Positions 1 to 64,000 of a stretch of DNA of 64,000 nt are shown here, piece after piece; within the stretch, counting starts at the first letter, position 1, and each line of letters starts with the position of its first letter. The translations under genes were made by a program, and so were the position numbers. The DNA is from a bacterium. GTDB lineage: Bacteria > Patescibacteriota > Minisyncoccia > Phycocordibacterales > Zambryskibacteraceae. The stretch spans positions 1-64,000 of the forward strand of contig JAUSGI010000002.1 in NCBI GenBank assembly GCA_030649135.1, read 5' to 3'. The notes below the pieces were generated by a model. That model worked only from the letters and a program-made list of their open reading frames with translations, had not been told where the DNA came from and did no database searches.

Positions 1-3000
1 GTTTGGTCAATGATAAACGGAGAGGTGTCTGGTGAAGCGGAGTCCTCCACGATGAACGCAGGTGCTCCTGCCGTTCCCGTTTGAGTTACAGAGAGTTTGC
101 CCCACGGTGTCGTCGTTCCGATGCCGACGTTGCCCGAGGAATCAATCGTCATCCTTTGCAAAGCACTCGTCCACAAAGAGAGTGCGCTGAGCGAATTGTT
201 GTACTGCACGAGACCCTGAGCTTCAGAATCCGTGTCGCCAAGCTGGAGTCGCGCAAGACCAGTATTGCCAGAGATGACTGAAATATACGCGGCCGCACCT
301 GCGGTACTGCTTCTATCAAAGAGAGCAACCGTACCCGCGGTCGTTGCCCATGTTTTTCCAGAACCAGTCTTCACGACATCGAGGCTTGTGTCAGGACTCG
401 TGGTGCCGATGCCGACGTTGCCGGATAGGTTAGTCATCGCTCCTTCAAGGCCAAAGAATGTTGCATCGGAGGGACCAGAGGTGTTCCCATCGTTAAAACC
501 CTCTACAAAAACTCCAATACTATAAGTAAGTGTTGCGTGATTATGGTAAATTTGAACAGATGTCCCACTAACTTGAAGCAATGGATGGTTGCTTGTGGTT
601 CCGTTGGCGCTGACCATACGAGCCACCCAAGTACCGACTGCCGTTCTATAAACTATATAGACCGCACCCGTAGGTGTTCCCGTGATTTGCGTAACGAGCT
701 TAATTCTATATTGGTATCCTGCTTGCAAGATACTCACCCCGTCATAAAGATTAATAGTAACTGCCGTTGAGACAGGAACACTATATGTAGCATTATAAAA
801 ATGCGATGCCACTGTAGAGCCGCTTCTGATACTTCCGTTGACATCAAGCTTGAAACTTGGCCCCGCCGTCCCGATGCCGACGTTCCTACTTGAATCCACC
901 ACTAACCCCGTACCCCCTACTGTGAGAAGAGTGGAATAAAGGTCGGTGGAAGAGGCAGTAGTACTGAAGAGATTGGTCGAGGTGGCGGAGGTACCAGTGG
1001 CGTTATTGAAAGTGAAGTTTTGGAGAGTGGAGGAAGCCTTCACCAAGAGATTAGCGAAGGTGGCGGAACCAGAATTGAGGAGCGCTGAATAAAGATTAGT
1101 GGAAGAGGCAGTAGTACTGAAGAGATTGGTCGAGGTGGCATTCTGGAAAGTAGAGGAGGATGTCACCAAAAGATTTTTAATGGTGGCCAGACCGAGAGCA
1201 TCGATGGAGAAGAGGGTGGTGGTGGAGAAGGCCGCGGTGGAAGAAGAAACCAGGAAGAGGTTGGCGTTATATGTATCGAGAGCGCCAGCGTGGAGAGCGA
1301 ACCTGGCATAAGGAGAAGTGGTACCGATGCCGACGTTGCCGACATTGGTCACAATAAAGTTTGTGGCGGTCGAGGAACCGACAACGAAAGAAGGTCCGCT
1401 GATACCGTTCGGATTTACAGAGAGGAGGCCCCACGGTGTAGTCGTCCCGATCCCGACATTCCTCGATGAATCCACCACTAGACCAGTACCCCCTACTGTC
1501 AAAAGTGAGGAGTAGAGATTGGTCGAAGAAGCAGTGGTGGAGAAGAAGTTAGTAGTAGTGGCGTTTGTCGAAGTGGAGTTGAGGAAAGTTAGGTTCTGGA
1601 AAGTGGAAGAAGCATAGGAGAGTATATTTTGAGTAAGTAGGTTGGTGGTGGAAGCGTTAATCGCTTCGAAATTAGTGCTGAAAAGATTGGTCGAGGTGGC
1701 GCTGGTACCGGTAGCGTTGGCGAAGGTGAAGTTCTGGAGAGTAGTGGACCCGCTCGAGAAGATGTCGCCAGCTTGGTTGATGGAGAATTTGGTGGTGGAA
1801 GCTACTTTGAGATCCAAGAGATTGCCAGTAAAGCCCGTGATGGCATCAGCTGCGATAACCGTGCCTGAAGTGCCACCTACCACCGAGAGTTTGGCGTAGG
1901 GAGAAGTGGTGCCGATGCCGACGTTGCCGTTTCCTCTTACCGCCAGAAGTGAATTACCTGAATGGTCCTCAATTGATAGTGGGTAATTAGAACTATGATC
2001 AATAAGACGCAACAGTGCATTTGAAATTGCCGGACTCGAATTATTATTCGGGCGGCGTATTGTTGCTACTGCAACCGAAGGACTTCCATCTTGGTCTTCG
2101 ATATACAGACTCCGTGTATCGCTTGCTGGATTAATTGCAAGAGTAGCACTCGGGCTCGTTGTCCCGATGCCGACGTTACCATTAGTCACTATAAATTGAG
2201 TGGTAGTAGCTACTGCATCAGAAGACGAGGCGATGACAAACGCAGGTAAAGTGGTCGAGAGGTTGTGGGTACCTATGGAAAACTTAGCCCAAGGTGAAGT
2301 GGTGCTGACACCGACTCTTTGGTTGGTAGTGTCGATAGACAGTACCGCAAGCCCGGCGGCATTTTGGAACTGGAAGGTGTCGGTTCGGTCTGAAGCAGGG
2401 ATGAAGATGGCTCTAGGAGTAGTACCGTTGAAGGCAAAGGTGGTAGTGCCCGTAGAACCAACAGAAGAAGTCCACTCGTTTGATGCGTCGTATTGCACCC
2501 TAAACTGCGGCTGTGAAGTGGAGGTGATAGTTTGAGAGCCTGTAGTGATAATACCCCCAGCCAGAAGATTACCGGAATTATCCACTCTAAAAAGAACCTC
2601 GTCCCCCGCCGCATTTGTGTATTCGATGAAGTCGCCCGAAGGTGCAACATCGGTAATCCTTCGAGCGTTGAAGATGTTTACACCATTTGTTGTTTGGATG
2701 ATATTGAAAGTGCTCTCGGGAGTGTTTGTGCCGATACCAAGCCGAGAAGTGGCATCATCCCAAAAGAAATCGGCATTATTTTGAGTCAAGAGACCGCTCG
2801 CGCCGATAAATGGCACGGACCCAAGTGTGAGTGAGGTGAAGAGGTTATCGGAAACCGCTAGATTGGTAGTAGTAGCGTTGGTGATGATGGCATTGGTAGT
2901 CGTCGAGTTGGTGGACGTTGAATTGGTAGCGGTTAAGGCACCGACCGTAATGTCGTCGGCAATGAGAGAAGTGATGGTGGAAAAGAGAGATGTAAAGGTG

Positions 3001-4229
3001 TTGGTAAAGAAATTGGTAGACGTGGCGTTAGAGGTCGTGCTATTGGTAGCGTCAAAGGAAGTGGCAGAGACCCGTGGCGCGCCAACAGAGCTGTTGAAGA
3101 ACGCGTGACCAGCCGCGTTCAGGGTCACGTTTTTAGCATCAATAATAAAGACTTCATCTGGATTTCCTAAAGTAATTTTCCCACCGGCTGAGAAACTGCC
3201 CAATACTCCGAGCGAACCGAACGAACCACTCATGGCTATAACGGCGCTACCGACTTCTAACCCGCCACGTATCGAGACATTTTTTTGTATATCTAGATTG
3301 CCTTTAACAACTAAATCACTTTGGGTAGTAACAATATCTTCAAAGTAAGCCCGACCGATAACTTTCAGGTCTCCGCCGACTTCGAGAGTTGAGAGCAGTT
3401 TGGTTGCTCCCCTTACCAAAAGAGTTTTTCCAACTTCCACATTGCCTTCTAACTTTACATTCTCTCTGGTCATGGAGCCATTGGCAGTCACAAACGCGAG
3501 AGTGAAGTCTGTTGAACTGGCACCCCCTATGAATTCGGCATTCAAATTTTTAACTAAAGTTTTTGAATCTACCACGATGGGCGCAATACCATCTTGAATG
3601 TAAGACCTCAATTGACCCTCGGTCTCGATATGTCCCATAATGGCAACATTGCCTTCGCTATCCAAAAGTAGAATCTCGTTTTGATGAGTACCGGGACGGA
3701 AACCTAAGACAGTATTCGCATCATTTATCGAATCCCTAACAAAGTTAAATGATTTGTCGAAGAATCCAAAAACAATCGGCACCGGTAATAGCGCAAGCAA
3801 GAGCAGAGAAGCGAGCGTCGCCGCGATAAGTAACCTGCTCGATAACACAACTTTAAACGGAGAAAAGCGGGAATGAAATTTTTTATCGATGACTCTCTCA
3901 AGTATCAGCCCGATATCAGGGATAACCGTATTGGAAGAAACTTTTTCAGTTTTATTTTCTACTGAGGATTGCTCTTCGTATTTATTGAAGTCGGTATGAG
4001 GTGACTGGGACGATTCAAGAGACCGGAAATTTCCGTTCTGAACTTGAGCCCGAATCATCTGCTTCTTCATGTAATCATCTAAAACAGGCTTGGTTGTATA
4101 CCAAGCATTTCCAATTTTTTTTGAAGTCAGTTTTTTCTTACGGGCAAGTAGACTCAAATATTCAGCACTGTAAGGAACATGGTGCGCCGCCTCAGACATT
4201 GAAAGCCAGTTTTCAGCTTCGTTTTTCAT
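1..4229 (-). CDS. Giant surface fibre/adhesin-like protein, partial. The C-terminus lies beyond the window start. It has an N-terminal HTH_17-like segment and tail-fibre-like GNVGIGTTSP repeat modules.
   Basis: A minus-strand ATG at 4229 opens a frame (coordinate mod 3 = 2) with no stop down to position 1. The ORF track omits it because its stop is outside the window. The N-terminus reads MKNEAENWLSMSEAAHHVPYSAEYLSLLARKKKLTSKKIGNAWYTTKPVLDDY, which matches the excisionase/MerR-type HTH pattern. The motif G-N-V-G-I-G-T-T (revcomp of gtgccgatgccgacgttgcc) is in frame at about 119, 403, 862, 1321, 1441, 1908, 2158 and 2718. Long Ser/Thr/Asn tracts separate the repeats. Confidence 0.7.
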   Translation of the reverse strand, partial: MKNEAENWLSMSEAAHHVPYSAEYLSLLARKKKLTSKKIGNAWYTTKPVLDDYMKKQMIRAQVQNGNFRSLESSQSPHTDFNKYEEQSSVENKTEKVSSNTVIPDIGLILERVIDKKFHSRFSPFKVVLSSRLLIAATLASLLLLALLPVPIVFGFFDKSFNFVRDSINDANTVLGFRPGTHQNEILLLDSEGNVAIMGHIETEGQLRSYIQDGIAPIVVDSKTLVKNLNAEFIGGASSTDFTLAFVTANGSMTRENVKLEGNVEVGKTLLVRGATKLLSTLEVGGDLKVIGRAYFEDIVTTQSDLVVKGNLDIQKNVSIRGGLEVGSAVIAMSGSFGSLGVLGSFSAGGKITLGNPDEVFIIDAKNVTLNAAGHAFFNSSVGAPRVSATSFDATNSTTSNATSTNFFTNTFTSLFSTITSLIADDITVGALTATNSTSTNSTTTNAIITNATTTNLAVSDNLFTSLTLGSVPFIGASGLLTQNNADFFWDDATSRLGIGTNTPESTFNIIQTTNGVNIFNARRITDVAPSGDFIEYTNAAGDEVLFRVDNSGNLLAGGIITTGSQTITSTSQPQFRVQYDASNEWTSSVGSTGTTTFAFNGTTPRAIFIPASDRTDTFQFQNAAGLAVLSIDTTNQRVGVSTTSPWAKFSIGTHNLSTTLPAFVIASSSDAVATTTQFIVTNGNVGIGTTSPSATLAINPASDTRSLYIEDQDGSPSVAVATIRRPNNNSSPAISNALLRLIDHSSNYPLSIEDHSGNSLLAVRGNGNVGIGTTSPYAKLSVVGGTSGTVIAADAITGFTGNLLDLKVASTTKFSINQAGDIFSSGSTTLQNFTFANATGTSATSTNLFSTNFEAINASTTNLLTQNILSYASSTFQNLTFLNSTSTNATTTNFFSTTASSTNLYSSLLTVGGTGLVVDSSRNVGIGTTTPWGLLSVNPNGISGPSFVVGSSTATNFIVTNVGNVGIGTTSPYARFALHAGALDTYNANLFLVSSSTAAFSTTTLFSIDALGLATIKNLLVTSSSTFQNATSTNLFSTTASSTNLYSALLNSGSATFANLLVKASSTLQNFTFNNATGTSATSTNLFSTTASSTDLYSTLLTVGGTGLVVDSSRNVGIGTAGPSFKLDVNGSIRSGSTVASHFYNATYSVPVSTAVTINLYDGVSILQAGYQYRIKLVTQITGTPTGAVYIVYRTAVGTWVARMVSANGTTSNHPLLQVSGTSVQIYHNHATLTYSIGVFVEGFNDGNTSGPSDATFFGLEGAMTNLSGNVGIGTTSPDTSLDVVKTGSGKTWATTAGTVALFDRSSTAGAAAYISVISGNTGLARLQLGDTDSEAQGLVQYNNSLSALSLWTSALQRMTIDSSGNVGIGTTTPWGKLSVTQTGTAGAPAFIVEDSASPDTSPFIIDQ

Positions 4230-4457
4230 GCCGATATACCGTATCGGTTACAAAATATCATTGTCTTTATTATATATTTTAGAAAGGGTGACTACTACCT
4301 ATTTTGTGATTTTCTGTGGATAGAAACCTAAAAAACTGACGCCTAAATTGTGATGCGTTTATCGAGCTGATGAATCTAAACCAATACTTAAACAACAAAA
4401 TAACTAAATAAACATACAAACATTAATACACCTTAATAATCTCTTGTGATAGAAAGT

Positions 4458-4976
4458 TTATAAACCTATATATTTAAAGCTCTTAAGTCTAAAAATACCG
4501 AAAGCTCTACCTTTTATGTGCCACCTATCTATAAATCCCAGTTCGCGTGAATCTATACTGACATCTCTATTATCTCCAAGTATAAAATACTCCTCCGGAT
4601 CAAGCTTAGATTGGGTTACACCTATAAGCAACTCAAGATCGTCTATAAGATAATCTTCCTCAAGGGTAATGCCTGGATCAAGACGATTAGTCCTTATCAC
4701 TACTTGGTCTTCCTCGATACTGAAACGCTCTCCCGGTAAAACAATTATTCTTTTAATAACTTTGAATGATTCCCCTCTAGGAATAGCGACCACAATATCC
4801 CCGCGTTTTGGGTCTTTGTATAAATAAGCAAGTTTATTTATAAAAACATAATCACCGGAGAGGATGGTGGGCGACATTGAATCTCCGTTAACAATAAACC
4901 CTTCCAATGCAAATAGACGAACCAGAAGTGCCAAAGCAAACGCCACCAGAAATACTGATAAAATTTTCGTTTTCAT
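4458..4976 (-). CDS. lepB: Signal peptidase I (S26 family)
   Basis: N-terminal TM segment; GDSMSPT Ser box; KRIIVLPGE and GDNRDVSIDSR motifs. Confidence 0.9.
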   Translation of the reverse strand: MKTKILSVFLVAFALALLVRLFALEGFIVNGDSMSPTILSGDYVFINKLAYLYKDPKRGDIVVAIPRGESFKVIKRIIVLPGERFSIEEDQVVIRTNRLDPGITLEEDYLIDDLELLIGVTQSKLDPEEYFILGDNRDVSIDSRELGFIDRWHIKGRAFGIFRLKSFKYIGL

Positions 4977-5014
4977 CCTTACTTGTATATTGTAGCATAT
5001 ATGATAAATTATGA

Positions 5015-5257
5015 ATGTTTATGGCAGAAATCTATTTTTCTATTAAAGAGGCGGCCGAGATTCTGGGAGTATCTCCTTTAACTTTACGCAACTGGGATAA
5101 GTCCGGTAAGTTCCCGGCCCAAAGGCATCCGATGAACAACTACCGAGTTTACAGACTTTCAGCTCTGGAAAATATTGTCAATGATATTGAAGGTGGCACA
5201 AACAAAAGTAACGCAGAGAAACGTATTAAAAAACTAATGATTAGGCACGAGGAGTAA
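5015..5257 (+). CDS. Small MerR/excisionase-family (HTH_17) DNA-binding protein
   Basis: FSIKEAAEILGVSPLTLRNWDKSGKFPAQRHPMNNYRVYR is a textbook HTH_17 signature. Confidence 0.75.
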   Translation: MFMAEIYFSIKEAAEILGVSPLTLRNWDKSGKFPAQRHPMNNYRVYRLSALENIVNDIEGGTNKSNAEKRIKKLMIRHEE

Positions 5258-6632
5258 GCAAGTCTTGGAAAATCTCCTTTAGTATGACCGGGTTACCACT
5301 CCCCTTCATCTCTTTCATAGCCTGACCAATAAGAAACTGTAGAGAGGCGGCCTTGCCTTTTTTAAATTCATTTACCACAGTTTCATTTTCGGAAATTATT
5401 TTCTCAACCACAACCTGTAGTTCGACTTTATTGCTTCTTTGAATAAGATTATTTTCCTCTGCAATTGTTCTTGGGTCACCATTTTTTTCCTGAAGAATCT
5501 TTAAAATATCTTTCGCCCCGCGGGAGGAGATAGCGCCACTTACAACCATACGGATAACTTCAGCCAGACTCTTGGCCGGTATAGGAATCTTCAGATCGCT
5601 TGTGATGTAATTGGAAGCTAGTTCAATAAACCTGCTCTCTCTAAGAATCTCCGCAACCTCTTCAAAGAGTCTTCCCCACTCTGGTTCCCGAACATAAATT
5701 TCTATATCCCCCTCTTTCAGCCCGAAATCTCTTTTGTATCTCTCCCTCTTCTGCCAAGGTAATTCCGGTAAAGAGGCCCTCAATACTTCTTCATCGTATT
5801 CTGAAATTGCTTTTATAAAAAGCTTTGGTAAATCTGGGTCCGGGAAGTAACGATAGTCATGGGCCGACTCCTTTAACCTTTGGGTAAAAGTAATTTCCTT
5901 ATTTTCGTCCCATCCTCTTGTTTCTTGCAATACCTTTTCTCCCCTCTCGAGCGCTTCAATCTGACGTGCCATCTCAAACTTGATTGCTTTCTCGACCACT
6001 TTGAACGAATTAAGATTCTTAATCTCAACTTTGGTCCCCTTCTTGTTGTCTTTGCTTACGGAAACATTGGCTTCGACTCGCATTTCTCCTTTCTCCATAT
6101 TGGCCCCGCTTATATTTAAATACTTCAGTAAAAGTTGCAATTCACGGGCAAAATTAGATGCCGCTTCGGCCGTCTTAATCACCGGTTCTGTCACCAGTTC
6201 CATGAGCGGTACCCCCGCCCTATTGAAATCGAGCAAACTGTCCCCCTTATCGTTATGAATTGATTTTGCCGTGTCTTCTTCGAGATGGACACGTGTGATA
6301 GCGACACCGGTAAGCAAACCTCCTCGCACCAACGGATGCTCGTATTGACTAATTTGGTATCCTTTCGGAATATCAGGGTAGAAATAGTTTTTACGGTCAA
6401 ATTCCGTATAATCGGCAATTTCTCCGCCTATCGCCACTCCAAGGCGTAAAACACTTCGCACCGCTTCTTTATTTATCACCGGCAAAGTGCCGGGATATCC
6501 TAGGCAGATTGGGCAGACATTGGTATTGGGGCGTGATTCGTCAGTATTATTTCCAGAGTTACAGAACATCTTAGTCTTAGTCGAGAGCTCCGCATGTATT
6601 TCAAGCCCAATAGTCAAGATATAGTCCTTCAT
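5241..6632 (-). CDS. gatB: Aspartyl/glutamyl-tRNA amidotransferase subunit B
   Basis: IGLEIHAEL, VCPICLGYPGTLPVINKEAV and FDRKNYFYPDIPKGYQISQ are GatB hallmarks. Confidence 0.93.
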   Translation of the reverse strand: MKDYILTIGLEIHAELSTKTKMFCNSGNNTDESRPNTNVCPICLGYPGTLPVINKEAVRSVLRLGVAIGGEIADYTEFDRKNYFYPDIPKGYQISQYEHPLVRGGLLTGVAITRVHLEEDTAKSIHNDKGDSLLDFNRAGVPLMELVTEPVIKTAEAASNFARELQLLLKYLNISGANMEKGEMRVEANVSVSKDNKKGTKVEIKNLNSFKVVEKAIKFEMARQIEALERGEKVLQETRGWDENKEITFTQRLKESAHDYRYFPDPDLPKLFIKAISEYDEEVLRASLPELPWQKRERYKRDFGLKEGDIEIYVREPEWGRLFEEVAEILRESRFIELASNYITSDLKIPIPAKSLAEVIRMVVSGAISSRGAKDILKILQEKNGDPRTIAEENNLIQRSNKVELQVVVEKIISENETVVNEFKKGKAASLQFLIGQAMKEMKGSGNPVILKEIFQDLLTPRA

Positions 6633-6634
6633 GA

Positions 6635-7594
6635 TTAAAAAGTTTTGCTGATGACATTGCCAAATTCTTTGACTAGTTTGTCATCCAGTACGGAAACCGG
6701 ATATACCTTCGAGCTAACTTTTTTTAAGAGCTTGAGCTTTTTGCCCTGTTCTTCTTTTGTTAGAGTGTCAACTTTGGTAAGGACAACAACTTCGGTCTTC
6801 TTCAACATGTTCTTATTATAGAGCCCAAGTTCGTTTCGAACCACTTTATAAGCGTTCAGGGGATCCTCTTCCTCGGCAGAAACACAATGGACGAGAGCCT
6901 TGGTACGTTCGATATGGCGCAAAAACTTATGGCCCAAACCCTTGCCTTTGGCCGCTCCCTCCAAGAGACCGGGAATGTCGGCCAGGATAAGTCCATAAAA
7001 GTCTCCTAAACTTGGTTCAACGGTAGTAAATGGAAAGTTGCCCACTTTGGATTGAGCACTAGTGAGAGCATTCAAGAGACTTGATTTGCCGGCATTGGGC
7101 AAGCCTACAATACCCACATCGACGACCAAGAGAAGCTCAATGTGAAAATCTGCCTCTTCCCCCGAAACACCGGGAGTAGACTGTTTGGGGCGAATATTGG
7201 TTGAACCCTTAAAATGATTGTTTCCCAATCCCCCTCTTCCTCCACGAAGAAGTAACACCTTTTCACCATCTTTCAGAAGTTCCGTGGCATACCCTGTGGT
7301 GAGATTCGTTAGGCGTGAGCCGACAGGTAGTTTTATGACAACATCTTTCCCCACTCCGCCCTGCTTGAGGTCTTTAGCTCCATCCTCTCCACGTCCCGCT
7401 TCAAACTTCCCCACATTGCGATAGGCCGATAGAATACCGATATCCCGTACAGCGAGAGCATGAACATCGCCCCCTTTGCCACCGTTACCACCAGAGGGAC
7501 CGCCATGGTCTTTGCCTTTCTCATGTCGCCAGCGCACTACACCGTCGCCGCCGCGACCAGCTTTAAAGTGAAGTGTTAATTCGTCTATAAACAT
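6635..7594 (-). CDS. obg: GTPase Obg
   Basis: N-terminal Gly-rich Obg fold (GRGGDGVVRWRHEKGKDHGGPSGGNGGKGGDV); G-domain GLPNAGKSSLLNALTSA. Confidence 0.92.
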   Translation of the reverse strand: MFIDELTLHFKAGRGGDGVVRWRHEKGKDHGGPSGGNGGKGGDVHALAVRDIGILSAYRNVGKFEAGRGEDGAKDLKQGGVGKDVVIKLPVGSRLTNLTTGYATELLKDGEKVLLLRGGRGGLGNNHFKGSTNIRPKQSTPGVSGEEADFHIELLLVVDVGIVGLPNAGKSSLLNALTSAQSKVGNFPFTTVEPSLGDFYGLILADIPGLLEGAAKGKGLGHKFLRHIERTKALVHCVSAEEEDPLNAYKVVRNELGLYNKNMLKKTEVVVLTKVDTLTKEEQGKKLKLLKKVSSKVYPVSVLDDKLVKEFGNVISKTF

Positions 7595-7603
7595 TCCCTT
7601 ACC

Positions 7604-8476
7604 TTATGCATTAAGAGCAATTTCCGCAAGTGCTATCGCACCCTCTTTGCTTTGAGCCACTGCCGTAAAGAGTGCCCTATGACAAAACACGGCATCCGGT
7701 ACGCCTGTGATTTGCTGTAACTCTTTGTCTTTTTTACCCGCCCAAGATAGAGGCAGGGGTCGGCGTGACACGAAGCCGGTATCTTGAACTACTCTAAGAC
7801 CCCATCGACTGTCATTACGAGGATAGACTACAAACAACACCTCCGGTTTTTCCGCAAAAACACGCCCCCACGGCAATTCTTCCGGCAAAATAACAATTCG
7901 TTTGTCAGGGCTCGCCTCATAAACTTCTCTGACTTTAGCCTCGCCCGCAATAATATTTTTAGCTTTAGCAATCTCCCTTAGCAAAAGCTCTCTGGCCACA
8001 CCGACCAGTTGCATAAAAATTCTATAAAGTTCCTCCTCACTTTCATGAAGACTCGGTAGAAATGAATAGAGAAAATCGACAATACTGTATGTCCTGACAT
8101 TTTTAAAACGGTAATCGGCAATAGAGACTCCGTTATCGTGAGCATCCAACGGCTGCATAAGATTAATATCTATCAAATCCGTGACCTCTTGACTGCCGGA
8201 TAGCTTCTCTCCGAACTCTTTCCACACTAGTCCACAAGAAGCATAAGGGATGCCGTTTGGTCTCTCTCCCGCACCGCCGGGCTGGTGATGGTCAAAACGA
8301 TGGGTGGCCGGGTCATGGGTCATTCCAACATCGACAACATAGTCGGCCAGGGCAATCTGGTCTGCATCACGAGTGCGGACCACTTTGGACTCGCCAATTG
8401 TCAACATTAAAATGGCCACAGCAAAGATATCATCGGCTTGGAAAGAACCGCTATGAGTGAGGATGGTTTTTGCCAT
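7604..8476 (-). CDS. MYG1/UPF0160-family metal-dependent hydrolase
   Basis: N-terminal THSGSFQADDIFAVA and an internal HHQ motif are characteristic of MYG1-like proteins. Confidence 0.65.
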   Translation of the reverse strand: MAKTILTHSGSFQADDIFAVAILMLTIGESKVVRTRDADQIALADYVVDVGMTHDPATHRFDHHQPGGAGERPNGIPYASCGLVWKEFGEKLSGSQEVTDLIDINLMQPLDAHDNGVSIADYRFKNVRTYSIVDFLYSFLPSLHESEEELYRIFMQLVGVARELLLREIAKAKNIIAGEAKVREVYEASPDKRIVILPEELPWGRVFAEKPEVLFVVYPRNDSRWGLRVVQDTGFVSRRPLPLSWAGKKDKELQQITGVPDAVFCHRALFTAVAQSKEGAIALAEIALNA

Positions 8477-9014
8477 AAATTTTATCGGCCCAAGCGAGAA
8501 GCAAAATGTAGAGCGAGACGGTGAGCGACATCATAGGGATAGTGATATAGCCGAACGCCATAACGTAAATCTTCGAGCAGGCGCCACCTAGCGCGGTGCA
8601 GGGCAGAATTGATGTGCCGCCAAGAGAGATGTATGACTGATAGGCGGCAAGAAGAGCCGAAGCCAGAGCAAAAGGCAAGGCGTAGAGAAAGGCGGACTCG
8701 GCCTTTTTCCACAGAGCCACCCAAAAGATAATGGCCAAAGGATAGAGGAAAACTCTCTGCCACCAACACAACGAACACGGCTCGAAACCCATAATCTCGG
8801 AATAAAAGAGTGAGCCGATAATAGCGACGAGAGCAGTCAAACATGCAAGCAGTATGGCATGTTTCCCTAGTGATACCGAGAGTATCATGCCCCATGAGTT
8901 TCTGAAAATAAGAGCGAAAAACAAAACCACCCAAACGACGTGGGAGAAGAGAACCAGGTACGGCAGCAGTAAATTGATATTCTCAACCATTGCTTTCCGG
9001 TAATTCCACCTCAC
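8451..9014 (-). CDS. Disulfide bond formation protein B-like (DsbB/BdbC) membrane oxidoreductase
   Basis: Polytopic membrane protein with EPCSLCWWQR (CxxC plus WQR) in the first periplasmic loop. Confidence 0.7.
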   Translation of the reverse strand: MRWNYRKAMVENINLLLPYLVLFSHVVWVVLFFALIFRNSWGMILSVSLGKHAILLACLTALVAIIGSLFYSEIMGFEPCSLCWWQRVFLYPLAIIFWVALWKKAESAFLYALPFALASALLAAYQSYISLGGTSILPCTALGGACSKIYVMAFGYITIPMMSLTVSLYILLLAWADKIYGKNHPHS

Positions 9015-9387
9015 TATCTGGCAGAGGGCATCCTGTGGCTTCGCTCAAACGTTTCAAAGGAACTTCTCCACTCTCGCGACTACCATCGGCAAATTCCCAA
9101 GTCGGGTAACCGGTAACCTTTGCTTCTGTACATATCGGCAGTTGATTTCTGCCATCCGGTGTAGAACATTCCACATAAGGAAGAAATTTAGCGGAAGAAC
9201 CAAACAGGGCCTTCTGGTTCTGGCAATGTTGACACCAAAAAGCGCCATAAAAGATAGTCCCGCTGTCCTTGATACAGGACGCGAATGTGTCCAACTTCCC
9301 CGGCTTACTAGGCATTCTGATAATCCAGACCAAACCGGCAACTGCCAATACTAACATCGAAAGCCATATTAACTTATTTTTCGTCAT
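8983..9387 (-). CDS. Membrane-anchored thioredoxin-like thiol-disulfide oxidoreductase (DsbA-like partner of the DsbB-like protein)
   Basis: N-terminal TM anchor, then a Trx-fold with a WCQHCQ CxxC active site. Confidence 0.65.
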   Translation of the reverse strand: MTKNKLIWLSMLVLAVAGLVWIIRMPSKPGKLDTFASCIKDSGTIFYGAFWCQHCQNQKALFGSSAKFLPYVECSTPDGRNQLPICTEAKVTGYPTWEFADGSRESGEVPLKRLSEATGCPLPDSEVELPESNG

Positions 9388-9401
9388 ATTTTTATATTAT
9401 A

Positions 9402-11867
9402 TCAGATGCTAGCTCCGTGGCACTTCTTGTATTTCTTGCCGCTACCGCAAGGGCATGGGTCGTTTCTACCAACTTCGGCTTTGGGAGAAACGGCTGAACG
9501 TGAGGTATCTGAGAGTGTCGTGGCCTCTACTGCTATGGGAGCCATCTTAAAAGAAGTGAGCGCTTCCAGATTGATAGCAATAACAAATTCGGCAATCTGC
9601 CGAGCAATGGACACTTCCATATCTCTGAAAAATCTTAAACCATCTTTCTTGTACTCCACCAGAGGGTCGCGTTGACCATAGGCACGCAAATTCACGCTCC
9701 CGCGCAGATATTCCATCATCTCCAAGTGGTCAACCCAGAACAAGTCTATGGTCTGGAGAATCACCCTCCGCAGAACCTCGACTACTTCTGGAGTGTCAAG
9801 GGACATCTGTGACATTTTATTATTTACCTTATCCGTCATCTCTTGGTCTAAATGCTCCGCTACCTCGACTAAATATCCTTTGATTTCAGCCTGACCACCG
9901 ACCAAAACTTTGCGACGGTGGCCATAAATAATACCCCGTTGAAAATTTAGTACGTCATCGAACTCGAGCACATGTTTCCTAGCATCAAAGTTGAAACCCT
10001 CTATTTTTTCTTGCGCCTTTTCAAGAGAGTTCGTTATAAGCTTGTTTTCTATGGGTTCGTCTTCGGGTATGTTGAAGCGTCCCATCATCTTTTTAATGGC
10101 ATCCACGGCAAAAATACGCATCAAAGAATCCTCCAGAGAAACAAAAAACTGCGTCTCACCCGGGTCTCCTTGCCTACCGGAGCGTCCACGTAACTGATTA
10201 TCTATACGCCGAGCATCATGCCGCTCGGTACCAAGGACAAACAGACCGCCAAGTGTCCTAATGTCTTCATAAGCCCCCCGGGCAGCGGGATTACCGCCAA
10301 GCTTAATATCAATGCCACGACCGGCCATATTGGTGGCAAGCGTTACAGCCCCTCGCTTACCGGCTTGAGCGATAATCTCGCCCTCTCGTTCATGGTTCTT
10401 GGCGTTTAAGATTTCATGTTTGATTCCCTCGTTCTTTAAATAAGTCGAAAGAAGTTCATTGTGTTCTATAGAGACCGTACCGATGAGAACCGGCTGGCCT
10501 ATTTTGCTCAACTCTCCGACTTTTTTAGCCACCGCTTTCATCTTGCCGGCTTGCGTTTGGAAAATCTGATCGCCGTGGTCCGTGCGGGCCACCGGTTTAT
10601 TGGTCGGGATAACAAAAGTTTCTAAGCCATAAACTTTATAAAATTCTTCTTTGGAAGTAACAGCGGTGCCGGTCATGCCGGAGAGCTTCCGGTACATACG
10701 AAAATAATTTTGGAAAGTGATACTGGCGAAAGTGCGGCTCTCTTCCTTAATACCCACGCCCTCCTTGGCCTCTATGGCTTGATGCAAACCTTCCGACCAT
10801 CTCCTGCCGGGTTGCAGACGACCGGTAAAGGCATCCACGATGACCACCTCGTTATCTTTGACTACATATTCTTTGTCTCGCTGATACAGAGACTTGGCCC
10901 TGACAGCTGTCTCAAGATGATGCACATATTTGACGCCGCCTTCGGCGTAAATATTTTCGATTCCCAAGGATTTCTCGGCCTTATTTAACCCATCATCCGT
11001 CAAAGAAATGGCGCGCAGCTTTTCGTCAACTGTAAAATCTGGACCCTCTTCAAGCCCCCGAGCAATCTTGGCAAATTTTTCATATAGTTCTCCGGCAGTA
11101 CCGGTATTGCCGGAAATAATGAGAGGCGTCCGCGCCTCGTCAATCAGAATGGAGTCTATTTCGTCAACAATAGCGTAATGGTAGTCCCGTTGGGAAAGAT
11201 GTTCCTTATTATAAAGCAGGTTATCACGCAGATAATCGAAACCAAATTCATTGTTGGTACCATAGGTAATATCCGCCCGATAAGCCTCTTGCTTGGTGGC
11301 CGGCCTCAAGAACTCATGAACCACGCGGAAAGAACCAAGTTCATCACGTTCTTTATCTTTCTCCATATGAGACTCGTCATAAATAAAAGACTCCGCATGA
11401 TTGAGCACACCCACGGACAGGCCAAGATAAGCATAAATTTCTCCCATCCAGACAGCGTCACGGCGGGAGAGGTGGTCATTAACCGTCACTATATGTACCC
11501 CCTTACTCATAAGAGCGACGAGGTAAGCAGGTAGTGTCGCTACCAAGGTCTTACCTTCTCCCGTTTTCATTTCCGCGATTCCACCTTTGTAGAGAGCAAT
11601 GCCACCAAGAAGCTGGACATCAAAATGTCTTTGCCCGAGGGTACGCTTAGCCGCCTCCCGCACAACGGCAAAAGCTTCCGGCAATATATCGTCCAGAGTT
11701 TCACCTTTAGCGATACGGCTTCTGAATTCGGTAGTTTGGGCCTTCAGCTCTGCAGGCGAGAGATTCTCTAGCGAAGATTCGAGCGCATTCGTGCGCTCGA
11801 CAATCGGTTTCCAAGACTTAAGTAATTTCTCCTCGGGAGTACCGAAAAGGCTCTTAAAAAAGGCCAT
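9402..11867 (-). CDS. secA: Preprotein translocase ATPase SecA
   Basis: Walker A GEGKT in the DEAD motor; full-length SecA architecture; C-terminal zinc-binding [14 protein letters not shown]. Confidence 0.95.
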
Positions 11868-11917
11868 AAGACGCCTATTTTAACACGTTTTAGGCCCCCG
11901 CCCAAGCGGGGTAAAAA

Positions 11918-11948
11918 AGAAAAAACGCCCTTGCGGGGGCGTTTTTTC
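11918..11948 (-). terminator. GC hairpin flanked by an A-run and a T-run. Likely intrinsic terminator upstream of the secA promoter; bidirectional in form.
   Basis: aaaaaacgccc-ttgc-gggggcgtttttt; a second hairpin cccgccc-aa-gcgggg lies at 11896-11911. Confidence 0.5.
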
Positions 11949-11979
11949 TTTGAGCGGTCCGCCGATGGGCAGACTACAC

Positions 11980-12039
11980 TTACCTTCTCTTCTTTGAAGA
12001 CTTTCTCTTCTTGGAAGCAGCTTTTCTTTTCTTTGCCAT
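11980..12039 (-). other. Tiny ORF for a 19-aa, extremely basic peptide (MAKKRKAASKKRKSSKKRR). A terminator follows it directly.
   Basis: ATG at 12039 to TAA at 11980; sits between a structured leader and the 11918-11948 hairpin. Coding status is unverified. Confidence 0.2.
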
Positions 12040-12294
12040 TGTGTTGCCCCAACATGATGTCGGGAAATTATTATTAACGTCTGTCGCAGATAAATATTTT
12101 TAGAAACAATCTGTCTGCGGTTGCATTCATTATGGTACTAAAAGTTAACATATACAATAGGGAAAATAAAAAAATGTGGATAACTTTTTAAAAATTTCCG
12201 TCCGCACGCGGAGAGCGGGGCTAGCTCCAAACGAATATCTTTGTGAGTGCGGCCGCTCTCCACGAACAAAAAGAAACTAATACCATTATAACTA

Positions 12295-12329
12295 TAAAAA
12301 CGTAAATCCCGCCAGAGGCGGGACTTACG
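12295..12329 (-). terminator. Rho-independent terminator of the 12393..14441 gene
   Basis: cgtaaa-tcccgcc-aga-ggcggga-cttacg stem-loop at 12301-12329, followed on the minus strand by ttttta. Confidence 0.65.
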
Positions 12330-12392
12330 CAGACATTCGTTCGTTTGGTGCTAGTTTCGAGCACCCACTCCGCCAGCATAGCATAGTCTGGA

Positions 12393-14441
12393 CTAATTTG
12401 CAACTTTTTCGAGATATTGTCGGTAAATACTCTCCTTGGCAGGGTCCAGCTTGATACGACTCCCGAGTAGGCCCCTCACCCTATCGGTTCGCCCATTGGC
12501 ATAATAGGCATTCAGAATCCGATCGTCGAAAATTACTTCCCTTTCGGTCAGTGTATTCATTATTTTACTTTCGACAATTTTATCACCGGCGTAAATCGCG
12601 CCCACCAGATAAATCACCCTGGCTTCCGTATATTCCGGTGCCAATTCGTATGCTTCTCTGAAAATATCGAGCGCCTTAAGTGGTTCCTTTTTATTTATAT
12701 AAGCTGCACCGATTTCAAAATACACCTGTTGTTTGCCCGGCATCAACGCTCGAGAAACTTCCAAATGAGTTAATGCTTCATCAAGAAGTCCGACAGTAGA
12801 AAGAAACGACCCAGCCAGTAACTCGTAGCGAGCGTCTCCATTCAAATCATCTGTTTGTCCAAGCAGGACATCCTTGGCGAAACTGAAGAATGCGTTCTTC
12901 TCTTCCATAGAAAGACCGCTGGACAGGATGGCAATCGAGTTGGCGGCAATATGCTCCGCCACCTCCGGTCGACCAAGACGTGATGCGTTGTAGGCCTTCT
13001 TAAAGTTTGCCACCGCGACGGGAACTTGCCCAGACGTTTGCAGAGATTGGAGAGCTTTTATGATAAATATGTTAGTAATAATCGGTTTAATATTGGCAAA
13101 ATATAAAGAGAGTATAAGCAAAATAGAAACCACCGGCAAAGCAATTCCCTTCACTTGTATATCGGAAAGTGTTTGCCCCCACAGAGTTCCGCCATTATTC
13201 CTATAATGCACATAGGCAAGGAGAGAGAAGAATAGGGTGTAGCTAATAAGATTGTCGAAGACGAAAAAGTTATGGAAAAAGTACGTGGCTACCAGGCCAG
13301 TGAGAACGGACTTCTCCGTGTGAGACAAATTGGCATATTTCCAAATGGAAAATAGAAGCGCCACGTATAGAGCCAAGTAAGAAACAAGGCCGAGTAACCC
13401 ACCAGCCACCATCCAGTCCAGAAAAATGTTGTGAGCGCGGTCGAACCATGGCTCTAAATTAAACATCTGCGGGTCATAGTACTGATTAAAAACATAATTA
13501 AAATTATCCTGCCCCCAACCCAAGAGCGGTCTTTCTTGGAATCCTTTGACAGCCATCGGCCAGACAAAATATCTTCCCTGTGTCTTTATCGCTTCCGTAG
13601 TGAGAGAAGAGAAACGCGAAAGTATTGGACTATTCTGTATGAAGTTTCTGTCCTTAAACAACATGAAGCCTCCGACCAAGACCACCAATCCCACCAGGAG
13701 AGCCGCACTCGCCCTGCGGACAAGTTTGTCTTCTTTATTGGCAAGGTTAAGAACGGCCATGATGAATATACCGCCAATGAGTCCGAGAATAGCCCCTCGT
13801 GTGGCTGTCTGGTAGAGAATGAAGGCTTGGGAAAGGATGAGCAGTCCGTAGACCCATCTCAAAGCCACATTCTTCCACTCACGCCAGAGAAAAAGCAAAG
13901 CGATAAAAATATGAAAAAGCATGTAGACGGCCAAATAAATAGCGTTGCCTAGGGTACCATCTACCCGTACTCCTCCTTGATTTATCGCTCTTAATCCGAT
14001 GATCTGCAAAATGCAATACAGAACCATCAAGAACGATGCCACAAGCGAGACATTCCACCATCTCTTCCAATCGATTTCTCTAAAAACAGAGGAAGTGACC
14101 ACGAAAAACATTCCCAAGTGTAATAGAGTAATAAACCCTTCCATACGTTCGAAGTTCGACCAGAAACTCTTGACTGGGGCCACACCGAAGAGATCGGCAA
14201 CACCAACAATCACCAAAAAACCTACCACTGCGTACAAGATGACGGATTTTTTCGGGCGAGAATCGACATCGTAGAGGGCAAGCAAGACCCAGACAGCAAA
14301 CACAATTTCTACAATAATTCTCCAAGTAAAAGCCTTAGTAGTGATGAAGGGGAAAAAAAGTGAACTGGACACAAGAAATGGAACGAACGGAACCAAGAAA
14401 AGGCCGACGAGGATAATGTTTCGCGGTATTTGTTTATTCAT
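12393..14441 (-). CDS. O-antigen ligase/polymerase-family (Wzy_C) polytopic membrane protein with a C-terminal TPR domain
   Basis: At least ten TM helices with the YQTATRGAILGLIGG Wzy_C signature. The C-terminal ~230 aa are soluble TPR-like repeats (AYNASRLGRPEVAEH... YFEIGAAYINKKEPLKALDIFREAYELAP). Confidence 0.75.
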   Translation of the reverse strand: MNKQIPRNIILVGLFLVPFVPFLVSSSLFFPFITTKAFTWRIIVEIVFAVWVLLALYDVDSRPKKSVILYAVVGFLVIVGVADLFGVAPVKSFWSNFERMEGFITLLHLGMFFVVTSSVFREIDWKRWWNVSLVASFLMVLYCILQIIGLRAINQGGVRVDGTLGNAIYLAVYMLFHIFIALLFLWREWKNVALRWVYGLLILSQAFILYQTATRGAILGLIGGIFIMAVLNLANKEDKLVRRASAALLVGLVVLVGGFMLFKDRNFIQNSPILSRFSSLTTEAIKTQGRYFVWPMAVKGFQERPLLGWGQDNFNYVFNQYYDPQMFNLEPWFDRAHNIFLDWMVAGGLLGLVSYLALYVALLFSIWKYANLSHTEKSVLTGLVATYFFHNFFVFDNLISYTLFFSLLAYVHYRNNGGTLWGQTLSDIQVKGIALPVVSILLILSLYFANIKPIITNIFIIKALQSLQTSGQVPVAVANFKKAYNASRLGRPEVAEHIAANSIAILSSGLSMEEKNAFFSFAKDVLLGQTDDLNGDARYELLAGSFLSTVGLLDEALTHLEVSRALMPGKQQVYFEIGAAYINKKEPLKALDIFREAYELAPEYTEARVIYLVGAIYAGDKIVESKIMNTLTEREVIFDDRILNAYYANGRTDRVRGLLGSRIKLDPAKESIYRQYLEKVAN

Positions 14442-14469
14442 CGCTACTATCTTATCATGGTACCAATAT

Positions 14470-15741
14470 ATGCCAAATCTGCGTAATGAGAGCTACCGAC
14501 TTCTCCGGTGGAGCGAGAGTTTCTTCAAAACTGACATCAACTACCTGGCTAGAGGGGGGTTTTGGCTCTCCATGAGCCAGGGTGTGGCCATGATTGCGGG
14601 TTTTCTCATTTCTATCGCCTTCGCAAATCTTTTTACAAAAGAGTCATTCGGTACCTACAAATTTATCATTTCAATGGCCGGAATCATAGGAGTATTTTCT
14701 CTGACCGAAATAGGGACATCGGTTACTCAAGCAGTGGCACGAGACTTTGGGGGTTCTCTCCGCCAAGGTTTCCGCGTGAACTTGAAGTGGAGCATTGGAA
14801 TGTTTCTAAGCGGGCTAGCTCTTGGCATCTACTACTATCTCAACGACAATATGCTTTTATCGTTCTCGTTTCTATTGGCGGGAATATTCTCTCCAGTCAC
14901 CGCCAGCGCCAGTCTCTATGCAAACTACATCTTGGGCAAGAAGGACTTCAGAAGAAATTCCTTCTACGCCATGACTCGTAATGCCGCCCCCGCCCTCGCC
15001 CTTATTTTGACACTGGTGCTGACTAGAAGTCTGCCGGCTATTATTGTCGTCTACTTCTTTTCAGGAACGATCGTCACATTATTCCTCTATCATAGAACCC
15101 TTCGTGCTTACGCACATGAGAACAACAAAGAAGACCCTGAACTTAGCTCCTATAGCAAACACTTGAGCGCCATGGAAGTCATTGGTAATGTTTCCGGCTA
15201 CTTGGATAAAATCCTTATTTTCCACTACCTCGGCGCAATACCGCTGGCTGTCTATGCCTTCGCCATTGCTCCAGTTGAACAACTCCAAAGTGGAAAGAAA
15301 ATACTAAGCACCTTGATTCTACCTAAATTGAGTGGGCGCTCTTATGAAGAACTACGAGAGTCTGCCCCACGTAAAGCTATAATTCTCACCTTCTATGCCT
15401 TATTGCTCGCCCTAGTCTGGATACTTCTTTCCCCTTACTTCTACAGATTCCTCTATCCGCAGTATCTTGATGCGGTCTTTTACTCGCAAGTTTATTCCCT
15501 AACCCTCTTGGCCATTTCCGGTACTATATTCGACTATATGCTGGTGGCTCATAAGAAAAAGAAGGAGTTATACTTACATCGCACCATCATCCCAATCCTT
15601 AAGATTGCCCTTTTCGTTATTCTGCTTCCCCTCTTCGGTCTTATGGGTCTCATCGTGGCACACGTCATCACGAGATCTTTCGGTAGTCTCCTGCTTTATT
15701 ATCTTGTCAAGCATCCCTTCAAGAGCCAAATAAATGCTTAG
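14470..15741 (+). CDS. Wzx-like polysaccharide flippase (MOP superfamily)
   Basis: About 12 TM helices typical of polysaccharide biosynthesis/export proteins. Start moved from the track's 14341 to the in-frame ATG at 14470, because the longer version overlaps the 5' end of the divergent ligase gene by 100 nt. Confidence 0.7.
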   Translation: MPNLRNESYRLLRWSESFFKTDINYLARGGFWLSMSQGVAMIAGFLISIAFANLFTKESFGTYKFIISMAGIIGVFSLTEIGTSVTQAVARDFGGSLRQGFRVNLKWSIGMFLSGLALGIYYYLNDNMLLSFSFLLAGIFSPVTASASLYANYILGKKDFRRNSFYAMTRNAAPALALILTLVLTRSLPAIIVVYFFSGTIVTLFLYHRTLRAYAHENNKEDPELSSYSKHLSAMEVIGNVSGYLDKILIFHYLGAIPLAVYAFAIAPVEQLQSGKKILSTLILPKLSGRSYEELRESAPRKAIILTFYALLLALVWILLSPYFYRFLYPQYLDAVFYSQVYSLTLLAISGTIFDYMLVAHKKKKELYLHRTIIPILKIALFVILLPLFGLMGLIVAHVITRSFGSLLLYYLVKHPFKSQINA

Positions 15742-16444
15742 AGTAACAACCAGTTGGGATGACGGCGACATTTTGGACAAACGTCTGGCTGACTTGTTAT
15801 TACGTTACGGAATCAAAGGTACATTTTATATTTCAAAAGACTATCGCCCCGAACATCTATCAGATCAAGAGATTCTGGACTTAGCCAAAGCGTACGAAGT
15901 CGGAGCACATACTCTGACCCACCCAGACCTTCGCACCCTCACACCGGCAGAAAAGAAAAACGAAATAAATGGAAGTAAAAAGTGGCTTGAAGAACTTCTG
16001 GGCGCTGAAATAAAAATGTTTTGCTATCCCAAAGGACTTTATGATGATTCTGTCGTTTCAGCCGTCAAGGAAGCGGGATTTCTTGGAGCTCGTACTACCC
16101 AACTGGGTGCAATAACTTCAAGTGACCCATTTCTGATGCCTACCACCATTCAAATTTATCCGTTCCCTTTTCGTAAAGATCTAGGAAAATTTCTTCAACC
16201 TTACAAACAGAGGGCTCCAGCTTTAAAAACATTAGGTGTAAGTTATTTCTCAATGTATTCTTGGTTCAACATGTCAAAGGCCGTCTTTGACATCGCCCTA
16301 GAGAAAGGCGAAACATTCCATCTGTGGGGCCATTCATGGGAAATTGAAAAATATGGCATGTGGGAAGAGCTGGAAAAAATCTTTCAGTATATTGGGAATA
16401 GGAAAGACTGTGTGTATTTAACGAATAGCGAATCAATAAAATAA
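15734..16444 (+). CDS. Polysaccharide deacetylase (NodB-homology, CE4)
   Basis: TTSWDDGD (TFDDG motif), GAHTLTHPDL (HTxxHP motif), FCYPKG. Confidence 0.8.
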   Translation: MLRVTTSWDDGDILDKRLADLLLRYGIKGTFYISKDYRPEHLSDQEILDLAKAYEVGAHTLTHPDLRTLTPAEKKNEINGSKKWLEELLGAEIKMFCYPKGLYDDSVVSAVKEAGFLGARTTQLGAITSSDPFLMPTTIQIYPFPFRKDLGKFLQPYKQRAPALKTLGVSYFSMYSWFNMSKAVFDIALEKGETFHLWGHSWEIEKYGMWEELEKIFQYIGNRKDCVYLTNSESIK

Positions 16445-16447
16445 CCA

Positions 16448-17080
16448 ATGGACAATTTTAAAAATACTCGCGCTGTCGTTGTGTACCTAAGTAAGTATAT
16501 ATCGGGCAAAACTCTTGACTATGGCGCTGGCTCTGCCAAATATAGAAACCTGATTGCTCCACAGACGAGCGAATACATAACCTTTGATATGGTTCCCGGA
16601 GAATACATTGATGTGGTAGGAGATGCCCTCAAACCCCCTTTTCCTGACAACTCTTTTGATACCGTCATCTCCACTCAAATGCTGGAACATGTAGAAAAGC
16701 CATGGGTAGTGGCAAGCGAAATAAGACGCATCCTGAAGCCAGGTGGTATCTGTATACTCACAGCGCCCTTTTGGGTCCCTTATCACGCTGACCCTCACGA
16801 CTATTTTCGCTACACCAAAGAAGGATTAGAAAGTTTATTTAAAAATGAGGGCTTTGAAATAGAGGTGAGCGGTAATTACGGAAAACCCCCATCTGTCCTG
16901 GGAGAAATGATTCATTTCTCCTTTTTTAGCCCTTATGATGTTGTCTCTCAAAGAAAAGCAAGATGGCGCTCAAGAATAATGCGTTTCATACAATCGTTAA
17001 CCTATAAGCTAGACACTCTCTCTAAAAACAAGGTTGTTTACGCTAACGCTTATGTGGTCGCAAGAAAATCCTCCAGTTGA
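16448..17080 (+). CDS. Class I SAM-dependent methyltransferase
   Basis: LDYGAGS motif I; FDTVISTQMLEHV; LKPGGICILT (Methyltransf_11-like). Confidence 0.8.
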   Translation: MDNFKNTRAVVVYLSKYISGKTLDYGAGSAKYRNLIAPQTSEYITFDMVPGEYIDVVGDALKPPFPDNSFDTVISTQMLEHVEKPWVVASEIRRILKPGGICILTAPFWVPYHADPHDYFRYTKEGLESLFKNEGFEIEVSGNYGKPPSVLGEMIHFSFFSPYDVVSQRKARWRSRIMRFIQSLTYKLDTLSKNKVVYANAYVVARKSSS

Positions 17081-18756
17081 TCCACGACCCATTTACTCCC
17101 ATTCTGATATGGGTCGCCAAAGTATCGTTCTCGCAATTCTTTGATGTTATCCTCTGATATTTGGGGAATATTTTTTATTCTTTTAATAAGCTCACCAGGA
17201 TTCTCAGCAAATAACGGACTCCCTGTCCCATAATCCTTCATGTTAAAGCAATCTCCCCATTTATCTGTCTTAAAGAAAATAGGTATCTTAAACTCTAATA
17301 AGGCCTCCAACACTGCTGTACTATGAGAACCAACAGCGGCATCACATTCTTTGACGGCGTCAGTGATACTACCCCTCAAGATTTTGAGATTTTTGTCTTC
17401 TAATATTTCTGGTTCATTGGCTAAAAGCCACTCTTCAAATCCATCTTTGGTTGGCCTAAACTTTATGCTCAATTCAATTTCACGATTATTTAATAATTCA
17501 TTTAGGTAAGGCAATACCTCATAAGGCGCGGCCAATTGTTCCGAAATAAAAAGTACTTTAACGGGCCCTTGGTTGCTTTGCCCTGGGTTTGTCGAAGGGT
17601 TGGTTTGCTTTTCTAATGGCCTCATCGGACCTGATACGTAGAGCTGTTCCGGAAGATAGGCTCTGCTATTTGTAATATAATATTCCTTCCACCAGTCGCT
17701 CCAGAGACCATATTTATCGGTGGTTAAAATTTTTTCTCCATCAAATCCAGGCATAAAATCATACACATTATAATATTTAGAAGGGGCACCATGCAGAAGG
17801 CCAACAGTCGGAACATTGTTCAATTTACACCCTAGGACAGCATGGAAATTTCGTTCCAAGGCCACCGGGAAAAACGCCGACTTCACGCCAATGACCCGCA
17901 AAATCCATTTCATAATCCGGATAGCCCACATATCATTATAGACATTAAGAAGATGATGGGTGGCCACCAAAATCTTAAACTGTTTTTGTGGATCTCTTTC
18001 TATTTGCTTACTGATCTGATGACGGCTCCCCAAGATGAAGCTTAGGAACTTACCAACGAAAGCCACCGCTTCTGAGTAAATGACTGGACGCCCCCTGGTA
18101 AGAAAATGCTCTAAAATTGTTTTCCCAGACTCTAGACTTCTAATGAATTCAACAAAGGGGAGATTCCGGTCACGCAATTCCCTGTAGACAAATTCCATTC
18201 TAAAATCGTAGTCTTTAGTCTTTTCGAATTTATCGCCGGTAAAAACCAGTATTCGTCGTCTTTGAAATATAAGAAATGGCAGAGACAAGAGGGTCAGAAT
18301 TATTTGAAGAAGAATGCCAAGAGGTAGAATAGCTAGACTTTTAAAACCAGGTTTATTGAGCACGCTCATCTCACATCCATAAGCAGATAGATAGTGGGCA
18401 AAAAGACTTTTATATGGGGGGTTGTAAAAATACACCTGCCGAAAATCCCCTAAATACGAAAGAAGTTTTTTATATTGTGTGTATGGAAGACAAAAGTAGG
18501 TAGAGAGACTATTGTAATGTATCCACCATAATTCATAGCCCTCGTAAATAAAAGATTTGGCGATGCGCGTCCCGTCTGGAAACTTGAGATACGAAAGCTC
18601 TTTGGCAAACTGACTAGCTTCATAAATACTTCCGGGTCCAATAAATTTATTGAGCTCTTCACCAGAAAGCACCATATCGTAGGAACGTAGATCCCCTTTC
18701 GGCATCTCTTCGCCAAAAACTACTAAAATTGATTTATTTTTCATTTCTATAACCAT
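17050..18756 (-). CDS. Large soluble glycosyl/glycerophosphotransferase-like protein. It could be TagF/CDP-glycerol glycerophosphotransferase-like or KpsC/KpsS (Capsule_synth)-like.
   Basis: About 565 aa; C-terminal AVGSHSTAVLEALLEFKIPIFF resembles GT-B nucleotide-sugar-binding domains. The track's start at 18951 runs through a GC-rich hairpin and gives a nonsense N-terminus; a start near 18756/18744 (MVIEMKNK or MKNKSILVV) is likelier. Confidence 0.4.
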   Translation of the reverse strand: MVIEMKNKSILVVFGEEMPKGDLRSYDMVLSGEELNKFIGPGSIYEASQFAKELSYLKFPDGTRIAKSFIYEGYELWWIHYNSLSTYFCLPYTQYKKLLSYLGDFRQVYFYNPPYKSLFAHYLSAYGCEMSVLNKPGFKSLAILPLGILLQIILTLLSLPFLIFQRRRILVFTGDKFEKTKDYDFRMEFVYRELRDRNLPFVEFIRSLESGKTILEHFLTRGRPVIYSEAVAFVGKFLSFILGSRHQISKQIERDPQKQFKILVATHHLLNVYNDMWAIRIMKWILRVIGVKSAFFPVALERNFHAVLGCKLNNVPTVGLLHGAPSKYYNVYDFMPGFDGEKILTTDKYGLWSDWWKEYYITNSRAYLPEQLYVSGPMRPLEKQTNPSTNPGQSNQGPVKVLFISEQLAAPYEVLPYLNELLNNREIELSIKFRPTKDGFEEWLLANEPEILEDKNLKILRGSITDAVKECDAAVGSHSTAVLEALLEFKIPIFFKTDKWGDCFNMKDYGTGSPLFAENPGELIKRIKNIPQISEDNIKELRERYFGDPYQNGSKWVVDQLEDFLATT

Positions 18757-18760
18757 ATCA

Positions 18761-18800
18761 TATAGGAAAAGGGCCGGCCGCGATGTACTGCGGCCGGCCC
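18761..18800 (-). terminator. Strong GC hairpin terminator downstream of the GC-rich gene 18809..19243
   Basis: gggccggccgc-gatgtact-gcggccggccc is a perfect 11-bp stem, followed on the minus strand by ttttcc. Confidence 0.65.
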
Positions 18801-18808
18801 AGGTTAGA

Positions 18809-19243
18809 TCAGGCGTCCGGGTCGATGGCGTTGGGGCGGTATTCGAACCGCCAGATGGTGACGAGGTTGTCGTCACCGAACGGCTTGTTGTAGATGCCCG
18901 CCAGGTGATTCTTGACCTCCTCCTGGCTCGTGATGTCCGGGGACATACCACGGAGGTCCTCCGCCGTCAGCTCGCTGATCTTCTTCACCAGATACTCGGT
19001 GACCTCGACGTTGGTCCCGTCATCTGGGAAGAACTTGGCCGCCACGCCTCGGGCCTGGTCGCCAGGCACCTCGATGTAGCGCACGAGGATATTGGTGAAC
19101 CGCGGGATGCCGGTGGGCTTGGTCGGGTCGGAGCGATCACCGGGTCTCACGACCGAGGTGATCGTCTGATCTTTGAAGCCCTGCATGTGCTCCACTCGGA
19201 CCCAGAGTCCGGGCTGGCCATACTCCACGTTTCGATCCAGCAT
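18809..19243 (-). CDS. Hypothetical protein encoded on a GC-rich (~60%) island
   Basis: Clean 144-aa ORF (MLDRNVEYGQPGLWVRVEHMQGF...). Its composition contrasts sharply with the ~40% GC flanks. No recognisable motifs. Confidence 0.45.
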   Translation of the reverse strand: MLDRNVEYGQPGLWVRVEHMQGFKDQTITSVVRPGDRSDPTKPTGIPRFTNILVRYIEVPGDQARGVAAKFFPDDGTNVEVTEYLVKKISELTAEDLRGMSPDITSQEEVKNHLAGIYNKPFGDDNLVTIWRFEYRPNAIDPDA

Positions 19244-19315
19244 GAAATCCCTCCCCCTTGCTTGATTTGTAACAATTTTACTCCTCGCGTATTATAGCAA
19301 ACTATGTAGAATGTG

Positions 19316-20230
19316 TCAATAGTCTGGAGAATGCTTCATATGCTCATCGTATCCTTCAGGATTAATCCTCTGGTGAGTCTCATTGATTAAATCAAGTAAA
19401 CCTTGTCCGATATCAGTCGATAAATTAGGTATGAGCTTCCTAGCTAGACGAGGTTGGAAGCTGTAACCTGTCATTTGATAGTGCCCGAGATCTCCTTTGT
19501 TTAAAAATTCAATTTCCACTTCATGGTTGAGCATCTCTTTAATCATCATTAGAAGGTCGCGAGACTTGAGTGTCTGGTGACCAGTAATAAGTATGTGTTG
19601 GTTTTCAAATTCTGGTTTGAGTATTTCCACACTTGATCGGGCCGCATCTCTGACGTGAATATGCTCGCGCACTTCTTCCCCTGTTCCGGGATAAGAGATC
19701 TTTTTTTCTTTGATTGCCTGATTGATAAACTTATTGATACTTGAAAGATGATTGGATCGAGCCGGACCATAGAGTGAACCGTAACGCAAAATGGTGAAAG
19801 GCAAGCCATATTGGCGCTGATATGTCTCCGTAATCTTTTCACTGGCTAATTTAGAGTCGCTATAGAAGGCACCGAAACGGCTGTAGGCGTAAACGGAACT
19901 AGCATAGACAAAGCGCTTAGCTCCAGCCTTACGAGCTGCTTCAAGGGCATAGGTATTACCTAAAATATTAACTTTAACGACATCAATTGGATTATTTTTA
20001 GCCACATCAATATCCGCTACGGCAGCAAAGTTGTAAACAATATCGTACCCTTTGACAGCCTTTTCTACCGCCTTCTGGTCAGTGATATCACCTACGATCA
20101 TTTGTTGACCCGGCTTTAAGTATTCCGATTTGGTACGGCCGAATATAACCACGTCGTGCCCTGCTTCAGTCAAAGCATCAGCCACATAACTACCGAGAAA
20201 TCCCCCACCACCAAAGACAATGATTTTCAT
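19316..20230 (-). CDS. NAD-dependent epimerase/dehydratase (extended SDR)
   Basis: N-terminal VFGGGGFLGSYV Rossmann motif; YASSVYAYS and YSDSK (YxxxK) catalytic motif. Confidence 0.8.
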   Translation of the reverse strand: MKIIVFGGGGFLGSYVADALTEAGHDVVIFGRTKSEYLKPGQQMIVGDITDQKAVEKAVKGYDIVYNFAAVADIDVAKNNPIDVVKVNILGNTYALEAARKAGAKRFVYASSVYAYSRFGAFYSDSKLASEKITETYQRQYGLPFTILRYGSLYGPARSNHLSSINKFINQAIKEKKISYPGTGEEVREHIHVRDAARSSVEILKPEFENQHILITGHQTLKSRDLLMMIKEMLNHEVEIEFLNKGDLGHYQMTGYSFQPRLARKLIPNLSTDIGQGLLDLINETHQRINPEGYDEHMKHSPDY

Positions 20231-20234
20231 CTCG

Positions 20235-20984
20235 TTATTGATAGGTTTTAAATAAGGGATCGTTTCTCATAATTTCTCGCACCCTGATCAAGTCAGCCTC
20301 GGTATCGACATTGAAAGTTTCTTGCTCTGTTTCTACTACCTTAACTTTAGCACCATGTTCAAGAAAGCGTAAGAGATCAATCGATTCTATTGTTTCAAGT
20401 GGTGCCATTCCCCAATTGGTAAAGTCCCGGAGGCTTTCTCGTCGTATGGGATAGACACAGACCATTTTGTAGTGAGAAATCGGCTCTTTGGTCTTTGCCT
20501 TGGAGGGAATGGGTTCGCGCGAATAGAACAATGCATCCCCCTTACCATCTCGAACCACCTTAACTCGATTGCGATCTTCAACTTCAGAAAGGTCAGTAAT
20601 TTTTTGCACTAATGTTCCGCATGCATAAGAATCATCTTCAGCCAGTGGCTTGGTAATAGCATCAATCATTTCTGGATAAATCAAGGGCTCATCGCCTTGA
20701 ACATTGACAACGAGATCAGCCAAAATCGTTTCATTAGCTTCAGCCAGACGATCCATGGCCATGGTGTGGTCAGGTCGAGTCATAATGGCTTTACCACCAA
20801 ATTTCTCCACTACATCAAATATTTCTTTGTTGGGAGTGGCTACCCAAACTTCATCTAGGAGTTTAGACATCTTGGTGCGAAGCCAGACGTGTTCAACCAT
20901 CGTCTTGCCTAAAATATCCACCAAGGGCTTACCTGGGAAGCGAGATGACTCCATCCGAGCTGGAATAATGGCTACAATCTTCAT
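20235..20984 (-). CDS. Acylneuraminate/3-deoxy-octulosonate cytidylyltransferase family (CMP-sugar synthetase, KdsB/NeuA-like)
   Basis: IIPARMESSRFPGKPL and NVQGDEPLI are CTP-transferase motifs. Confidence 0.8.
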   Translation of the reverse strand: MKIVAIIPARMESSRFPGKPLVDILGKTMVEHVWLRTKMSKLLDEVWVATPNKEIFDVVEKFGGKAIMTRPDHTMAMDRLAEANETILADLVVNVQGDEPLIYPEMIDAITKPLAEDDSYACGTLVQKITDLSEVEDRNRVKVVRDGKGDALFYSREPIPSKAKTKEPISHYKMVCVYPIRRESLRDFTNWGMAPLETIESIDLLRFLEHGAKVKVVETEQETFNVDTEADLIRVREIMRNDPLFKTYQ

Positions 20985-21007
20985 ATTTCTAGATTAGAAT
21001 ATGTATT

Positions 21008-21751
21008 CTAAAACTGTCCGCCATTTACGTCAACTATGGCACCGGCCATATAACTTGAGGCATCTGAACTAAGGAACAGAATGACTTCAGCCTGTTGCTC
21101 TGGCTTGGCGATATAACCAAGTGGAATTTTCTCATTCAACTGTCTTTCTATATCGTCGTTGATAAGAGAACGCAGCATTGGTGTCATAGTCTGCGAGGGA
21201 GCAAGACAATTTACATTGATACCAAATCTTGCAACTTCCGCACCAAGCTGACGAGTAAATCCGATGATTCCAGATTTGGCGTAAGCATAGTGGAGTCCTG
21301 AAGTCATGCCCCGAAATCGCCCTGCGATTGAGGCGACGTTTACTACTTTACCGTATTTTCTTTTTTTCATTTCAGCGATAACGTATTTACAGCATAGGAA
21401 AGTTGTCAATCCATTGTTGCGATTGATCATCTCCCACTTTTCAACAGTCAGTTCATCAATATTTCCTCCTCCACTGACACCAGCAGAATTAACTAAAATA
21501 TCGACCTGACCGAACTTCTTGACAGTTTCCTCCACCATCGCTTTCACCTGTGCTTCTTCCGCCAAATCTAGTTTAATCGCTAATACACGCTTGCCCGAAG
21601 GATCCAATTCTTCAGCGGTGACATCAACCTTTCCGTCACGGCCGGCAATAACTACAGAAGCACCACGATCGAAAAAAAGTTTGGCTGTGGCCTTGCCGAT
21701 ACCTGACCCTGCTCCGGTGACAATGGCAACTTTATTCTTAAATGTTTGCAT
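21008..21751 (-). CDS. Short-chain dehydrogenase/reductase (FabG-like)
   Basis: VTGAGSGIGKA, NSAG and YAYAKSG (YxxxK). Start set at MQTFKNK; the track's 18-aa extension overlaps the upstream gene. Confidence 0.8.
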   Translation of the reverse strand: MQTFKNKVAIVTGAGSGIGKATAKLFFDRGASVVIAGRDGKVDVTAEELDPSGKRVLAIKLDLAEEAQVKAMVEETVKKFGQVDILVNSAGVSGGGNIDELTVEKWEMINRNNGLTTFLCCKYVIAEMKKRKYGKVVNVASIAGRFRGMTSGLHYAYAKSGIIGFTRQLGAEVARFGINVNCLAPSQTMTPMLRSLINDDIERQLNEKIPLGYIAKPEQQAEVILFLSSDASSYMAGAIVDVNGGQF

Positions 21752-21752
21752 G

Positions 21753-22784
21753 CTAGTTTGGTTTAAGTATAACTTTAAGTGCCTTACGACTAAAGCCCAA
21801 TTCAAACCCTTCTCGCCAGTCTTCGAGTGGTAACACTTTGGAAATCATTTTTTTGGCATTAACCTTTCCACTCGAAATAAGATCGATGCATTCTTTCCAC
21901 ATCTCGTGAGTATGACTGAAGCTTCCTTGCAGGCGAATATTTTTCCTAATCAAAGTGTCAAGTGTGGTGTTGGTCGTCTTCATAAACCAGCCGACTTTGG
22001 TAATCTGTCCACCCGGCCGCACCATCTCAAGTGCTTGATCCATCGTTTTGGACGAACCGCCGACGGTATCTATCACCAGCGGCGCCCCGTTTTGTTTGGT
22101 CAGTTCTAGTACCTTTTCAACAGGATTTTCATTAGCATAAATCAAATAATCAGCTCCCAGATCTTTGCCAATCTTCATTCGATTTACATCTTCTGGCAAT
22201 CCAATGAGTGCCACCTTAGCTCCACGCAGTGTCGCCATCTGTAGGCACAAAAGACCAACAGTCCCAACCCCGATAATTACAACCAGCTCCCCTTCTTTAG
22301 GATTACTATTAATAAGCGTGGCATTGTAAGAAACGCAAGCCGGCTCGACCATTGCCCCCTCTTCGAAACTGACGTTGTCCGGCAAAAGATGAATGTACTC
22401 CAGCGGCACTTTCATAAACGGGGCGTAAGCGCCATTCATCCCACCACCAATATTTTTGCGCTTTTTGCAGAGATTATAATTACCCAAATCACAAACTTCG
22501 CATTCGCCACAGACAAAATCAATCGTCTCAGCAGTCACTCTGTCACCTATTTTGAAATTTTTTGCACCGGGGGGCAATTCAACAATCGTGCCGGAGAATT
22601 CATGGCCGGGAATAAAAGGAACTTTTTTATCGTCAAGCTCTTCGCGAAAGTGTTCAAGATCGCGACCGCAAATGCCTACTGCCTCAACACGCAAAATAGC
22701 ATGCGTCTCATCGACTAGAGGTTTAGGTACCTCCTGAAATTCAAGTGTTTCTGGTTTGGTGCCAAATCTAACAAGTGCTTTCAT
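21753..22784 (-). CDS. Zinc-dependent medium-chain alcohol/polyol dehydrogenase
   Basis: GHEFSG zinc ligands, CGECEVC structural zinc site, GVGTVGL NAD fold. Confidence 0.85.
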   Translation of the reverse strand: MKALVRFGTKPETLEFQEVPKPLVDETHAILRVEAVGICGRDLEHFREELDDKKVPFIPGHEFSGTIVELPPGAKNFKIGDRVTAETIDFVCGECEVCDLGNYNLCKKRKNIGGGMNGAYAPFMKVPLEYIHLLPDNVSFEEGAMVEPACVSYNATLINSNPKEGELVVIIGVGTVGLLCLQMATLRGAKVALIGLPEDVNRMKIGKDLGADYLIYANENPVEKVLELTKQNGAPLVIDTVGGSSKTMDQALEMVRPGGQITKVGWFMKTTNTTLDTLIRKNIRLQGSFSHTHEMWKECIDLISSGKVNAKKMISKVLPLEDWREGFELGFSRKALKVILKPN

Positions 22785-23782
22785 GGTCGTAATGTTAGTA
22801 AATATTTTAGGCTAGTTTCTAGCTCTGTTGCTTCGTAGGAAATAATTTTATCTACTGGCTCCCCAGCTTCCCATGGCGTCTGCCAGGAACCATCCGCTAC
22901 ACGCACAGTCTCATGTTCGAGGAGTTGGAAAAAAGTAACGAGTTCCGAGTGATTACGTGGCTTGATTTCCTCCCAAAAATCTGACCCGAGCCATGAGATG
23001 TTTCTGGCTTCCAATGCACCAAGCTCGATGACCATTTTAGCATTTGGACAGTTTCTAGCAAGAAGTGGTAACACTTTTTTAAAATCAACCGAACCGTCGC
23101 CAATAGAGCATCGCACCAAGCGAAAACCCTCTTCACTTTTAAATATTTTGTATTCTTTCAGATGAATATTAATAATGTGTGGTCCAAGTTTATTAGCAAA
23201 TACTATGGGATCTTCACACGTAGCAAAGGCATTACCAATATCAAAGTTGACTCCAACTACGTCAGCTCCAACTACTTCGATAATTTGTAATAAATCATTT
23301 GAATCAAGATCTTGGTGATTTTCTATTGCAATTCTAAGACCATTCTGACGCAGTAATGGCGTAAGCTCACTTAATACAGAGATGACGTGCCTTACGTGCT
23401 CATTCCATGGTTTACCAAGTTTCTTCCTATCACAGCCTAAAATATTGCTGCTCTTTATCCTGATGATTGGTGAACCAAATTCTTTGGCTAAAGGTATTAA
23501 AGTCCTAATTTGTTCGACATCAAGCGCGACTTCAGAATCCATTATGAAAAACAGGTTGTGATCAGAAAGTTTTTTCTTTAATTCCTTAAGCCGACTGGGC
23601 TCAAGATCAGGCACAAAACGTGAAAGTGGTACTTCAATTCCACCAAAATCATGCCCTATTGCAAAATCAACAAATCCTTCCAATATCCATGGTTTGGGAT
23701 TTTTCTTATCCGTACTCTTACCGATATTACCCATGCTATACCCAAAGGCTGAGCTAGAGAGTCCAATTTCTTTTATATTCAT
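22781..23782 (-). CDS. Sugar phosphate isomerase/epimerase (xylose-isomerase-like TIM barrel)
   Basis: IRIKSS... IAIENH pattern of the AP-endonuclease-2/TIM family. Confidence 0.65.
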   Translation of the reverse strand: MNIKEIGLSSSAFGYSMGNIGKSTDKKNPKPWILEGFVDFAIGHDFGGIEVPLSRFVPDLEPSRLKELKKKLSDHNLFFIMDSEVALDVEQIRTLIPLAKEFGSPIIRIKSSNILGCDRKKLGKPWNEHVRHVISVLSELTPLLRQNGLRIAIENHQDLDSNDLLQIIEVVGADVVGVNFDIGNAFATCEDPIVFANKLGPHIINIHLKEYKIFKSEEGFRLVRCSIGDGSVDFKKVLPLLARNCPNAKMVIELGALEARNISWLGSDFWEEIKPRNHSELVTFFQLLEHETVRVADGSWQTPWEAGEPVDKIISYEATELETSLKYLLTLRP

Positions 23783-23787
23783 ACGGT

Positions 23788-24705
23788 TTATTTCTCTAAC
23801 TTTTCCAGACCTTTGATCAAATTATTGACTGTATTATCGTGAACATAATTTTCTGCTTCTACTGTGTTGTAAGCATTGTGCGGAGTCAGAATGACGTTAT
23901 TCATTTTTCTTAATGGACTATCAATGGGAAGTGGCTCCATTTCAAAGACATCAATTCCTGCTCCAGCAATTTTTTTATGTTGTAAAGCTTGAACCAATGC
24001 CTTCTCATCAATAACCGGACCACGTGCGGTGTTGAAAATATAAGCAGTCGGCTTCATCAGAGAAAATTCTTTTAAACTTATGAGATAGTGACTCGTTGGA
24101 TTCAAATCAACTGTCAGTGCCACGAAATCAGACTGACGGAGGAGATCTTCTTTACTCACATTGGACAATTCTTCTCTGATATCACTGCCTAAAACTATCA
24201 TCTCAAATGCTTTGGCCCGCTTCGCTACTGCTTGGCCCACGTTACCCATACCAATAATTCCAATAGTCTTACCAGCAAGTGCTGTACCTGGCACATGCTT
24301 CCATTCACCATCACGAATAGACTTATCCTGGCCCCTAACATCACGAGCAAAATGTAATAAGTAGGAAAAAATTATGGTAGCACAACTTTCCGAAAATGCC
24401 CCGGGCGAATTGTAGACCGCAATACCTCGACGTTTAGCCGATTCTAAATCAATACTATTGATACCCACGCCCCATTTGGAGATCACCTTCAAATTCTTAG
24501 CCTTTTCCATCACCTGATCGGTAATTTCATCATCACTACAGATAATGGCGTCGTAAGGTTCGACAATGGGAAGCAGGTCTGCTTCTGGTACAAACTGTGG
24601 ACTAGTAATTAGGTCGAAGTCGATATTATGCTTTTCAAGCAACTCTTTATACTGCTCGAGGCGAGACTGCAAATGTATGCTAGATATAAGGACTTTCCAG
24701 CGCAT
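23788..24705 (-). CDS. D-isomer-specific 2-hydroxyacid dehydrogenase family
   Basis: GKTIGIIGMGNVGQAVAKRA NAD fold; catalytic R/E/H context. Confidence 0.85.
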   Translation of the reverse strand: MRWKVLISSIHLQSRLEQYKELLEKHNIDFDLITSPQFVPEADLLPIVEPYDAIICSDDEITDQVMEKAKNLKVISKWGVGINSIDLESAKRRGIAVYNSPGAFSESCATIIFSYLLHFARDVRGQDKSIRDGEWKHVPGTALAGKTIGIIGMGNVGQAVAKRAKAFEMIVLGSDIREELSNVSKEDLLRQSDFVALTVDLNPTSHYLISLKEFSLMKPTAYIFNTARGPVIDEKALVQALQHKKIAGAGIDVFEMEPLPIDSPLRKMNNVILTPHNAYNTVEAENYVHDNTVNNLIKGLEKLEK

Positions 24706-24722
24706 ATATAGGCCATATTAGC

Positions 24723-25406
24723 CTAAGAACTAGCATTTTTCAAGATCTGATCTGTGTAGAGATAGGCTTCAGGAATTTGTTTCATGATTTGGGCAGGCAT
24801 TTGGGAGGGGGGAACGATTTCGTTTTGTAGGCGCGTAATAATTTCTTTCTTAGCCGGGCCGAAAACAAAAGCGTAAGCAACAGGAATTTTAGCCAAAACC
24901 GATAAAGTTAAAGTTATTCTAGTGTAGGGGGAAGCTTCAAAAGAGCGAACCATCTCTCTATCAGAAACTTCCATAGTTTCTGGCAAGATGCCAGCAATGT
25001 GGCCATCTGTCCCAATGCCCAATTGAGCAATCACGAGAGCATCATCGTCAAATATTTTTTCTAATTTCTTTGTATATTCCACTATGGTTTCTTCCAGAGA
25101 CTTATCAATCAGAACTGGGATAGTAGTGATATTTTCAATATTAAACCCAGTATCCATAAGTTGCTGCCAATTAGAATCTCTGTGACCAACAGAACCAAAG
25201 CGTTCATCAGTTAACGCAACTGTAAGATTCCTCAAATCTGCTCCTGCCTCACGAATTTCATTCATGGCCATAACTGAAAACTCTATATTCGACCCACCGC
25301 AGACGAGCCATAGCACTTTCCCATTCTGAAGAGATGCGGTAATCCTTTGTGCCATAACCGACATAGCTCGGGCTGGTTCTTTTTCTTGAATAATTTGCAG
25401 TCCCAT
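24723..25406 (-). CDS. Glucosamine-6-P deaminase/6-phosphogluconolactonase family (NagB/Pgl-like)
   Basis: GIGTDGHIAGILP signature of the NagB/RpiA/CoA-transferase-like fold. Confidence 0.65.
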   Translation of the reverse strand: MGLQIIQEKEPARAMSVMAQRITASLQNGKVLWLVCGGSNIEFSVMAMNEIREAGADLRNLTVALTDERFGSVGHRDSNWQQLMDTGFNIENITTIPVLIDKSLEETIVEYTKKLEKIFDDDALVIAQLGIGTDGHIAGILPETMEVSDREMVRSFEASPYTRITLTLSVLAKIPVAYAFVFGPAKKEIITRLQNEIVPPSQMPAQIMKQIPEAYLYTDQILKNASS

Positions 25407-25419
25407 ACCTAGGAGGTTT

Positions 25420-25965
25420 TTACTTGGTTAACCTAAATACCCCTTCGTCCATAACAAAATCATATCCGTGGGAGCGGGCGGACCTTTTTATTTCCCTTAT
25501 GTCACGCACAGTAAAGTGTCGAGCATCATCGATGAGGACATCGTGTCCTTTAACAGGGTGAGAGAATACTGCATCTAACTCTTGCCGGACAGGCGAATTA
25601 TCAAGATTGAAGGGAGAACCGTGAGCATCTAGCCAAATCAAAGCCGGCTCTTTGACTTCTGCCATTACCTCGTATATTTTCTCCCCGCTATCTCCGTGAT
25701 ACAGATGGATGTTCCTTGCACTGGCAAACATGGCCACTGCCTGATTATAGAGTGTCGGGTCAAGTTCTATTGAATAAATCTCCCTAAAACTATCTTTCAT
25801 GGCAGCAATAGTGTCGCCTCGGTTCGTACCAGTTTCTACAAAGATATTTTTCTTCCCTTTATACGATAGCAATATTTCAACTTTCCGCTCCCCTGTTATT
25901 TTGAGGCCTTTCGCAGGATTTCTAAGACCTACAAATACAAGAATTTTTTTAATATAGTGTTTCAT
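25420..25965 (-). CDS. Class I SAM-dependent methyltransferase (Methyltransf_24/TylF-like)
   Basis: IFVETGTNRGDT glycine-rich loop; IYSIELDP; LIWLDAHG. Start taken at the ATG of MKHYIKK; the track begins at the TTG three codons upstream. Confidence 0.55.
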   Translation of the reverse strand: MKHYIKKILVFVGLRNPAKGLKITGERKVEILLSYKGKKNIFVETGTNRGDTIAAMKDSFREIYSIELDPTLYNQAVAMFASARNIHLYHGDSGEKIYEVMAEVKEPALIWLDAHGSPFNLDNSPVRQELDAVFSHPVKGHDVLIDDARHFTVRDIREIKRSARSHGYDFVMDEGVFRLTK

Positions 25966-25980
25966 ATATAGCAATAATAA

Positions 25981-26850
25981 TTATATTTCTTCAAAATCCA
26001 AGTGTTTTATTTGGCTGAACTGTTCCTCAAGACTACCGAATCTTTTAAGAGTATATGGATTATGATAAAAAGCTTCTTCGGGCGAGACTTCTCTAAACTT
26101 CCCCTGCGCCACATCTCTCCTGACAAAGAAAGCATCAAGGCCATGGCTATCACAGGCTACCAAGTTGTAGCCTTTTTTTATCGCTAATTTTGACAAAGCT
26201 CTCAAAGAAGCGCCGTAATAAAAATCATTCTGATAACGACGGGCCGGATTGTAAGGAATAGTCAAAGAGCGATGGCCCATGGCGGTGTTATATTCCATCA
26301 CTACTACCCTCGGATTAATCACGTTAATCGCTTCCCACACCCAGTAGTCATTACCATCTATATCTATAGAGAGTAGGTCAATTTCACCTCCAATGCCGTT
26401 ATCTTGAAGCAATTGGTTTATATTTTCAGCGGTGACCAAACACGCGGCTACTTTGACCTTATATTCTTGGTAAAAATCCCTGGCCCTTTTTACCCACTCC
26501 TCGTTGGCATCAATCAAGAGTCCATTCCAGCCAAAGTTTCGAGACAAATTCGCGGTATTACATTCTGTGCCGTCTTCTACACCTACTTCCACAAATATAC
26601 AATTAGTCATTCCTATCTTGGAGAAGATGAGAGCCAAGATACCATCGCCACCGTGCTTGGAATAAACTTTAAATTCCGCATTTTTGAAAGCTATTTTTTG
26701 ACTTAAATTGGGGTCGGCTATTCCCTGATAGTAAGTCAAGAACAAGTTGCCCAACCGTTCTTCGAGAATATTAATTTTCTCTGGATAGAAAATGTCCCTA
26801 ATAAAAGCAAGAAGCTGTGGGGGTAGAAACTTTTTAATATAGTGTTTCAT
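25981..26850 (-). CDS. FkbM-like SAM-dependent methyltransferase
   Basis: FVEVGVEDGTECNTANL and IDLLSIDIDGNDYWV resemble the Methyltransf_21/FkbM consensus. Shares an identical MKHYIKK start region with the downstream gene. Confidence 0.5.
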   Translation of the reverse strand: MKHYIKKFLPPQLLAFIRDIFYPEKINILEERLGNLFLTYYQGIADPNLSQKIAFKNAEFKVYSKHGGDGILALIFSKIGMTNCIFVEVGVEDGTECNTANLSRNFGWNGLLIDANEEWVKRARDFYQEYKVKVAACLVTAENINQLLQDNGIGGEIDLLSIDIDGNDYWVWEAINVINPRVVVMEYNTAMGHRSLTIPYNPARRYQNDFYYGASLRALSKLAIKKGYNLVACDSHGLDAFFVRRDVAQGKFREVSPEEAFYHNPYTLKRFGSLEEQFSQIKHLDFEEI

Positions 26851-28063
26851 ATATAGCAATAAGCTTAGCTATTTGAACATTTAAATTGAAGTTTGTTTTG
26901 ATTCTATCTAAACCAGCTTTACCAAATCTTTCTGCTTTTTCAGGATGGTTGATTAAATCAAGCATTTTTTCTGCCACTTCTTTTGTATGGAAAGGATTAA
27001 CCACATATCCAGTGATACCATCCTCAATGATTTCCGGCGCTCCCCCATAGCAAGTGCCCACCACCGGTTTGGCGCAGGCCATCGCCTCAAGCACGATTCT
27101 GGGGAAAGAATCGAAGATAATTGATGGCACCAAGACAAGGTCGGCACAGGCATAAGCAGATTTTATCTCGTCCCTTTCTATCCAACCAGTAAAAATTAGT
27201 CTACCCCCTATTCCCAACTTGTCTGCCGCCTCTTTCATGCTGGCGGCATACCCCTCCATTTTACCCGCAACCAGGAGTACTACATTATCTACTTCCTTCT
27301 CAAGCTCTGCCATCACTTCAAGTGCCTTTCCCCCGCCTTTAGCCTCACTTAACCGCCCACCGAACAATATTACTTTTTTATTTGTTAGATTATACTTTTC
27401 TCTAAATTGGGCTACTTCTTCTCCACTCGTGCGCCACAAATTCACATCAGCTCCGAAATACATCACTTCTACATTTACAATACCATTTTGTTCAAGAGCT
27501 TTTTTTAAGGCACCGCTTACTGCAAAAATTTTGTCCGCGTGTTTGAGATACTTTCTAATGAATAAATTACGAAGGGGATTCCACCTTTTTCTCGCCTGTT
27601 TCAGATGGTCAAACCAAGTTGTATGGGCATCAAAATTTTCCAAATACCGCTTGGTGTGTAGTTTCCCATAATTAAAAGACATGACATCATGAGCAGTCAA
27701 AACCACTACTTTGCTAAACCGCTTCGCAATCACCAGAGTATGGTAAGAGAGGTAGAAGTGAATGTTGTGGGCATGCACTACATCCGGCTTAATGTTCTTA
27801 AGAAGTTTTGCCACTTGGCGTACAACTGGAGGATTGTACAGACCAAGATAGGAACGCCATCTGGTGGAATAATTGCTGGTAATTTTCCAAACTTTTATAC
27901 CATGGTATTCCGATACTCCCGCCTCATCTCTATTTCTACACGTAGTGATCACATAAATCTCGTGACCCATCCTTTTCATGGCGATGGCAAAATCATATGC
28001 GACAATCCCCGCCCCCCCAAAGCTCTGTGGCGGAAAATCGTCTGAAAGAAAGACTATTCTCAT
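26834..28063 (-). CDS. Glycosyltransferase family 4 (GT-B, retaining)
   Basis: MRIVFLSDDFPPQSFGGAGI N-terminus; EGYAASMKEAADKLGI... PRIVLEAMACAKPVVGT (E-x7-E region). Confidence 0.85.
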   Translation of the reverse strand: MRIVFLSDDFPPQSFGGAGIVAYDFAIAMKRMGHEIYVITTCRNRDEAGVSEYHGIKVWKITSNYSTRWRSYLGLYNPPVVRQVAKLLKNIKPDVVHAHNIHFYLSYHTLVIAKRFSKVVVLTAHDVMSFNYGKLHTKRYLENFDAHTTWFDHLKQARKRWNPLRNLFIRKYLKHADKIFAVSGALKKALEQNGIVNVEVMYFGADVNLWRTSGEEVAQFREKYNLTNKKVILFGGRLSEAKGGGKALEVMAELEKEVDNVVLLVAGKMEGYAASMKEAADKLGIGGRLIFTGWIERDEIKSAYACADLVLVPSIIFDSFPRIVLEAMACAKPVVGTCYGGAPEIIEDGITGYVVNPFHTKEVAEKMLDLINHPEKAERFGKAGLDRIKTNFNLNVQIAKLIAIYETLY

Positions 28064-29808
28064 ATTTTACGGTAAATGGCTATATCATCGAATTCGGCCA
28101 CTTTAGTTAGGAATTTGTATTTATCCAAATTCCAGAGAGGGTCACTCTTTTTATCCCAAACAAGATACGCCACTTCGTACTTAGTCCAGAGATTCTTTAA
28201 CCATTCCGCCGCGGGTAGAGAAAGCGTTTTTTTATAGGAAAGAGCAATTTCTCTGATTTTCTCATCGGGAAACGCCTCATGTGAACCAAAAAGCTCCCGA
28301 TAATGAATCCCGTAAGCCTCAAAAGAAACTTTCTCGCGATCCTTGAGAAACGCATCTTCTACTTCTTTACTGTCCACACCAGCAAGCCTATAAAACGAAA
28401 ACATGGTATTAAGCTGACGCGCATAGGTAGCGGATAGGGAGGCAAATGAAGTTGACCGATGGTAAAAAACATTCAGAGGAGTGTAGATAACAGTTATATG
28501 AGAAATCTCGTCATTGGCAAAGACAACAGACTCCTTCTCTGCATTCAGATTGAGCCATTTCATAACCGGCCCATATCTCTGACGCCCAATGAGAACCGTG
28601 CCCCCATCACCCATATCATGAGAATAGGAGTAAGCCTGGACATAAATACCTGTCGTGACACTTGTCACGATAATGAGAACGGCCAAAGCCTTCTTGTAGA
28701 AATCCAGCTTCCAACGAGCAAGCAGGTAGAAAATCACTATGAGCATAAAAATAATAGCCATCGGTTTGTGGAAAAACCAGTGGTAATGCGGCGCTTCAAG
28801 CACTTTGCCCGTGAAAAGCTGTTGATTCAGTGTGACAAAAGGGGTTAAGAGTAAAGCTAAACCAAAAAAATACTTTTCCCTATCCCCTTTCGGGAAACCT
28901 AAGAAAAAAATGATTAGGGCAACAATCACTCCCCAACCAACGAACAAGGGCGCATGGGTTAGAAGTACACCAATATTTGAACTAACTTCATTGTATGCGG
29001 GAAATTGGGTAACTCGGTATAGATTGATAACATAAGGGGTGGCCACCAAAAATGCGCCTAAAAATACGCTGGATATTCTTACCGCCTCTCGCCATTTTTT
29101 CTGGATGAGAAGCAGCAAAACCAAAACGCCGCCAAAAGAATATAGGTACGTCCATGTGTAAAAATAGTTATAAAAATTCAAACCTAAGAGAATGGCGCTA
29201 ATAACACCGTACTGCCACTTCCGTTTGCGATAGAACAACCAAAAGGCGATTAGGAAGGCAAAAAGAAAAAAGTAGATCATAGCGGGATTCACCGGCTTGG
29301 AGAGCCGTAAAAAATTTTCGTAACTAACGCCGTGGAAGAATAACTGAACAAGGCCGGATTTGCTCAAAATAGAATCCGCCAGTAAATTTACTGCCGCACC
29401 GCAAAGGGCGACCAACTTATCTTTAGATAACAAAAAGACAAAGCCGTAAATTAAAAGGAAAACAATAAACGAGAGCACAAACCGAGATAACAAGAAGGTA
29501 TTATTGATATCAAGGGAGAATATTTCCCCCATGTAGGCCACCACCATTGACCCCAGTGGCTGCAGGAGATACGGGTTATCCTTACCATCTTTTTGATAGA
29601 TATTGCCGAAATTGGGGTGTCCATCTTGTACTTCCCGGGCTCGCGCCGACCAGGGAGAATCGGGCAACAACTCTATGCCTTGATAAATACCGTCATTTCT
29701 ATGTTCAAGACGGAAATAAACCTGCGGTGAAGCCGCAATCACGGAGGTAAGTACAGCCAAAGCAATGGCCACCCGATGTTCACGGAGTATTTGTTTAAAC
29801 TGATTCAT
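28060..29808 (-). CDS. GT-C-like polytopic membrane glycosyltransferase candidate; paralog of 40666..42372
   Basis: About 12 TM helices followed by a ~200-aa C-terminal soluble domain. Shares its architecture and the C-terminal motifs FANDEISHITVIYTPL and KYEVAYLVWDKKSDP with the 40666 gene. Confidence 0.5.
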   Translation of the reverse strand: MNQFKQILREHRVAIALAVLTSVIAASPQVYFRLEHRNDGIYQGIELLPDSPWSARAREVQDGHPNFGNIYQKDGKDNPYLLQPLGSMVVAYMGEIFSLDINNTFLLSRFVLSFIVFLLIYGFVFLLSKDKLVALCGAAVNLLADSILSKSGLVQLFFHGVSYENFLRLSKPVNPAMIYFFLFAFLIAFWLFYRKRKWQYGVISAILLGLNFYNYFYTWTYLYSFGGVLVLLLLIQKKWREAVRISSVFLGAFLVATPYVINLYRVTQFPAYNEVSSNIGVLLTHAPLFVGWGVIVALIIFFLGFPKGDREKYFFGLALLLTPFVTLNQQLFTGKVLEAPHYHWFFHKPMAIIFMLIVIFYLLARWKLDFYKKALAVLIIVTSVTTGIYVQAYSYSHDMGDGGTVLIGRQRYGPVMKWLNLNAEKESVVFANDEISHITVIYTPLNVFYHRSTSFASLSATYARQLNTMFSFYRLAGVDSKEVEDAFLKDREKVSFEAYGIHYRELFGSHEAFPDEKIREIALSYKKTLSLPAAEWLKNLWTKYEVAYLVWDKKSDPLWNLDKYKFLTKVAEFDDIAIYRKI

Positions 29809-30415
29809 TTTTAGAGTTTACCATAATAAATGTTGGGGAAAGAAATCCCACCAGCTTTTTAATTTTAAAAAAGAAGAAATTAAGATAGGGAAAGTATCCA
29901 TAAATTTGGTAGCCACTGGCAAGCTTTTTAATACCCCTCAAATCAAAAAACTGTTTGTGGTCAGCATTTTGCAGTTTCTGGGGAGTCCAACCCCATAATT
30001 TAACAACATGATAAAACCAGAAAGCAGAATTGGGGGTAGTGATGATGGCAGTTCCTCCCGTTTTGAGAGTCCGCCCAATCTCTCTAATTAAAAAGTCCGG
30101 TTTGTGCAAATGCTCAATGACGTCGGTACACCAAATTAAGTCGAAATAGTTATTTCCAAAAGGGAGACCATTTTCAAGGTCATGTTTTATAGCTTCTTGG
30201 TATTTGGGCTCAATGTCTAGAGAAATGACCGTATAGCCAAACTCTTTTATTCTCTCCGACCAGTAACCATCTCTGCAACCCATATCGAGAGCGACTAGCC
30301 CCTCCCCAGACTTCGGAATGAGAGACAGAGCAATCATTTTCTCTGCCGCGCCATGTTTATACTCAGCTTGCCCCAGATCGATAGGCAGTTTTTTCAGTAA
30401 AGAGATTAAATTCAT
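29795..30415 (-). CDS. Class I SAM-dependent methyltransferase
   Basis: LVALDMGCRDGYWS motif I; FDLIWCTDVIEHL; LKTGGTAIITTPN. Confidence 0.8.
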   Translation of the reverse strand: MNLISLLKKLPIDLGQAEYKHGAAEKMIALSLIPKSGEGLVALDMGCRDGYWSERIKEFGYTVISLDIEPKYQEAIKHDLENGLPFGNNYFDLIWCTDVIEHLHKPDFLIREIGRTLKTGGTAIITTPNSAFWFYHVVKLWGWTPQKLQNADHKQFFDLRGIKKLASGYQIYGYFPYLNFFFFKIKKLVGFLSPTFIMVNSKNESV

Positions 30416-30426
30416 TTCGGTTTATT

Positions 30427-32106
30427 TTACATCGTTTGATCACTTTTCTCAACGACAAAAATTAGACTCAAACCAAAACCTAGATTAATTTTGTTTTCAA
30501 TATATTTGAACCAAAAATTCAAGACCTTAAAAAAAATGCCCTTTTTATTCTTGCCCCCCCTAATACTTTCAAAATGAGATTCTCTCTTTAAAACTTTATA
30601 CAAAATCCAATAAGGCAGAACTCCAAGCATATTCCAATATCTCACTTTTATTATTTTCAGCCCCAAATCTTCAAGCTCACGCGAAAGCTCTTTTTTGCTA
30701 AAGCGCCTAAAATATCCCATCATCTTATCTCTCGAGCCATATAGCGAAGGGAGTGCCGGAACCACTAAAATCAATCTCCCCTCTTTATTTAGAAGAGAGA
30801 TGGCCTTTATGAGATTTTTTTTGTAGTCTTCAAGGCATTCCAAAACATCAATCATGATAATGTTGTCAAATCTCTTCTGGGAATCATACTGCTCAATAGA
30901 GACTTGATTAATGTCCAATTTACCAAAAAACTTTTCCGATAAATCAACCAATTTTTTATCCGGTTCTATCCCCTTCACCTCTATGTTCTTTTGGAGAGCC
31001 TTGGAAACCAAGAGCCCCAGTCCTGCTCCGATATCAAGAAGATTACCTTTTCTTAAGAAATTTAGAACAAAATCAGCCAGATTATTATTTCTAAAATCCT
31101 CTTCGGGGTTATTAAGATTTGAGTAAAATTCTGTGTGTGTTTTAGCTTGGTAGTCAAAAGTTCTTTTACCAAAAAAATTTCTATACCAAAAAGCCCAAAC
31201 AAAAAACAGGAAAGAAAAAAGGATGATTTGGATATGGAGAATAAAACTCAGGTTGAAAGCATCCTCTATACTGACACTTAAAAGGACGAGTCCACCGGCC
31301 ACCGTTCCCTCAAACGCTCCAAAGTTTCCAATTAGATTGATGGGAATTAAACTGGCTAAAGCCGGGAAGACTCCAATAAACGCCGCCTCTATAAGAGAGA
31401 AATCAAACCCGGCAGAAAGTAATATCACCAAGACAAAGAGTGTGTCTAAAACCCAAACAAAAAGCGAGAGTGTGGCAAGAATAGCTAATCTTTTGAAATT
31501 CTTAATCTGCTCAAGAGCGAGAAAGGTTTCTGCCATAATCCGAGAAAATTTATTTAGGAACGAGTTTTTGAAAGAAAGACCGGAAAAAAATCTACTTAAT
31601 TCATGTCGATAAAAAACAATACCCCAAAGGATGACCACGCCAGATATTAAAATAGACACGATAAAAGTTAATGGGGTTGATGCTAAAAAACTTGGATTCT
31701 GACGAAAAATAAAAAAACCTGATATTAAAAAAAAGGTCAATACTATTAAAAGGTCGAAAACTCTAGCCAGCACGAGCGAAGTTACATTTTCTCCATTCGA
31801 GATATTCTTTTCTTCATTAACCATATAAAGGTACGTTATTTCTCCGGATCTAAAAGGCAATATGTTGTTCCAGAAACTATGTATGGAGACTATACTCAAT
31901 AGTTTTTTTAGGCTAATTTTATTTCTTAGGACAAAACGAAAACGTAAAGTTTTAGCTACCAAATTTAAAATATACAGAAAGAAAGCCAGGACAACTATAA
32001 CGGGATTAATATTTTTAAGAATTTCAAATAAACCACTATCACCACTAAATCGCCATAATAAGTAAGCGACAATAACTGTAGTGGCTGCGGTTGCAATAAT
32101 CTTCAT
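30427..32106 (-). CDS. Fusion protein: N-terminal polytopic membrane domain (UPF0104/flippase-like) plus C-terminal class I SAM methyltransferase
   Basis: Eight or so TM helices in the first ~330 aa; then LLDIGAGLGLLVSKAL, FDNIIMIDVLECLED, LNKEGRLILVVP. Confidence 0.65.
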   Translation of the reverse strand: MKIIATAATTVIVAYLLWRFSGDSGLFEILKNINPVIVVLAFFLYILNLVAKTLRFRFVLRNKISLKKLLSIVSIHSFWNNILPFRSGEITYLYMVNEEKNISNGENVTSLVLARVFDLLIVLTFFLISGFFIFRQNPSFLASTPLTFIVSILISGVVILWGIVFYRHELSRFFSGLSFKNSFLNKFSRIMAETFLALEQIKNFKRLAILATLSLFVWVLDTLFVLVILLSAGFDFSLIEAAFIGVFPALASLIPINLIGNFGAFEGTVAGGLVLLSVSIEDAFNLSFILHIQIILFSFLFFVWAFWYRNFFGKRTFDYQAKTHTEFYSNLNNPEEDFRNNNLADFVLNFLRKGNLLDIGAGLGLLVSKALQKNIEVKGIEPDKKLVDLSEKFFGKLDINQVSIEQYDSQKRFDNIIMIDVLECLEDYKKNLIKAISLLNKEGRLILVVPALPSLYGSRDKMMGYFRRFSKKELSRELEDLGLKIIKVRYWNMLGVLPYWILYKVLKRESHFESIRGGKNKKGIFFKVLNFWFKYIENKINLGFGLSLIFVVEKSDQTM

Positions 32107-33149
32107 AGAGAAATGTGTCTGCCCCGGCTACGCATCGACTCTGAAGCTTTTTCAAGAAGATGGACCACTTGCTCTCCAAAAAATCCATCTGTTACCGGTA
32201 CTTTGTTTGATAAAATTAAATCTATAAAAGCAGCGCAGGCAGATTTAAGAGGTTCGTCATCGTAAGAGACGCCCGGAAGCTCATCACCTTTCCCGCCTAA
32301 AAAATCTTCAATACAAGCATCGAGAGCGCGCGATGGGGAATAACTTTCTTCCGTAGGATAGATTCGAGCCGTTCTTCCGGCAAAACTTCCTTCGTAGATA
32401 ATCGTTTTCTCCTTACCTACAATACTGGCTCGGGCAGCCTTAGGAACATGGAGTCCTCGCACAGTCTGGTCTTTCCAAGCCAATTTAATTTCCGAACGAG
32501 TACCATCCTCAAAATGAACCTCCCCCTCAAGAGCCGACGGCGTTTGTGTATCTGGTATTCGTTCAATAATATTCATATGAAGTGAAACAGGTTTTTTGCC
32601 TATCAAAAAAAGCATAGAAGAAAAGGCATGGGGCCCAGAATCCCATAAAACGTCCGGCCCTTGGGGTTTTGCTCGAGCTCCGAGCCACTCAAAACGAGAA
32701 TGATAAATTTCTCCAAGCTTACCTTCATCAATTAGTTTTCGTTTTTCTATAAACACAGCGTCGTGGCAAAAGGTATGGTCGATAAAAATATTTAAGTGTT
32801 TCTTTTTGGCCAGATTATTAAGAAGGACTGCGCCCTTTTTTGTCACAGTCATTGGCTTTTCTATGTAGACATGCTTTCCTGCTTCAAGCACTTGGCGAGC
32901 AATATCAAGATGGGTGGCCGGTGGAGTAACGACAATCACGGCGTCTACCTGATGCTTGGAGTTATCCAGAAGTTCACTTATTTTTGTTGTACCTTTTATG
33001 CCAGAAACCTTCTCAGCCTCACCTAAAAGACCGGGGTCAAGGTCACAAATAACGGTCACTTTGGCCTGGGGTATGGATTGAAATTTATCAATTAGCTTCG
33101 GCCCCCAATACCCTAAACCAACTATTCCTAGATTTACCGTATTTTTCAT
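32103..33149 (-). CDS. Gfo/Idh/MocA-family NAD(P)-dependent sugar oxidoreductase
   Basis: LGIVGLGYWGPKL Rossmann fold; EKP motif (YIEKPMT). Confidence 0.85.
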   Translation of the reverse strand: MKNTVNLGIVGLGYWGPKLIDKFQSIPQAKVTVICDLDPGLLGEAEKVSGIKGTTKISELLDNSKHQVDAVIVVTPPATHLDIARQVLEAGKHVYIEKPMTVTKKGAVLLNNLAKKKHLNIFIDHTFCHDAVFIEKRKLIDEGKLGEIYHSRFEWLGARAKPQGPDVLWDSGPHAFSSMLFLIGKKPVSLHMNIIERIPDTQTPSALEGEVHFEDGTRSEIKLAWKDQTVRGLHVPKAARASIVGKEKTIIYEGSFAGRTARIYPTEESYSPSRALDACIEDFLGGKGDELPGVSYDDEPLKSACAAFIDLILSNKVPVTDGFFGEQVVHLLEKASESMRSRGRHISL

Positions 33150-33153
33150 ACTT

Positions 33154-34056
33154 CTATCTGAAAGTCTTAATAACGAATTTAGGATTCTCTCTGCAATCTA
33201 TAAATCTTCCCAGATTCCAAATGACGCTTAAAAGAGGCAGTATGATAATGATAAGTATGGATGAAGGCCAAAAGCCACCAGTAAGAACACCGCTTATGAG
33301 TAATAACCCAATAAATATTGTAAAGTAAATAGTTTTTTTTCTAATATTCTCAAGAGACTCCTGGTTCCTTTTTCTGATAAAAGGAACCACGAGGATGTCA
33401 TTCATGATAATAAAGATTCTTTCTAGCCCGTAATGAGACTTGCCGGCCAGTCTGACTCTGTCTGGTACTTGTACTTCTGTAAAATCTTTCGGATCAATAT
33501 CATATATTACAGGAGAGAATCTGTTATTAAAACCTTTCGGTGTGTAATAATTTTTTATCACATCAGAACGATAAGCTTTAAGAGTGCACCCTGTATCGTG
33601 AACGGAAAAACCGGTGACCAGCGAAATAAGCTTGTTGGCAACTACCGATGGTATCACGCGATCAATAAGACCGATGCGTTTTTCTCTCCGACCACTGACA
33701 ACTTTGAAGCCGTCATTTATTTTGTTGACTAAAACTGGTATAAAACGCGGGTCATTCTGAATATCGCCATCAATAGTCACAATCACCTTACCTCGAGCTT
33801 TAGAGACGCCGGCGTAAACGGCCCAATTTTCCCCAACATTAAACTCTAAATCACAATAATGAAAATTATTGTCGTCTCTTCCGCGAATTTGCTCTAAAAC
33901 TTTAAGGGTATCATCGTTTGAAAAATCGTTAACAAAAATTATTTCATAGCCCTTGTTATAAACGTCGAGAGATTCCTTTATCTCTTCATATAGCTGCATG
34001 GCATTACCTTCCTCATCATGCATTGGGACTACTACTGATATTTCAAGGTCATTCAT
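33154..34056 (-). CDS. GT2 polyprenol-phosphate glycosyltransferase (DPM1/ArnC/GtrB-like)
   Basis: ISVVVPMHDEE, VNDFSNDDT, IDGDIQNDP (DXD), C-terminal TM helices. Confidence 0.85.
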   Translation of the reverse strand: MNDLEISVVVPMHDEEGNAMQLYEEIKESLDVYNKGYEIIFVNDFSNDDTLKVLEQIRGRDDNNFHYCDLEFNVGENWAVYAGVSKARGKVIVTIDGDIQNDPRFIPVLVNKINDGFKVVSGRREKRIGLIDRVIPSVVANKLISLVTGFSVHDTGCTLKAYRSDVIKNYYTPKGFNNRFSPVIYDIDPKDFTEVQVPDRVRLAGKSHYGLERIFIIMNDILVVPFIRKRNQESLENIRKKTIYFTIFIGLLLISGVLTGGFWPSSILIIIILPLLSVIWNLGRFIDCRENPKFVIKTFR

Positions 34057-34068
34057 TTACACAATAAA

Positions 34069-35172
34069 TTACTGCTTAAAAAAGTCCTTCACGACCGAGA
34101 TAGTATACTCGATCTCCTCTTCAGTCAACTCAGCGAAGACGGGCAGAGCAATATTATCTTTTGAATATTGCTCCGCTCTGGGGAAAGAGCCAGCCGGAAG
34201 CTTGGCATGACTCCACGCTTCTTGAGTATGTAGAGGATATGGGTAGTAGCTCCCATTGCCTATTTCCTTTTCATCCAAATATTTTTTGAAAGCCTCTCTA
34301 TTATTGGCGTAAAATATTCCTTGATGATAGACGGATTCTCCGTTGATAGATTCCGACATGGGAACGAGTGGCAAGTCTTTAAAAGCTTCTTTGTATCTTT
34401 TATAGATATCGACCCTTCTTTTGTTTCTCTCATCAAGAACTTTCAGCCCAAATAATAACCAAGCGGCTTGAATTTCGTCTAGCCGGCTGTTCCAACCATA
34501 GATGGTATGGAGATACTTGCTCTTCTCACCATGGTGAGCCAGCTGTACGATTTTTGAGTACAAATTGCTATCATCGGTAGTAATAGCCCCGGCATCCCCG
34601 ACTGCTCTAAGATTTTTAACCGGACCAAGACTGAAAACGCCAATCTTACCCAGACTACCAACTTTTTTACCATTGATCGATGCCCCTTGAGCTTGAGAAG
34701 CATCTTCAATGACAGGCACCCCGCTCTCTTCGGAAACCTTGAGGATTTCCTCCATTGCCGATGGGACGCCGAGCAGGTGGACCACTAAAATGGCCTTGGT
34801 CTTTTTGTTGATCGCTTTTTTCAATTGCTCCAAATCAGGTCCGTAATCATTTTCACTTTTATCAACTAGAACGGGAGTGGCTCCAATGGCCATGATCGGT
34901 TCGATATCAGCGATGAAAGCATTGGCGTGAGTGATGACTTCATCGCCATGGCCGATATCAAAGGCTTTCAGGCTCAAAAAAATGGCATCCGTACCTGAGG
35001 CCACACCCAAACAATGTTTAACGCCTAAATATTGGGAAAATTTTTCCTCAAAATCTTTTTTATAAGGACCGTTTAAAAGACGCCCGGACAAAATAATGCC
35101 CCGAACTTGTACCAGCCATTCTTCAGCAATTTCTTTATTAAATCTCGTTAAATCCAGCAGTGGTACTTTCAT
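34069..35172 (-). CDS. DegT/DnrJ/EryC1/StrS-family PLP-dependent sugar aminotransferase
   Basis: GVASGTDAIFLSL; EDASQAQGA; SLGPVKNL (active-site Lys). Confidence 0.85.
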   Translation of the reverse strand: MKVPLLDLTRFNKEIAEEWLVQVRGIILSGRLLNGPYKKDFEEKFSQYLGVKHCLGVASGTDAIFLSLKAFDIGHGDEVITHANAFIADIEPIMAIGATPVLVDKSENDYGPDLEQLKKAINKKTKAILVVHLLGVPSAMEEILKVSEESGVPVIEDASQAQGASINGKKVGSLGKIGVFSLGPVKNLRAVGDAGAITTDDSNLYSKIVQLAHHGEKSKYLHTIYGWNSRLDEIQAAWLLFGLKVLDERNKRRVDIYKRYKEAFKDLPLVPMSESINGESVYHQGIFYANNREAFKKYLDEKEIGNGSYYPYPLHTQEAWSHAKLPAGSFPRAEQYSKDNIALPVFAELTEEEIEYTISVVKDFFKQ

Positions 35173-35184
35173 ATTAATTATAGT

Positions 35185-36138
35185 TTACTGCTTATTTCGC
35201 CAATAAGTAATCGCTTTGTTAAGGCCTTCGTCTAATGAATATCGCGCTTGCCACCCCAAAACTTTTTTAGCCTTAGAAGAATCGAGGGAAAGATAATCTT
35301 CAGCTATTGGACGCGTGGGATAATCTGGCGGGAAACGTTCTGCAATAATTTTCCCCTTAAACCCAAGCATGGATTTAATTTTTTTAGCTAGCTCCATCAT
35401 TGTAATGCCAGAGCCATTGCCAAAGTTAAAAGTCCGATTGACTTCTTTTGATCTAAGCAAGGTTAGATACGCATTGACGTGGTCGTCAACATACATCAAA
35501 TCTCTCACTGCTTTCGGGGTGCCGATATAGACATCTTCCCCTGCCAACATTTTAGTAATGAGATACTCGACGATGAAACCTGCATTATGTTTTCTGCCGT
35601 AGGTATTGCATGGACGGAGAATTATATACGGTAAACCAAAAACTTTGCTAACCATTTCTAGATAGTATTCGCAAGCCGCCTTGGAGACCGCATAAGGGCT
35701 ACCGGGATGCAATAAAATATTTTCTTTAAAAGGTCTCTTCTCCTTCTGGAAACCATATGTCTCCATGGTCGAGGCAAAAATAAATTTCTTTAATCTCGGA
35801 AGGTTAAGAGCAGCATGTATTAGATTAATAGTGCCAAGGTAATTTGCCTCATTAAATTCATGTGGCATCTCAAAAGAGTCGCGTACGGCAGTTTGGGCGC
35901 CGATATGCAAGATATAATCTGGCGCAAATTTTTTAACTACATTTTGTAGGGCATAATAATCAGTAAGGTTGGCCCTTAAAAGCGTTACCTTGTGAGCAAT
36001 ATCGGCAATTGGATCAAGGTCGTTCTTATTCGATGAAATACGGACTAAACCAGCAACTCGATACTTGCTGTCTTTGACTAGCTTACGAGCTAGTTCGCTG
36101 CCAATAAAACCGGTAATGCCAGTAATAAGTATCTTCAT
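35185..36138 (-). CDS. NAD-dependent sugar epimerase/dehydratase (CDP/NDP-hexose branch)
   Basis: ITGITGFIGSEL; YAVSKAACE (YxxxK). Confidence 0.8.
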   Translation of the reverse strand: MKILITGITGFIGSELARKLVKDSKYRVAGLVRISSNKNDLDPIADIAHKVTLLRANLTDYYALQNVVKKFAPDYILHIGAQTAVRDSFEMPHEFNEANYLGTINLIHAALNLPRLKKFIFASTMETYGFQKEKRPFKENILLHPGSPYAVSKAACEYYLEMVSKVFGLPYIILRPCNTYGRKHNAGFIVEYLITKMLAGEDVYIGTPKAVRDLMYVDDHVNAYLTLLRSKEVNRTFNFGNGSGITMMELAKKIKSMLGFKGKIIAERFPPDYPTRPIAEDYLSLDSSKAKKVLGWQARYSLDEGLNKAITYWRNKQ

Positions 36139-36139
36139 A

Positions 36140-36844
36140 CTAAGTTTGTCTATGGTTCTTTAGTATCTTTTCAGCCTCTTTTAAATCTTTTTGGTCGTTA
36201 ACGGTGGTGAATAAGCCCTTATGCACATAAGACCTAAGTTTGCCCATCTTAGCCAGCTTCTTAAAAGTAGTTCTTTCAATTGACCCGTGCTTTGGTAAAT
36301 ATTTTAAAATTTCTTTATCAAACATATAGATACCAGTGTTCATTAAAACGTCTTCTAAGATTGGTTTCTCGAGAAAATCCTCAATCGAGTGGTCATGACC
36401 GAGTTTAACCACGCCATACGGATGGCGAGTAGGGCAAGTTACAATCGTAGCCACGGGCCTATATTTTTTATGATGTAGCTCTAAATCTCTTAAAGACAGG
36501 TCGGTAAATTGGTCAGAATTCATAGCAAAAAAATATTTTGGCAGATGGATATTCTCCAAAACACTACGGAAGGCATCGCCGGTTTCTTTAGCTCCACTGT
36601 GGTCATTATAAATAATACGAATACCGAAATTCTTGCCATTTCCCAAATGCTTCATCAGAACCTCTTTCTTGTAATCCACGCTTAAGACTAAGCGTTTTAT
36701 TTTATTTTTCCTAAGCCAGATAAGAATCCACTCTATCATGGGCTTATCCAAGACCATCACCATAGTCTTGGGTTTATCTAGTGTGAAGGGAAGCATTCTA
36801 AATCCCTTGCCTCCTGCTAAAATAATGGCGGTTTCTACTTTCAT
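36140..36844 (-). CDS. Sugar-1-phosphate nucleotidyltransferase, most like glucose-1-phosphate cytidylyltransferase (RfbF/DdhA)
   Basis: ILAGGKGFRMLPFT (GGxGTRL variant); NSDQFTD. Confidence 0.7.
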   Translation of the reverse strand: MKVETAIILAGGKGFRMLPFTLDKPKTMVMVLDKPMIEWILIWLRKNKIKRLVLSVDYKKEVLMKHLGNGKNFGIRIIYNDHSGAKETGDAFRSVLENIHLPKYFFAMNSDQFTDLSLRDLELHHKKYRPVATIVTCPTRHPYGVVKLGHDHSIEDFLEKPILEDVLMNTGIYMFDKEILKYLPKHGSIERTTFKKLAKMGKLRSYVHKGLFTTVNDQKDLKEAEKILKNHRQT

Positions 36845-36903
36845 ATTATCTTTAAATGGCCAATTTCTTGCTTAGTATATACTAGTGTACTAATATGTAA
36901 ATT

Positions 36904-38124
36904 ATGAGTAATAGTCAACCTAAAATGAGAGTGCCCTACGGTCTTTCTGTGCATGGTCAAGAAGAGATCGATGCTGTAGTGAAAGTTTTGAGGGGCAATA
37001 CTGCCTTGGGCGACCGTACGAGAGAATTTGAAAAAAAAATAGCAAAAATGTTTGGTAAGAAATACGGGGTCATGGTCAATTCTGGATCATCGGCTAATTT
37101 ACTGGCGTTTGAACTCTTACGTCTACCCAAGGGTAGCGAAGTTATAACTCCCATTCTAACGTGGGCTACTACTGTCGCTCCAATTGTCCAAAAGGGTCTT
37201 GTCCCAGTCTTTGTAGATGTGGACCCGTACACCTTTGTCGCCAATATAAAACAGGTAGAAAAAGCGATTACCAAAAAGACCAGAGCTCTCATGATTCCGT
37301 CTCTCATGGGTAATATTCCTGATATGGAAAAACTGGCCAAACTAGCGAAGAAGTATAGACTTTATTTTATTGAAGACTCGTGCGATACGCTCGGAGGAAA
37401 ATACAAAAGGAGGCCAACGGGAAGTTACTCCCATATCACTACCACTAGTTTCTATGGCTCCCACATTATTAATGGCGCCGGTGGGGGTGGCATGATTTGC
37501 GTAAGCAACCCAGAATGGATGAGGCGCCTTACAGTTCTGCGCCTTTTTGGTAGGCAGTCTTCCCTCTTTGGTGAAAAAGAGAATTCCGAAGCCCTGGAAA
37601 ATCGTTTCAGACAGAAGCTTGGTGGCATACCATACGATAGTAAATATCTCTTTAGTGAACTCGGCTACAACATGATGCCCCTGGAAATCTCTTCCGCCTT
37701 CGCTCTAGAGCAACTAAAGAAACTGCCCAAATTCGCCAAGATGAGAAGTAAAAATTTTGACAATTTATATAAATTTTTTAAGAACTATAAAAAATACTTT
37801 TCCCTTGCTGTTCAGACGTCTCAAACTGAAACCATCTGGCTAGCCTTTCCTCTCGTCATTAATAATGGAGCACCTTTTACGCGTATGGAGCTGGTCACCT
37901 TTCTAGAGACAAACAATATACAAACAAGACCTATATTTACCGGGAATATTTTAAGACAACCAGGATTTAAAAATATCTCTCATCGCCTAGCGCAAAAAAG
38001 CTATCCTAATACGGAACACGTCATGCGTAATGGCTTAGTCATAGGTAGTCATCATGGTTTGAGTCCACGGCAAATTGCCTATTTAAAAGAAAAATTTGTG
38101 GAATTTTTGTCTGATTACAAATAA
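36904..38124 (+). CDS. CDP-6-deoxy-D-xylo-4-hexulose-3-dehydrase-like (RfbH/DdhC, E1), a DegT-family dehydrase
   Basis: NSGSSANLLAF replaces the aminotransferase lysine region, as in RfbH. It sits beside a cytidylyltransferase and an SDR. Confidence 0.6.
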   Translation: MSNSQPKMRVPYGLSVHGQEEIDAVVKVLRGNTALGDRTREFEKKIAKMFGKKYGVMVNSGSSANLLAFELLRLPKGSEVITPILTWATTVAPIVQKGLVPVFVDVDPYTFVANIKQVEKAITKKTRALMIPSLMGNIPDMEKLAKLAKKYRLYFIEDSCDTLGGKYKRRPTGSYSHITTTSFYGSHIINGAGGGGMICVSNPEWMRRLTVLRLFGRQSSLFGEKENSEALENRFRQKLGGIPYDSKYLFSELGYNMMPLEISSAFALEQLKKLPKFAKMRSKNFDNLYKFFKNYKKYFSLAVQTSQTETIWLAFPLVINNGAPFTRMELVTFLETNNIQTRPIFTGNILRQPGFKNISHRLAQKSYPNTEHVMRNGLVIGSHHGLSPRQIAYLKEKFVEFLSDYK

Positions 38125-38143
38125 GCCCTATGGATTAAAGGGG

Positions 38144-38839
38144 TTATTTCCCAAACCTTAATTTAATCAAAGTAAATATATAAGTCAGCATAAAGATAAA
38201 CAGATTTCTTTTAGTCTTTCCAAACATCCTTTGGTTGAAAGTGAATGGTATTTCTTTTATTTTCAGGTTTTTATTATTTTTCTTCAACTTGAAGAGAATC
38301 TCTTCTACGATATCGAAATTATTGCAATATAAGTTAAGCCTTTTGAGGTCTCCTGCCTGATATAATTTAAAACTATTGGAGACATCCTTGCAGTTTAAAC
38401 CCAGAACCAAAGAATATACTAGGTTAACCACGAGACTCATGAAGATTAACACTTTGCTATTTTTTGTAGCACCTCCCGCCACATAACGAGAAGCGATAAC
38501 TACATCAAAATTATTTCTATATTTGTAAAGCTGACTTATAAATTCCGGATCATGAGAACCATCTGCGTCCATGAAGATAACGTACTCCCCCATGGCCCTG
38601 GCGATGCCAGTGCGCACGGCATTACCGAAGTCGTTTCCTTTTTCGCGATTTACATACTTAATATGAGAGTCAAGACCAGAACAATAATCTTTAGTTCCGT
38701 CCATTGGCTCCATGGTATCAACAATAATAATTTCGTATGACGGCTCAGTTTGGTCCAATGTGGAACACAACCGAGGTAAAATGACTTTCAAATTATCCTC
38801 TTCTTTATAAGATGGGATTATAACGCTTAAAGTTATCAT
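38144..38839 (-). CDS. GT2 glycosyltransferase (dolichyl-phosphate mannosyltransferase-like)
   Basis: LSVIIPSYKEEDN; IIIVDTMEPMDGT; FMDADGSHDP. Confidence 0.85.
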   Translation of the reverse strand: MITLSVIIPSYKEEDNLKVILPRLCSTLDQTEPSYEIIIVDTMEPMDGTKDYCSGLDSHIKYVNREKGNDFGNAVRTGIARAMGEYVIFMDADGSHDPEFISQLYKYRNNFDVVIASRYVAGGATKNSKVLIFMSLVVNLVYSLVLGLNCKDVSNSFKLYQAGDLKRLNLYCNNFDIVEEILFKLKKNNKNLKIKEIPFTFNQRMFGKTKRNLFIFMLTYIFTLIKLRFGK

Positions 38840-39729
38840 TGCATTTTATTTTTATACCGAAGGTAATAATCTAATGTTTTTTGAAGCCCTGCATCTAAAC
38901 TAGTCTTTGGTTTTATCAAATTATTAAACTTGTCTAGTTTCGTAGGCTTATCCTTGTTATTTAAATCTACATGGATTTTTAACCGCTTGCCAATTAATCT
39001 CATAATTTTTGAAACGAGTTTCTTTACCTCAATAGTCTCGTCATTGCCAATGACGAAAAAGTTTTTGGGGCTGTTTCTTATCGCTATCAAATTAGCGACA
39101 AAATCATCAATATAAACAAACTGAAGTCTACGCTTGCCATTCGAACGTAGGACCACGCCATCTTTGCTTTCAGCCGTTTTCATTATAAAAAACGGGATTA
39201 CTTGAGCAACCTCTGGGTTAAAGTCATTGCCTGGACCGTAAACTGCCGGTGGACGAACTATTTTAACATTTATCTTGGTCTGGGCCTCAAATGATTTAAG
39301 GATTAGCTCATTCATGTATTTACCAATGACATAACCGTCAATTTGTATATCTTGAGATAATGCGTATTCAACAAGAACTGAACTAACATAGATGATTGTC
39401 TTAATTTTGCTAGTCTTGGCCGCTTCTAAAAAAGTTAGCAGGGGCAAGGTATTATTAAAAATAGCATCAAATGGCCATCCAGTGTGAACAGCCACATTTT
39501 TCTTAAAGGCCGCTAGATAATAGACAGCATCAATATTTTTAACAATTTTTTGGCAAAATTTCTTATTCCTCAAATCTCCATAAAAGACTTTTGCTCCAGA
39601 ACATTTGAATTTTTCATCCCGCGAAACTAGAAATAAGTTGCTATTACCAACTAATTTTTTGGTCAAAGCGTGACCAACGAAACCATTTGCTCCCGTGACC
39701 AAGATATTTTGTTTTTTCTGTCTAGTCAT
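38836..39729 (-). CDS. NAD-dependent epimerase/dehydratase (SDR)
   Basis: VTGANGFVGHAL; YVSS; GKY. Confidence 0.75.
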   Translation of the reverse strand: MTRQKKQNILVTGANGFVGHALTKKLVGNSNLFLVSRDEKFKCSGAKVFYGDLRNKKFCQKIVKNIDAVYYLAAFKKNVAVHTGWPFDAIFNNTLPLLTFLEAAKTSKIKTIIYVSSVLVEYALSQDIQIDGYVIGKYMNELILKSFEAQTKINVKIVRPPAVYGPGNDFNPEVAQVIPFFIMKTAESKDGVVLRSNGKRRLQFVYIDDFVANLIAIRNSPKNFFVIGNDETIEVKKLVSKIMRLIGKRLKIHVDLNNKDKPTKLDKFNNLIKPKTSLDAGLQKTLDYYLRYKNKMQ

Positions 39730-39776
39730 CCGAATATTTTGCTAAGTCTAACAAATCATAGACTTATTAAAAACCG

Positions 39777-39805
39777 TTGACTTTAAATATGTAATATGTT
39801 ATTAT
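39777..39805 (+). promoter_or_regulatory. Sigma70-like promoter: TTGACT, 17 nt, TATTAT
   Basis: TTGACT at 39777-39782 and TATTAT at 39800-39805, about 40 nt upstream of the 39845 start codon. Confidence 0.45.
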
Positions 39806-39844
39806 AGTAAAAGAGTGTAAATCAAGTTTGGGAAAGGACTTCTC

Positions 39845-40603
39845 ATGGGTGGAGTAGTGGTCGTCACAACTACGTTATACAACAGCATCGAGGAATTACG
39901 GTTTCGCCTGGCCTGCGATATGGTCAGGGTGGCCGTAGCCGATGGGTACAAAGTTGTCATCGGTGACGACTCGTCTATTATTCCCGAAGTGGCGGGAACT
40001 TTCCGTAGTCTCGGCGCGAATGTCTATCCCCGGCACCACAAGGGCGTGGGGTCAGGACGACGGGAAGCATTCTTCCACGCCTGGGAAGTGTCGGTGCGGG
40101 AGAACTGCTCCGCCATCGTCTGGACCGAACCTGAGAAGGTCGACCTGATCCGATGGGTCGGGAAAATTATCAGGCCCCTCGAGAATGGAGAGGCTGACAT
40201 CGTCATTCCCGCACGCACGGAAAGGAGCTGGCAGACCTGGCCAGCATTCCAGCGGGAAAGCGAGACGCGGGCCAACGGTGTCTACAACGAGGTTTTGGGT
40301 ACGAGAGGCTTCGACCCGATGTTTGGGCCGGTGGCTTTCACTCTCGACTTCGTGCCAGAATTTGCTTTCTGTAACCCGAAGGCGCTCGGAGTGCCGGACA
40401 CCTACGTCCAGCATTACGCACCGATCATCGCCCGACATCATGGCGCCCGGGTCGTGTCGGTTGAGGTCGACATGACCTATCCGCCCGAGCAGCGAGCCGA
40501 GGAAGAAGGAGCGGCGAAAGAGACCATGCTCGAGAAACGCAAGTGGCAGCTCGGGAGCCTCTCTGAGGCCTACCGAACCTTAGCGAAAATTTCTCCCCGA
40601 TGA
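39845..40603 (+). CDS. Hypothetical GT-A-like protein on a GC-rich (~60%) island
   Basis: VVIGDDSS and ADIVIPAR segments weakly resemble a nucleotide-sugar transferase fold. Composition is strongly atypical for the locus. Confidence 0.35.
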   Translation: MGGVVVVTTTLYNSIEELRFRLACDMVRVAVADGYKVVIGDDSSIIPEVAGTFRSLGANVYPRHHKGVGSGRREAFFHAWEVSVRENCSAIVWTEPEKVDLIRWVGKIIRPLENGEADIVIPARTERSWQTWPAFQRESETRANGVYNEVLGTRGFDPMFGPVAFTLDFVPEFAFCNPKALGVPDTYVQHYAPIIARHHGARVVSVEVDMTYPPEQRAEEEGAAKETMLEKRKWQLGSLSEAYRTLAKISPR

Positions 40604-40626
40604 AACGTGTCCAGTAGTGCATCACA

Positions 40627-40667
40627 ATGGCGACCGCAGTAATACACGCGGTCGCCATTTTCACTTT
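40627..40667 (+). terminator. Rho-independent terminator of the GC-rich gene 39845..40603
   Basis: atggcgaccgc-agtaatacac-gcggtcgccat is an 11-bp stem, followed by ttttcacttt. Confidence 0.7.
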
Positions 40668-42372
40668 AGAGAGGCAGGGACAAAATCACAAATCTCCCGT
40701 CATCATACAGGGCCTTGTTTAAAGAGATGCGCTCAAGATTATCGTGAGCACGATCGAGGATGAGATATTTAACGTTAAATTGTTGGAGGAGGGTGGCTTG
40801 ATCTTTTTTGACGGTCTTAAAACGCTCTACCAGCGTTTTGAAATATTCTTCCCCGCGGAGAGTAATCGAATCGGTACGTGGCGGACATTGGCGAGGACCA
40901 GCAAAACGCACCCAAACATCGCAGAGCCAGGCGCGCCGGTTTTGAGCTAGAGGCTCTAGTTCTGACGGCCCGGCGCCAGCGTAAAGCCCTAGACCACTCT
41001 TTATGTCTTCGATCGTCAAAACATCCATGCTATGCGAGACGAGATATCTATCCTCAAGTTCGGGCCCAGAAATATTATGAAGTACCGTACCTTCTGTAAA
41101 GAGTGGGTAGTGCCGAGTCATAATCGGTATATATTCCGAAATTGAATCGTTCGCCCAAATCACAGATTGTTCTGGCACATTTTTATCTAGCCATTTTAGC
41201 GGGCCAGCATAGGTCTGTAGATCGGCGGTATAATCACTACCACGTTCACCAAAAAACTTGAAAAAATCTAGCCCATGAGGAAGGTTTCTCACCACTCCTA
41301 CCGAGAGTATTGAGAGAAGAATCGCTACTACTATGTATTTGGTTCTGTGGGTTTTTAAAGTTTCTGAGAAATACCATTCATACAAACCGACTCCTAAAAT
41401 TATCACCATCCATAAAATGACAAAACGTCCGACATGCACGCCAAGAGTCAGTTCGACGCCAGTAATGATATTTAAACACAAGCTAACGAAGAGTGCCGCA
41501 CCTGTCGAGAACCAAAATACTTTTTGTTTTAAAGGCACCAGCCATGTCAAAAGCATTCCGACTGCCAACCAACGACCATAGAAAAAAACTTCTATCGATG
41601 GAACGCGAGTGTAAACAAGACCAATGCGACTAAGGGTTTCAAAGTAATAAGGGCCCTGCATCTGCATCAAGGTATAGAAACCGAAAGGGATAAGGAGGAG
41701 TGCGGTAAAAATACCGCAGGTCAGAAGCGAGCGTAACTCTTGGAAACGTCTGGTAAACAAAAACCAGAAAAAAATAAAGGCAAAACTTAACAAGACAATA
41801 TAAGAAAGATACGAGTAGACATAAAAGGCAGAAGCCGCAGCGAGCGAAAGCCAAACTATCCTCTTTCTCTCATGCGGCTCGTACAAGAACTTCAGAAGGG
41901 CAATGAGAAACATGAGAAAGAAAGGATAAACTATCTGCATAATGGTCGGCCGAAGCATGAGTGAATATAAACTGATATAGAGAAACACCGACCACAGGAA
42001 TGCCCACCCTCTCGGCAAACGCAAGAGCCGGAGCAGGGTAAAGGACAGAGCTAAAAATACAAAACTCCACGCGAACATATTAATCATAACGGCGAGATTA
42101 AACGGCACCCCAAGAAGCATTGGAATCGCTGAGACAATATCCGGCAAGAAAAACGCTGGAGCCAAATCCTTGCGGTATTCATAGACATACGGATTGCCGA
42201 GGAGCGGGTATCCATCCACCACTTCATGCATGCGCGCATAGTAATACAAACTGTCGGTAGAACCTCTGGGTAAGACGCCCTGCCAGTTTCGCCATCCCCC
42301 AACTTCGTATATGACAAAAATTGCTGGAATTAGTGTGGCCACCAAAGCGACGGCTAGGAACAATTTCTTCAT
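40666..42372 (-). CDS. GT-C-like polytopic membrane glycosyltransferase candidate; paralog of 28060..29808
   Basis: About 12 TM helices plus a C-terminal soluble domain with WANDSISEYIPIMTRHYPLF and QFNVKYLILDRAHD, which match motifs in the 28060 gene. Confidence 0.5.
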   Translation of the reverse strand: MKKLFLAVALVATLIPAIFVIYEVGGWRNWQGVLPRGSTDSLYYYARMHEVVDGYPLLGNPYVYEYRKDLAPAFFLPDIVSAIPMLLGVPFNLAVMINMFAWSFVFLALSFTLLRLLRLPRGWAFLWSVFLYISLYSLMLRPTIMQIVYPFFLMFLIALLKFLYEPHERKRIVWLSLAAASAFYVYSYLSYIVLLSFAFIFFWFLFTRRFQELRSLLTCGIFTALLLIPFGFYTLMQMQGPYYFETLSRIGLVYTRVPSIEVFFYGRWLAVGMLLTWLVPLKQKVFWFSTGAALFVSLCLNIITGVELTLGVHVGRFVILWMVIILGVGLYEWYFSETLKTHRTKYIVVAILLSILSVGVVRNLPHGLDFFKFFGERGSDYTADLQTYAGPLKWLDKNVPEQSVIWANDSISEYIPIMTRHYPLFTEGTVLHNISGPELEDRYLVSHSMDVLTIEDIKSGLGLYAGAGPSELEPLAQNRRAWLCDVWVRFAGPRQCPPRTDSITLRGEEYFKTLVERFKTVKKDQATLLQQFNVKYLILDRAHDNLERISLNKALYDDGRFVILSLPL

Positions 42373-42785
42373 GAGTTTTCATTATGGATGCTATCGGGAG
42401 AAAAAACCAGGTATTTAAACACAAAAAAACTATAGACGGCGACCAGACCGAGAACAAAAAATTGAGAGATTAGGTAATGAATATGAAGCATATCCACACT
42501 TATGTATAGGAGTAAAGCATTAACGCCTAGATTTAAAATCTGAATTCCTAGATAAACGAGAGACTGCTGTCTGATTTTCTCTTTTGTATAGTCGTTGAAA
42601 GTGAAAAACTTCTGCATCATGAAACTCACGGCAACCGCCACGATGAAGGCTACGACGGAAGCCAGCAAATACCACATATAAAAAAAGTGTACCAAGATAA
42701 AAAGCATGGTTAGATTTATAACTGCGGCAGAACCACCGGAGATAAGATAGCGAATGGCGCGATGATTAAGGATGATTTTTATCAT
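42369..42785 (-). CDS. GtrA-family protein (polyprenol-P-sugar translocation accessory)
   Basis: Four-TM ~130-aa protein; RYLISGGSAAVINLTMLFIL GtrA signature. Confidence 0.8.
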   Translation of the reverse strand: MIKIILNHRAIRYLISGGSAAVINLTMLFILVHFFYMWYLLASVVAFIVAVAVSFMMQKFFTFNDYTKEKIRQQSLVYLGIQILNLGVNALLLYISVDMLHIHYLISQFFVLGLVAVYSFFVFKYLVFSPDSIHNENS

Positions 42786-42825
42786 TTGGGTATCTGTAAG
42801 GCGCTATGATAGTATAAACGCTAAG

Positions 42826-43383
42826 ATGATAAAAGAATACCTAGAAAAATCCTTGGCGGTAAAAAATGCCGCGCTGACCGATCAAAGCTTCCTTGAAAAT
42901 GCGGAGAAAGCGGGACGGCAAATTTATGACTCGCTGATGGCCGGTAAACATATTTATATCGCCGGTGTTGGCGGAGCAGCCGCAGAGTCGCAACATTTCT
43001 CCGCAGAACTCTTGGGTAAATACTCTGCGATGAGGAGAGCTTTTCCGGCAGTAGCCTTAACTACCGACTCCTCAATGCTTACTGCTTGGGCAAATGATAC
43101 CAGCTTTGACTTTATATTTTCGCGCCAACTTGAAGGCCTTGGAAAAGAAGGGGATATATTTGTCGCTCTCTCCGCGGGAGGAAACTCACCTTGTATCGTA
43201 GAAGCTCTTAAGACGGCAAACTCTATCGGAATGATCTCCATTGGTCTTTTGGGTAAAAGTGGCGGAAAAGCCAAAGAAATGTGCACCATTCCCATCGTCG
43301 TCCCTTCAGATGTTACTTCTCACATTCAAGAAACCCATCTCATGCTTGTTCACTTTTTCTGCGAATATTTAGAACCGCAGTAA
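42826..43383 (+). CDS. gmhA: D-sedoheptulose-7-phosphate isomerase (SIS domain)
   Basis: GVGGAAAESQHFSAELLGKY, ALTTDSS, FSRQLEGLGKEGDIFVALSAGGNS and VPSDVTSHIQETH align with the GmhA consensus. Start moved to the ATG at 42826 to avoid overlapping GtrA. Confidence 0.85.
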   Translation: MIKEYLEKSLAVKNAALTDQSFLENAEKAGRQIYDSLMAGKHIYIAGVGGAAAESQHFSAELLGKYSAMRRAFPAVALTTDSSMLTAWANDTSFDFIFSRQLEGLGKEGDIFVALSAGGNSPCIVEALKTANSIGMISIGLLGKSGGKAKEMCTIPIVVPSDVTSHIQETHLMLVHFFCEYLEPQ

Positions 43384-43463
43384 ACAAATACTTGACATTT
43401 GCATAGTATACAGATATAATCGGGAAAGAACTCATTCCCCTACACTACAAAAGGAGGGCACAC

Positions 43464-44141
43464 ATGCCCACGATTCTCAAGGCCATTCTTTGTGATGTCG
43501 ACGGAGTGCTCGTCGACACAGAGGGTCTGCATTTTCAGGCGTGGGATTGGATTTGTCGTGATATCGGAGGACAACCCCTCACTCAGGAAGAACACGCTAC
43601 TCTCGTTGGGAAAGACGGGCCAGTCATCATGAGGGAACTTTCCCAGATGAAGGGGTTCGGCGGCGATCTGACCAAACTCAATGACCGTTGCCGAGAGAAG
43701 TACATCGAGTTACGGCAGACTGGGAACATCCCAGTCATCATGGAGAACGTTATGCTTCTTCGTGAGTTTGCCGAGCTGTACTCGGGCTTAAGGTTCGCGG
43801 CTGTTTCTTCCGATACTCACGACCATATTCAGCAGAACCTTCGGGTAGCTGGGCTTGAAAATTTCTTCGAACTGGCAGTTTCCGCCCATTCAGACGGTTT
43901 GAAGAAGAAGCCCGCCCCCGACGTGTGGTTGGTGGCGATGAAGAGACTCGGAGTCGCTCCAGAAGAATGCCTAGCTTTCGAAGATTCACCAGCCGGAGTC
44001 GAATCTGTCACCAGCGCCGGGGTCAGGGTAGTGGCGCTACCCAGCCCCTCAACTGTATCCTGTAGCTTCCCGACCGCTCACACGGTCATCAAACCAGGAG
44101 AAAGGAAAAACGCCAGAGAAATCCTTGCGCGCGTGATGTAG
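43464..44141 (+). CDS. HAD-superfamily phosphatase (subfamily IA, beta-PGM-like) on a GC-rich island; candidate heptose-bisphosphate phosphatase
   Basis: ILCDVDGVLVDTE motif I; S/T motif II; K...AFEDSPAGVES motifs III/IV. Confidence 0.7.
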   Translation: MPTILKAILCDVDGVLVDTEGLHFQAWDWICRDIGGQPLTQEEHATLVGKDGPVIMRELSQMKGFGGDLTKLNDRCREKYIELRQTGNIPVIMENVMLLREFAELYSGLRFAAVSSDTHDHIQQNLRVAGLENFFELAVSAHSDGLKKKPAPDVWLVAMKRLGVAPEECLAFEDSPAGVESVTSAGVRVVALPSPSTVSCSFPTAHTVIKPGERKNAREILARVM

Positions 44142-44151
44142 TGTGCTCACC

Positions 44152-44180
44152 AAGAGCCGGGTCCTGACCCGGCTCTTTTC
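44152..44180 (+). terminator. Rho-independent terminator after the HAD gene
   Basis: aagagccggg-tcctga-cccggctctt is a 10-bp stem, followed by tttc. Confidence 0.7.
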
Positions 44181-44182
44181 AA

Positions 44183-44674
44183 TTACGATTTTTCTTTATA
44201 AATTTTAAGAATCTTTTCTATAATATTTGTCGTCGACTGAACACGGCCAGGAATAATTACCACCTTATCTACATTCTCGCGCACAAAGTCTGCTTGAATA
44301 TTTTGTTCCACAGTATAATCTCCACCTTTAGTATAAATGTCAGGGTGGACTGCTTTCAAAAAAGTGCCCGGGTCTTTTTCATCAAAAATATGAACGTAGT
44401 CGACGCAAGCCAGAGCTGCCACCACTTCCGCGCGTTCACGTTCAGGAATGATTGGACGAAGTTTTGATTTGTATTGTCTTACCGAAGCATCTGAATTTAT
44501 ACCCACTACTAGAATATCACCAAGCAATTTACTTTCTTCTAGAAGTATTTTCTGGCCGATGTGGAATACATCAAAAGCACCGTTGGTAGCTACAATTTTT
44601 TTACCATGCTTTTTGAGTTCCTCGACTCTTGCTTCAAGCTCGGAGAGAGAAACAATTTTGTGAGCTGTTTTCAT
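44183..44674 (-). CDS. D-glycero-beta-D-manno-heptose-1-phosphate adenylyltransferase (RfaE/HldE domain II, cytidylyltransferase fold)
   Basis: IVATNGAFDVFHIGQ (the GxFDxxHxGH motif), INSDASV and YTKGGDY match HldE C-domains. The track's N-terminal extension (start 44845) is implausible; start set at MKTAHKI. Confidence 0.8.
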   Translation of the reverse strand: MKTAHKIVSLSELEARVEELKKHGKKIVATNGAFDVFHIGQKILLEESKLLGDILVVGINSDASVRQYKSKLRPIIPERERAEVVAALACVDYVHIFDEKDPGTFLKAVHPDIYTKGGDYTVEQNIQADFVRENVDKVVIIPGRVQSTTNIIEKILKIYKEKS

Positions 44675-44769
44675 ATCAGACAGTATACAGCTGAAAAAAT
44701 ACTTGACAAGTAGGCTAAATCTATTATAATCAGAAGCAGACACAATCAATATAAACGCGAGGAGAACGT

Positions 44770-45504
44770 ATGAACTTCGCTGAGTTCTGCTCAAAACAAA
44801 GCAGTATCTACGACGACATGCGGAAGCAGGAATGCGAGGAATCACGGATCACAGGGATGATGGAAGATCCCGGGCTCGTCACTAGGAGAGGCGGGTTTTT
44901 TCTCTCCCTCATTCACCCGCCTGAGTTTGCTCAGAAAGTAGCGGATTTCTCCGCCAAGGTTGGCGCCCTGATGCCAGCAATGGTTTACAGCAACAAGGAG
45001 ATACACACGACCGTCGGGTCAATTTCCACTTCGGTCATCCCACACTTCTATTTCGACGGAAACCGTGAGGACCATGCGCACCAGCTTTCCGTCATCGAAC
45101 GCGTGGCGGAGGAGACAGCAAAGAGAGTGAAAGCGGGGGTATGCAAAATTGGTTTTATTACGCCCTGCATCCTTCTGCCGAATCTCATCATCGCGCCGGG
45201 CGAAGCGAATCAGAGCGTCTTCGAAGTGACGACCGCGCTGACCGAATTCGGTACACAGATGGGGTTAGCAATGGCCCCATGCAAAAACGGCCATGTGACA
45301 GTCAACCGCTTCACCGAAGCGAAGAGTGTAGGGGAAATATCCGATATTCTTAGGTTGATGGAGAAGGAGCCACCCTTTGGTGTCAGTCATCCGATCGGGA
45401 TCGCAGCGGGTTACACACTGCGTCACGAATCCGAACGAAATGTTACTGACCTTCGCGAAACACCCGGGCACTTCCACGGCACCAAGTTCTTCCGGTTCCA
45501 ATAA
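44770..45504 (+). CDS. Hypothetical protein on a GC-rich island
   Basis: 244-aa ORF with typical coding periodicity and its own terminator. No motifs recognised. Confidence 0.4.
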   Translation: MNFAEFCSKQSSIYDDMRKQECEESRITGMMEDPGLVTRRGGFFLSLIHPPEFAQKVADFSAKVGALMPAMVYSNKEIHTTVGSISTSVIPHFYFDGNREDHAHQLSVIERVAEETAKRVKAGVCKIGFITPCILLPNLIIAPGEANQSVFEVTTALTEFGTQMGLAMAPCKNGHVTVNRFTEAKSVGEISDILRLMEKEPPFGVSHPIGIAAGYTLRHESERNVTDLRETPGHFHGTKFFRFQ

Positions 45505-45508
45505 AGAC

Positions 45509-45540
45509 GGCCACCTCGAAGTTTGAGGTGGCCTTTTATC
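45509..45540 (+). terminator. Bidirectional intrinsic terminator between convergent genes
   Basis: ggccacctc-gaagttt-gaggtggcc followed by tttt. Confidence 0.65.
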
Positions 45541-45541
45541 C

Positions 45542-46264
45542 TTAATACGCGCTGATGCCATAGCCCGCAGCCTTGGCATCATCGTAGAACATTCGTACTG
45601 TTTCGAGCGAGTAGACGTCGTGGTCCTTGCCGACGAGCGACAACTTCTTGAGGATGTCGTTGGTTGCCGTGATGATGTGACAACCGACGGAGTCGGCCTG
45701 GAAGACATTGAGAAGCTCGCGTGGGCTGGCCCAGATGAGCTCAGCCTTCGGCCTCGCTCTCATGATCTCGACTGCCTGTTGCATTAACGGCATCGGATCA
45801 ACCCCGGTGTCAGCGATACGCCCTGCAAATACCGAGATGATGGCCGGTGTCCCTGGTGAGAGATGCTCGGTCACGGCCTTCACTTGTTCCAGAGTGAGTA
45901 ACGCCGTGACGTTGAGCTTCACGCCAGCGTGCGACAGCCGCTCGATAAGCGGGCCACTCGACTCCCCTGTCGTGTTGGTGACTGGAATCTTGACGTAGAC
46001 GTTATCGCCCCACGAGGCGATGACGCGCGCTTGCGCCTCCATCTCATCGAAGTCGTCAGCGAAAACTTCGAACGACACCGGGCGATCCGAGATAGTGGCG
46101 AGCACTTCCTTGGCAAACGCCTTGTAGTCAGTGACACCCGCCTTCCTCATCAGCGTAGGGTTGGTCGTGAACCCTTTAATGAGGGGGTTCGCGTACATCT
46201 CCTTCATGCCGGTGAGGTCCGCGCCGTCTGCGAATAACTTGATTTTGAGTTCTTGGATGTTCAT
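45542..46264 (-). CDS. Transaldolase/fructose-6-phosphate aldolase family (short Tal type) on a GC-rich island
   Basis: FADGADL, TTNPTL, VKIP (Schiff-base Lys), NVTALLT, SVFAGRIAD. Confidence 0.8.
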   Translation of the reverse strand: MNIQELKIKLFADGADLTGMKEMYANPLIKGFTTNPTLMRKAGVTDYKAFAKEVLATISDRPVSFEVFADDFDEMEAQARVIASWGDNVYVKIPVTNTTGESSGPLIERLSHAGVKLNVTALLTLEQVKAVTEHLSPGTPAIISVFAGRIADTGVDPMPLMQQAVEIMRARPKAELIWASPRELLNVFQADSVGCHIITATNDILKKLSLVGKDHDVYSLETVRMFYDDAKAAGYGISAY

Positions 46265-47226
46265 GAGTTTTTCTCCTTTAAGATTTTCACTAAATCTTTC
46301 CTTCTGGGTGGCATAGTACCATGAATTTTAGTTGAAAGTGCTCCCCAGATATTGGCTATCCTAAGAGATTCTTCAGGTCGGTTTCTATCTCCAAGACTAA
46401 AAGCCGCCAAAAAAGCATCGCCTGCCCCGCAAACATCGACCGCTTTTACTTTATATGGCCGGCTTTTTATATACTGGTCACTAAATATAGCTATGGAGCC
46501 TAGACCACCCAGTTTAACCACAACATTTTTTAGCTTTAACTTTTTCATTATTACCAAAAGAGACTGCTCAGGCTTTTGGAGATTAAACTTAGGGTACACA
46601 CTCTTAGCTTCTTTTTGGTTTAAAAACATCGTGTCTACCCCTTTATATAAATGGTGATTCGAAGGACGGTGAAAAACTTGCACATCGACATGCAAAGGTT
46701 TTTTATATTTCTTACTCATAGCAACAATATTTTTAATCAACTTTTTTGAGAGCATTCCATGCTGGGGGTCCATAATAACAACAACGTCTACATGTGGGGC
46801 ATTAGCTTCCACTAATTTAATTATTTTTTTCTCCAGATCGGAATTAATGTAGTGATTATCAACTTTGTTAACTTGTAGGAGTTTCAGATTTTTGTCATAC
46901 CATCTTCTCTTAACAGTCGTTTTCCGGGTCGGATCTATTAAAAAAATCTTTTTTAATTTTGGATGTGTCCACGAATCATAATATTTCGCATCTTCATCGT
47001 CACCCAAGATGGTAACAAAAGTTACCCTCCCCCCGAGATTTAAAATATGACTGGCAATCAGTCCATTACCACCGAAAAATATTGATGACTTTCTCTCTTC
47101 CATTTCTGGCGCAGGAGCATCAGGAGACAGACCGATAGTATTGCCATAAATATAAATATCCAGTATAGTGTCGCCCACTAGCAACACCTTTTTATCTTTA
47201 AATGACCTTATAATATCTGGCTTCAT
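46261..47226 (-). CDS. D-glycero-beta-D-manno-heptose-7-phosphate kinase (RfaE/HldE domain I, PfkB family)
   Basis: VLLVGDTILDIYIYGNTIGLSPDAPAPE parallels the HldE N-terminus; DVCGAGDAF PfkB signature. Confidence 0.8.
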   Translation of the reverse strand: MKPDIIRSFKDKKVLLVGDTILDIYIYGNTIGLSPDAPAPEMEERKSSIFFGGNGLIASHILNLGGRVTFVTILGDDEDAKYYDSWTHPKLKKIFLIDPTRKTTVKRRWYDKNLKLLQVNKVDNHYINSDLEKKIIKLVEANAPHVDVVVIMDPQHGMLSKKLIKNIVAMSKKYKKPLHVDVQVFHRPSNHHLYKGVDTMFLNQKEAKSVYPKFNLQKPEQSLLVIMKKLKLKNVVVKLGGLGSIAIFSDQYIKSRPYKVKAVDVCGAGDAFLAAFSLGDRNRPEESLRIANIWGALSTKIHGTMPPRRKDLVKILKEKNS

Positions 47227-47250
47227 CCATGGTATAATACACTTTTTGCT

Positions 47251-48027
47251 ATGAAATATAAATCTATTCTTCTAGATGTCGACGGGACACTTGTCGCTGT
47301 CGGACCCAATACAATTCCATCTGAAAGAGTGCGAGAAGTCCTAAGCCATGCCAAATATGTGGCACATGTTTCTCTTGTTTCTGGACGTTGTCTTGATTGG
47401 CTCAAAGAAATCTTTCGAGTCCTTGATTTGACAGCTCCTTCTATTATCAACGGTGGTTCACAAATCATTAATCCAAAAACGGGAGAGATTCTTTGGGAGC
47501 GGCCAATCACGCAAGAAGATGTGGGAAAAGTGCTAAGAATAGTTACAAGAGACGGGATTCCTTTTGTGGTCAGTGACAACGGTATTGAGTATGAGAATCC
47601 ACCCCAGTCCGAATTTACTAATCCCCTTGCTATAAAACTTTCGTATTTTGATTCTAAAGAGAAATCTGACCAGTGTCTAAAGATTCTAGAATCGATACAG
47701 GGTATTTCGGCCCATAAAACTTTTTCCTGGAATAAAGAAAGAAACTACATAATGGATATATACATCACTCATAGAGAAGCCACCAAACATCACGCTGCCG
47801 AAGAATTAGCAAAAATTTTAGGAATTGAAACTCATGAAATGATAGGGGTTGGTGATGCTCGAAACGACGTTCCCCTGCTCAATGTGTGTGGACTAAAGGT
47901 GGCTATGGGTAACGCCGACGACAAACTGAAGAAAATTGCTCATTACATTGCCCCTAGTGTAGACGAGGACGGTGTGGCTCACGTGGTGGAGAAGTTTATT
48001 CTTTCTCAATTGGTCTGTTCTGGCTAG
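47251..48027 (+). CDS. HAD-IIB (Cof-type) sugar phosphatase
   Basis: ILLDVDGTL; SGR; GDARNDVPLL. Confidence 0.8.
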   Translation: MKYKSILLDVDGTLVAVGPNTIPSERVREVLSHAKYVAHVSLVSGRCLDWLKEIFRVLDLTAPSIINGGSQIINPKTGEILWERPITQEDVGKVLRIVTRDGIPFVVSDNGIEYENPPQSEFTNPLAIKLSYFDSKEKSDQCLKILESIQGISAHKTFSWNKERNYIMDIYITHREATKHHAAEELAKILGIETHEMIGVGDARNDVPLLNVCGLKVAMGNADDKLKKIAHYIAPSVDEDGVAHVVEKFILSQLVCSG

Positions 48028-49153
48028 CTTCTTTGAGAGCTTCTACTGCCGCAGTTATAACATCTTCAAGACGGGTGGACTCCGCTATGCGCTCCGCTTC
48101 TTTAACATCGTGATTCCGCGTGTTCATAATACAAAGTAATGGTTTGGGTCCTCCGGGGGGAAAGACCATCTTGTGAATTTTGCCTTGCGGCGGCTGGTCC
48201 CATGGATTAACTGGGCCGAGGATATCGACCGTTGGGATATTAAAGGCTTCAGCAATGTATAGAGGGCCAGTATTGACACTCACAAAAACATCCAGCTTCG
48301 ATATGATCGCCTTTAATTCGTCTATTGATACAGAAGTGGTATCAGTCACCATTGATTTATCCTCGATCGCCAACATCATTTCATTAGACTCGCGTAGGTC
48401 GTTCCTACCGCCAATAACAAAAATATGGACGCTAAACTTTTCGATAAGATGATTCGCTACTTTGGCAAAATTTTTTGGACTCCATTGCTTTTCTTTATTA
48501 CCAGAACCGGCTGCAATACCAACGATATATTTGTATGGTTCACATATTTGAGAAATTATCTCCGCAGCCCTTTTTTCAGCAGTTTCGGAAAAGCCAAGGT
48601 GTTTGGTGGTATCGTCTGTAAAAATACCGAGTGATTCGAGAGCTTTCAATCTTTCTCTGGGAGCATATCCATCCAACTGATGCGGAAAGGTCTTAATAAG
48701 CCTCTGAAGAATTTTATAGGGCCTGGTCACATCATGGGCTACACCTCCCACGGCAGCCGGAGCTATCACTAAGGGAATCCCGGCAAGGTAAAGTAGAGAG
48801 GTGTGTTTAAATGATGGGCCAGTCACTATCGCTACTTCAGGATGATATTTTTTAATACGTTCTGTAGCCCCTTCATCCTCCAGATCAACATATTCATTAA
48901 CCAATCTACTGTCCGACAAAAGTGGACGATGCAATTTAGAATTACCCGCTACGATAATACGCGCTTTCGGTAAGTGCGCTCGAATGGCACGCAAGACTGG
49001 TGTAGCACAGACCACATCGCCCAGTTTACCAGTTGGCACCACCACAATATCGGAAATGCTTTTGGGAATCTTAGTGGCAGTTCCGTGGAAAAGTGCCCTT
49101 ATTAGACATTGGACAAGAAGTAGCATTCTATTGGCTCTATTTAAAAAATCCAT
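47996..49153 (-). CDS. ADP-heptose:acceptor heptosyltransferase (GT9)
   Basis: PTGKLGDVVCATPVLRAIRAHLP N-terminus; IGIAAGSG... VNTGPLYIAEAFNIPTVDILGP C-terminal GT9 pattern. Confidence 0.8.
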   Translation of the reverse strand: MDFLNRANRMLLLVQCLIRALFHGTATKIPKSISDIVVVPTGKLGDVVCATPVLRAIRAHLPKARIIVAGNSKLHRPLLSDSRLVNEYVDLEDEGATERIKKYHPEVAIVTGPSFKHTSLLYLAGIPLVIAPAAVGGVAHDVTRPYKILQRLIKTFPHQLDGYAPRERLKALESLGIFTDDTTKHLGFSETAEKRAAEIISQICEPYKYIVGIAAGSGNKEKQWSPKNFAKVANHLIEKFSVHIFVIGGRNDLRESNEMMLAIEDKSMVTDTTSVSIDELKAIISKLDVFVSVNTGPLYIAEAFNIPTVDILGPVNPWDQPPQGKIHKMVFPPGGPKPLLCIMNTRNHDVKEAERIAESTRLEDVITAAVEALKEASQNRPIEKE

Positions 49154-49216
49154 GTCGTTTTTTATAATTATAATACAAAGTGGGGCGGAGAGCTTGTGAC
49201 TCCCCGCCCCGGTTTC

Positions 49217-50743
49217 TCAAGTAGTTTTTCCGCCCTCCCATCGCGTCCCGATTTCTATCTGGAGACGCTTTCTGCGGTACTCCTCCGAGTTGACGCCAAA
49301 CTCCGCCCATTGTTGCAGTTCCTCGATTCTTTCCGGAGGTACTGTCGTGTTCTTCATGACAGCATTCCTCCAGTTAAAAATATCGGGGTCGAAGTCTTGC
49401 ACCAAGTACCCGTCACGCAGAGCCAAATCATGTAGGTTACTGCCGGGCAGAGGAACAGGGATCTTGAAAGAACAGTAATCTGCCCCCGCACCCACCAGCC
49501 GCCGGCCGAGCTCGATCGAGGACATCATCTCTGCCTCGGTCTCGTCCGGGAAACCGATCATCATGTTGATGGGGCACGTGATACCGATATTCCTCGCAAC
49601 CCTCACCAGCTCGACTACATCGAGTCGTTCATGGTTGAGCTTCCTCGTCGCATGCTGGTCAAGAATGCGCTGGGAAGCTGACTCCACCGGGAAAACGATC
49701 TGTGTGAGACCGCAGTCATAGAGGAGTTGCAGGAACTCTACATCGATGACCGGCTTGCCTCCGACGCTTCCCTTGAGAAAGTGCACCAGATTCACTCCGT
49801 TCACGTCAGCGAGCTTGAGCCCCAGGCCTCGGACTTTCCCGAGAATCTTACGCATCCGCGGCTTGTTGGCCAGGAGCGTATCATCCTCGAGGTAGACTTT
49901 TGTGACACCAAGGCTCTTGAGTATTGAGAGCTCTTCGAACACCCGCGCTTCGGACTTGAAGCGCAACTTGGCGATCCCGCCACTCTCCTCTTCATTTTCA
50001 CTTTCTTTAGAGATGTGGCAGTACGAGCACTTGAAAATACATCCGCGGGATGTTTGCATGTTCCCGGAACGCTCTGGGTCTTTGAGAAAGGCCCTTCCGC
50101 CAGCTGCTTCGGCACGATCGTAATGCATCCAGGGAAGCTTGTGCCATGCCGGGATGGGCAGAGCATCAAGATTAGTGAGCGTATCCCCCACTTGAGGAAA
50201 ACGTCTCACGATTCTCCCATTCTGCATGGTGACTGTTCCAGAGACGGCGAGACTTTCCCCCGCTTCCCAGGCTTGGATGACCTCGACGACCACCCGCTCA
50301 CCTTCGGTATTGCAAATGGCATCTACGCCGGCCGCGAGGAACCGTTTGTGAAGAGCTCGGGCGTTAACGCCACCGGCAATGACCAGGATTTCCGGAGATA
50401 CTGCCTTGGCCGCCTTGACGACTTCAAGTGCCATCCTGTGCTGCGGAGTGAAAATGGAGCTAAGACCGACAACGTTGTAGCCACCACGAGCGATGACCTC
50501 ACTCATCCGATCGGTCGTCATGCCGATACGGGTGAGGCCGTTTTCCTGCATGACAAGCTTGTCGAAGGTGTCTTCAAGCTTGTCATCCGGCGTGCCGACA
50601 TTGGCGTCGAGCAACTCCGACTCAATACCGGCTCGTTCGAGCGAGGCATCGAGATACAAGAGACCGAGCGAACCATCGACACGACGGGCTTCTCTCTTCG
50701 CCAACTGGGTAGGATGGTAAATGAGCAGAGCTTTTGCCTTCAC
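49217..50743 (-). CDS. B12-binding-domain radical SAM enzyme (class B; probable C-methyltransferase or rearrangement enzyme) on a GC-rich island
   Basis: N-terminal cobalamin-binding Rossmann region (VVGLSSIFT... VIAGGV); radical SAM cluster motif RGCIFKCSYCH (CX3CX2C). Confidence 0.8.
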   Translation of the reverse strand: MKAKALLIYHPTQLAKREARRVDGSLGLLYLDASLERAGIESELLDANVGTPDDKLEDTFDKLVMQENGLTRIGMTTDRMSEVIARGGYNVVGLSSIFTPQHRMALEVVKAAKAVSPEILVIAGGVNARALHKRFLAAGVDAICNTEGERVVVEVIQAWEAGESLAVSGTVTMQNGRIVRRFPQVGDTLTNLDALPIPAWHKLPWMHYDRAEAAGGRAFLKDPERSGNMQTSRGCIFKCSYCHISKESENEEESGGIAKLRFKSEARVFEELSILKSLGVTKVYLEDDTLLANKPRMRKILGKVRGLGLKLADVNGVNLVHFLKGSVGGKPVIDVEFLQLLYDCGLTQIVFPVESASQRILDQHATRKLNHERLDVVELVRVARNIGITCPINMMIGFPDETEAEMMSSIELGRRLVGAGADYCSFKIPVPLPGSNLHDLALRDGYLVQDFDPDIFNWRNAVMKNTTVPPERIEELQQWAEFGVNSEEYRRKRLQIEIGTRWEGGKTT

Positions 50744-50801
50744 GGTGTGTTCCCCCCTTGATTTTGGAACGTTTCTTGAAACAGATTAACAGAAATATCA
50801 A

Positions 50802-51977
50802 TTAAGTCAAGGTCTTTTTTATAAATTCGGCGATAGCGATGCCGCGTTTTTCCCAAGTGTATTTATCTTTAGTAATCCAGGCTTGGTTCGACAAACTTTG
50901 GGCCAGTTCTCGGTCATTATAGATTTTTAGGATAGCCTTCGCCCACCCTTTCGGAGTATTCGTCTCTATAATCAGGGCATCGGCTCCGTCGGTAAGCACC
51001 TCTTCGATACATGCTGTATGACCACCAACAATCGGCCGGCGACTAGCAAGTGCCGGAAACATTTTGGCAGGAGAATCCCCTATTAAATCTTTCTTTCGTT
51101 TTGGGATAAGAATGATATCGAATGCCTGTAGATATTTCGGTATCTCGCTCCTTTCCTGCCACGGCACAATAATTACCCGCCCTTGGACACCACTTTCTTG
51201 CGCAATTTCTCGTAACCATCCCGCATTCTCGTTCAGTTCACCCACAATCACAGCCACGATATTTGTCGGTAGAGATGCAAGGCTCTTCACGATATCGTCC
51301 ACTTCATAGTAGTCATTATTCGGATTGGCTCCGACCACACCGGTGTATCCTATAAGAAATAAATCGTTGGGAAGCTCTAATTCTTTCCGAAATGTGTATC
51401 TGTCTTGCGAATAGTCAAACCATGAATCCTCGGCCGCGCTACACAGAGAGAGCAGAATACTGTGATTGGATTTTTGATAATACCGTTTAAGTCCAGAACT
51501 GATGGCAATTACGCCGTCCGCCCATCTTACTGAAACCGTATTCAAAAATTGCCTAGGCTTGCTTTCCAGCACCGAATGTATCTCGAAAAACACTTTTTTC
51601 TGCAAAATCATCTTCGCCGCCAAGACTGCGGGGAAAAGCGACTCGTCTCGAAAATAAACCGCGTCGAATTCTCCCGTATGCATGAGGAAAAACCAGGTGA
51701 GACGAAGATTGGCAACAAAAAACATAAATAGTTCATACCAACTCTTACCGCCATACCTGGAGACGGTATTTGTCGCTTGTAGGCAGACAATATCAAATGG
51801 CTGATGGATACCCATCTTGCTGAAGAAGACGTGCCTGTCTCTATCTTGGTCCGTTGTCATAAACCTGACTTGAATATCTTTGTCGGTATTTACGGCTTCA
51901 CATGTTTTAGCCAGATTATAAACATTGGTCCTTCCGGCCAAAAGATTTACCCTAGAGATAAAGAGTATGCGTATCAT
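50802..51977 (-). CDS. Glycosyltransferase family 4
   Basis: GT-B C-terminal domain GGHTACIEEVLTDGADALII. Confidence 0.8.
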   Translation of the reverse strand: MIRILFISRVNLLAGRTNVYNLAKTCEAVNTDKDIQVRFMTTDQDRDRHVFFSKMGIHQPFDIVCLQATNTVSRYGGKSWYELFMFFVANLRLTWFFLMHTGEFDAVYFRDESLFPAVLAAKMILQKKVFFEIHSVLESKPRQFLNTVSVRWADGVIAISSGLKRYYQKSNHSILLSLCSAAEDSWFDYSQDRYTFRKELELPNDLFLIGYTGVVGANPNNDYYEVDDIVKSLASLPTNIVAVIVGELNENAGWLREIAQESGVQGRVIIVPWQERSEIPKYLQAFDIILIPKRKKDLIGDSPAKMFPALASRRPIVGGHTACIEEVLTDGADALIIETNTPKGWAKAILKIYNDRELAQSLSNQAWITKDKYTWEKRGIAIAEFIKKTLT

Positions 51978-52723
51978 AGTCTTACATCTTTACGCTTGAC
52001 TTCTTCTTGATGATAAAGTGGAAGAAGAGCCTCGTAAGAACCGACTTCGGCCCCAATACTTTCAAAGTAACGCGGGAAATATTTCCCGCAATTTAACCGC
52101 AAGGTTTCGGAACTAAGTTTTATTTTGGATAGAAAGTTAAAAAGGTCAAATCCAGCGAGGGTAGAAACACCGGCATAATCGTAGTCGATAAGGTAAATAT
52201 CTTTTTCCGAGACAAGGACATTATCCGGTGTCATGTCTCCATGTTGGGTAATCACGGGCAATCTAATATTATCGGGAAGTGTCTGAAATTCCTTGGTATT
52301 TTGTGCCAAATGAGACTGCCAAGCAATATAGTTTTCCATCACCAGCTCCACGTCTTGAGTTGAAGCCGAAAATCTCACCCCTGGGCAAACGGATTCAATA
52401 CAAAATACTATTTTCCCATCATCATAGAGATAAAGTGGAAGAGCAAAGAGGCTGGAATGAACACTTCCCTTCACCTCTTCTTGAAGCTTCTGAAGATTAT
52501 GATGATTCTCCCTGATACTCTCTCCCGCCGCGTAAGTACGAGTAGTTTTAACACAAAGGGTTGGCCATTTTTCCTCTTCTTCAAAGACAAAGATGAGAAC
52601 CTTGCCTTGGTCGACTTTAGTCCCAGAAGCCGGAGTACTGGTCTTCATAAACGACAGTTTGCTCTCTCTGGCATGAAGCCATTCTGGATGCTCTTTTATA
52701 AGCTTGGTTAGAATAGCAATCAT
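51974..52723 (-). CDS. Protein-kinase-like phosphotransferase (APH/ChoK/WaaP-type); candidate sugar (heptose) kinase
   Basis: HGDMTPDNVLV catalytic loop; IDYDYAG (DFG-equivalent). Confidence 0.65.
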   Translation of the reverse strand: MIAILTKLIKEHPEWLHARESKLSFMKTSTPASGTKVDQGKVLIFVFEEEEKWPTLCVKTTRTYAAGESIRENHHNLQKLQEEVKGSVHSSLFALPLYLYDDGKIVFCIESVCPGVRFSASTQDVELVMENYIAWQSHLAQNTKEFQTLPDNIRLPVITQHGDMTPDNVLVSEKDIYLIDYDYAGVSTLAGFDLFNFLSKIKLSSETLRLNCGKYFPRYFESIGAEVGSYEALLPLYHQEEVKRKDVRL

Positions 52724-53622
52724 TTCTGTACTACTATGCCAAAACTAAAGAAAAAATAGCGATAGAGCCACAACAAGATTGATGAGTGCACAATGGAGTG
52801 CAGGGCATACGAGAGCGCATTTAGATTGTCATATGGAATCATCATTCGTGGCAAATTATATCCCGGGTATGTAAGGTAAAATTCTATATTATTGAAGCCG
52901 GCTTCGCGGAGAAGTTTCTCATAGCCACTTTTGGTATAAGTGTAGGTATCGTAACTTCTCCCTCTCCTCAACTTCATGTAGATATTAGCTACAAAACGTG
53001 GCATGTAGCTCGTAAAGTAAAGTCCGCTGTGGTCCCGGCCTCGTAGATAGGCCAAGGCGAAGCGATTCTCGATGCCAATATAGAGATGCCCGCCTTTTTT
53101 TAATAAATCTTTGGCGATTTTTAAACTGGCGATTTGCGCCTCTCGGGGGTCGTGAAAGCGCTCTGTAGCACCGACCCATTCCAGAAGTCCATTCATGACA
53201 ATTAAGTCAAAGCTCTCTTTTCCAAAAGGTTTGTCCAAAATATCTCCCACATAGACCTCGATATTTTTGAGACCCTCTTTTTCGGCTCTTAATTTCAGAA
53301 ACTTCATCCGCAAATATGAACCATCAAGAGCCACAACACTTGACGCAACCCTGGCCAGCGGAATACTAATCCGCCCCATACCGGCCCCAACGTCCAAGAC
53401 TCTAAAGTCCTCGGCCAGAGGAATAACGAAGCGCCAATCAGCCCTGTTTTCCTCAAAAGTTTGGTCAAATTTATTGCTGAAACGACTTCTAAACTCATCC
53501 CATCCCTCCTTTTCTATCACTTCAACGGCTCTCTCCAGCTCTTCTTTGGGCGCTTTTCCCCAATAACGATCTTCGGAGAAAAAGGGTATGCCTTCAACTA
53601 TTTTCTTATAATTTGCGTTCAT
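52720..53622 (-). CDS. Class I SAM-dependent methyltransferase
   Basis: VLDVGAGMGRISIPLA; FDLIVMNGLLEW; LKKGGHLYI. Confidence 0.8.
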   Translation of the reverse strand: MNANYKKIVEGIPFFSEDRYWGKAPKEELERAVEVIEKEGWDEFRSRFSNKFDQTFEENRADWRFVIPLAEDFRVLDVGAGMGRISIPLARVASSVVALDGSYLRMKFLKLRAEKEGLKNIEVYVGDILDKPFGKESFDLIVMNGLLEWVGATERFHDPREAQIASLKIAKDLLKKGGHLYIGIENRFALAYLRGRDHSGLYFTSYMPRFVANIYMKLRRGRSYDTYTYTKSGYEKLLREAGFNNIEFYLTYPGYNLPRMMIPYDNLNALSYALHSIVHSSILLWLYRYFFFSFGIVVQK

Positions 53623-54233
53623 TTTGTTACCTCTAAATTCAGAGAATTATCACGATTTGATTTGTCATGAAATTCATGATGTTCGGCACTTTCGACATCC
53701 CATGGTCTCAACTGACCGGAAAAACCCGCTTCTTTAAGAATCTTTTTTGCATAATTAAAATTCCAGATAGTGCAATGCCTATCAAAGTCCTGATCTTGGC
53801 CAAGAAGCTGATTAATAATGCTATCCGTTTCTTTCCCGGACGCGTTATAAAAATCTATGAGCTTGTCGAAATCAGGAACTCCAAATCTTAGGATACCTCC
53901 CGGCTTAAGTACTCGCCGCCATTCTGCCAAAGTCCCAAGGAGATTGCTTCTGGGAATATGCTCGAGAACGTGACTGGCGTACACCATGTCAACCGACTCA
54001 TTGGGAAAGACCGAAAGGTCTCGGATATCCAAAACCAAATGGGTCTTGCGAAACGGAAAAGCATCAATATTTATAAATTCCGATGAGGTATTTACCCCGC
54101 TGCCCAAATTCAGATAAATCTTTCCATCTTTATTCTTTGGAATCCTCTCCCTAAAAATTAAAAACTTTATACGCCACAAGAGACGATAAAGCCATAATCT
54201 CGATGGTAGAGTCCATGCTTTGAATTTATCCAT
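53619..54233 (-). CDS. Class I SAM-dependent methyltransferase
   Basis: LNLGSGV; VDMVYASHVLEHI; LKPGGILRF. Confidence 0.8.
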   Translation of the reverse strand: MDKFKAWTLPSRLWLYRLLWRIKFLIFRERIPKNKDGKIYLNLGSGVNTSSEFINIDAFPFRKTHLVLDIRDLSVFPNESVDMVYASHVLEHIPRSNLLGTLAEWRRVLKPGGILRFGVPDFDKLIDFYNASGKETDSIINQLLGQDQDFDRHCTIWNFNYAKKILKEAGFSGQLRPWDVESAEHHEFHDKSNRDNSLNLEVTK

Positions 54234-54241
54234 AGAAAAAC

Positions 54242-55207
54242 CTATTTCTGCTGGTTTTGCTTATCTATCCAACGGTAAGTTTCAGCCAGTCCGATTTGAA
54301 GTTTCTGACTGGGGGCCCAACTTAATTTTTCTTTTATCAATTTATTATCGGAGTTACGGCCTCGCACACCAAGCGGACCTTCAATATGTTTGATACTTAG
54401 CTTTTTACCGGCAATCTCCATGACCATTTCTGCCAATCCGTTGATAGTCACCATCTCATCCGAACCAATATTAACTGGCCCAGTAAAGTCAGAATCCATA
54501 AGCCGTCTGACACCGTCTAGGCACTCATCAATATATAGAAACGAGCGTGTTTGCTTACCGTCACCCCAGATTTCAATTGTGCCCCCTTCCGATGCTTCGG
54601 CGACCTTCCTACACATGGCGGCTGGGGCTTTTTCCTTCCCACCGCGCCAAGTACCTTCCGGCCCGAAGATATTATGAAACCGCGCAATGCGAACATCCAG
54701 ACCATAGTTTCGGTAGTAGGAAAGATACATCCGTTCACTAAAAAGTTTTTCCCAACCATATTCGCTGTCGGGCGCGGCGGGGTAAGCCGATTCTTCCGAA
54801 CACTTGGGATTATCTGGGTCAAGTTGGTTATACTCGGGATAAATACAGGCAGAAGAAGAGTAGAAGATTTTTTTTATGCCAGCTTTTTGTCCAAAGGAAA
54901 CAACATTTAAGTTGATGCTGGCAGAATTGTGCATCACGTCGGCATCATGTTCCCCGCTAAAGATGTAACCGGCACCACCCATATCGGCAGCCAATTGATA
55001 AACCTCGTCAAACGGCTGGTCCAGTACATTTTTAACCACACTCTGGTCTCGTAGGTCGCCAATAACAAATTCATCAGCCACAGTTGGGGAAAATTCTGGC
55101 TGCTTCAAGTCTACGCCTCGGACCCAGGCACCCTCGCCCTTTAACTTCTTAACCAAATGGCCACCAATAAACCCGCCAGCACCACAGACTAGTATTTTTT
55201 TTGCCAT
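54242..55207 (-). CDS. NAD-dependent nucleotide-sugar epimerase/dehydratase
   Basis: VCGAGGFIGGHL; SSSACIYP; YGWEK (YxxxK). Confidence 0.8.
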   Translation of the reverse strand: MAKKILVCGAGGFIGGHLVKKLKGEGAWVRGVDLKQPEFSPTVADEFVIGDLRDQSVVKNVLDQPFDEVYQLAADMGGAGYIFSGEHDADVMHNSASINLNVVSFGQKAGIKKIFYSSSACIYPEYNQLDPDNPKCSEESAYPAAPDSEYGWEKLFSERMYLSYYRNYGLDVRIARFHNIFGPEGTWRGGKEKAPAAMCRKVAEASEGGTIEIWGDGKQTRSFLYIDECLDGVRRLMDSDFTGPVNIGSDEMVTINGLAEMVMEIAGKKLSIKHIEGPLGVRGRNSDNKLIKEKLSWAPSQKLQIGLAETYRWIDKQNQQK

Positions 55208-55220
55208 AAGTGGGTGTATT

Positions 55221-56246
55221 CTACCTCGTTAAGAATTGAGGCGCAATTTCATTAATAACCTTGCGGGCTAAGATTTTAGGAGTAAATTCTTGCTGGTATA
55301 GCTGGTAAGCATGTTCCGCAACTTGTTCAAGTTCTTTCGGGTGACCCCTTAACTCAACAATCTTACGAGCCAACTCACGATAACCCCCCGGTGGCACGGT
55401 AAAGCAGGTTTGGTTATCGGCGAGAAACTCCATCACACCTTTATTTTCTCCAGTAAGATACGGGAGTTTCATCGCCATGCTTTCAAAAACTTTATGTGGA
55501 ATCGTGGTGTGAACCCGCGGATGATTAGCTAATTGTCCAAGCGACAGGTGACATTCCGTCATTTTTTGTCGCAATTCATCTATGGGAAGTCTCGTAGTAA
55601 CAAGTTCGAGATTCTTGGGTTTAAGCTCATCTATCAATTTTTCAATTTCTTTTAACAGTAAACCACGACCAATAATTCGGATTTTAATATCTTCTTGCTC
55701 TAACTCTTTGGCCGCCCGAACGACAACTTCTGCCCCAGCTTCTGGCAGAAACATGCCACGGAAAACAACAGTAAATTGTTTTAATTTGGCAATGGCGGGG
55801 TCAAAGTAAAATTGTTTATCGTCCGTCCCAACGAAGTGGACCGAGATTTTGTCCGGATTAATTCGGAAAATTTTGACCACTAAATCTTTTTGAGACTGAC
55901 ACTCAAGAAATACCTTATCGGCCAAACTGAAAGCCAGGAAATCTATTAGCCAATATCGCACCAGATTCGCGCCCCGGGATATCACCATGCTGTCATAAAA
56001 AGTGGCCAGAGCATTGTATATAATTCTTTTTCTGGTAAAAAATCTAAGAAAGATAATTAAGATACTTGAGGCGTAGCCTATCATTACTAAATCACTCTCT
56101 GGTTCCAGATTACGAAAGTCTTTCAAAAGCTTGCAATATCCATTAAAGCCGAGCTCTTTGACTTCTACTCCATTTTCTTTTAAACCCATGACGGTAATCC
56201 GGTCTCGCGGATTATCGAGTTTGAAGCTCACGTAGCAGATTTTCAT
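55221..56246 (-). CDS. Glycosyltransferase (GT-B, GT4-like)
   Basis: C-terminal nucleotide-binding domain FRGMF... IIGRG... KVFESMAMKLPYLTG. Confidence 0.65.
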   Translation of the reverse strand: MKICYVSFKLDNPRDRITVMGLKENGVEVKELGFNGYCKLLKDFRNLEPESDLVMIGYASSILIIFLRFFTRKRIIYNALATFYDSMVISRGANLVRYWLIDFLAFSLADKVFLECQSQKDLVVKIFRINPDKISVHFVGTDDKQFYFDPAIAKLKQFTVVFRGMFLPEAGAEVVVRAAKELEQEDIKIRIIGRGLLLKEIEKLIDELKPKNLELVTTRLPIDELRQKMTECHLSLGQLANHPRVHTTIPHKVFESMAMKLPYLTGENKGVMEFLADNQTCFTVPPGGYRELARKIVELRGHPKELEQVAEHAYQLYQQEFTPKILARKVINEIAPQFLTR

Positions 56247-57184
56247 AATTCTCGCGCCAACTTATCCATGAGTAGATTAAGGCTGTGGTCTTCTACCTTG
56301 AAGTTTTTTAGGTCCGGGTTCCTAACTTCGAGCTTCATCCCGCAAGCGGCAGCTTCAATTATTGTTTTATCCATACTTCCGGCAGGAGTGAAGTTGGCGT
56401 AAGTTTCGTGTGTTTGGTAAAGCTTGAGAGCCTCGACTTGATTTACCGGTCCGATGAATTTGATTTTATCGTTAAGATTTTGCTTTACACGTTCTCCATA
56501 TTCCTTATCATCCGGCAAAATAGGCCCGGCAATAGTTGCAGTATATTCGGTACCCCCGACCCAATCAATGAACTCTAAAACCTTCTTTACCGGAGAAATG
56601 CGGCCTAGGAAAAGAACGGAATTAGGTATTCTCTTTACACTTGGGTCAGGTTTGAAAAAATCAGTATCTATACCAGCGGGCATCAATTTAGTCTTTTTGA
56701 ATCTGGCAGTATAAGAACTCGGCGAAGTGCAGAAAACTTTATCTGAAAGTAATACGGCCATACGAGTCCATAAATTCCCCTTCGCATGATTCCTCCACAA
56801 ACATACTTTCTTGCCCATTAGCCACCACGATTTCCAACCGAGGATGACATACTCTTGATTCATGTGCACAAACACAGAATTATAATTTCTCCTCTCCCGC
56901 CAAATATATTCATAAAATCTGAAAATGTATTTGAATCTAGACCGACCACCCTCTTTGCCAAGAGATAGTACCTTAACATTTGCCGGTAAATGATAGCTCC
57001 CCCGTGAAATAATTTTTCCTCCAGAAAAATTATCGCCTTGCGATATTTCACGGGGTGAACCCCTCTCAAGACAGATTACTGTCACAAACTCAAATCGCTT
57101 AGCAAACTCCCGTACCCAGCGTACAAAGAAACCAAGCACAGGATTATTCTCGTCTAGTGATTGTGTAATTATTAGTAATTTCAT
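56243..57184 (-). CDS. Glycosyltransferase (GT-B, GT4-like)
   Basis: FLGRISPVKK... EAAACGMKL. Confidence 0.6.
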   Translation of the reverse strand: MKLLIITQSLDENNPVLGFFVRWVREFAKRFEFVTVICLERGSPREISQGDNFSGGKIISRGSYHLPANVKVLSLGKEGGRSRFKYIFRFYEYIWRERRNYNSVFVHMNQEYVILGWKSWWLMGKKVCLWRNHAKGNLWTRMAVLLSDKVFCTSPSSYTARFKKTKLMPAGIDTDFFKPDPSVKRIPNSVLFLGRISPVKKVLEFIDWVGGTEYTATIAGPILPDDKEYGERVKQNLNDKIKFIGPVNQVEALKLYQTHETYANFTPAGSMDKTIIEAAACGMKLEVRNPDLKNFKVEDHSLNLLMDKLAREL

Positions 57185-57529
57185 GTGGAGGGCCTTGTGA
57201 AATACGATTTGAGCCTGTTTTTTGTCGATTCTACAGCCCCCTTCAAGTGTTGCTCAAATCGTAATTCAATATCATTAGTATACCCGACATAAAAATTTCC
57301 ATCTTTTTGACTCTGTAGAACATAGACGTAGAATTTTTCATCAAATACAGACATGATATTGAATTATTTCACTGGGCAAGTCCAACGATGGAAAAAACCC
57401 AAAATAGGGTCACTTTTATCGACTTTCTGGGTGATCACCAGCAGTTTCATTGGATTTCCTCGCTCCTATTTTCTTATATGCGGAAGGTTAAACCTTGCGT
57501 ATTGGTCTTACTTCCATCATAATTCTAGT

Positions 57530-58195
57530 ATGACACGCCCAATTATATTATCAATCGGAGAATTTTATCACATTTATAATCGTGGCACTGAAAAAAGAAA
57601 GATTTTTTTATCCAAACATGACTACGAACGTTTTATAGCTCTTCTCTATCTTTGTAACTCCACTATCTCCGTCCGTATAGACATGCGACGCAAATCTTTA
57701 GATGAAACCCTCGATACTGACCGTGATAAGAATCTGGTAGATATTGGTAGCTACTGTTTAATGCCCAACCACTTTCATATTCTACTTAAAGAAAGAGTTG
57801 AAAATGGTATTAGCCTATTTATGCAAAAATTAACTACGGCTTATACTATGTATTTCAATAAAAAATACGAACGTAACGGATCTCTTTTCCAAGGAACTTT
57901 TAAGGCAGAGCATGCGGATAAAGACAGTTACTTGAAATATCTATTCGCATATATTCACTTAAATCCAGTCAAACTGATTGAACCCGAATGGAAGAAGGTG
58001 GGTATCAAAAACCGCACAAATGCTAAGCAGTTTCTGAGAAATTACCCTTATTCTAGTTATTTTGAATATACCGGAATCGACAGAAAATGGAAGACTATTC
58101 TAACGCCTAAGGCGTTTCCAGACTATTTTGATACTACCGATGGCTTTCAGAAAATGATTGATTACTGGCTTGAGTTTAGTTCTGAACAATCCTAG
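57530..58195 (+). mobile_element. IS200-like/REP-associated tyrosine transposase (Y1 HUH) gene, copy 1
   Basis: YHIYNRG, the HUH motif CLMPNHFHILLK, GSLFQGTFK and the catalytic-Tyr region YLFAYIHLNP. Flanked by AAGGTT-A/T-AACCTT palindromes (57485-57499; 58206-58220) and a 33-bp direct repeat (57408-57440; 58228-58260). The track's longer N-terminus (57353) reads as junk. Confidence 0.75.
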
Positions 58196-58266
58196 TGTAG
58201 TGCGTAAGGTTTAACCTTGTTCAAAAAGGTCATTTTTATCGACTTTCTGGGTAACTACCAATAATC

Positions 58267-59550
58267 TCATTGAGTTGGTGTGTCTGGGGTCTTTTCCGCA
58301 TTTTCAGTTTGCTCTTCTTTTTTCATAAGTTCAAATGCTTGGCCGAGATATCTCAATACATGGTGCCCGACAAGATAATGGAATAGGAGGCCAACCAGTC
58401 CGGCAAGAATGACGAGCAAGAGGAGATAAACGAGATTGTCTTTGATAAATTTGCTAATAAGCGATGACGACGAGACTGCCGCTGTGACATCTCTGATATT
58501 GCCGGCCTTATCGAAGACTCGCACCATAACGTTTAAGTCGCCGCGAGCGAGCGGTATCTGAAAAGGACTCTCCGTTTGGACAAAAACGGGGGAGACGGTA
58601 ACTGGTTGGCTTTTATCAATTATTCCGACCTCATAATAATCCACTCCCGACAGATTATCCGTAGTAAAGAAAGAGATTATCGACCGTTCGACCAAATTCA
58701 CCGCTGCCAACAAATAACTAACTTCCGGTTTGAAGTCTGCCGGCGGGACAGTGTCAATTCTTATCAGAAAATGCCCAGTCGTCCCCCAGACTCCATTTTT
58801 ATTGGCTTTAATATGAAAATACCATAAGCCATCGGCCAAACTTTCAAACGCTTCTGAAGTCTCGTTGGCAGTAATGGAGTTCTCTGGGATTGTGGATGGT
58901 TTATCATCCAAAATATAACTAAATCCCGAAACGCCGGCATCCCGATCCCATGAGATTACCGGACTGTCATTGTTGTACCACTCACCCTGGAACGGATGGG
59001 TCTCCGAGAAGACCTTCACCCCTTCCGGAGCCTTCGGCACAATCGCATATTCCGCCCTGCCCAACTCTACTTCGGCTTCCGTACCTTGGCCATCATTCAA
59101 GAGTACTTTTGAATTAGCGCCAAAAGAGACCGTTGCCCAGCCAGTCCTCTTGGCTTTAAAAGTGATTGTCCCCACTAAACCGGAGTTCGTAGTAATACCG
59201 TCCGGTATGACACCGACATAACTGGCCGTACCGCGAGTGTTATCGTAACTTGGCGGTTCCACCCAGACACCGATAATAGAGAGGCCGCTCGACGGTTTTA
59301 TGATTTCCAGCTTATCTTTGTCGAAGTTAACCCTGATTTCAATACCATTGATTTCGGCGCCGTCTGTATCGACTAGAATCGGGATATTGAAGGTTGAGTT
59401 CTCGACAAAGCTGGCGGCACGGGGAGAGAATGAAAGTTCGATTTTCGGAATTAATTGCGAGACATCCAGAGAGACTGTCTCGGCGTATGTATGAGACCAG
59501 ATGAGAGCCGTGAGAACAAACAGTAGAAGTATTCTTGAAATACGTGCCAT
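58267..59550 (-). CDS. Cohesin-domain surface protein with signal peptide and C-terminal TM anchor
   Basis: Signal peptide MARISRILLLFVLTALIWSHTYA. The N-terminal ~140-aa beta domain parallels the next gene (SVGDTFSV... LSF... LQV pattern). A second beta module resembles the 60489 gene. C-terminal TM helix LVYLLLLVILAGLVGLLF followed by a charged tail. Confidence 0.6.
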   Translation of the reverse strand: MARISRILLLFVLTALIWSHTYAETVSLDVSQLIPKIELSFSPRAASFVENSTFNIPILVDTDGAEINGIEIRVNFDKDKLEIIKPSSGLSIIGVWVEPPSYDNTRGTASYVGVIPDGITTNSGLVGTITFKAKRTGWATVSFGANSKVLLNDGQGTEAEVELGRAEYAIVPKAPEGVKVFSETHPFQGEWYNNDSPVISWDRDAGVSGFSYILDDKPSTIPENSITANETSEAFESLADGLWYFHIKANKNGVWGTTGHFLIRIDTVPPADFKPEVSYLLAAVNLVERSIISFFTTDNLSGVDYYEVGIIDKSQPVTVSPVFVQTESPFQIPLARGDLNVMVRVFDKAGNIRDVTAAVSSSSLISKFIKDNLVYLLLLVILAGLVGLLFHYLVGHHVLRYLGQAFELMKKEEQTENAEKTPDTPTQ

Positions 59551-59559
59551 TATTATTAT

Positions 59560-60537
59560 CTAATCCCCGAGATCCTTCTCAGCGTGGACAACTTCCTGAT
59601 GGATGATTTTTTCAGCATCTGCCAAGTTCTGCTTTAGGCGATGCGTGATTGTCTCTTCTTCCGCGGTTAGCTTCCGTTTATCGCGGGTCCGCTCCAAAAT
59701 ATGGAGGCTATCACCGACATCCTCTTTCAGAAGTTCAAAAGATTTTCCCGTCAATCGGTCTATATTATGCAGGTCTTTCCTCATATCCTTCCGCAATCTC
59801 GATACATTGCCCGCCCCCTTCGCGGCAGTATGAGTGAGAAGGAATATAAGCGCGACAATGAGAGCGAGCAGGAAGAATAACGCCAGAAGCCAGCTTATGG
59901 CAGTTTTAAGCGACGGGGTGCCAAATGGAAGAGTGTCCGCTTCTTCCTCCTTATCAAGCGTTCCAAGATCAATGGCGGGTGCTAAATTGTCTTCTCCATC
60001 TGTACCATTAGTCTCGAGCACTGCTGGCGGAGTGACGGGAAGTTGCTGCTTTTGCTCCAGCGCAAACGAGGCAGTGCCGAGGGTCTTAAGAATATTGGTG
60101 CCATAGCCATCGTTGGCAAGAAGTGAACCCGATGTCAAGCGAATGAGGGCGTTACCCGTACCGACTACCTTAAAATTGACACCCAAAACCCTGCCGTTAG
60201 ATTCGCTAAAGCCGGGGTTAGGCACCACGCCCTCGAAAGTCACCGTGCCGCGAGAGTTGGAAAATGACGGTTCCTGGATCCAGAGCGATAGCACCGACCC
60301 AATCTTCGATATGGAAGTCACCTGCAGACTGTCCGCCGGGAATGACAGCACGCCGGAAACGGCATTGATGGACTGCTGGGGACTTGAGACCATGATGCGC
60401 ACCGAGAACGTATCCCCGACGGAGTACGTCCCAGTTAAGGGAGAGAGAAAAATAGTATCGGCAAAAACGCTCTTCGGTGATACGAGGACTAAAAGAATCG
60501 TGAGCGTAAAGAGCGCCTTAAGAGTAAAAGAACGCAT
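59560..60537 (-). CDS. Cohesin-domain surface protein with signal peptide, TM anchor and cytoplasmic tail
   Basis: TIFLSPLTGTYSVGDTFSVRIMVSSPQQSINAVSGVLSFPADSLQVTSI is the cohesin-like signature seen in many small-genome bacteria; TM helix ISWLLALFFLLALIVALIFLL. Confidence 0.6.
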   Translation of the reverse strand: MRSFTLKALFTLTILLVLVSPKSVFADTIFLSPLTGTYSVGDTFSVRIMVSSPQQSINAVSGVLSFPADSLQVTSISKIGSVLSLWIQEPSFSNSRGTVTFEGVVPNPGFSESNGRVLGVNFKVVGTGNALIRLTSGSLLANDGYGTNILKTLGTASFALEQKQQLPVTPPAVLETNGTDGEDNLAPAIDLGTLDKEEEADTLPFGTPSLKTAISWLLALFFLLALIVALIFLLTHTAAKGAGNVSRLRKDMRKDLHNIDRLTGKSFELLKEDVGDSLHILERTRDKRKLTAEEETITHRLKQNLADAEKIIHQEVVHAEKDLGD

Positions 60538-61238
60538 AACAATATTATAATACTAATCAAAACACTTGCATAATGGTATGGACCAGCTGTGGATGCATCT
60601 CTATGATTACCTGCCTTATCCACCGCGCGAATGTGTATCTTCTGGAAAGTCTCTAGGTGCGATAAAACTAAGGGTGATTCTGTTTCTATCCAATTTTCAT
60701 CTCTAGGACTAAGAAACCAAGTGGAAGCCGCCTCGTAGCGCTCGACGCCCGTGCCCTTGTCTTGAGCGGTAAACGAAATGAAATGTCTGCCGCCAAAAAT
60801 ATCCGGCGATGTTGATATTATAGGCTCAAAAGGTTCCGGTGGTACCGTATCTTCGGCTATTTCCGTTTGTCGTAAAGAGAGCCTGACCGAAACGCTTTCT
60901 CCGGAACCGTCATTTTTATATGCTTTTATGTTGTTGAAAGAGAAGCCGGCAATATTTGAAGCGTCAAAAGCAAAAAGCCGATATTTCCCCCTAAATCCGC
61001 CCGGTGTTATACCGGCAAACGGGATGGTATTTCCAAGCAGCTCCGGCGAGGTAACCCAGATAAGAACGGCTGAATTGCCGGTATAGATATTTTCCACGCT
61101 TACATTTGTTGGCAAAACTAAAGTTCCCTCAATGGCATTGATTGTTTCTGTACCCGTATCAACTTCAATCACGGCAGTAACTGCTCCAGCAAAGAGTGGT
61201 AGAGAAAAGAGAATGATTATGATAAGAATTTTTCTCAT
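60489..61238 (-). CDS. Secreted membrane-anchored module protein related to the C-terminal half of 58267..59550
   Basis: Signal peptide; ISFTAQDKGTGVERYEAA, TESPLVLS and IRAVDKAGNHRD parallel ISFFTTDNLSGVDYYEVG, TESPFQIP and VRVFDKAGNIRD; C-terminal TM helix. Confidence 0.55.
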   Translation of the reverse strand: MRKILIIIILFSLPLFAGAVTAVIEVDTGTETINAIEGTLVLPTNVSVENIYTGNSAVLIWVTSPELLGNTIPFAGITPGGFRGKYRLFAFDASNIAGFSFNNIKAYKNDGSGESVSVRLSLRQTEIAEDTVPPEPFEPIISTSPDIFGGRHFISFTAQDKGTGVERYEAASTWFLSPRDENWIETESPLVLSHLETFQKIHIRAVDKAGNHRDASTAGPYHYASVLISIIILLCVLLLLRRSLRSRFF

Positions 61239-61239
61239 A

Positions 61240-62580
61240 CTAGCCAGTCCAATTAAACGCCATTATAGAGAAGTCTACGAGATTGACCTTGCCATCGCCA
61301 TTGATATCAGCACTCTTGGGCGGAGCTGGCCTATTATACCAATAGGCAACAATGGAAAAGTCCACGAGGTTGACACGGCAATCGGCGTTCGCATCTCCTC
61401 GTTTATCGCACTTTTGGGGAGTTTTGGCAAAAAGAATACTGATGTTGCCGACAACGAAAGGCACTGCCAGGCTGTACGGGCTTATCTCATTTGCTTTAGC
61501 AGCTTTCGACTTGGTGCTATGGTCGCCATACTCGAGTGGTGTAGTATCAAAGTTGTAGAGATATATCCCGTTCACATCTGCCGGAGTTTTGGCGAAGAAC
61601 TGCTGGTCGGAATTTATTTGTATTGTTACTTCGCTTTGGTGAGCTACCTGACCGAATATGGTAATGTCATCCCCTTTTCTCACTTGCGATTTATCCACAG
61701 CCACAGTCGGCGCTATGAATATGCCGGTAATATCGGTGGTCACTCCTGCGGTTACGCTCACCGGGAATGTCAATAAAGATGACCTATTACCTTGATTGTC
61801 CTCGCTATATATGGAAAAGAAATAATTGCCGGCAGTCAGATTGGTAAGTGATGCCTGGAAATTGGACGTGGCGTCAGCAATTGTTGTGGCAGACACTTGG
61901 GCATCTTTAAGGATAGTGATGGGTCTTCTCGGATATGCTCGGCCGGAGAAATTGACCCCGCCTGTAGCATAGGTCGTCACGCCTCCTCCACCACCACCAC
62001 CACCCCCACCACCTCCGCCTCCTCCGCCATCATCATCGTCGTCAACCGGTGCGGTGGGGGTAGCGGAAACCTCGGTAGAAGTGGCAATGGTATTATCCAG
62101 AGCATCCAAAACCCTGACAACGAAGTAATATGTGGTGCCGGCAGTAAGCCCCGTGCGCGTGGAAGCAAGTACGTCACCAACATCTGTATAAGTATATGCA
62201 CCGCCGGCAGTAGTGGACTGACCCACCGAATATCCTCCTACCGCCCAGCCAGTCGAGGCATCCGCGGTCGTCCAAGTGAGTGACACTTGCTCGGCACCGG
62301 CGGTGGCCGTCACGGCAGGAGTGGAAACAAACGGAAAATAAAGAAAGCCACCAAAAAGTTGATAGAGACTGTTGGTGGTTGAAGTGCCAATCGCCATTTG
62401 GGAAATGACTGCGTTTAGTCTGAAACTAGTGGAAGTAGAGTATCCGCCGGAAAATAACACGGGGTTAGAGACCGTATAAGTATCGGAAGAAAAATCCTGC
62501 GCATAGGCGGCGTTGACGGTGAGAAAAAATAGAAAACATAAACTTAGAAGCGTTAGAAATCGTACTTGTGGAAAAAACAT
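61240..62580 (-). CDS. Secreted dockerin-containing protein with FN3/Ig-like domains and an Asp5-Gly16 linker
   Basis: Signal peptide. The C-terminus carries two Ca-binding dockerin repeats, DANADCRVNLVDFSIVA and DINGDGKVNLVDFSIMA. An in-frame (GGN)16 tract at 61985-62040 encodes the flexible linker. Confidence 0.65.
   Translation of the reverse strand: MFFPQVRFLTLLSLCFLFFLTVNAAYAQDFSSDTYTVSNPVLFSGGYSTSTSFRLNAVISQMAIGTSTTNSLYQLFGGFLYFPFVSTPAVTATAGAEQVSLTWTTADASTGWAVGGYSVGQSTTAGGAYTYTDVGDVLASTRTGLTAGTTYYFVVRVLDALDNTIATSTEVSATPTAPVDDDDDGGGGGGGGGGGGGGGGVTTYATGGVNFSGRAYPRRPITILKDAQVSATTIADATSNFQASLTNLTAGNYFFSIYSEDNQGNRSSLLTFPVSVTAGVTTDITGIFIAPTVAVDKSQVRKGDDITIFGQVAHQSEVTIQINSDQQFFAKTPADVNGIYLYNFDTTPLEYGDHSTKSKAAKANEISPYSLAVPFVVGNISILFAKTPQKCDKRGDANADCRVNLVDFSIVAYWYNRPAPPKSADINGDGKVNLVDFSIMAFNWTG
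61985..62040 (-). repeat. In-frame trinucleotide (GGN)n/(GAY)n simple-sequence tract encoding D5G16
   Basis: cctccaccaccaccaccacccccaccacctccgcctcctccgccatcatcatcgtcgtc on the plus strand. Confidence 0.8.
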
Positions 62581-62691
62581 ACTAAGTAATTATACAACAT
62601 AGTAACTGTGCAGAATATATAGTACCGAGTACTGAAAGCCGAGAGCTTTAGACTCTCACTAATACTGTATACTTATAGATATCTCCCAAAC

Positions 62692-63360
62692 ATGAGAAAG
62701 GAACCTATCATAACAAACCATTATTATCACATTTATAATCGAGGAGTGGATAAGCGTGACATATTTAGCGATATAAAAGACCTTAAACGTTTTAAAGAAA
62801 GTGTAAAACAGTTCAATCAAGTCGATGGCATAGGTAGCCTGGAACTATATCGCAAATCCGTGAGAGCTTTAGGCTCTCACTTTGAATTGAAATCGAAACC
62901 GATTGTGGATATTGTCGCCTTCTGCATAAATCCTAATCATTTTCATTTTATCTTAAAACAACTGGAGGACGGCGGAATAGCAAAATTCATGCAGAAATTA
63001 CTCGGTGGATACACATATTACTTTAATCAGAGACATGCACGTTCTGGTTCATTATTTCAAGGAACATTCAAGTCTAAACTAATCAACCACGATGACTATT
63101 TTAGAAAAATATTTGCGTATGTAAACCAAAATTATTCTGTTCATAACATACCAAAAAATAAATCAATTTTTATTTTTGCAAGCAATACAGAATACGAGAG
63201 TGGGCATTTTGATTTTGTTTCTAAAATCGAAGGACAGGAAATGTTAAAAATTTTTGGTGGAAAAAATAATCTTAAAAAACACTGCGAAGAAATTATATCT
63301 ATTATTCGAAAAGAACGTGGCAAAACTTCTCTAGAAGAACCAGACGAACTGCCTATGTGA
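62692..63360 (+). mobile_element. IS200-like/REP-associated tyrosine transposase (Y1 HUH) gene, copy 2
   Basis: YHIYNRG, HUH motif INPNHFHFILK, GSLFQGTFK, FAYVNQNY. Flanked by hairpins GAGAGCTTTAGACTCTCAC (62640-62658) and GTGAGAGCCTAAAGCTCTCAC (63360-63380). The latter is the exact reverse complement of an internal copy at 62867-62887. Confidence 0.75.
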
Positions 63361-63394
63361 GTGAGAGCCTAAAGCTCTCACTAAACAAACGATC

Positions 63395-63925
63395 TTATAG
63401 GAAGAGCCAGGTTTTTATTATAGGAGAAAGCCAGGATTCTTGCTCACGAAGAGCGGTCACTTCATAGAGAAATCCCTTATGGACAAACCAGACTTCCCAA
63501 GTCTCACCGAGCTTAACACTCTTGCTATAGAAAGACGTGGCGAGCACGCCATCAAGATAAAAAGTGGAGGGATTCTGTTTGATGCCGGACGGCACGTCCA
63601 GCAAGAAACGCTTATCACTTATCTTTTCCTCGCCATAGGGAACCACAAAAATCTGGAAACCCATTTTTTCGTCTTTATTTTCAAAAATAAAAGTCTTTGC
63701 CCCATCACCCTCATCGAACTCTCTTGCAATTGTGCCTGCCGGATAGAGCAGGGAGAAAATGTATCGTTCGCTTCGATATTCGTGCCACCCATCGGGCACG
63801 TCTCGCACGGCACCCGCTGTCCTGTTCTCGTCGTCTCCACCACGCTTTTCCGGTAAATAAAAAAATGCTCCGACAATAAGCCCGAGGGTTATAACAATAC
63901 CGACCACAATGCTTGTGTATTTCAT
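63395..63925 (-). CDS. Hypothetical membrane-anchored protein
   Basis: N-terminal TM helix (YTSIVVGIVITLGLIVGAFFYL) followed by a ~150-aa soluble domain. No motif recognised. Confidence 0.45.
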   Translation of the reverse strand: MKYTSIVVGIVITLGLIVGAFFYLPEKRGGDDENRTAGAVRDVPDGWHEYRSERYIFSLLYPAGTIAREFDEGDGAKTFIFENKDEKMGFQIFVVPYGEEKISDKRFLLDVPSGIKQNPSTFYLDGVLATSFYSKSVKLGETWEVWFVHKGFLYEVTALREQESWLSPIIKTWLFL

Positions 63926-64000
63926 ACTTTTACACATATAATTATATCACCGCACACCTTGGCACGAAACGGTGATATACTTTAAGAGAGTGGGTGGGTG

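What the first reader, a model, noticed from the sequence alone, without database searches (positions are those of the whole stretch)
1..4229. Giant tail-fibre-like surface protein whose N-terminus is an excisionase/MerR-type HTH, with a second standalone HTH_17 gene 800 bp away
The >1400-codon ORF is invisible in the ORF track because it runs off the window. It begins with a near-consensus HTH_17 segment (LSMSEAAHHVPYSAEYLSLLARKKKLTSKKIGNAWYTTKPVLDDY). It then continues into a predicted membrane anchor, a beta-helix-like region, S/T/N-rich stalk segments and about eight GNVGIGTTSP repeat modules typical of phage tail fibres and other fibrous adhesins. A cytoplasmic DNA-binding head fused through one TM helix to a huge extracellular fibre recalls ToxR-like one-component signalling, here with an adhesin as the sensor. 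The small gene 5015-5257 encodes a second, standalone HTH_17 protein.
Basis: partly seen in the sequence, partly recalled or inferred. Interest (0 to 1): 0.6.

Follow-up and report, generated by a model that had tools for sequence, protein, structure and literature searches.

The report
Membrane-tethered DNA-binding giant surface fibre
This is the start of a giant, phage-tail-fibre-like surface fibre of an ultra-small Parcubacteria (CPR) bacterium that carries a DNA-binding-type domain on the inside of the membrane, next to a conserved palindrome at its own gene start, so the fibre may regulate its own production.

Summary
Window 4229..3 (- strand) is one open frame of 1409 codons that runs off the window. 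It encodes a MerR/excisionase-type winged HTH (aa 8-60), a variable linker, one TM helix (aa ~130-156), a conserved module, a beta-rich region, S/T/N-rich stalks and nine GxGT modules similar to phage tail fibres.

The gene is the hallmark of a Parcubacteria-only family found in at least 111 species genomes. The HTH lies in the same ORF in 76 of 80 loci examined.

New findings:
- A palindrome, CCGATA-N3/5-TATCGG, lies 1 nt upstream of the ATG. It is unique in the 64 kb window and present in 60 loci exactly, and 72 of 77 with one mismatch.
- The same TATCGG motif accompanies other genes of this HTH subfamily in unrelated contexts.
- The small MerR gene is a conserved divergent neighbour in 58 of 80 loci.
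- The layout of 1-3 HTH copies, one TM helix and a large C-terminal region recurs in most of the 150 best matches, out of 7,986 cluster representatives that carry this HTH.

Best reading: a membrane-anchored adhesin-like fibre that is also a transmembrane transcription regulator acting on its own promoter. Signalling itself is untested. Novelty: new variant of a known kind.

The parts
3..4229 (-). Giant gene, 5' part: 1409 codons, with the C-terminus lying beyond the window
   Evidence: Open frame with no stop. First ATG after the in-frame TAA at 4250-4248. An identical Logan contig, L001, also breaks inside the gene.
4050..4208 (-). Cytoplasmic winged helix-turn-helix domain (aa 8-60), HTH_17/MerR-excisionase type
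   Evidence: HTH_17 17.9 bits here and 28.8-47 bits in relatives. AF2 pLDDT 86.5, with fold matches to BldC, RdfS, RacA and Xis. Net charge is about +6.
3843..4049 (-). Variable, polar linker (aa 61-129) between the HTH and the membrane
   Evidence: Poorly conserved and variable in length across orthologs.
3762..3842 (-). Single transmembrane segment (aa ~130-156). Basic residues precede it, and it ends in P-x-P-I-V-F-G|F.
   Evidence: Only hydrophobic stretch in 1409 aa. The positive-inside pattern and a small -3/-1 pattern are conserved in the orthologs examined.
3354..3737 (-). Family-defining extracellular juxtamembrane module (aa 165-292): GFRPGTH.NEILLLD...NLNAE..G...DFTLAFVT.NG
   Evidence: 30 invariant columns and 75% mean column identity. 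Found in 111 species genomes, every one labelled as Patescibacteria/CPR or left unclassified. No PDB sequence relative. Absent from IMG/VR viral contigs.
3045..3353 (-). Beta-rich, possibly beta-solenoid region (aa 293-395)
   Evidence: Weak Bactofilin-like hits. AF2 predicts strands at pLDDT 55-72 only.
3..3044 (-). Hypervariable distal fibre (aa 396-1409): S/T/N-rich stalk repeats and nine G[IV][GS]T modules
   Evidence: Motif list. PHROG tail-fibre families. Only modular similarity between species.
30..482 (-). Module most similar to phage tail fibre proteins (aa ~1250-1400)
   Evidence: tblastn gives 36-41% identity to the Roseobacter phage CRP-823 tail fibre (4e-13), Synechococcus phage S-SM2 (3e-13) and S-CBP1. 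phrog_9942 scores 2e-7.
4231..4247 (.). Palindrome CCGATA-N5-TATCGG, 1 nt upstream of the ATG; candidate operator for the HTH
   Evidence: One match in 64 kb against 0.01 expected. Exactly one match per locus in 60 of 80 orthologous loci, always 5' of the giant gene. With one mismatch allowed, 72 of 77 loci. The TATCGG half-site co-occurs with this HTH subfamily elsewhere.
4269..4274 (-). TATAAT -10-like box, 21 nt upstream of the palindrome
   Evidence: Read from the sequence. In orthologs a -10-like box ends a median of 22 nt (range 12-38) before the palindrome. The strict sigma-70 scan found no full promoter here.
4314..4323 (-). CTATCCACAG, a DnaA-box-like conserved upstream element
   Evidence: TTATCCACA, TTGTCCACAG or TTATCAACA sits at the equivalent place in most orthologous loci. 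Not a general promoter element in the window.
4458..4976 (-). Signal peptidase I (lepB), same strand, directly upstream of the giant gene
   Evidence: Peptidase_S26 7.4e-35. Lies between the MerR gene and the giant gene in about 25 of 80 loci.
5015..5257 (+). Small MerR-type HTH-only protein (80 aa), divergent; conserved partner gene
   Evidence: MerR 45.4 bits against a cut-off of 28.2. PDB relatives are the MerR-like regulator 3qao and the CarA/CarH DNA-binding domain 2jml. Present and divergent 336-1483 nt upstream of the giant gene in 57 of the 58 loci that have it (58 of 80; 5.9 kb away in L036), versus gatB in 11, obg in 10 and secA in 10.

Best explanation
The ORF encodes the N-terminal 1409 or more residues of a Parcubacteria (CPR) family of giant, single-pass, N-in membrane proteins.

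Outside the cell, a conserved juxtamembrane module carries a long, probably trimeric, phage-tail-fibre-like fibre. Its distal part is hypervariable, as expected for a host- or partner-binding adhesin.

Inside the cell, a flexible linker holds a MerR/excisionase-type winged HTH of a distinctive HTH_17 subfamily, with motif YS.EYLSLLAR.G.L..K.G..W.T. I propose that this HTH binds the TATCGG/CCGATA palindrome at about +15 of the gene's own transcription unit. The fibre protein would then be a transmembrane transcription regulator that feeds back on its own very costly gene. The small divergent MerR-type protein would be a second, conserved regulator of the same locus.

Shown by computation:
- the ORF and its domain order, and its conservation across species;
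- the HTH fold;
- the tail-fibre similarity;
- the uniqueness and conservation of the palindrome;
- the co-occurrence of the half-site with the HTH subfamily.

Inferred, not shown:
- the membrane topology;
- trimeric state;
- adhesin role;
- actual DNA binding, its sign (repression or activation), and any dependence on the state of the fibre.
For: Architecture and conservation:
- The HTH, TM helix and conserved module lie in one ORF in 76 of 80 loci from different species. Two exceptions are cut by contig ends, and in L061 the HTH is on an overlapping frame.
- The N-terminal ~430-470 aa are 40-55% identical between species, while the rest is only modularly similar.

HTH:
- It passes the Pfam cut-off in relatives, and the fold matches BldC, RdfS, RacA and Xis.
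- Its net charge is about +6.

Topology: K/R residues precede the TM helix.

Fibre:
- PHROG tail-fibre hits and 36-41% identity to phage tail fibres.
- Peptidase_S74 (E 5e-14) occurs in ortholog L011 and in the giant ORF downstream of split HTH P0058.

Cis element:
- The palindrome is unique in the window, with 0.01 expected.
- It occurs once per locus in 60 of 80 loci, and in 72 of 77 with one mismatch, always 8-336 nt before the HTH-coding region.
- Extra half-sites upstream number 41, against 4.2 +/- 2.0 in shuffles.

The same motif accompanies this HTH subfamily where no small MerR gene is nearby:
- TATCGGTATCGG-N21-CCGATACCGATA lies directly upstream of the HTH gene in L088 and of the Fic-HTH gene in L093.
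- L092 has three TATCGG..CCGATA pairs.
- 'aaagTATCGGnTAG' lies 13-15 nt after a -10 box in the split HTH+giant operons L086, L095 and L098.

General layout: 1-3 HTH copies, one TM helix and a C-terminal region of up to 6,890 aa recur in most of the best 150 of 7,986 representatives.
Against: - No experiment exists, and every binding claim rests on co-occurrence.
- The window's own HTH scores below the Pfam cut-off.
- A dyad-symmetric site fits a dimer better than a trimeric fibre.
- The recognition helix is almost invariant across thousands of paralogs, yet some of their loci lack the motif: L091, L094, and L082, which has only a one-mismatch version.
- Only one palindrome occurs per locus, even where 2-3 HTH-TM paralogs are present.
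- The small MerR protein is an alternative binder.
- The element lies in the transcribed leader and could act as RNA. Variants such as CCGATG..TATCGG are G.U-compatible.
- Trimerisation rests on homology. S74 appears in one ortholog of about eight complete ones.
- The AF2 model of the extracellular base is unusable, at pLDDT 42.8.
Confidence: 0.5

Rival explanations
1. The small divergent MerR-type protein, not the giant's own HTH, binds the palindrome and controls the giant gene. The N-terminal HTH of the fibre would then have another cytoplasmic role, such as tethering to the nucleoid or a protein partner, or aiding targeting of a giant secretory protein.
For: - The small gene is a bona fide MerR HTH.
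- It is retained next to the giant gene in 58 of 80 loci, while the surrounding synteny decays to 10-25 of 80.
- It is highly conserved, at 80-92% identity in the window's clade.
- A palindrome suits a MerR-type dimer.
Against: - Thirteen loci have the exact palindrome but no MerR gene within the fetched upstream region.
- TATCGG/CCGATA arrays accompany HTH-subfamily genes in loci that have no MerR homolog in the flanks fetched.
- The site lies downstream of the -10 box rather than in the -35/-10 spacer that MerR activators use. That comparison rests on established knowledge of MerR.
- In the window lepB separates the two genes, and the palindrome is about 770 nt from the MerR start.
Confidence: 0.25
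2. The palindrome acts as an RNA hairpin at the 5' end of a very long mRNA, serving as a stabiliser or translational gate at the start codon, and has no connection to the HTH.
For: - It lies about 12-38 nt after a -10-like box, which places it in the transcribed leader.
- In the window it abuts the ATG.
- The N5 class often adds an inner C:G pair, as in CCGATAC-N3-GTATCGG.
- G.U-compatible and symmetric variants occur.
- Long-leader orthologs carry further covarying hairpins.
Against: - Both arms are conserved in sequence across very divergent lineages rather than covarying.
- The fold is weak in the window, at -10.8 kcal/mol with z -1.3.
- Single half-sites in split operons, and tandem direct half-sites in Fic-HTH promoters, cannot form this hairpin.
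- There is no Rfam match.
Confidence: 0.15
3. The HTH, linker and TM segment together form an exceptionally long cleavable signal peptide. Signal peptidase I, encoded next door, would cut after the conserved (V/S/A)-x-(G/S/A) site. The fibre would be released from the membrane, leaving a membrane stub that carries the HTH and could report export.
For: - In the 45 orthologs displayed, the TM segment ends with Pro at -5 to -7 and small residues at -3/-1 (VFG|F, SFG|Q, VSA|F), the classical signal-peptidase pattern.
- lepB lies directly upstream on the same strand in the window and in about 25 of 80 loci.
Against: - No signal-peptide predictor was available, so the pattern was read by eye.
- The wider set of proteins with 1-3 HTH copies and one TM helix shows no such c-region.
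- lepB adjacency is confined to one clade and could be plain synteny.
- A cleaved fibre would need another, unidentified anchor.
Confidence: 0.1
4. The gene is a prophage tail fibre, or the HTH-fibre fusion is an assembly or gene-calling artefact.
For: - The distal modules resemble phage tail fibres.
- Most copies of the gene are cut by contig ends.
Against: - The neighbours are housekeeping genes: lepB, gatB, obg and secA.
- The same fusion lies in one frame in 76 of 80 independent assemblies.
- The juxtamembrane module has no relative in 2.9 million viral contigs.
Confidence: 0.02

Closest known systems
Transmembrane transcription regulators (TTRs: ToxR, CadC, TcpP, VtrA; survey in PMC10269533)
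   Same: An N-terminal cytoplasmic DNA-binding domain, a single TM helix and an extracytoplasmic domain. Single-pass HTH-type TTRs are the commonest class.
   Different: The DNA-binding domain is HTH_17/MerR-excisionase type, not an OmpR-type winged helix. The ectodomain is a 1,250 to more than 3,600 aa tail-fibre-like fibre rather than a small sensor domain. The main text of the survey does not mention Patescibacteria or HTH_17. Split, untethered versions exist.
Phage tail fibres and tailspikes with a C-terminal intramolecular chaperone (Peptidase_S74, e.g. endosialidase)
   Same: GNVGIGT modules are 36-41% identical to phage tail fibre segments. PHROG tail-fibre families match. S74 occurs in ortholog L011 and in a split-operon giant.
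   Different: The gene is chromosomal, sits among housekeeping genes, and is anchored by an N-terminal TM helix with a cytoplasmic HTH. The conserved base module is absent from viral contigs. Most complete orthologs end in P/T/S/E-rich tails rather than S74.
Small MerR-like and excisionase winged-HTH proteins (BldC 6ama, RdfS 8dgl, RacA 5i44, Tn916 Xis 1y6u)
   Same: The fold of aa 8-60 matches: probabilities are 0.98 (BldC) and 0.97 (RdfS), rmsd 2.0 A over 48-50 columns. These proteins bind DNA as arrays on repeated half-sites (from my own knowledge of BldC and Xis).
   Different: Foldseek E-values are weak (0.16 or above) because the domain is so small. No PDB relative is found by sequence. 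Here the domain is fused to a TM helix and a giant ectodomain.
MYRF (eukaryotic membrane-bound transcription factor with a phage-derived S74/ICA domain)
   Same: It combines a DNA-binding domain, a TM helix and an S74-type trimerising domain in one protein. This comparison rests on my own knowledge; MYRF is mentioned in PMC13294678 and PMC8099431, listed.
   Different: The domain order and topology differ. In MYRF the S74 domain is cytoplasmic and releases the DNA-binding trimer. Here S74, where present, is at the far extracellular end.
Trimeric autotransporter adhesins (YadA); some database records name homologs 'YadA domain-containing structural protein'
   Same: A long, repetitive, probably trimeric surface fibre.
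   Different: No YadA head, stalk or anchor Pfam hit appears in the window protein or in seven complete or near-complete orthologs. Anchoring is by an N-terminal TM helix.

Membership tests
Pfam HTH_17 (PF12728) | Score at or above the gathering cut-off of 27 bits | tested here: inconclusive
   The window copy scores 17.9 bits, E 0.0038, aligned to profile 1-50/51. Orthologs score 17-25 bits. P0020 at 28.8, P0027 at 29.8 and P0091 at 38.0 pass, and paralogs score 31-47 bits. So the subfamily is a member, while this copy alone is sub-threshold.
Pfam HTH_17 (PF12728) | Winged helix-turn-helix fold of excisionase/MerR type | tested here: met
   AF2 pLDDT is 86.5, with elements strand-H-H-hairpin-H. 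The best PDB matches are BldC, RdfS excisionase, RacA, NmlR, TraN and Xis.
MerR family (PF00376/PF13411) | Match to the MerR HTH models | tested here: not met
   The giant protein has no MerR hit. The small gene 5015-5257 does: 45.4 bits against a cut-off of 28.2.
Transmembrane transcription regulators (definition of Demey et al., PMC10269533) | A DNA-binding domain and at least one TM region in one protein | tested here: met
   The HTH is at aa 8-60 and the single hydrophobic segment at aa ~130-156. The arrangement is conserved in 76 of 80 loci. The TM helix was called from hydropathy only.
Transmembrane transcription regulators | Binds DNA and regulates transcription from the membrane | not testable with these tools
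   Only indirect evidence exists: the unique conserved palindrome at the gene's 5' end, and co-occurrence of TATCGG with the HTH subfamily.
ToxR/CadC family | OmpR/PhoB-type winged-helix DNA-binding domain (Trans_reg_C) | tested here: not met
   No such Pfam or NCBIfam hit was found, even at E up to 10 on the N-terminal 68 aa.
Phage tail fibre / tailspike with intramolecular chaperone | C-terminal Peptidase_S74 domain | not testable with these tools
   The C-terminus lies outside the window, and the source contig could not be extended. Ortholog L011 has S74 at E 5e-14. Six other orthologs scanned whole lack it (L004, L016, L021, L041, L043, L047).
Phage tail fibre / tailspike with intramolecular chaperone | Sequence similarity of the repeat modules to virion tail fibre proteins | tested here: met
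   phrog_9942 scores 2e-7 and phrog_18345 scores 5e-5. tblastn against phage genomes gives 36-41% identity, E to 3e-13.
Phage tail fibre / tailspike with intramolecular chaperone | Encoded in a phage or prophage | tested here: not met
   The neighbours are housekeeping genes. The conserved base module is absent from IMG/VR.
Trimeric autotransporter adhesins | YadA-type C-terminal membrane anchor and head/stalk domains | tested here: not met
   No YadA-family Pfam hit appears in the window protein or in orthologs L004, L011, L016, L021, L041, L043 and L047.

The most novel reading that the evidence does not exclude
Thousands of CPR surface proteins, including this lineage-wide giant fibre, carry a dedicated cytoplasmic HTH that recognises TATCGG at the very start of its own transcription unit. 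The HTH is the first part of the protein to be made, and the site lies within about 30 nt of the promoter. The nascent chain could therefore bind its own gene in cis and, once the TM helix inserts, pin that locus to the membrane. This would form a built-in circuit coupling transcription, translation and export of proteins that take minutes to make. A variant of this reading is that the HTH-TM stub is cut off by the adjacent signal peptidase and acts as a read-out of successful export.
Probability: 0.15. Interest if true: 0.85.

Novelty: new variant of a known kind. Interest (0 to 1): 0.62.

Why it matters
CPR/Patescibacteria are thought to live attached to other cells, yet how most of them attach, and how they regulate anything with so few regulators, is largely unknown. 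This work yields four things.

- **A candidate attachment fibre.** It is conserved across at least 111 species genomes, all labelled Parcubacteria/CPR or unclassified, and has a hypervariable tip. Current assemblies mostly break inside it, and its annotation is minimal.
- **A candidate regulatory pair.** A distinctive HTH subfamily and the motif TATCGG/CCGATA can be tested directly with a 60-aa domain and a 17-bp oligonucleotide.
- **An extension of a known class.** It would add phage-fibre-like ectodomains and a new DNA-binding fold to the transmembrane transcription regulators.
- **A recurring layout.** One to three HTH copies, one TM helix and a very large C-terminal region look like a common design for CPR surface proteins.

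If the HTH does bind its own promoter, it gives a simple handle for controlling or reporting expression of surface fibres in organisms that are only now becoming genetically tractable.

Tried and rejected
- **Extending the contig to reach the C-terminus.** An exact 50-mer search of genome contigs and metagenome contigs found nothing. The only contig carrying the neighbouring lepB protein (Logan SRR13727527, 7.8 kb) ends inside the gene.
- **Structure of the conserved extracellular base (aa 162-392).** AF2 with 19 sequences gave pLDDT 42.8, so I ran no fold search on it.
- **PDB sequence searches.** Profiles of the HTH and of the base module returned only chance-level hits.
- **Paralogs in the window.** There is no second copy of this HTH subfamily or of the base module in the 64 kb.
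- **Literature.** Five full-text searches found no description of this family. The hits were the general TTR survey and unrelated CPR papers.
- **Rfam.** No known RNA family lies in the leaders of nine orthologous loci, only tRNAs elsewhere.
- **RNAalifold on the two-hairpin leader.** The MAFFT alignment was out of register, so I relied on per-sequence folds instead.
- **DnaA-box-like element as a general promoter element.** Rejected. The only other intergenic copy in the window is upstream of secA.
- **Half-sites upstream of paralogs.** Some lie inside the coding sequence of the upstream FtsW/RodA-like gene (inferred from its translated motif, not scanned) in L042 and L064. I discounted these.
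- **Prophage or fusion-artefact reading.** Rejected.

Full report
**1.

Translating window 4229->1 on the minus strand gives 1409 codons without a stop. The frame opens at an in-frame TAA at 4250-4248, and ATG 4229 is the first start codon. The ORF runs off the window, which is why the ORF list omits it.

The protein has a single hydrophobic stretch at aa ~130-156. It has nine G[IV][GS]T modules between aa 498 and 1369, seven of them NVGIGT. Its composition is 13.5% T, 12.4% S and 7.6% N, with no cysteine.

The small gene 5015-5257 (+) is a clear MerR-type HTH: MerR E 6.8e-12, HTH_17 1.2e-8. Its PDB relatives are 3qao and 2jml.

The neighbours are signal peptidase I, GatB, Obg, a MYG1-family protein and SecA. 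This is chromosomal housekeeping DNA.

**2. Is the N-terminus really an HTH?**

'Near-consensus' is too strong. The whole protein hits nothing in Pfam or NCBIfam. The first 68 aa alone reach only 17.9 bits on HTH_17 (E 0.0038, cut-off 27 bits), although they align to profile positions 1-50 of 51.

At family level the assignment is sound:
- Orthologs P0020 and P0027 pass the cut-off at 28.8 and 29.8 bits.
- A standalone relative scores 38 bits, and paralogs score 31-47 bits.
- An AlphaFold2 model of aa 1-68, built on 109 sequences, has pLDDT 86.5 and the order strand, two helices, beta-hairpin wing, helix.
- Its best PDB matches are BldC, the RdfS excisionase, RacA, the MerR protein NmlR, TraN and Tn916 Xis. 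Probabilities reach 0.98 and rmsd is 2.0 A. E-values are weak (0.16 or above) because the domain is so small.
- The domain carries a net charge of about +6.

The small MerR gene belongs to a different HTH subfamily. It does not match an HMM built from the giant's HTH.

**3. What the protein is**

Homologs found by protein search are labelled almost entirely as Patescibacteria/Parcubacteria. One is labelled Omnitrophica, and nearly all are annotated 'partial'.

Aligning them shows a conserved order:
- HTH;
- a linker of very variable length;
- one TM helix;
- a strongly conserved module (window aa 165-292, 30 invariant columns);
- a beta-rich region;
- divergent fibre.

A scan of one genome per species with that module found 111 species. 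All those carrying a taxonomic label belong to Patescibacteria/CPR (Zambryski-, Yanofsky-, Taylor-, Nealson-, Kaiser-, Wolfe-, Ryan- and Tagabacteria, plus generically labelled TPA bins); a few titles say only 'bacterium'.

In 76 of the 80 loci fetched, the family-specific HTH lies upstream of the module in the same ORF. Two of the four exceptions are cut by a contig end, and in L061 the HTH lies in an overlapping frame.

Sizes range from about 680 aa to more than 3,800 aa. About 60 of the 80 copies are truncated by contig ends or scaffold gaps, so assemblies routinely break in this gene.

Between species the first ~430-470 aa are 40-55% identical. The rest shares only shuffled modules. That is the pattern expected of a conserved anchor carrying a fast-evolving binding tip.

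The tail-fibre comparison is supported by several results:
- Two PHROG tail-fibre families match, at 2e-7 and 5e-5.
- Window aa ~1250-1400 is 36-41% identical to tail-fibre proteins of Roseobacter phage CRP-823 and Synechococcus phages S-SM2 and S-CBP1, with E down to 3e-13.
- Ortholog L011 carries a Peptidase_S74 intramolecular-chaperone domain at E 5e-14.

The conserved base module has no relative among 2.9 million viral contigs and none in the PDB by sequence. This is therefore a cellular protein that uses phage-like fibre modules, not a prophage gene.

The beta-helix idea has only weak support: Bactofilin-like hits below threshold, and a low-confidence model.

**4. Topology**

Basic residues crowd the N-terminal side of the TM helix here and in the 45 orthologs displayed. 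This predicts that the HTH is cytoplasmic and the fibre is outside the cell.

The TM segment ends in a conserved Pro-x-Pro...(V/S/A)-x-(G/S/A)|(F/Q) pattern that obeys the signal-peptidase -3/-1 rule. In addition, lepB sits directly upstream in the window and in about 25 of 80 loci. I therefore keep, as a low-probability rival, the idea that the HTH-TM part is a very long cleavable signal peptide. No predictor was available to test it.

**5.

One nucleotide upstream of the ATG lies CCGATA-cggta-TATCGG, at window 4231-4247.
- It is the only match to CCGATA-N3-8-TATCGG in the 64 kb, where 0.01 is expected.
- It is the only inverted pair of these half-sites in the window.
- The same pattern occurs exactly once in 60 of the 80 orthologous loci (each up to 20 kb), always 8-336 nt before the HTH-coding region.
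- Allowing one mismatch adds 12 loci, giving 72 of the 77 loci that include the gene start.

Two spacing classes exist. The N5 class is often really CCGATAC-N3-GTATCGG and includes the window's clade. The N3 class is often the perfect tATCCGATA-N3-TATCGGATa.

A TATAAT-like box ends a median of 22 nt before the palindrome, which puts the element at roughly +5 to +30 of the transcript. In the window that box is at 4274-4269. The transcription start itself is inferred only from these boxes.

Further upstream sits a DnaA-box-like TTATCCACA/TTGTCCACAG element, at window 4323-4314.

Additional half-sites are enriched in the 250 nt upstream. There are 41, against 4.2 +/- 2.0 in shuffles and a background of 0.64 per kb.

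**6. Who binds it?**

There are two candidates.

*(a) The small MerR protein.* It is divergent and lies upstream of the giant gene in 58 of 80 loci: 336-1483 nt away in 57 of them, and 5.9 kb away in L036. By comparison lepB, gatB, obg and secA are retained in 25, 11, 10 and 10 loci. It is therefore a conserved partner, not a chance neighbour.

*(b) The giant's own HTH.* I favour this candidate, because the half-site follows this HTH subfamily into unrelated settings where no MerR homolog is nearby:
- In a 60% GC contig (L088/L089), TATCGGTATCGG-N21-CCGATACCGATA ends 20 nt before a standalone HTH gene. Only one other half-site occurs in the 7.8 kb.
- The same four-half-site array precedes a Fic-like gene with a C-terminal HTH of this subfamily in L093.
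- L092, another Fic-HTH locus, has three TATCGG(n)-N11-22-CCGATA pairs.
- In three 'split' operons (L086, L095/L097, L098), 'aaagTATCGGnTAG' lies 13-15 nt after a -10 box.
- Several HTH-TM paralogs next to the giant gene also have promoter-proximal half-sites: L031, L054, L055, L059 and L072.

There are counter-examples. L091 and L094 have no site, L082 has only a one-mismatch version, and there is only one palindrome per locus even where paralogs are present.

An RNA-hairpin reading is not excluded, since the element lies in the leader and G.U-compatible variants exist. It is disfavoured for three reasons:
- The arm sequences are conserved rather than covarying.
- The fold is weak in the window, at -10.8 kcal/mol with z -1.3.
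- Single and tandem direct half-sites occur elsewhere, and these cannot form the hairpin.

**7. The architecture is general**

A profile of the HTH, searched against 1.84 billion cluster representatives, found 7,986 proteins at E<=1e-3 and 2,633 at E<=1e-10.

Most of the best 150 have two or three tandem HTH copies at the N-terminus, then one hydrophobic helix 15-200 aa later. Their C-terminal regions reach 6,890 aa. One carries a Hint/intein domain.

The domain also occurs in two other contexts:
- As a 72-97 aa standalone gene. In P0100, P0088 and P0058 its stop codon overlaps the start of a giant ORF. The L086 giant begins with a basic N-terminus plus a TM helix, and the L098 giant carries Peptidase_S74. 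P0091 instead precedes, without overlap, three small ORFs and a 976-aa T4SS_pilin protein; the first of these begins with a TM helix.
- At the C-terminus of Fic-like proteins outside CPR.

These fission and fusion cases tie the HTH functionally to large surface proteins. They also show that covalent tethering is not essential. That fits a dedicated (auto)regulator better than a strict mechanical signal transducer.

**8. Comparison with known systems**

The protein works like a transmembrane transcription regulator. It meets the published working definition, a DNA-binding domain plus a TM region (PMC10269533).

It is not a ToxR/CadC-family member, because it has no OmpR-type domain. It is not a MerR-family member by Pfam, and it is not a trimeric autotransporter despite some database names.

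The fibre part resembles phage tail fibres but is not phage-encoded. MYRF is an interesting distant analogy, combining a DNA-binding domain, a TM helix and an S74 domain, but its topology differs. That comparison rests on my own knowledge.

I found no paper describing this family.

**9. Verdict**

- The ToxR-like interpretation is partly supported. The architecture is confirmed and a plausible target site has been found. The sensor role is untested, and family membership is not met.
- Best explanation (confidence 0.5): a Parcubacteria membrane-anchored, tail-fibre-like adhesin whose cytoplasmic HTH binds the palindrome at its own promoter. The small MerR protein acts as a conserved co-regulator.
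- Novelty: new variant of a known kind.
- Interest: 0.62.

Noticed in passing
L023:9138-9235, L045:737-834, L060:9050-9147, L070:5273-5370, L075:9114-9211 and 10 other orthologous loci (not in the window): In orthologs where the palindrome lies 170-340 nt before the gene, the leader contains a two-hairpin element. Hairpin 1 has 11-14 bp, its sequence differs between lineages while pairing is kept, and it folds at -21 to -31 kcal/mol (z -3.6 to -8.2). It is followed by a conserved GGAAYGCA, a second hairpin, and then a T-rich/TATAAC stretch. There is no Rfam family at gathering score. It may be an attenuator or an undescribed leader RNA.
   Followed up: partly
window 4314-4323 (-) and 12174-12182 (-): A DnaA-box-like element (CTATCCACAG; TTATCCACA) lies upstream of the giant gene and also upstream of secA. 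The equivalent TTATCCACA, TTGTCCACAG or TTATCAACA is conserved 20-45 nt upstream of the -10 box in most orthologous loci and before some HTH-TM paralogs. Its binder is unknown.
   Followed up: partly
L088:3937-3981, L093:312-356, L092:2272-2305/3265-3298/6089-6111: Outside CPR, standalone or Fic-fused HTH genes of the same subfamily are preceded by TATCGGTATCGG-N21-CCGATACCGATA or by TATCGG..CCGATA pairs. This suggests an undescribed autoregulatory site for a class of Fic-family proteins.
   Followed up: partly
L086:5001-5228, L095:2501-2749, L098:2501-2791, L082:5001-5255: These are split versions of the architecture. In L086, L095 and L098 a 75-96 aa HTH gene overlaps by 4 nt the start of an ORF of more than 1,350 aa; the L086 ORF begins with a TM helix, and the L098 ORF carries LVIVD and Peptidase_S74. 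In L082 the 84-aa HTH gene precedes, without overlap, three small ORFs (the first beginning with a TM helix) and a 976-aa T4SS_pilin protein.
   Followed up: partly
window 3762-3790 (aa ~147-156) and the same position in orthologs: The TM segment ends in Pro-x-Pro...V-F-G|F. Across the orthologs displayed the -1 position is G, S or A and the -3 position is V, S, A or I, as at signal peptidase I sites. lepB is the next gene upstream.
   Followed up: partly
L002:2945-3568, L031:5355-5801, L036:906-5663, L042:6677-7300, L054:5869-6546, L055:770-1411, L059:3934-4335, L064:7765-8304, L072:3946-4449: Twelve of the 80 loci carry one or two further HTH-TM paralogs (134-1586 aa) on the same strand just upstream of the giant gene. 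The window has none.
   Followed up: partly
L004, L016, L036, L060, L070 (last ~100 aa of the giant ORF): Truly complete orthologs end in long Pro/Thr/Ser/Glu-rich low-complexity tails rather than a recognisable domain. Several apparently complete ORFs (L006, L061, L064, L069) are closed only by scaffold-gap Ns.
   Followed up: no
window 5241-5257: The 3' ends of the small MerR gene (+) and gatB (-) overlap convergently by 17 nt.
   Followed up: no
P0180 (1598 aa): One protein with two N-terminal HTH copies and a TM helix has an Intein_splicing/Hint domain (E 7e-21) near its C-terminus.
   Followed up: no
window aa 225-245 (nt ~3495-3557) and a second copy in several orthologs: The motif NLNA[DE]x[LIV][DG]G....DFTL recurs, sometimes twice, in the conserved base region. 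From memory it resembles a motif common in phage tail fibre proteins; I did not test this.
   Followed up: no

Follow-up and report, generated by a model that had tools for sequence, protein, structure and literature searches.

Six genes of seemingly foreign composition appear to be built into a putative cell-surface glycan locus of about 40 kb in an uncultured, ultra-small bacterium, probably one of the Patescibacteria (Paceibacterota/Minisyncoccota). They lie in five GC-rich segments of the window, the 64-kb stretch of DNA analysed here. The same GC-rich genes occupy the same places in relatives, and the excess of GC shows no sign of fading; they are therefore probably old, stably maintained units and not fresh foreign imports. 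Our best reading, held with somewhat better than even confidence, is that they are insulated, moron-like cassettes that an NDP-heptose/glycan locus acquired long ago. The sequence-only reading, which proposed several independent acquisitions from a higher-GC donor, is partly supported. A transaldolase xenologue and the gain or loss of units one by one agree with it, but the islands are not genome-specific and there is no sign of a common donor.

Composition and anatomy of the GC-rich units

The five segments exist as first described, and their boundaries match those of coding sequence plus terminator within about 25 bases. The six coding sequences have a GC content of 0.53-0.62 and a GC3 of 0.60-0.85, compared with a mean GC3 of 0.413 (sd 0.055, maximum 0.564) for the remaining 53 ORFs of the window. 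They are therefore true compositional outliers, 3.3-7.9 sd above the other ORFs in GC3. GC1, GC2 and amino-acid composition are also shifted, G3 and C3 are each shifted separately, and GARP/FYMINK ratios reach 0.95-1.47, where the host median is 0.73. Codon usage shows a general shift towards S-ending codons, with CGG, GGG and CCC increased. This codon and amino-acid signature is of the GC-rich-genome type. In 50-base profiles, the GC jumps fall at gene ends, and the jump at 46261-46264 coincides with an ATGA in which the stop of the AT-rich PfkB gene overlaps the start of the GC-rich transaldolase gene.

Promoters and terminators were identified by consensus match alone. Island 1 encodes a 144-aa ASCH/PUA-like fold protein (YqfB-like; 18809..19243, minus strand; GC 0.618, GC3 0.848), whose AF2 model has a pLDDT of 86.9 and finds YqfB and ASCH domains as its best PDB matches (TM 0.74 on the target). 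Its predicted promoter (19291..19319, minus strand) is a TG-extended TTGACA-N17-TATAAT of perfect consensus, and a GGAGG Shine-Dalgarno sequence lies directly 5' of the ATG. An intrinsic terminator (18771..18800, minus strand; 11-bp all-GC stem, then TTTT; -28.7 kcal/mol) separates it from a 564-aa gene in the same orientation (17050-18744). Island 2 encodes a 252-aa GT-A-like protein with a DDS motif (39845..40603, plus strand; GC 0.585, GC3 0.688) and ends in a hairpin with a 12-bp stem followed by a T-run (40626..40659, plus strand; -23.5 kcal/mol). Island 3 encodes a 225-aa HAD-IA, beta-phosphoglucomutase-like, predicted sugar-phosphate phosphatase with a DVDG motif (43464..44141, plus strand; GC 0.540, GC3 0.597), with a hairpin at 44152..44177 (plus strand; -21.4 kcal/mol). 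Island 4 holds two convergent genes, a 244-aa orphan with two invariant His-x-Thr motifs (4a; 44770..45504, plus strand; GC 0.532, GC3 0.637) and a 240-aa transaldolase/FSA-family enzyme (4b; 45542..46264, minus strand; GC 0.567, GC3 0.743), which share a bidirectional terminator hairpin (45509..45533). Island 5 encodes a 508-aa B12-binding radical SAM protein with CIFKCSYC at residues 235-242 (49217..50743, minus strand; GC 0.552, GC3 0.640) and has its hairpin at 49182..49210 (minus strand; -25.6 kcal/mol). The earlier annotations hold: Pfam gives HAD_2, TAL_FSA and B12-binding plus Radical_SAM domains, a weak Glycos_transf_2 (GT2) match below cut-off for the GT-A-like protein (E = 0.0024), and no match for the ASCH-fold and 244-aa proteins.

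The promoter already noticed at 39777..39805 (plus strand; TTGACT-N17-TATTAT, TG-extended, 10/12) is real, but three perfect 12/12 TTGACA-N16/17-TATAAT sites had been overlooked. These lie at 19319-19291 (minus strand), 43392-43420 (plus strand) and 44703-44730 (plus strand, within the 5' end of the divergent cytidylyltransferase ORF). No other site in the 64 kb reaches 11/12, and the distance from each of the three to the downstream GC-rich gene is 39-47 nt. Four of the six island genes thus have their own consensus or near-consensus predicted sigma-70 promoter together with a strong Shine-Dalgarno sequence. The transaldolase and radical SAM genes are GC-rich yet each lack a consensus promoter, which makes the association of promoter with GC content imperfect. 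The three GC hairpins named before are real, and in fact all five segments close with a predicted hairpin of -20 to -29 kcal/mol, among the strongest terminators in the window. A strict scan of both strands of the whole window (perfect stem of 8 bp or more with 6 or more GC pairs, then a T-rich tail) yields only three matches, each at an island 3' end. With predicted promoters and strong terminators of their own, the units may be insulated in a moron-like manner.

Related lineages and the direction of synonymous change

Related lineages (L007, L009, L035, L013, L002 and others) have orthologues of all six genes in matching positions, with promoters, terminators and GC excess kept; the islands are thus not particular to this genome. 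In L007 and L009, the radical SAM, transaldolase and 242/244-aa genes have a GC content of 0.51-0.56 and their neighbours 0.37-0.46. L009 additionally has the HAD gene (72% identical, GC 0.532) and the GT-like gene (61% identical, GC 0.59). The pattern is the same but weaker in L035 (HAD 70% identical, GC 0.494), and in L013 the radical SAM and transaldolase genes have the top GC3 among 21 genes. The HAD and GT-like genes are missing from L007, a close relative, which indicates that units were gained or lost one by one. Among named genomes, Candidatus Paceibacterota WC_11 is the best syntenic match; its counterparts of the host genes are 52-81% identical.

In 13 loci the ASCH gene is the immediate upstream neighbour of the 564-aa gene. 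In nine AT-rich contexts its GC content exceeds that of the flanks by 0.13-0.20, despite identities of just 40-55%. Promoters of its orthologues score 11-12/12 in L002, L020, L023, L024 and L026, and hairpins equivalent to the island 1 terminator follow the gene in nearly all related loci. The island 2 promoter scores 11/12 in L009, the island 3 promoter is kept in L009 and L035, and that of the 244-aa gene is kept in L007 (12/12) and L009 (11/12). The stem of the 45509..45533 terminator is identical in L007 and L009.

Whether the GC excess is fading was examined by polarising synonymous substitutions by parsimony in island genes and AT-rich neighbours. With L009 as the polarising sequence, island genes show 87 S>W and 71 W>S changes over 486/218 sites, giving an equilibrium GC3 of 0.65 (CI 0.58-0.71), and for host genes the counts are 97 S>W and 132 W>S over 409/686 sites, an equilibrium of 0.45 (CI 0.39-0.51). 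In the islands, W>S changes make up a fraction of 0.45, compared with 0.27 expected under the host spectrum (p = 8.5e-7). Two agreeing outgroups give equilibrium values of 0.72 and 0.43 for island and host genes (p = 5e-11), and the independent L009 branch gives 0.69 and 0.39 (p = 4e-4); one test of this pair counts shared-stem changes twice. The tests cover 100-240 inferred changes at a dS of about 0.5-1.5 in one clade. Parsimony in skewed sequences, as Eyre-Walker is said to have found in 1998, overestimates common-to-rare changes, so this bias runs against a result of no amelioration. Our data place the island GC excess at substitutional equilibrium, with no amelioration. A scar of horizontal transfer therefore does not suffice to explain the GC islands.

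Origin of the units and competing explanations

The transaldolase is a clear xenologue by sequence comparison, and among the six genes it alone has good support for a foreign origin. Thousands of proteins match it at 78-84% identity, Rhodocyclaceae and Sterolibacterium proteins among them (about 80% in Betaproteobacteria), but the syntenic copy in Paceibacterota reaches only 65%. The window's other heptose-pathway genes are each just 27-32% identical to their counterparts in a Sterolibacterium locus. The other island genes may also have entered from GC-richer lineages, although for the radical SAM, ASCH and 244-aa genes a native but compositionally odd origin is conceivable. The radical SAM enzyme has its closest named relatives in Patescibacteria, which speaks against the earlier view of it as a foreign gene. 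The ASCH-fold and 244-aa families are small and known solely from such loci, with no known GC-rich donor; the latter has just 5 clusters among 5.8 billion proteins. The GT-A-like protein has 722 representative clusters, the best at 54% identity.

Recurrent cassette exchange is an unlikely alternative, in which homologous recombination from a GC-richer pool (Patescibacteria of 50-57% GC or Proteobacteria) would overwrite the units repeatedly, so that every copy has always recently arrived and has had too little time to ameliorate. The locus is indeed mosaic through recombination: in comparison with L007, one block of the window has a dS of 0.3-0.7 and the next is saturated, with the transaldolase (1.75, flanks 0.47-0.73) and the Cof-type HAD gene (1.93) as outliers within the low-dS block. 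Identities of the ASCH gene tend to fall as those of the neighbouring 564-aa gene rise (r = -0.51). Contigs with a GC content of 53-57% (L021, L026) carry family members, as do Taylorbacteria and Saccharibacteria contigs at 50-53%, and the presence and absence of the HAD and GT-like genes would also fit. However, near-identical donor copies were found for no gene among 5.8 billion proteins, and the 244-aa family is known from this clade only. In addition, the radical SAM and 244-aa genes have a dS as low as that of their AT-rich flanks and still show the GC-favouring pattern.

Several recent, independent acquisitions by this genome, with the GC excess as an un-ameliorated scar, are improbable. 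The strong compositional contrast, the GC-rich-genome type of usage, the betaproteobacterial similarity of the transaldolase and the two genes missing from L007 would all be expected from such events. Against this, the six genes stand at orthologous positions with neighbour-like divergence (island genes share 61-91% amino-acid identity with L007 and L009, their neighbours 62-93%) and a dS of about 0.5 to more than 2, at or near synonymous saturation. The transaldolases of the window, L007 and L009 form one clade, promoters and terminators are co-conserved, and GC3 does not decay. No flanking repeats, tRNA genes or integrase were found at the segment borders, and nothing more than 55-61% identical to the ASCH, GT-like and 244-aa proteins was found outside the clade.

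Expression-linked, GC-rich codon bias in native, highly expressed genes, with no horizontal transfer, is equally doubtful. Perfect predicted promoters, strong Shine-Dalgarno sequences and terminators, and the GC excess kept across the whole ASCH family are consistent with it, as are the wide occurrence of the radical SAM family in Patescibacteria and the sole operonic, promoter-less ASCH copy (L004), which has a host-like GC3 of 0.44. However, the shift includes AAG as well as CGG, GGG and CCC and is no selective set of preferred codons, and it extends to GC1, GC2 and amino acids. The transaldolase resembles proteobacterial sequences more closely than it does other copies from Patescibacteria. 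One would hardly expect the most highly expressed genes to be those of a phosphatase, a radical SAM enzyme and a glycosyltransferase, and SecA, Obg and GatB reach a GC3 of just 0.44-0.49. An assembly or binning chimera, in which reads of GC-rich co-occurring organisms were stitched into an AT-rich contig, has only the sharp GC boundaries in its favour and is rejected, since an independent Logan assembly contains the window DNA at 100% identity, L007 and L008 are the same locus assembled identically from two different samples, as are L009 and L010, the boundaries fall at functional signals (Shine-Dalgarno sequences, the 4-bp start/stop overlap, terminators), and the architecture recurs in at least 6 other lineages.

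We therefore return to ancient acquisition of insulated cassettes. The units would have entered before the split of the whole group of related lineages, and the HAD and GT-like units would have been gained or lost individually later. Because island genes evolve towards a GC3 of about 0.65-0.7 and neighbours towards about 0.4-0.45 in the same genomes and time, a gene-specific GC-favouring force probably keeps the island GC high. This force might be selection on the mRNA or expression of the predicted strongly transcribed units, or GC-biased conversion through repeated cassette exchange. The high dS of the transaldolase and the incongruence of the ASCH gene fit continued replacement better than maintenance in place.

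Heptose and glycan context

An AT-rich host framework of five genes (42772..49153) surrounds islands 3-5: a SIS/GmhA-like gene (42772-43383, plus strand), a cytidylyltransferase-like gene (44183-44674, minus strand), a PfkB sugar kinase (46261-47226, minus strand), a Cof-type HAD gene (47251-48027, plus strand) and a GT9 heptosyltransferase (47996-49153, minus strand). The same block recurs in L007, L009, L013 and L035. The transaldolase may supply sedoheptulose-7-P, and the island 3 HAD protein may act as a sugar-phosphate phosphatase in a host NDP-heptose route of SIS, PfkB, cytidylyltransferase and GT9. The radical SAM, GT-A-like, ASCH-fold and 244-aa proteins could serve glycan modification or decoration. 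Extra steps around heptose synthesis, as the earlier reading suggested, fit the locus context. In a Sterolibacterium locus (L011), a transaldolase gene lies beside genes of GmhA-like, GmhB-like and HldE-like type and beside one for a B12-radical SAM enzyme.

Composition of the island genes and their glycan locus

The mean GC content of the window is 43.8%, and five segments stand out from it, with peaks in 500-base windows of 0.61 (40001-40500), 0.57 (45501-46000), 0.56 (49501-50500), 0.53 (43501-44000) and 0.51 (19001-19500). They hold six genes. The ASCH gene of island 1 (18809-19243, minus strand) has a GC content of 0.618 and a GC3 of 0.848, the GT-like gene of island 2 (39845-40603, plus strand) 0.585 and 0.688, and the HAD gene of island 3 (43464-44141, plus strand) 0.540 and 0.597. 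Island 4 contains the gene for a 244-aa protein (44770-45504, plus strand; GC 0.532, GC3 0.637) and the transaldolase gene, TAL (45542-46264, minus strand; 0.567 and 0.743), and island 5 the B12-radical SAM gene, rSAM (49217-50743, minus strand; 0.552 and 0.640). GC3 in the remaining 53 ORFs of the window is 0.413 ± 0.055, and the six island genes lie 3.3 to 7.9 sd higher. GC1, GC2, G3 and C3 are all shifted relative to the host ORFs, the codons CGG, GGG, CCC, CTC, AAG and CAG are commoner, and the island proteins have more Ala, Arg, Gly and Pro and less Lys, Ile, Asn, Phe and Tyr. The GC boundaries are sharp and fall at gene ends; at 46261-46264 the sequence ATGA overlaps the stop of the AT-rich PfkB gene with the start of the GC-rich TAL. 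Windowed GC and per-gene GC3 and codon statistics thus deviate strongly from the 53 host ORFs, and the five GC-rich segments described in the sequence-only reading are real, and its gene annotations are correct. At 18809-19243 (minus strand) and 44770-45504 (plus strand), NCBI annotates shorter products of 125 and 215 aa that begin at internal ATGs; the ORFs used here are longer, start just past a strong SD and align with their homologues end to end.

The region from 12 to 57 kb is a single glycan locus, flanked by gatB, obg and secA. It encodes Wzy_C, a flippase, a polysaccharide deacetylase, several GT2, GT4 and GT9 enzymes, DegT aminotransferases, epimerases, a CMP-sugar-type cytidylyltransferase, methyltransferases and GtrA. 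Genes for a SIS isomerase, a cytidylyltransferase-like protein, a PfkB kinase, a Cof-type HAD and a GT9 heptosyltransferase lie among islands 3 to 5, and at the level of Pfam families the NDP-heptose gene set (SIS_2, PfkB, CTP_transf_like, HAD_2/Hydrolase_3 and Glyco_transf_9) is found together at 42.7-49.2 kb. The HAD protein is a HAD-IA/beta-PGM-like sugar phosphatase. NDP-heptose modules consist of GmhA, HldA or HddA, GmhB, and HldC or HddC, with a GT9 heptosyltransferase. Because of this established GmhA/HldA/GmhB/HldC pathway, we infer that the block interleaved with islands 3 to 5 would provide an NDP-heptose route. In two loci of related lineages, a gene for a protein of 377 aa (L007, 12482-13615, minus strand) or 384 aa (L009, 12892-14046, minus strand) without Pfam family occupies the position that the SIS (GmhA-like) gene has in the window, in L013 and in a further locus, L035. 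Therefore, the first step of the heptose block differs between close relatives.

Among named genomes, the nearest that carry the locus belong to Candidatus Parcubacteria (L012) and to Candidatus Paceibacterota WC_11 (L013), so the host is very probably a CPR/Patescibacteria bacterium. L013 is syntenic with the window, and its host-type genes are 52-81% identical to those of the window. Paceibacterota is the phylum Minisyncoccota in the current NCBI taxonomy.

Several other features of the window were observed. Three large conserved proteins of 564, 582 and 568 aa (17050-18744, 28060-29808 and 40666-42372, all minus strand) have no Pfam or NCBIfam family, and the 568-aa protein is always encoded 3' of GtrA. 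The Wzy_C/TPR gene (12393-14441, minus strand) and the flippase ORF (14341-15741, plus strand) share about 100 nt where their 5' ends overlap. As the Pfam match of the flippase does not begin until residue 69, its GTG start has probably been placed too far upstream. A 38-nt direct repeat (25940-25977 and 26825-26862, 95% identical) spans the start regions of adjacent minus-strand genes for a 184-aa protein and an FkbM-type methyltransferase. A minus-strand open frame of at least 1415 aa at 1-4250 continues past the left edge of the window, and GC and AT skew are strong at positions 1000-3000.

Transcription signals, origins and relatives of the island genes

All five segments end 3' in a GC hairpin with a T-tail (-20 to -29 kcal/mol), and a strict hairpin scan of the whole window gave three matches only, each at an island end. 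The hairpins are mutually unrelated in sequence, which rules out a REP family. When both strands of the 64 kb were searched for TTGACA-N16-18-TATAAT promoters scoring at least 11/12, only three were found, all perfect 12/12 matches (19319-19291, minus strand; 43392-43420, plus strand; 44703-44730, plus strand), each 39-47 nt 5' of a GC-rich gene. The promoter proposed earlier for the GT-like gene is present and scores 10/12. The four promoter-bearing genes (ASCH, GT-like, HAD and 244-aa) all have GGAGG-type ribosome-binding sites. TAL is translationally coupled to PfkB, and a consensus promoter of its own was found neither for TAL nor for rSAM. By consensus only, four island genes would therefore be autonomous promoter-ORF-terminator units, and TAL and rSAM would be the terminator-closed ends of host operons. 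At a guess, the consensus promoters could offset a codon mismatch; work that PMC6427688 summarises reports promoters that changed once a gene had been replaced.

Thousands of proteins are 78-84% identical to TAL; those with names come from Rhodocyclaceae and Sterolibacterium. In a Sterolibacterium locus (L011, 57% GC), TAL lies beside GmhA-, GmhB- and HldE-like genes and a B12-radical SAM gene; every other window gene is only 23-33% identical to its counterpart there. The TALs of the window, L007 and L009 form one clade (83-85%), and they are 65-67% identical to the copy in the syntenic L013 and 57-63% to those of Taylorbacteria and Saccharibacteria. TAL is thus nearer to the large cluster with Rhodocyclaceae and Sterolibacterium (78-84%) than to other Patescibacteria TALs (60-67%), and these identities indicate one old transfer from a proteobacterial-type pool to an ancestor of the clade. 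The closest named relatives of rSAM are from Patescibacteria (76, 73, 58, 56 and 55%), the best two being Parcubacteria/Paceibacterota, and in all of these rSAM is somewhat GC-richer than its flanks (+0.05 to +0.14). If rSAM had a donor, a different species of the phylum with a higher GC content may have been the source. The protein has an N-terminal B12-binding domain (PF02310, 2e-15) and a radical SAM core (PF04055, 7e-13) with CIFKCSYC (CxxxCxxC) at residues 235-242, the make-up of a class B (cobalamin-dependent) radical SAM enzyme, and its only PDB sequence match is AprD4 (E = 2.5e-5).

The 244-aa protein is an orphan, its family amounting to 5 clusters among 5.8 billion proteins; neither Pfam nor PDB profiles matched it, and its AF2 pLDDT is 38. 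It has two invariant H-x-T motifs, and as these are the sole basis for a 2H-phosphoesterase identity, we do not claim one. The GT-like family has 722 representative clusters, none outside the clade above 54% identity. No labelled close relatives were found for the ASCH, 244-aa and GT-like proteins. In a comparison with plasmid records, which says nothing on donors, rSAM reached at best 40% identity (Azospirillum) and HAD 34%, and no relatives of the GT-like protein were found.

Independent samples, two in each case, yielded L007 (the same as L008) and L009 (the same as L010), which have 44% GC and contain the same block as the window. Assembly chimerism was rejected because identical DNA came from independent assemblies and samples. 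In L007 and L009, respectively, GC is 0.554 and 0.558 for rSAM, 0.550 and 0.508 for TAL, and 0.546 and 0.514 for the 242/244-aa gene, and that of the neighbours is 0.37-0.46. HAD (0.532) and the GT-like gene (0.590) are present in L009, not in L007. Compared with the window, the island proteins of these loci are 61-91% identical in amino-acid sequence and those of the neighbours 62-93%. In L035, where neighbours are 58-78% identical, HAD has 0.494, a 246-aa gene 0.514 and TAL 0.481, against 0.36-0.45. In L013, whose GC3 is 0.318 ± 0.051, TAL (0.449) and rSAM (0.426) have the top two GC3 values of 21 genes. rSAM, TAL and the 244-aa gene were all found in L007, L009 and L035, and ASCH in 13 related loci. 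The only absences are those of HAD and the GT-like gene, from L007 only, and the distribution lacks the patchiness of recent gains. Relatives have kept the promoters of the 244-aa gene (12/12) and of HAD, as well as a shared bidirectional terminator stem. Across the window and its relatives (354 kb), 12 of the 16 near-perfect promoters with a downstream ORF precede these GC-rich families, a count that is illustrative only, as the loci were picked because they contain them.

The ASCH family of island 1 (about 143 aa, 16 clusters found) is the extreme case. An AF2 model with pLDDT 86.9 had ASCH/YqfB/DUF984 proteins as its top 10 Foldseek PDB matches, the best being 9kyf/9kyh, 1t62, 3s9x and 2z0t (target TM 0.66-0.75, identity 12-15%). 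The island 1 protein is thus predicted to have an ASCH/YqfB-like, PUA-like beta-barrel fold, and no Pfam match was obtained at E <= 0.01. The predicted fold resembles that of ASCH proteins such as the E. coli N4-acetylcytidine amidohydrolase YqfB; unlike YqfB, the protein is about 40 residues longer and always adjoins the 564-aa protein in glycan loci. The ASCH gene lies directly upstream of the conserved 564-aa gene in 13 loci, with 48-61% identity of the 564-aa protein. Where the surroundings are AT-rich (nine contexts of 39-46% GC), the GC of the ASCH gene exceeds that of its flanks by 0.13-0.20, with copies only 40-55% identical to that of the window, and in contigs of 53-57% GC the absolute GC of the gene is about unchanged. 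An SD, a strong hairpin and, 42-69 nt upstream, a promoter scoring 11-12/12 accompany nearly every copy. The only copy that is clearly operonic (L004, L005 and L006, related loci) overlaps the upstream gene with its start, lacks a promoter and has a host-like GC3 of 0.44. Beside it in this relative of 47% GC, on the opposite strand, a 359-aa orphan without Pfam family (L004, 10521-11600, minus strand; L005, 4890-5969) has a GC of 0.564 and a GC3 of 0.67. These loci map a conserved heptose-type glycan module in CPR bacteria, and three uncharacterised protein families, the ASCH-fold protein, the 244-aa orphan and the 564-aa neighbour, always travel with it.

Persistence of the GC excess

To follow decay of the GC excess, synonymous changes at third positions were counted in codons whose amino acid is conserved. 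From rSAM through the 568-aa gene, dS to the window is 0.3-0.7 for L007 and 1.0-2.5 for L009. The main test used the window and L007 branches with L009 as polarising outgroup. Island genes had 87 S>W and 71 W>S changes on 486 S and 218 W sites, giving an equilibrium GC3 of 0.65 (CI 0.58-0.71; 0.60 without TAL) at a current value of 0.69, and host genes had 97 and 132 changes on 409 and 686 sites, with an equilibrium of 0.45 (CI 0.39-0.51). The W>S fraction in the islands was 0.45, compared with 0.27 expected under the host spectrum (p = 8.5e-7). With two agreeing outgroups (L009 and L035) the equilibrium was 0.72 for island and 0.43 for host genes (p = 5e-11), in a test that counts shared-stem changes twice, and on the independent L009 branch it was 0.69 and 0.39 (p = 4e-4). 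All of these tests rest on modest counts and a simple parsimony method. Parsimony is said, after Eyre-Walker in 1998, to overestimate common-to-rare changes in skewed sequences. Such a bias would mimic amelioration of the islands and therefore pulls away from the result of non-amelioration, not towards it. The composition of the islands is not drifting towards that of the host, and they behave as if held at a GC equilibrium of their own.

A possible reading, which we offer tentatively, is that a defined accessory gene set in Patescibacteria surface-glycan loci, made up of stand-alone units with consensus promoters and strong terminators, is held at a higher GC equilibrium by a gene-specific GC-favouring force, and that the difference persists past synonymous saturation. 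The force might be GC-biased gene conversion, or selection that acts on the mRNA or the expression of units that would be strongly transcribed. Alternatively, a GC-richer pool may overwrite the units again and again. The locus is mosaic through recombination, TAL (dS 1.75) stands out from the low-dS block in which it lies, and the divergence of ASCH is incongruent with that of the adjacent 564-aa gene (r = -0.51), all of which would fit overwriting. The correlation of ASCH with a second marker is r = +0.47 (not significant), and neither value settles between vertical inheritance and exchange. However, rSAM and the 244-aa gene have the low dS of their flanks and show the GC-favouring bias nonetheless. 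Classic translational selection as the sole cause is argued against by the codon shift, which is general and not tRNA-like.

The islands had been read as several independent acquisitions from a higher-GC donor. As to origin this holds in part, given the foreign affinity of TAL; the timing and dynamics do not hold, and recent acquisition is contradicted by the sharing of island genes with diverged relatives and the lack of amelioration and of mobility hallmarks. Atypical GC is routinely taken as a sign of recent horizontal transfer, which here would misdate the events and mis-assign donors for most of the genes. The pattern is real and well delimited, and its persistent non-ameliorating state is the part worth following. 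If non-amelioration holds, AT-rich and GC-rich genes with different GC3 equilibria are interleaved in an operon-dense locus and share cell, replication context and time span, a rare natural control that bears on selection versus biased gene conversion in opposing the universal AT mutation bias of bacteria. If the equilibrium is indeed maintained, compositional islands can be stable features and not scars of recent transfer, and these loci would be a natural side-by-side system for measuring GC maintenance in bacteria.

Comparison with known systems

In the literature we found nothing describing this GC pattern in Patescibacteria or a linkage of transaldolase with heptose. The islands resemble integron cassettes in being single-gene units in series with a 3' palindromic element. 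Unlike cassettes, they have their own promoters and mixed orientations, and their palindromes are unrelated GC hairpins with T-tails, terminators and not attC. Of the ORFs annotated from 4 to 63 kb, none was recognised as an integrase, and a search for border repeats and for an integron or transposon structure gave nothing.

Like the heptose module of Sterolibacterium (L011), the window has a transaldolase and a B12-radical SAM gene in a heptose locus, and only TAL (80%) is closely related to that proteobacterial module, identity being 27-32% for the other genes. Unlike in the usual NDP-heptose modules, kinase and nucleotidyltransferase are separate genes and the phosphatase is HAD-IA/beta-PGM-like, not GmhB-type.

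O-antigen and capsule loci contain horizontally acquired compositional islands, usually AT-richer, that undergo Lawrence-Ochman amelioration. Atypical GC and codon usage within a polysaccharide locus, one foreign gene (TAL) and a mosaic structure are shared with them; the units here differ in being GC-richer than the host, single genes bounded at CDS ends, common to diverged relatives and without amelioration. No integrase or flanking direct repeats occur at the island borders and no repeat family pairs them; no tRNA genes or structured RNA were found in the window (ARAGORN) or at the borders (Rfam, gathering thresholds), respectively. Two Y1 (IS200-like) transposase genes (57353-58195 and 62692-63360, plus strand; GC 0.36 and 0.33) lie just past the glycan locus, at least 6.6 kb beyond the last island, and a homologue lies at the edge of L035 (457-1071). 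The units fail most tests for a recent genomic island, with no mobility hallmarks, no amelioration, and patchiness only for HAD and the GT-like gene.

Phage morons were reportedly described by Juhala et al. in 2000 (HK97 and HK022) and by Hendrix. As in morons, a single ORF of atypical base composition lies between a sigma-70-type promoter and a factor-independent terminator, a make-up found here by consensus matching only, and HAD and the GT-like gene lie between genes that are adjacent in L007. A phage origin was rejected, as neither the ASCH family nor the GT-like protein had relatives in IMG/VR. Unlike morons, TAL and rSAM (2 of the 6 genes) lack a consensus promoter of their own, TAL being translationally coupled to a host gene, and the units lie outside a prophage, among glycan biosynthesis genes, conserved across deeply diverged lineages. 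Phage morons are structurally the closest known system, but the units described here are chromosomal, conserved and not linked to phage.

What the first reader, a model, noticed from the sequence alone, without database searches (positions are those of the whole stretch)
42826..49153. Complete ADP-heptose pathway with a dedicated transaldolase and a GT9 heptosyltransferase
GmhA (42826-43383), a split HldE kinase (46261-47226) and adenylyltransferase (44183-44674), two HAD phosphatases (43464-44141; 47251-48027) and a GT9 heptosyltransferase (47996-49153) are contiguous. Between them lies a transaldolase (45542-46264), which can supply the GmhA substrate sedoheptulose-7-phosphate. The WaaP-like kinase at 51974-52723 could phosphorylate the heptose. 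This is an LPS-inner-core toolkit in a locus that otherwise looks like surface-protein or S-layer glycosylation (Wzx/Wzy-like, GT2/GT4, GtrA). The pattern suggests heptosylation of a non-LPS acceptor.
Basis: partly seen in the sequence, partly recalled or inferred. Interest (0 to 1): 0.55.

Follow-up and report, generated by a model that had tools for sequence, protein, structure and literature searches.

The report
ADP-heptose cassette in an LPS-less bacterium
A tiny uncultured bacterium of the Patescibacteria (CPR), a group described as having no outer membrane, carries a compact gene set that should make the "Gram-negative" sugar donor ADP-heptose from central metabolites and attach the heptose to a surface glycan rather than to LPS.

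Summary
HMM, PDB and fold searches support GmhA, a split HldA kinase and HldC adenylyltransferase, a Staphylococcus-type transaldolase, two HAD hydrolases and a GT9 transferase. Corrections:
- Neither HAD belongs to the GmhB family.
- No HldD epimerase is recognisable.
- HldC reads HIGQ where relatives read HxGH.
- An unmentioned 244-aa ORF lies inside the cassette.
- The "WaaP-like" kinase is a choline-kinase/APH-type protein. It also occurs in related loci that lack heptose genes.

SecA is 77-85% identical to Ca. Zambryskibacteria/Minisyncoccia, placing the host in the Patescibacteria, which the literature describes as monoderm. A non-LPS acceptor is therefore likely. It is not proven, because the rest of the genome was not visible and a KdsB-family gene lies at 20.2 kb.

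New here:
- A TAL-family gene lies within 5 kb of the HldA-like kinase in 21 of 30 well-flanked metagenome loci, so the transaldolase is part of the module.
- The CPR GT9 family splits into a heptose-linked subfamily (Asn at position 294) and a larger one with no heptose genes nearby.
- In some loci the isomerase slot holds a cupin or an unknown 377-aa protein instead of GmhA.

One ecogenomics paper already noted ADP-heptose synthesis in Paceibacteria. Verdict: a real, moderately interesting variant of a known pathway.

The parts
42826..43383 (+). GmhA, sedoheptulose-7-phosphate isomerase (SIS type)
   Evidence: Pfam SIS_2. Best NCBIfam hits are phosphoheptose isomerase, below the equivalog cut-off. 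Best PDB hit 1tk9, E 1.4e-44; the aligned QH..E and IQE.H stretches are conserved. Orthologues are 73-79% identical in L007, L010, L015, L022 and L023.
43464..44141 (+). HAD-IA hydrolase (beta-phosphoglucomutase-like), an accessory candidate phosphatase or mutase
   Evidence: HAD_2 85.7 bits; TIGR02009 98.7 bits, below cut-off. A 41% identical orthologue lies next to GmhA in L010. Absent from L007, L012 and L015. A 12/12 sigma-70 consensus match lies at 43392-43420.
44183..44674 (-). HldC-like heptose-1-phosphate adenylyltransferase with an HIGQ motif
   Evidence: TIGR02199 151.6 bits (cut-off 181.5). Best PDB hit 5x9q, E 5.5e-27. The motif is HIGQ here and in the nearest relative L012, against H-x-G-H in L002, L007, L010, L011 and 5x9q.
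44770..45504 (+). 244-aa ORF of unknown function inside the cassette
   Evidence: No Pfam or NCBIfam hit and no credible PDB hit. Called as a gene on the Logan contig. 82% identical in L012. A 12/12 promoter match lies at 44703-44730 and a terminator-like hairpin at 45509-45533. The single-sequence AF2 model was unusable, pLDDT 34.5.
45542..46264 (-). Transaldolase (Staphylococcus/Coxiella type), proposed supplier of sedoheptulose-7-P
   Evidence: TIGR02134 373.8 bits, above the cut-off of 282. PDB 1vpx, E 2.5e-19. The Asp, Glu, Schiff-base Lys and Phe positions are conserved. It overlaps the HldA stop by 4 nt. 76-84% identical next to HldA in L002, L007, L012, L015 and L022.
46261..47226 (-). 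HldA-like PfkB kinase (heptose-7-P 1-kinase)
   Evidence: PfkB 78.8 bits; TIGR02198 160.8 bits (cut-off 345). [quoted passage not shown] 217 homologues were found, and the named ones are mostly CPR.
47251..48027 (+). Cof-type HAD-IIB phosphatase, best candidate for the GmhB step
   Evidence: Hydrolase_3 129.6 bits; TIGR00099 126.8 bits (cut-off 137). 60-80% identical and in the same divergent position beside HldA in L002, L007, L012-L017, L022 and L023.
47996..49153 (-). GT9 glycosyltransferase, CPR subfamily A (proposed heptosyltransferase)
   Evidence: PF01075 51.8 bits (cut-off 22). PDB sequence hits 3tov and 1psw. AF2 pLDDT 93.9, with best folds 3tov, WaaF and WaaC. G45, D46 and K222 are invariant. 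Subfamily signature E221, Q223, N294, N316, P317.
49217..50743 (-). B12-binding radical SAM enzyme (class B methyltransferase-like), co-inherited with GT9 subfamily A
   Evidence: B12-binding and Radical_SAM domains; best NCBIfam hit is a P-methyltransferase family at 116 bits, far below its cut-off. 62-91% identical directly upstream of GT9 in L002, L012-L015, L022 and L023.
50802..53622 (-). GT4 (50802-51977), choline-kinase/APH-like kinase (51974-52723) and methyltransferase (52720-53622): the conserved partners of the CPR GT9
   Evidence: Pfam. The same MT-kinase-GT4-GT9 order occurs in L004, L006, L008 and L009, which lack heptose genes within 10 kb.
40666..42785 (-). GtrA-family protein (42369-42785) and a 568-aa polytopic membrane protein (40666-42372), conserved neighbours of GT9
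   Evidence: GtrA_DPMS_TM 80.7 bits. The 568-aa protein has 9 hydrophobic segments and then about 200 soluble residues. A GT9-GtrA-TM protein order is seen in L005 and L007, and in L012 with the cassette between GT9 and GtrA.

Best explanation
The window comes from a Zambryskibacteria-like member of the Patescibacteria (CPR). [quoted passage not shown]

Proposed steps:
1. Transaldolase converts fructose-6-P plus erythrose-4-P into sedoheptulose-7-P.
2. GmhA isomerises it to D-glycero-D-manno-heptose-7-P.
3. The HldA-like PfkB kinase phosphorylates C1.
4. A HAD phosphatase removes the 7-phosphate. The conserved Cof-type enzyme is the likely one, standing in for GmhB. The HAD-IA enzyme is accessory.
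5. The HldC-like enzyme adds AMP.
6. The GT9 GT-B transferase moves the heptose, at the cytoplasmic face of the membrane, onto a lipid-linked oligosaccharide built by the neighbouring GT4 enzymes.
7. That glycan is exported and attached by the Wzx-like and Wzy_C/TPR proteins elsewhere in the same 45-kb locus, onto a surface acceptor other than lipid A.

Shown here: the family assignments, the fold of GT9, the conserved synteny and the taxonomy.
Inferred: every substrate, the phosphatase assignment, the D,D configuration (no HldD is recognisable) and the acceptor.
For: Family and structure assignments.

Transcriptional and translational linkage:
- HldA and Tal overlap by 4 nt.
- The same overlap occurs in L002 and L012.

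Conserved order in independent contigs:
- rSAM-GT9-Cof-HldA-Tal-HldC, followed by GmhA where present and then GtrA-TM568, is conserved at 57-94% identity in L002, L007, L012, L013, L015, L022 and L023.
- GmhA itself is present in L007, L015, L022 and L023. It was not found in the fetched part of L002 and is replaced by a 377-aa ORF in L012 and L013.

Linkage in more distant lineages:
- A different GT9 and a different TAL subfamily again lie beside an HldA, HldC and GmhA or cupin set in L010 and L011.
- A TAL-family gene lies within 5 kb of the kinase in 21 of 30 well-flanked metagenome loci.

GT9 subfamily association:
- The subfamily carrying the query's signature (31 sequences) is the one found beside heptose genes.
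- Five of five examined loci of the other subfamily have none within 10 kb.

Host assignment:
- SecA is 77-85% identical to Zambryskibacteria, Minisyncoccia and Parcubacteria proteins.
- CPR are described as monoderm.
- No lpx, kdsA or waaA gene was found in the 64-kb window.
- A published survey lists ADP-heptose biosynthesis in Paceibacteria (PMC9166423).
Against: - GmhA, HldA and HldC all score below NCBIfam equivalog cut-offs, so their specificities are extrapolated.
- HldC has Gln in place of the second His of the HxGH nucleotidyltransferase motif. The nearest relative shares this, so it is probably tolerated, but the activity is unproven.
- There is no GmhB-family and no HldD-family protein.
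- GT9 subfamily A has Asn where WaaF and the 3tov GT9 have an Asp in the aligned 'DSG' motif. I take this to be Asp261 of WaaC, said to contact the heptose, from memory.
- A KdsB-family gene above cut-off lies in the same window.
- The rest of the genome was not examined, so absence of lipid A genes is inferred from taxonomy only.
- No priming transferase was recognised in the window.
Confidence: 0.62

Rival explanations
1. The cassette makes a nucleotide sugar other than plain ADP-D,D-heptose, for example a C-methylated or otherwise modified heptose, a different nucleotide carrier, or a higher or lower ketose-derived sugar. GT9 subfamily A would transfer that product.
For: - The kinase, adenylyltransferase and isomerase are below equivalog cut-offs.
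- HldC has HIGQ.
- GT9 has N294 rather than Asp.
- A B12-radical SAM methyltransferase-like gene is always upstream of this GT9 subfamily.
- Related modules use a cupin, or a 377-aa unknown protein, instead of GmhA.
- An SDR similar to GDP-fucose synthase lies nearby.
Against: - GmhA's PDB hits are phosphoheptose isomerases (plus the paralogue DiaA), best E 1.4e-44.
- The best PDB relatives of the kinase and the adenylyltransferase are 4e84 and 5x9q.
- The transaldolase keeps the Tal-type Glu and Phe, which fits sedoheptulose-7-P as the entry point.
Confidence: 0.17
2. The transaldolase is simply this small genome's only pentose-phosphate transaldolase and happens to lie here. It is not dedicated to heptose synthesis.
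For: It belongs to TIGR02134, which NCBIfam labels an equivalog transaldolase model. From memory, this family serves as the housekeeping transaldolase in Staphylococcus and Coxiella. Freshwater CPR, including Paceibacteria, are reported to encode part of the pentose phosphate pathway (PMC9166423). No second TAL is visible in the window.
Against: - It overlaps the kinase gene by 4 nt, and the adjacency is conserved.
- Two TAL subfamilies that are only 28-33% identical each lie beside the kinase in distant lineages.
- TAL lies within 5 kb of the kinase in 21 of 30 loci.
- Both statements can hold: it may be the sole copy and still be co-regulated with the cassette.
Confidence: 0.12
3. The GT9 enzyme heptosylates a protein directly in the cytoplasm, as the TibC/AAH autotransporter heptosyltransferases do, rather than a lipid-linked glycan.
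For: TibC appears among the fold matches (TMq about 0.52). The window encodes large surface proteins, including cohesin- and dockerin-bearing ones and an ORF of at least 1415 aa.
Against: - Closer fold and sequence matches are WaaF, WaaC and 3tov.
- I saw no Cys cluster like the TibC iron-finger (that feature recalled from memory) in the sequence.
- In related loci the gene overlaps or abuts the upstream GT4 gene, within a Wzx/Wzy-type locus.
Confidence: 0.06
4. This is an ordinary LPS inner-core locus of a diderm bacterium.
For: The enzyme families are those of the LPS inner core. A KdsB-family gene lies in the window. A 37% identical GT9 occurs in a MAG labelled Gammaproteobacteria.
Against: - SecA and about fifteen other genes have their closest relatives in Patescibacteria.
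- CPR are described as monoderm.
- No lpx, kdsA or waaA gene lies in 64 kb.
- The GT9 scores far below the WaaC, WaaF and WaaQ cut-offs.
Confidence: 0.03

Closest known systems
LPS inner-core ADP-heptose pathway of Gram-negative bacteria (GmhA, HldE or split HldA/HldC, GmhB, HldD; WaaC/WaaF GT9), as reviewed in PMC10221265
   Same: The same enzyme families are present for isomerase, kinase, adenylyltransferase and GT9 transferase. The kinase and adenylyltransferase are split, as in Neisseria (PMC10221265) and Burkholderia (from memory).
   Different: - The host is a CPR bacterium described as monoderm.
- The phosphatase is a Cof-type or HAD-IA enzyme, not a GmhB (HAD-IIIA) enzyme.
- There is no HldD.
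- A transaldolase is built into the operon.
- The GT9 belongs to a divergent CPR clade with an N-terminal helix extension and Asn at the position aligned with the 'DSG' Asp of WaaF.
- The acceptor cannot be Kdo2-lipid A unless lipid A genes exist elsewhere in the genome.
[quoted passage not shown]
   Same: Heptose is placed on a non-LPS surface glycan, in one case of a monoderm. Synthesis starts from sedoheptulose-7-P through GmhA.
   Different: That route uses a GHMP kinase (HddA), GmhB and a GT-A-type guanylyltransferase (HddC), and gives the alpha-anomer on GDP. Here the beta/ADP-type enzymes and a GT9 transferase are present.
ADP-heptose synthesis in Gram-positive Streptomyces for septacidin and hygromycin B (Tang et al. 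2018, cited in PMC10221265)
   Same: ADP-heptose is made by a bacterium without LPS.
   Different: There the heptose goes into a secondary metabolite, not into an envelope glycan. There is no Wzx/Wzy context.
TibC/AAH bacterial autotransporter heptosyltransferases (PDB 4rap, 4rb4)
   Same: GT-B enzymes related to GT9 that use ADP-heptose on a non-LPS acceptor.
   Different: They are more distant in fold. Dodecameric iron-finger enzymes (as the PDB titles state) that, from memory, act on proteins in Proteobacteria.
[quoted passage not shown]
   Same: The same class of CPR and the same pathway call.
   Different: In the passage read it is a one-line survey result, with no mention of the transaldolase, the GT9 subfamilies, the missing GmhB/HldD or the acceptor.

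Membership tests
Glycosyltransferase family 9 (heptosyltransferases) | Match to the family HMM above the curated threshold | tested here: met
   PF01075 51.8 bits against a gathering score of 22.
Glycosyltransferase family 9 (heptosyltransferases) | GT-B two-Rossmann fold closest to solved GT9 enzymes | tested here: met
   AF2 model pLDDT 93.9. The top Foldseek hits are 3tov, WaaF 1psw and WaaC 6dfe/2h1h, with probability 1.00 and TMt 0.74-0.79.
Glycosyltransferase family 9 (heptosyltransferases) | N-terminal Gly-Asp (catalytic Asp13 of WaaC, numbering from memory) and the phosphate-binding Lys before Trp | tested here: met
   G45, D46 and K222 are invariant and W224 nearly invariant across the CPR homologues. 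They align with the GD and K-x-W of 3tov and WaaF.
Glycosyltransferase family 9 (heptosyltransferases) | Asp of the C-terminal 'D-(S/T)-G' motif (Asp261 of WaaC, from memory) | tested here: not met
   The query and 28 other sequences of subfamily A have Asn294. Subfamily B (86 sequences), two subfamily-A members, WaaF and 3tov have Asp.
Glycosyltransferase family 9 (heptosyltransferases) | Use of ADP-heptose as donor | not testable with these tools
   Only gene linkage is available. Subfamily A lies beside heptose genes in every examined locus.
LPS heptosyltransferases WaaC/WaaF/WaaQ (equivalogs) | Score above the NCBIfam equivalog cut-off | tested here: not met
   TIGR02193 62 bits against 185.3; TIGR02195 45.5 against 134.6; TIGR02201 48.2 against 170.2.
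GmhA (sedoheptulose-7-P isomerase) | Equivalog HMM cut-off | tested here: not met
   NF010546 171.6 bits against 276; TIGR00441 155 against 209.45.
GmhA (sedoheptulose-7-P isomerase) | Closest solved relatives are GmhA, with conserved active-site His, Glu and Gln motifs | tested here: met
   Of the 15 PDB hits, 13 are phosphoheptose isomerases and 2 are the paralogue DiaA (best 1tk9, E 1.4e-44). The 'QHF.AEL' and 'IQE.H....H' stretches align. The roles of these residues are from memory.
HldA / HldE domain I (heptose-7-P kinase) | Equivalog-domain cut-off; PfkB fold with a GAGD motif; closest solved relative | tested here: inconclusive
   TIGR02198 is the best hit, at 160.8 bits against 345. 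[quoted passage not shown]
HldC / HldE domain II (heptose-1-P adenylyltransferase) | HxGH nucleotidyltransferase motif | tested here: not met
   HIGQ in the window and in L012. HVGH, HPGH or HRGH in L002, L007, L010, L011 and 5x9q.
HldC / HldE domain II (heptose-1-P adenylyltransferase) | Equivalog-domain cut-off and closest solved relative | tested here: inconclusive
   TIGR02199 151.6 bits against 181.5. Best PDB hit 5x9q, E 5.5e-27.
GmhB (heptose-1,7-bisphosphate 7-phosphatase, HAD-IIIA) | Match to GmhB/HAD-IIIA histidinol-phosphatase-like models | tested here: not met
   The two HADs match HAD-IA (beta-PGM-like) and Cof HAD-IIB. HAD-IIIA appears only at 20.6-20.8 bits, below its cut-off, and no GmhB model is listed.
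HldD (ADP-heptose 6-epimerase) | TIGR02197 above cut-off | tested here: not met
   The three SDRs tested score 67.4, 44 and 36.2 bits against 274.6. They match GDP-fucose synthase or dTDP-glucose dehydratase models better.
Transaldolase, TIGR02134 (Staphylococcus/Coxiella type) | Equivalog cut-off; Schiff-base Lys, Asp and Glu; Phe rather than the Tyr of FSA | tested here: met
   373.8 bits against 281.95. The 'VKIP', 'FADGAD', 'SFEV' and 'SVFAGR' stretches align with the T. maritima transaldolase 1vpx.
WaaP (LPS core heptose kinase) | Match to a Kdo/WaaP kinase family | tested here: not met
   Only Choline_kinase (32.7 bits), APH (25.6 bits) and TCAD9 (below cut-off) are listed in Pfam. NCBIfam gives only weak hits below cut-off, to guanitoxin, Bud32 and thiamine kinases. 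The gene is conserved in loci without heptose genes.
LPS biosynthesis system | Presence of lipid A (Lpx), KdsA and WaaA genes in the genome | not testable with these tools
   None is present among the ORFs of the 64-kb window that were scanned. A KdsB-family gene is present (290.5 bits against 255). The other contigs of the MAG could not be read. Taxonomy points to a monoderm host.

The most novel reading that the evidence does not exclude
Patescibacteria, and other uncultured lineages that carry the related HldC-HldA-cupin-TAL module, possess a self-sufficient route to ADP-heptose that needs neither GmhB nor HldD. In this route a built-in transaldolase feeds the pathway, and the isomerase step is filled interchangeably by SIS-type GmhA, a cupin or an unknown 377-aa protein. 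The product is used by a CPR-specific GT9 clade to build a heptose-containing envelope glycoconjugate in cells without LPS, possibly on a Kdo-like sugar activated by the KdsB-family enzyme of the same locus. ADP-heptose, regarded as a Gram-negative signature and an innate-immune agonist, would then also be made by monoderm ultra-small bacteria. The heptose-linked and heptose-free GT9 subfamilies would record a donor switch inside one conserved gene cluster.
Probability: 0.3. Interest if true: 0.68.

Novelty: new variant of a known kind. Interest (0 to 1): 0.48.

Why it matters
Heptose and its donor ADP-heptose are treated as hallmarks of the Gram-negative LPS inner core and as an innate-immune alarm signal. 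A complete, conserved cassette with its own transaldolase and a dedicated GT9 transferase, in bacteria described as lacking an outer membrane, would have three consequences:
- The sugar would also be used in an unknown CPR envelope glycoconjugate.
- It would give a concrete handle on the almost uncharacterised cell surface of CPR bacteria, in the form of genes to express and a sugar to look for.
- It would offer natural examples of non-orthologous replacement at the phosphatase and isomerase steps.

The split of the CPR GT9 family into heptose-linked and heptose-free subfamilies is a testable case of changing donor specificity.

Tried and rejected
- Rfam and tRNA scans of the window found nothing, so they gave no taxonomic help.
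- The exact-sequence look-up shows the source is an NCBI MAG labelled only 'bacterium'. Taxonomy therefore came from a SecA homologue search.
- The single genome-contig scan with GT9 returned only two loci.
- Literature searches for heptosyltransferase or ADP-heptose combined with Patescibacteria, CPR or Parcubacteria, for transaldolase with ADP-heptose clusters, for GT9 in monoderms, and for heptose with cupin and transaldolase found nothing relevant. Only the heptose plus Saccharibacteria search surfaced the one-line Paceibacteria report.
- The 244-aa ORF gave no family hit and no credible PDB hit, and its single-sequence AlphaFold model was unusable at pLDDT 34.5. My reading of two H-x-T motifs as a 2H-phosphoesterase signature remains untested.
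- The 377-aa protein that replaces GmhA in L012 has no Pfam, NCBIfam or PDB match.
- HldD was looked for among three SDRs and rejected.
- WaaP identity of the 249-aa kinase was rejected.
- I could not test whether genomes with the heptose-free GT9 subfamily carry heptose genes elsewhere. The only hint is that no listed contig length is shared between those GT9 hits and the listed HldA hits, which is weak.
- An assembly error as the cause of the HIGQ motif was rejected. An independent Logan assembly is identical over 21,158 bases, and the nearest relative shares the motif.

Full report
OBSERVATION.

- GmhA (42826-43383, +) is a SIS_2 protein. Its best NCBIfam matches are all phosphoheptose isomerase, and its best PDB relative is C. 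jejuni GmhA (1tk9, E 1.4e-44).
- The PfkB kinase (46261-47226, -) has TIGR02198 (HldE domain I) as its top model. [quoted passage not shown]
- The 163-aa nucleotidyltransferase (44183-44674, -) has TIGR02199 (HldE domain II) as its top model. Its top PDB hit is 5x9q, which I take from memory to be Burkholderia HldC.
- The transaldolase (45542-46264, -) exceeds the TIGR02134 equivalog cut-off, 373.8 against 282 bits. It keeps the Asp, Glu, Lys and Phe positions seen in the T. maritima transaldolase 1vpx.
- GT9 (47996-49153, -) passes the PF01075 threshold.
- With 43 homologues, GT9 gives an AlphaFold model of pLDDT 93.9. Its nearest solved folds are the Veillonella GT9 3tov, WaaF and WaaC.

Start codons at 42826 and 44674 are supported by where the orthologues begin.

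CORRECTIONS TO THE OBSERVATION.
- GmhA, HldA and HldC all lie below NCBIfam equivalog cut-offs.
- The two HAD proteins are a beta-phosphoglucomutase-like HAD-IA and a Cof-type HAD-IIB. Neither matches GmhB.
- None of the SDRs tested in the window scores as HldD.
- HldC reads F-H-I-G-Q where four CPR orthologues and 5x9q read H-x-G-H. The nearest relative (L012, 85% identical) shares the Gln, and an independent assembly is base-for-base identical. The change is therefore real and apparently tolerated.
- A 244-aa ORF (44770-45504, +) with no detectable family sits between Tal and HldC. It has a perfect -35/-10 consensus match upstream and a strong hairpin downstream, and it is 82% conserved in L012.
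- The 'WaaP-like' kinase (51974-52723) hits Choline_kinase and APH, with no listed hit to a WaaP-type family.

WHO CARRIES IT. The window matches an NCBI MAG labelled only 'bacterium'. Several lines place it in the Patescibacteria.
- Its SecA is 77-85% identical to proteins of Ca. Zambryskibacteria, Minisyncoccia and Parcubacteria.
- The closest GTDB genome that carries the GT9 is a Patescibacteria MAG (63% identical).
- Named relatives of GT9 and HldA are almost all CPR.

CPR are treated as monoderm in the literature I could read (10.1101/2021.05.31.446380; PMC8871954). No lpx, kdsA or waaA gene occurs among the ORFs of the window that were scanned.

There is one caveat. A 249-aa protein at 20235-20984 exceeds three NCBIfam KdsB (CMP-Kdo synthetase) cut-offs. 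The rest of the genome could not be inspected.

SURROUNDINGS. The cassette sits in a surface-glycan locus of about 45 kb. That locus contains:
- a Wzy_C/TPR protein, a Wzx-like protein and a polysaccharide deacetylase;
- several GT2 and GT4 enzymes, many methyltransferases and DegT aminotransferases;
- NDP-sugar dehydratases and a GtrA protein;
- a 568-aa polytopic membrane protein with a soluble C-terminal part.

COMPARATIVE ANATOMY. In close relatives the order rSAM-GT9-Cof(opposite strand)-HldA-Tal-HldC is kept. GmhA follows on the opposite strand in some of them, and GtrA-TM568 comes after. This holds for L002, L007, L012, L013, L015, L022 and L023 at 57-94% identity. HldA and Tal overlap by 4 nt in the window, L002 and L012.

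More distant CPR loci with GT9 46-55% identical are L004, L005 (Yanofskybacteria), L006, L008 and L009. They keep methyltransferase-APH-like kinase-GT4-GT9-GtrA, but have no heptose genes within 10 kb. The cassette therefore looks like an insertion between GT9 and GtrA in one lineage.

An alignment of 117 GT9 homologues splits cleanly into two subfamilies.
- Subfamily A has 31 sequences including the query. Its typical signature is E221, Q223, N294, N316 and P317.
- Subfamily B has 86 sequences. Its typical signature is I221, E223, D294, D316 and E317.
- Every A member whose context is known lies beside heptose genes. All five B loci examined do not.

THE TRANSALDOLASE IS PART OF A WIDER MODULE.
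- In L010 (a 719-kb contig) and L011 (Nealsonbacteria), HldA homologues 47-56% identical again lie next to a TAL-family gene. That gene is only 28-33% identical to the window's transaldolase and belongs to the fsa/talC-like subfamily.
- The same two loci also hold HldC, a different GT9, and either GmhA (L010) or a cupin (L011).
- A metagenome scan with an HldA alignment returned 79 loci. Of the 30 with at least 4 kb on both sides, 21 have a TAL gene within 5 kb of the kinase, 25 have an HldC-like gene, 11 have the cupin and 6 have GmhA.
- The cupin's best solved relatives are cupin-type phosphoglucose isomerases, but the match is weak (E 4.7e-4).
- Within the Zambryskibacteria-like clade, GmhA is present in the window, L007, L015, L022 and L023. 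An unannotatable 377-aa ORF occupies the same slot in L012, L013 and L016. The two are mutually exclusive.

MECHANISM.
Shown here: the families, the GT9 fold, the synteny and the host taxonomy.

Inferred steps:
1. Tal supplies sedoheptulose-7-P.
2. GmhA isomerises it.
3. HldA phosphorylates C1.
4. The conserved Cof-type HAD removes the 7-phosphate in place of GmhB. The HAD-IA enzyme is accessory, being present only here and in L010.
5. HldC adenylylates.
6. GT9 transfers D,D-heptose onto a lipid-linked oligosaccharide made by the adjacent GT4 enzymes. This is followed by Wzx export and Wzy_C-type polymerisation or ligation to a non-lipid-A acceptor.

The B12-radical SAM enzyme is always upstream of subfamily A GT9, which suggests a further modification such as methylation. 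That is speculation.

COMPARISON AND NOVELTY. The chemistry is that of the Gram-negative inner-core pathway (PMC10221265). ADP-heptose without LPS is known in Streptomyces secondary metabolism (same review), and heptosylated S-layer glycans are known through the GDP route (own knowledge). [quoted passage not shown]

I could not find the following described anywhere:
- the built-in transaldolase;
- the non-GmhB phosphatase;
- the interchangeable isomerases;
- the CPR GT9 clade with its two subfamilies;
- the implication of an LPS-independent acceptor.

I rate the finding a new variant of a known kind, with interest about 0.48.

LIMITS. All substrate assignments are by homology and linkage. The absence of LPS rests on taxonomy. 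Whether genomes with subfamily B GT9 carry heptose genes elsewhere is unknown.

Noticed in passing
window 20235-20984 (-), with neighbours 19316-25406: A KdsB-family (CMP-Kdo synthetase) protein scores above three NCBIfam cut-offs. Its neighbours are an SDR, a Zn-dependent dehydrogenase, a xylose-isomerase-like TIM barrel, a 2-hydroxyacid dehydrogenase and a NagB/Pgl-like protein. No KdsA or WaaA is present. Homologues lie near GT9 in L009 (49% identical, with the 2-hydroxyacid dehydrogenase at 41%) and in L003 (36%). This may activate a Kdo-like or other acidic sugar in an LPS-less bacterium.
   Followed up: partly
L012 15358-16491 (-); also L013 and L016: A 377-aa ORF with no Pfam, NCBIfam or PDB match occupies the slot that GmhA (plus HAD-IA) occupies in the window. 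It is mutually exclusive with GmhA among the Zambryskibacteria-like loci. It is a candidate non-orthologous heptose-phosphate isomerase.
   Followed up: partly
L011 9556-12453; many of L018-L066: A four-gene module recurs widely in metagenome contigs without a SIS-type GmhA. It consists of an HldC-like gene, an HldA-like gene, a cupin (weakly like cupin phosphoglucose isomerase and lyxose isomerase) and a TAL/FSA-like gene. In L011 the TAL has Met at the position of the catalytic Glu.
   Followed up: partly
window 47996-49153 and homologues P0001-P0120: The CPR GT9 family splits into two sharply defined subfamilies (signatures EQN.NP and IED.DE). Only the first is linked to heptose genes. Both carry a conserved N-terminal helix of about 35 residues (residues 3-23 in the model) that lies outside the region aligned to WaaF and 3tov.
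   Followed up: partly
window 49217-50743 (-): A B12-binding radical SAM enzyme lies between GT4 and GT9 only in loci with GT9 subfamily A. A terminator-like hairpin (49182-49210) separates it from GT9.
   Followed up: no
window 44770-45504 (+): The 244-aa orphan ORF contains two H-x-T-x motifs (IHTTV and GHVTV) reminiscent of 2H phosphoesterases. This is my own reading and no tool supports it. A perfect 12/12 sigma-70 consensus match lies at 44703-44730.
   Followed up: partly
window 36904-42785: An Arn-like decoration submodule is present. It comprises GtrA, a 568-aa polytopic membrane protein (a possible GT-C), an SDR, a small ArnC/AglJ-like GT2 and a DegT aminotransferase. Similar sets lie next to GT9 in L005 and L012.
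   Followed up: no
window 51974-54233 (-): A choline/ethanolamine-kinase-like protein is followed by two SAM methyltransferases. The kinase and the adjacent 300-aa methyltransferase are conserved beside GT4-GT9 in several CPR lineages (L004, L006, L008, L009). This might make a phospho-amino-alcohol decoration, which is speculation.
   Followed up: no
window 57353-58195 (+) and 62692-63360 (+); 58267-59550 and 61240-62580 (-); 3-4247 (-): Two IS200/Y1-transposase-like genes flank genes for a cohesin-domain protein and a dockerin-domain protein. An ORF of at least 1415 aa with no Pfam hit runs off the start of the window.
   Followed up: no
window 6635-7594 (-): The Obg GTPase is only 319 aa. 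Its Pfam hits (GTP1_OBG and a GTPase domain) end near residue 303, so there is no room for a further C-terminal domain.
   Followed up: no
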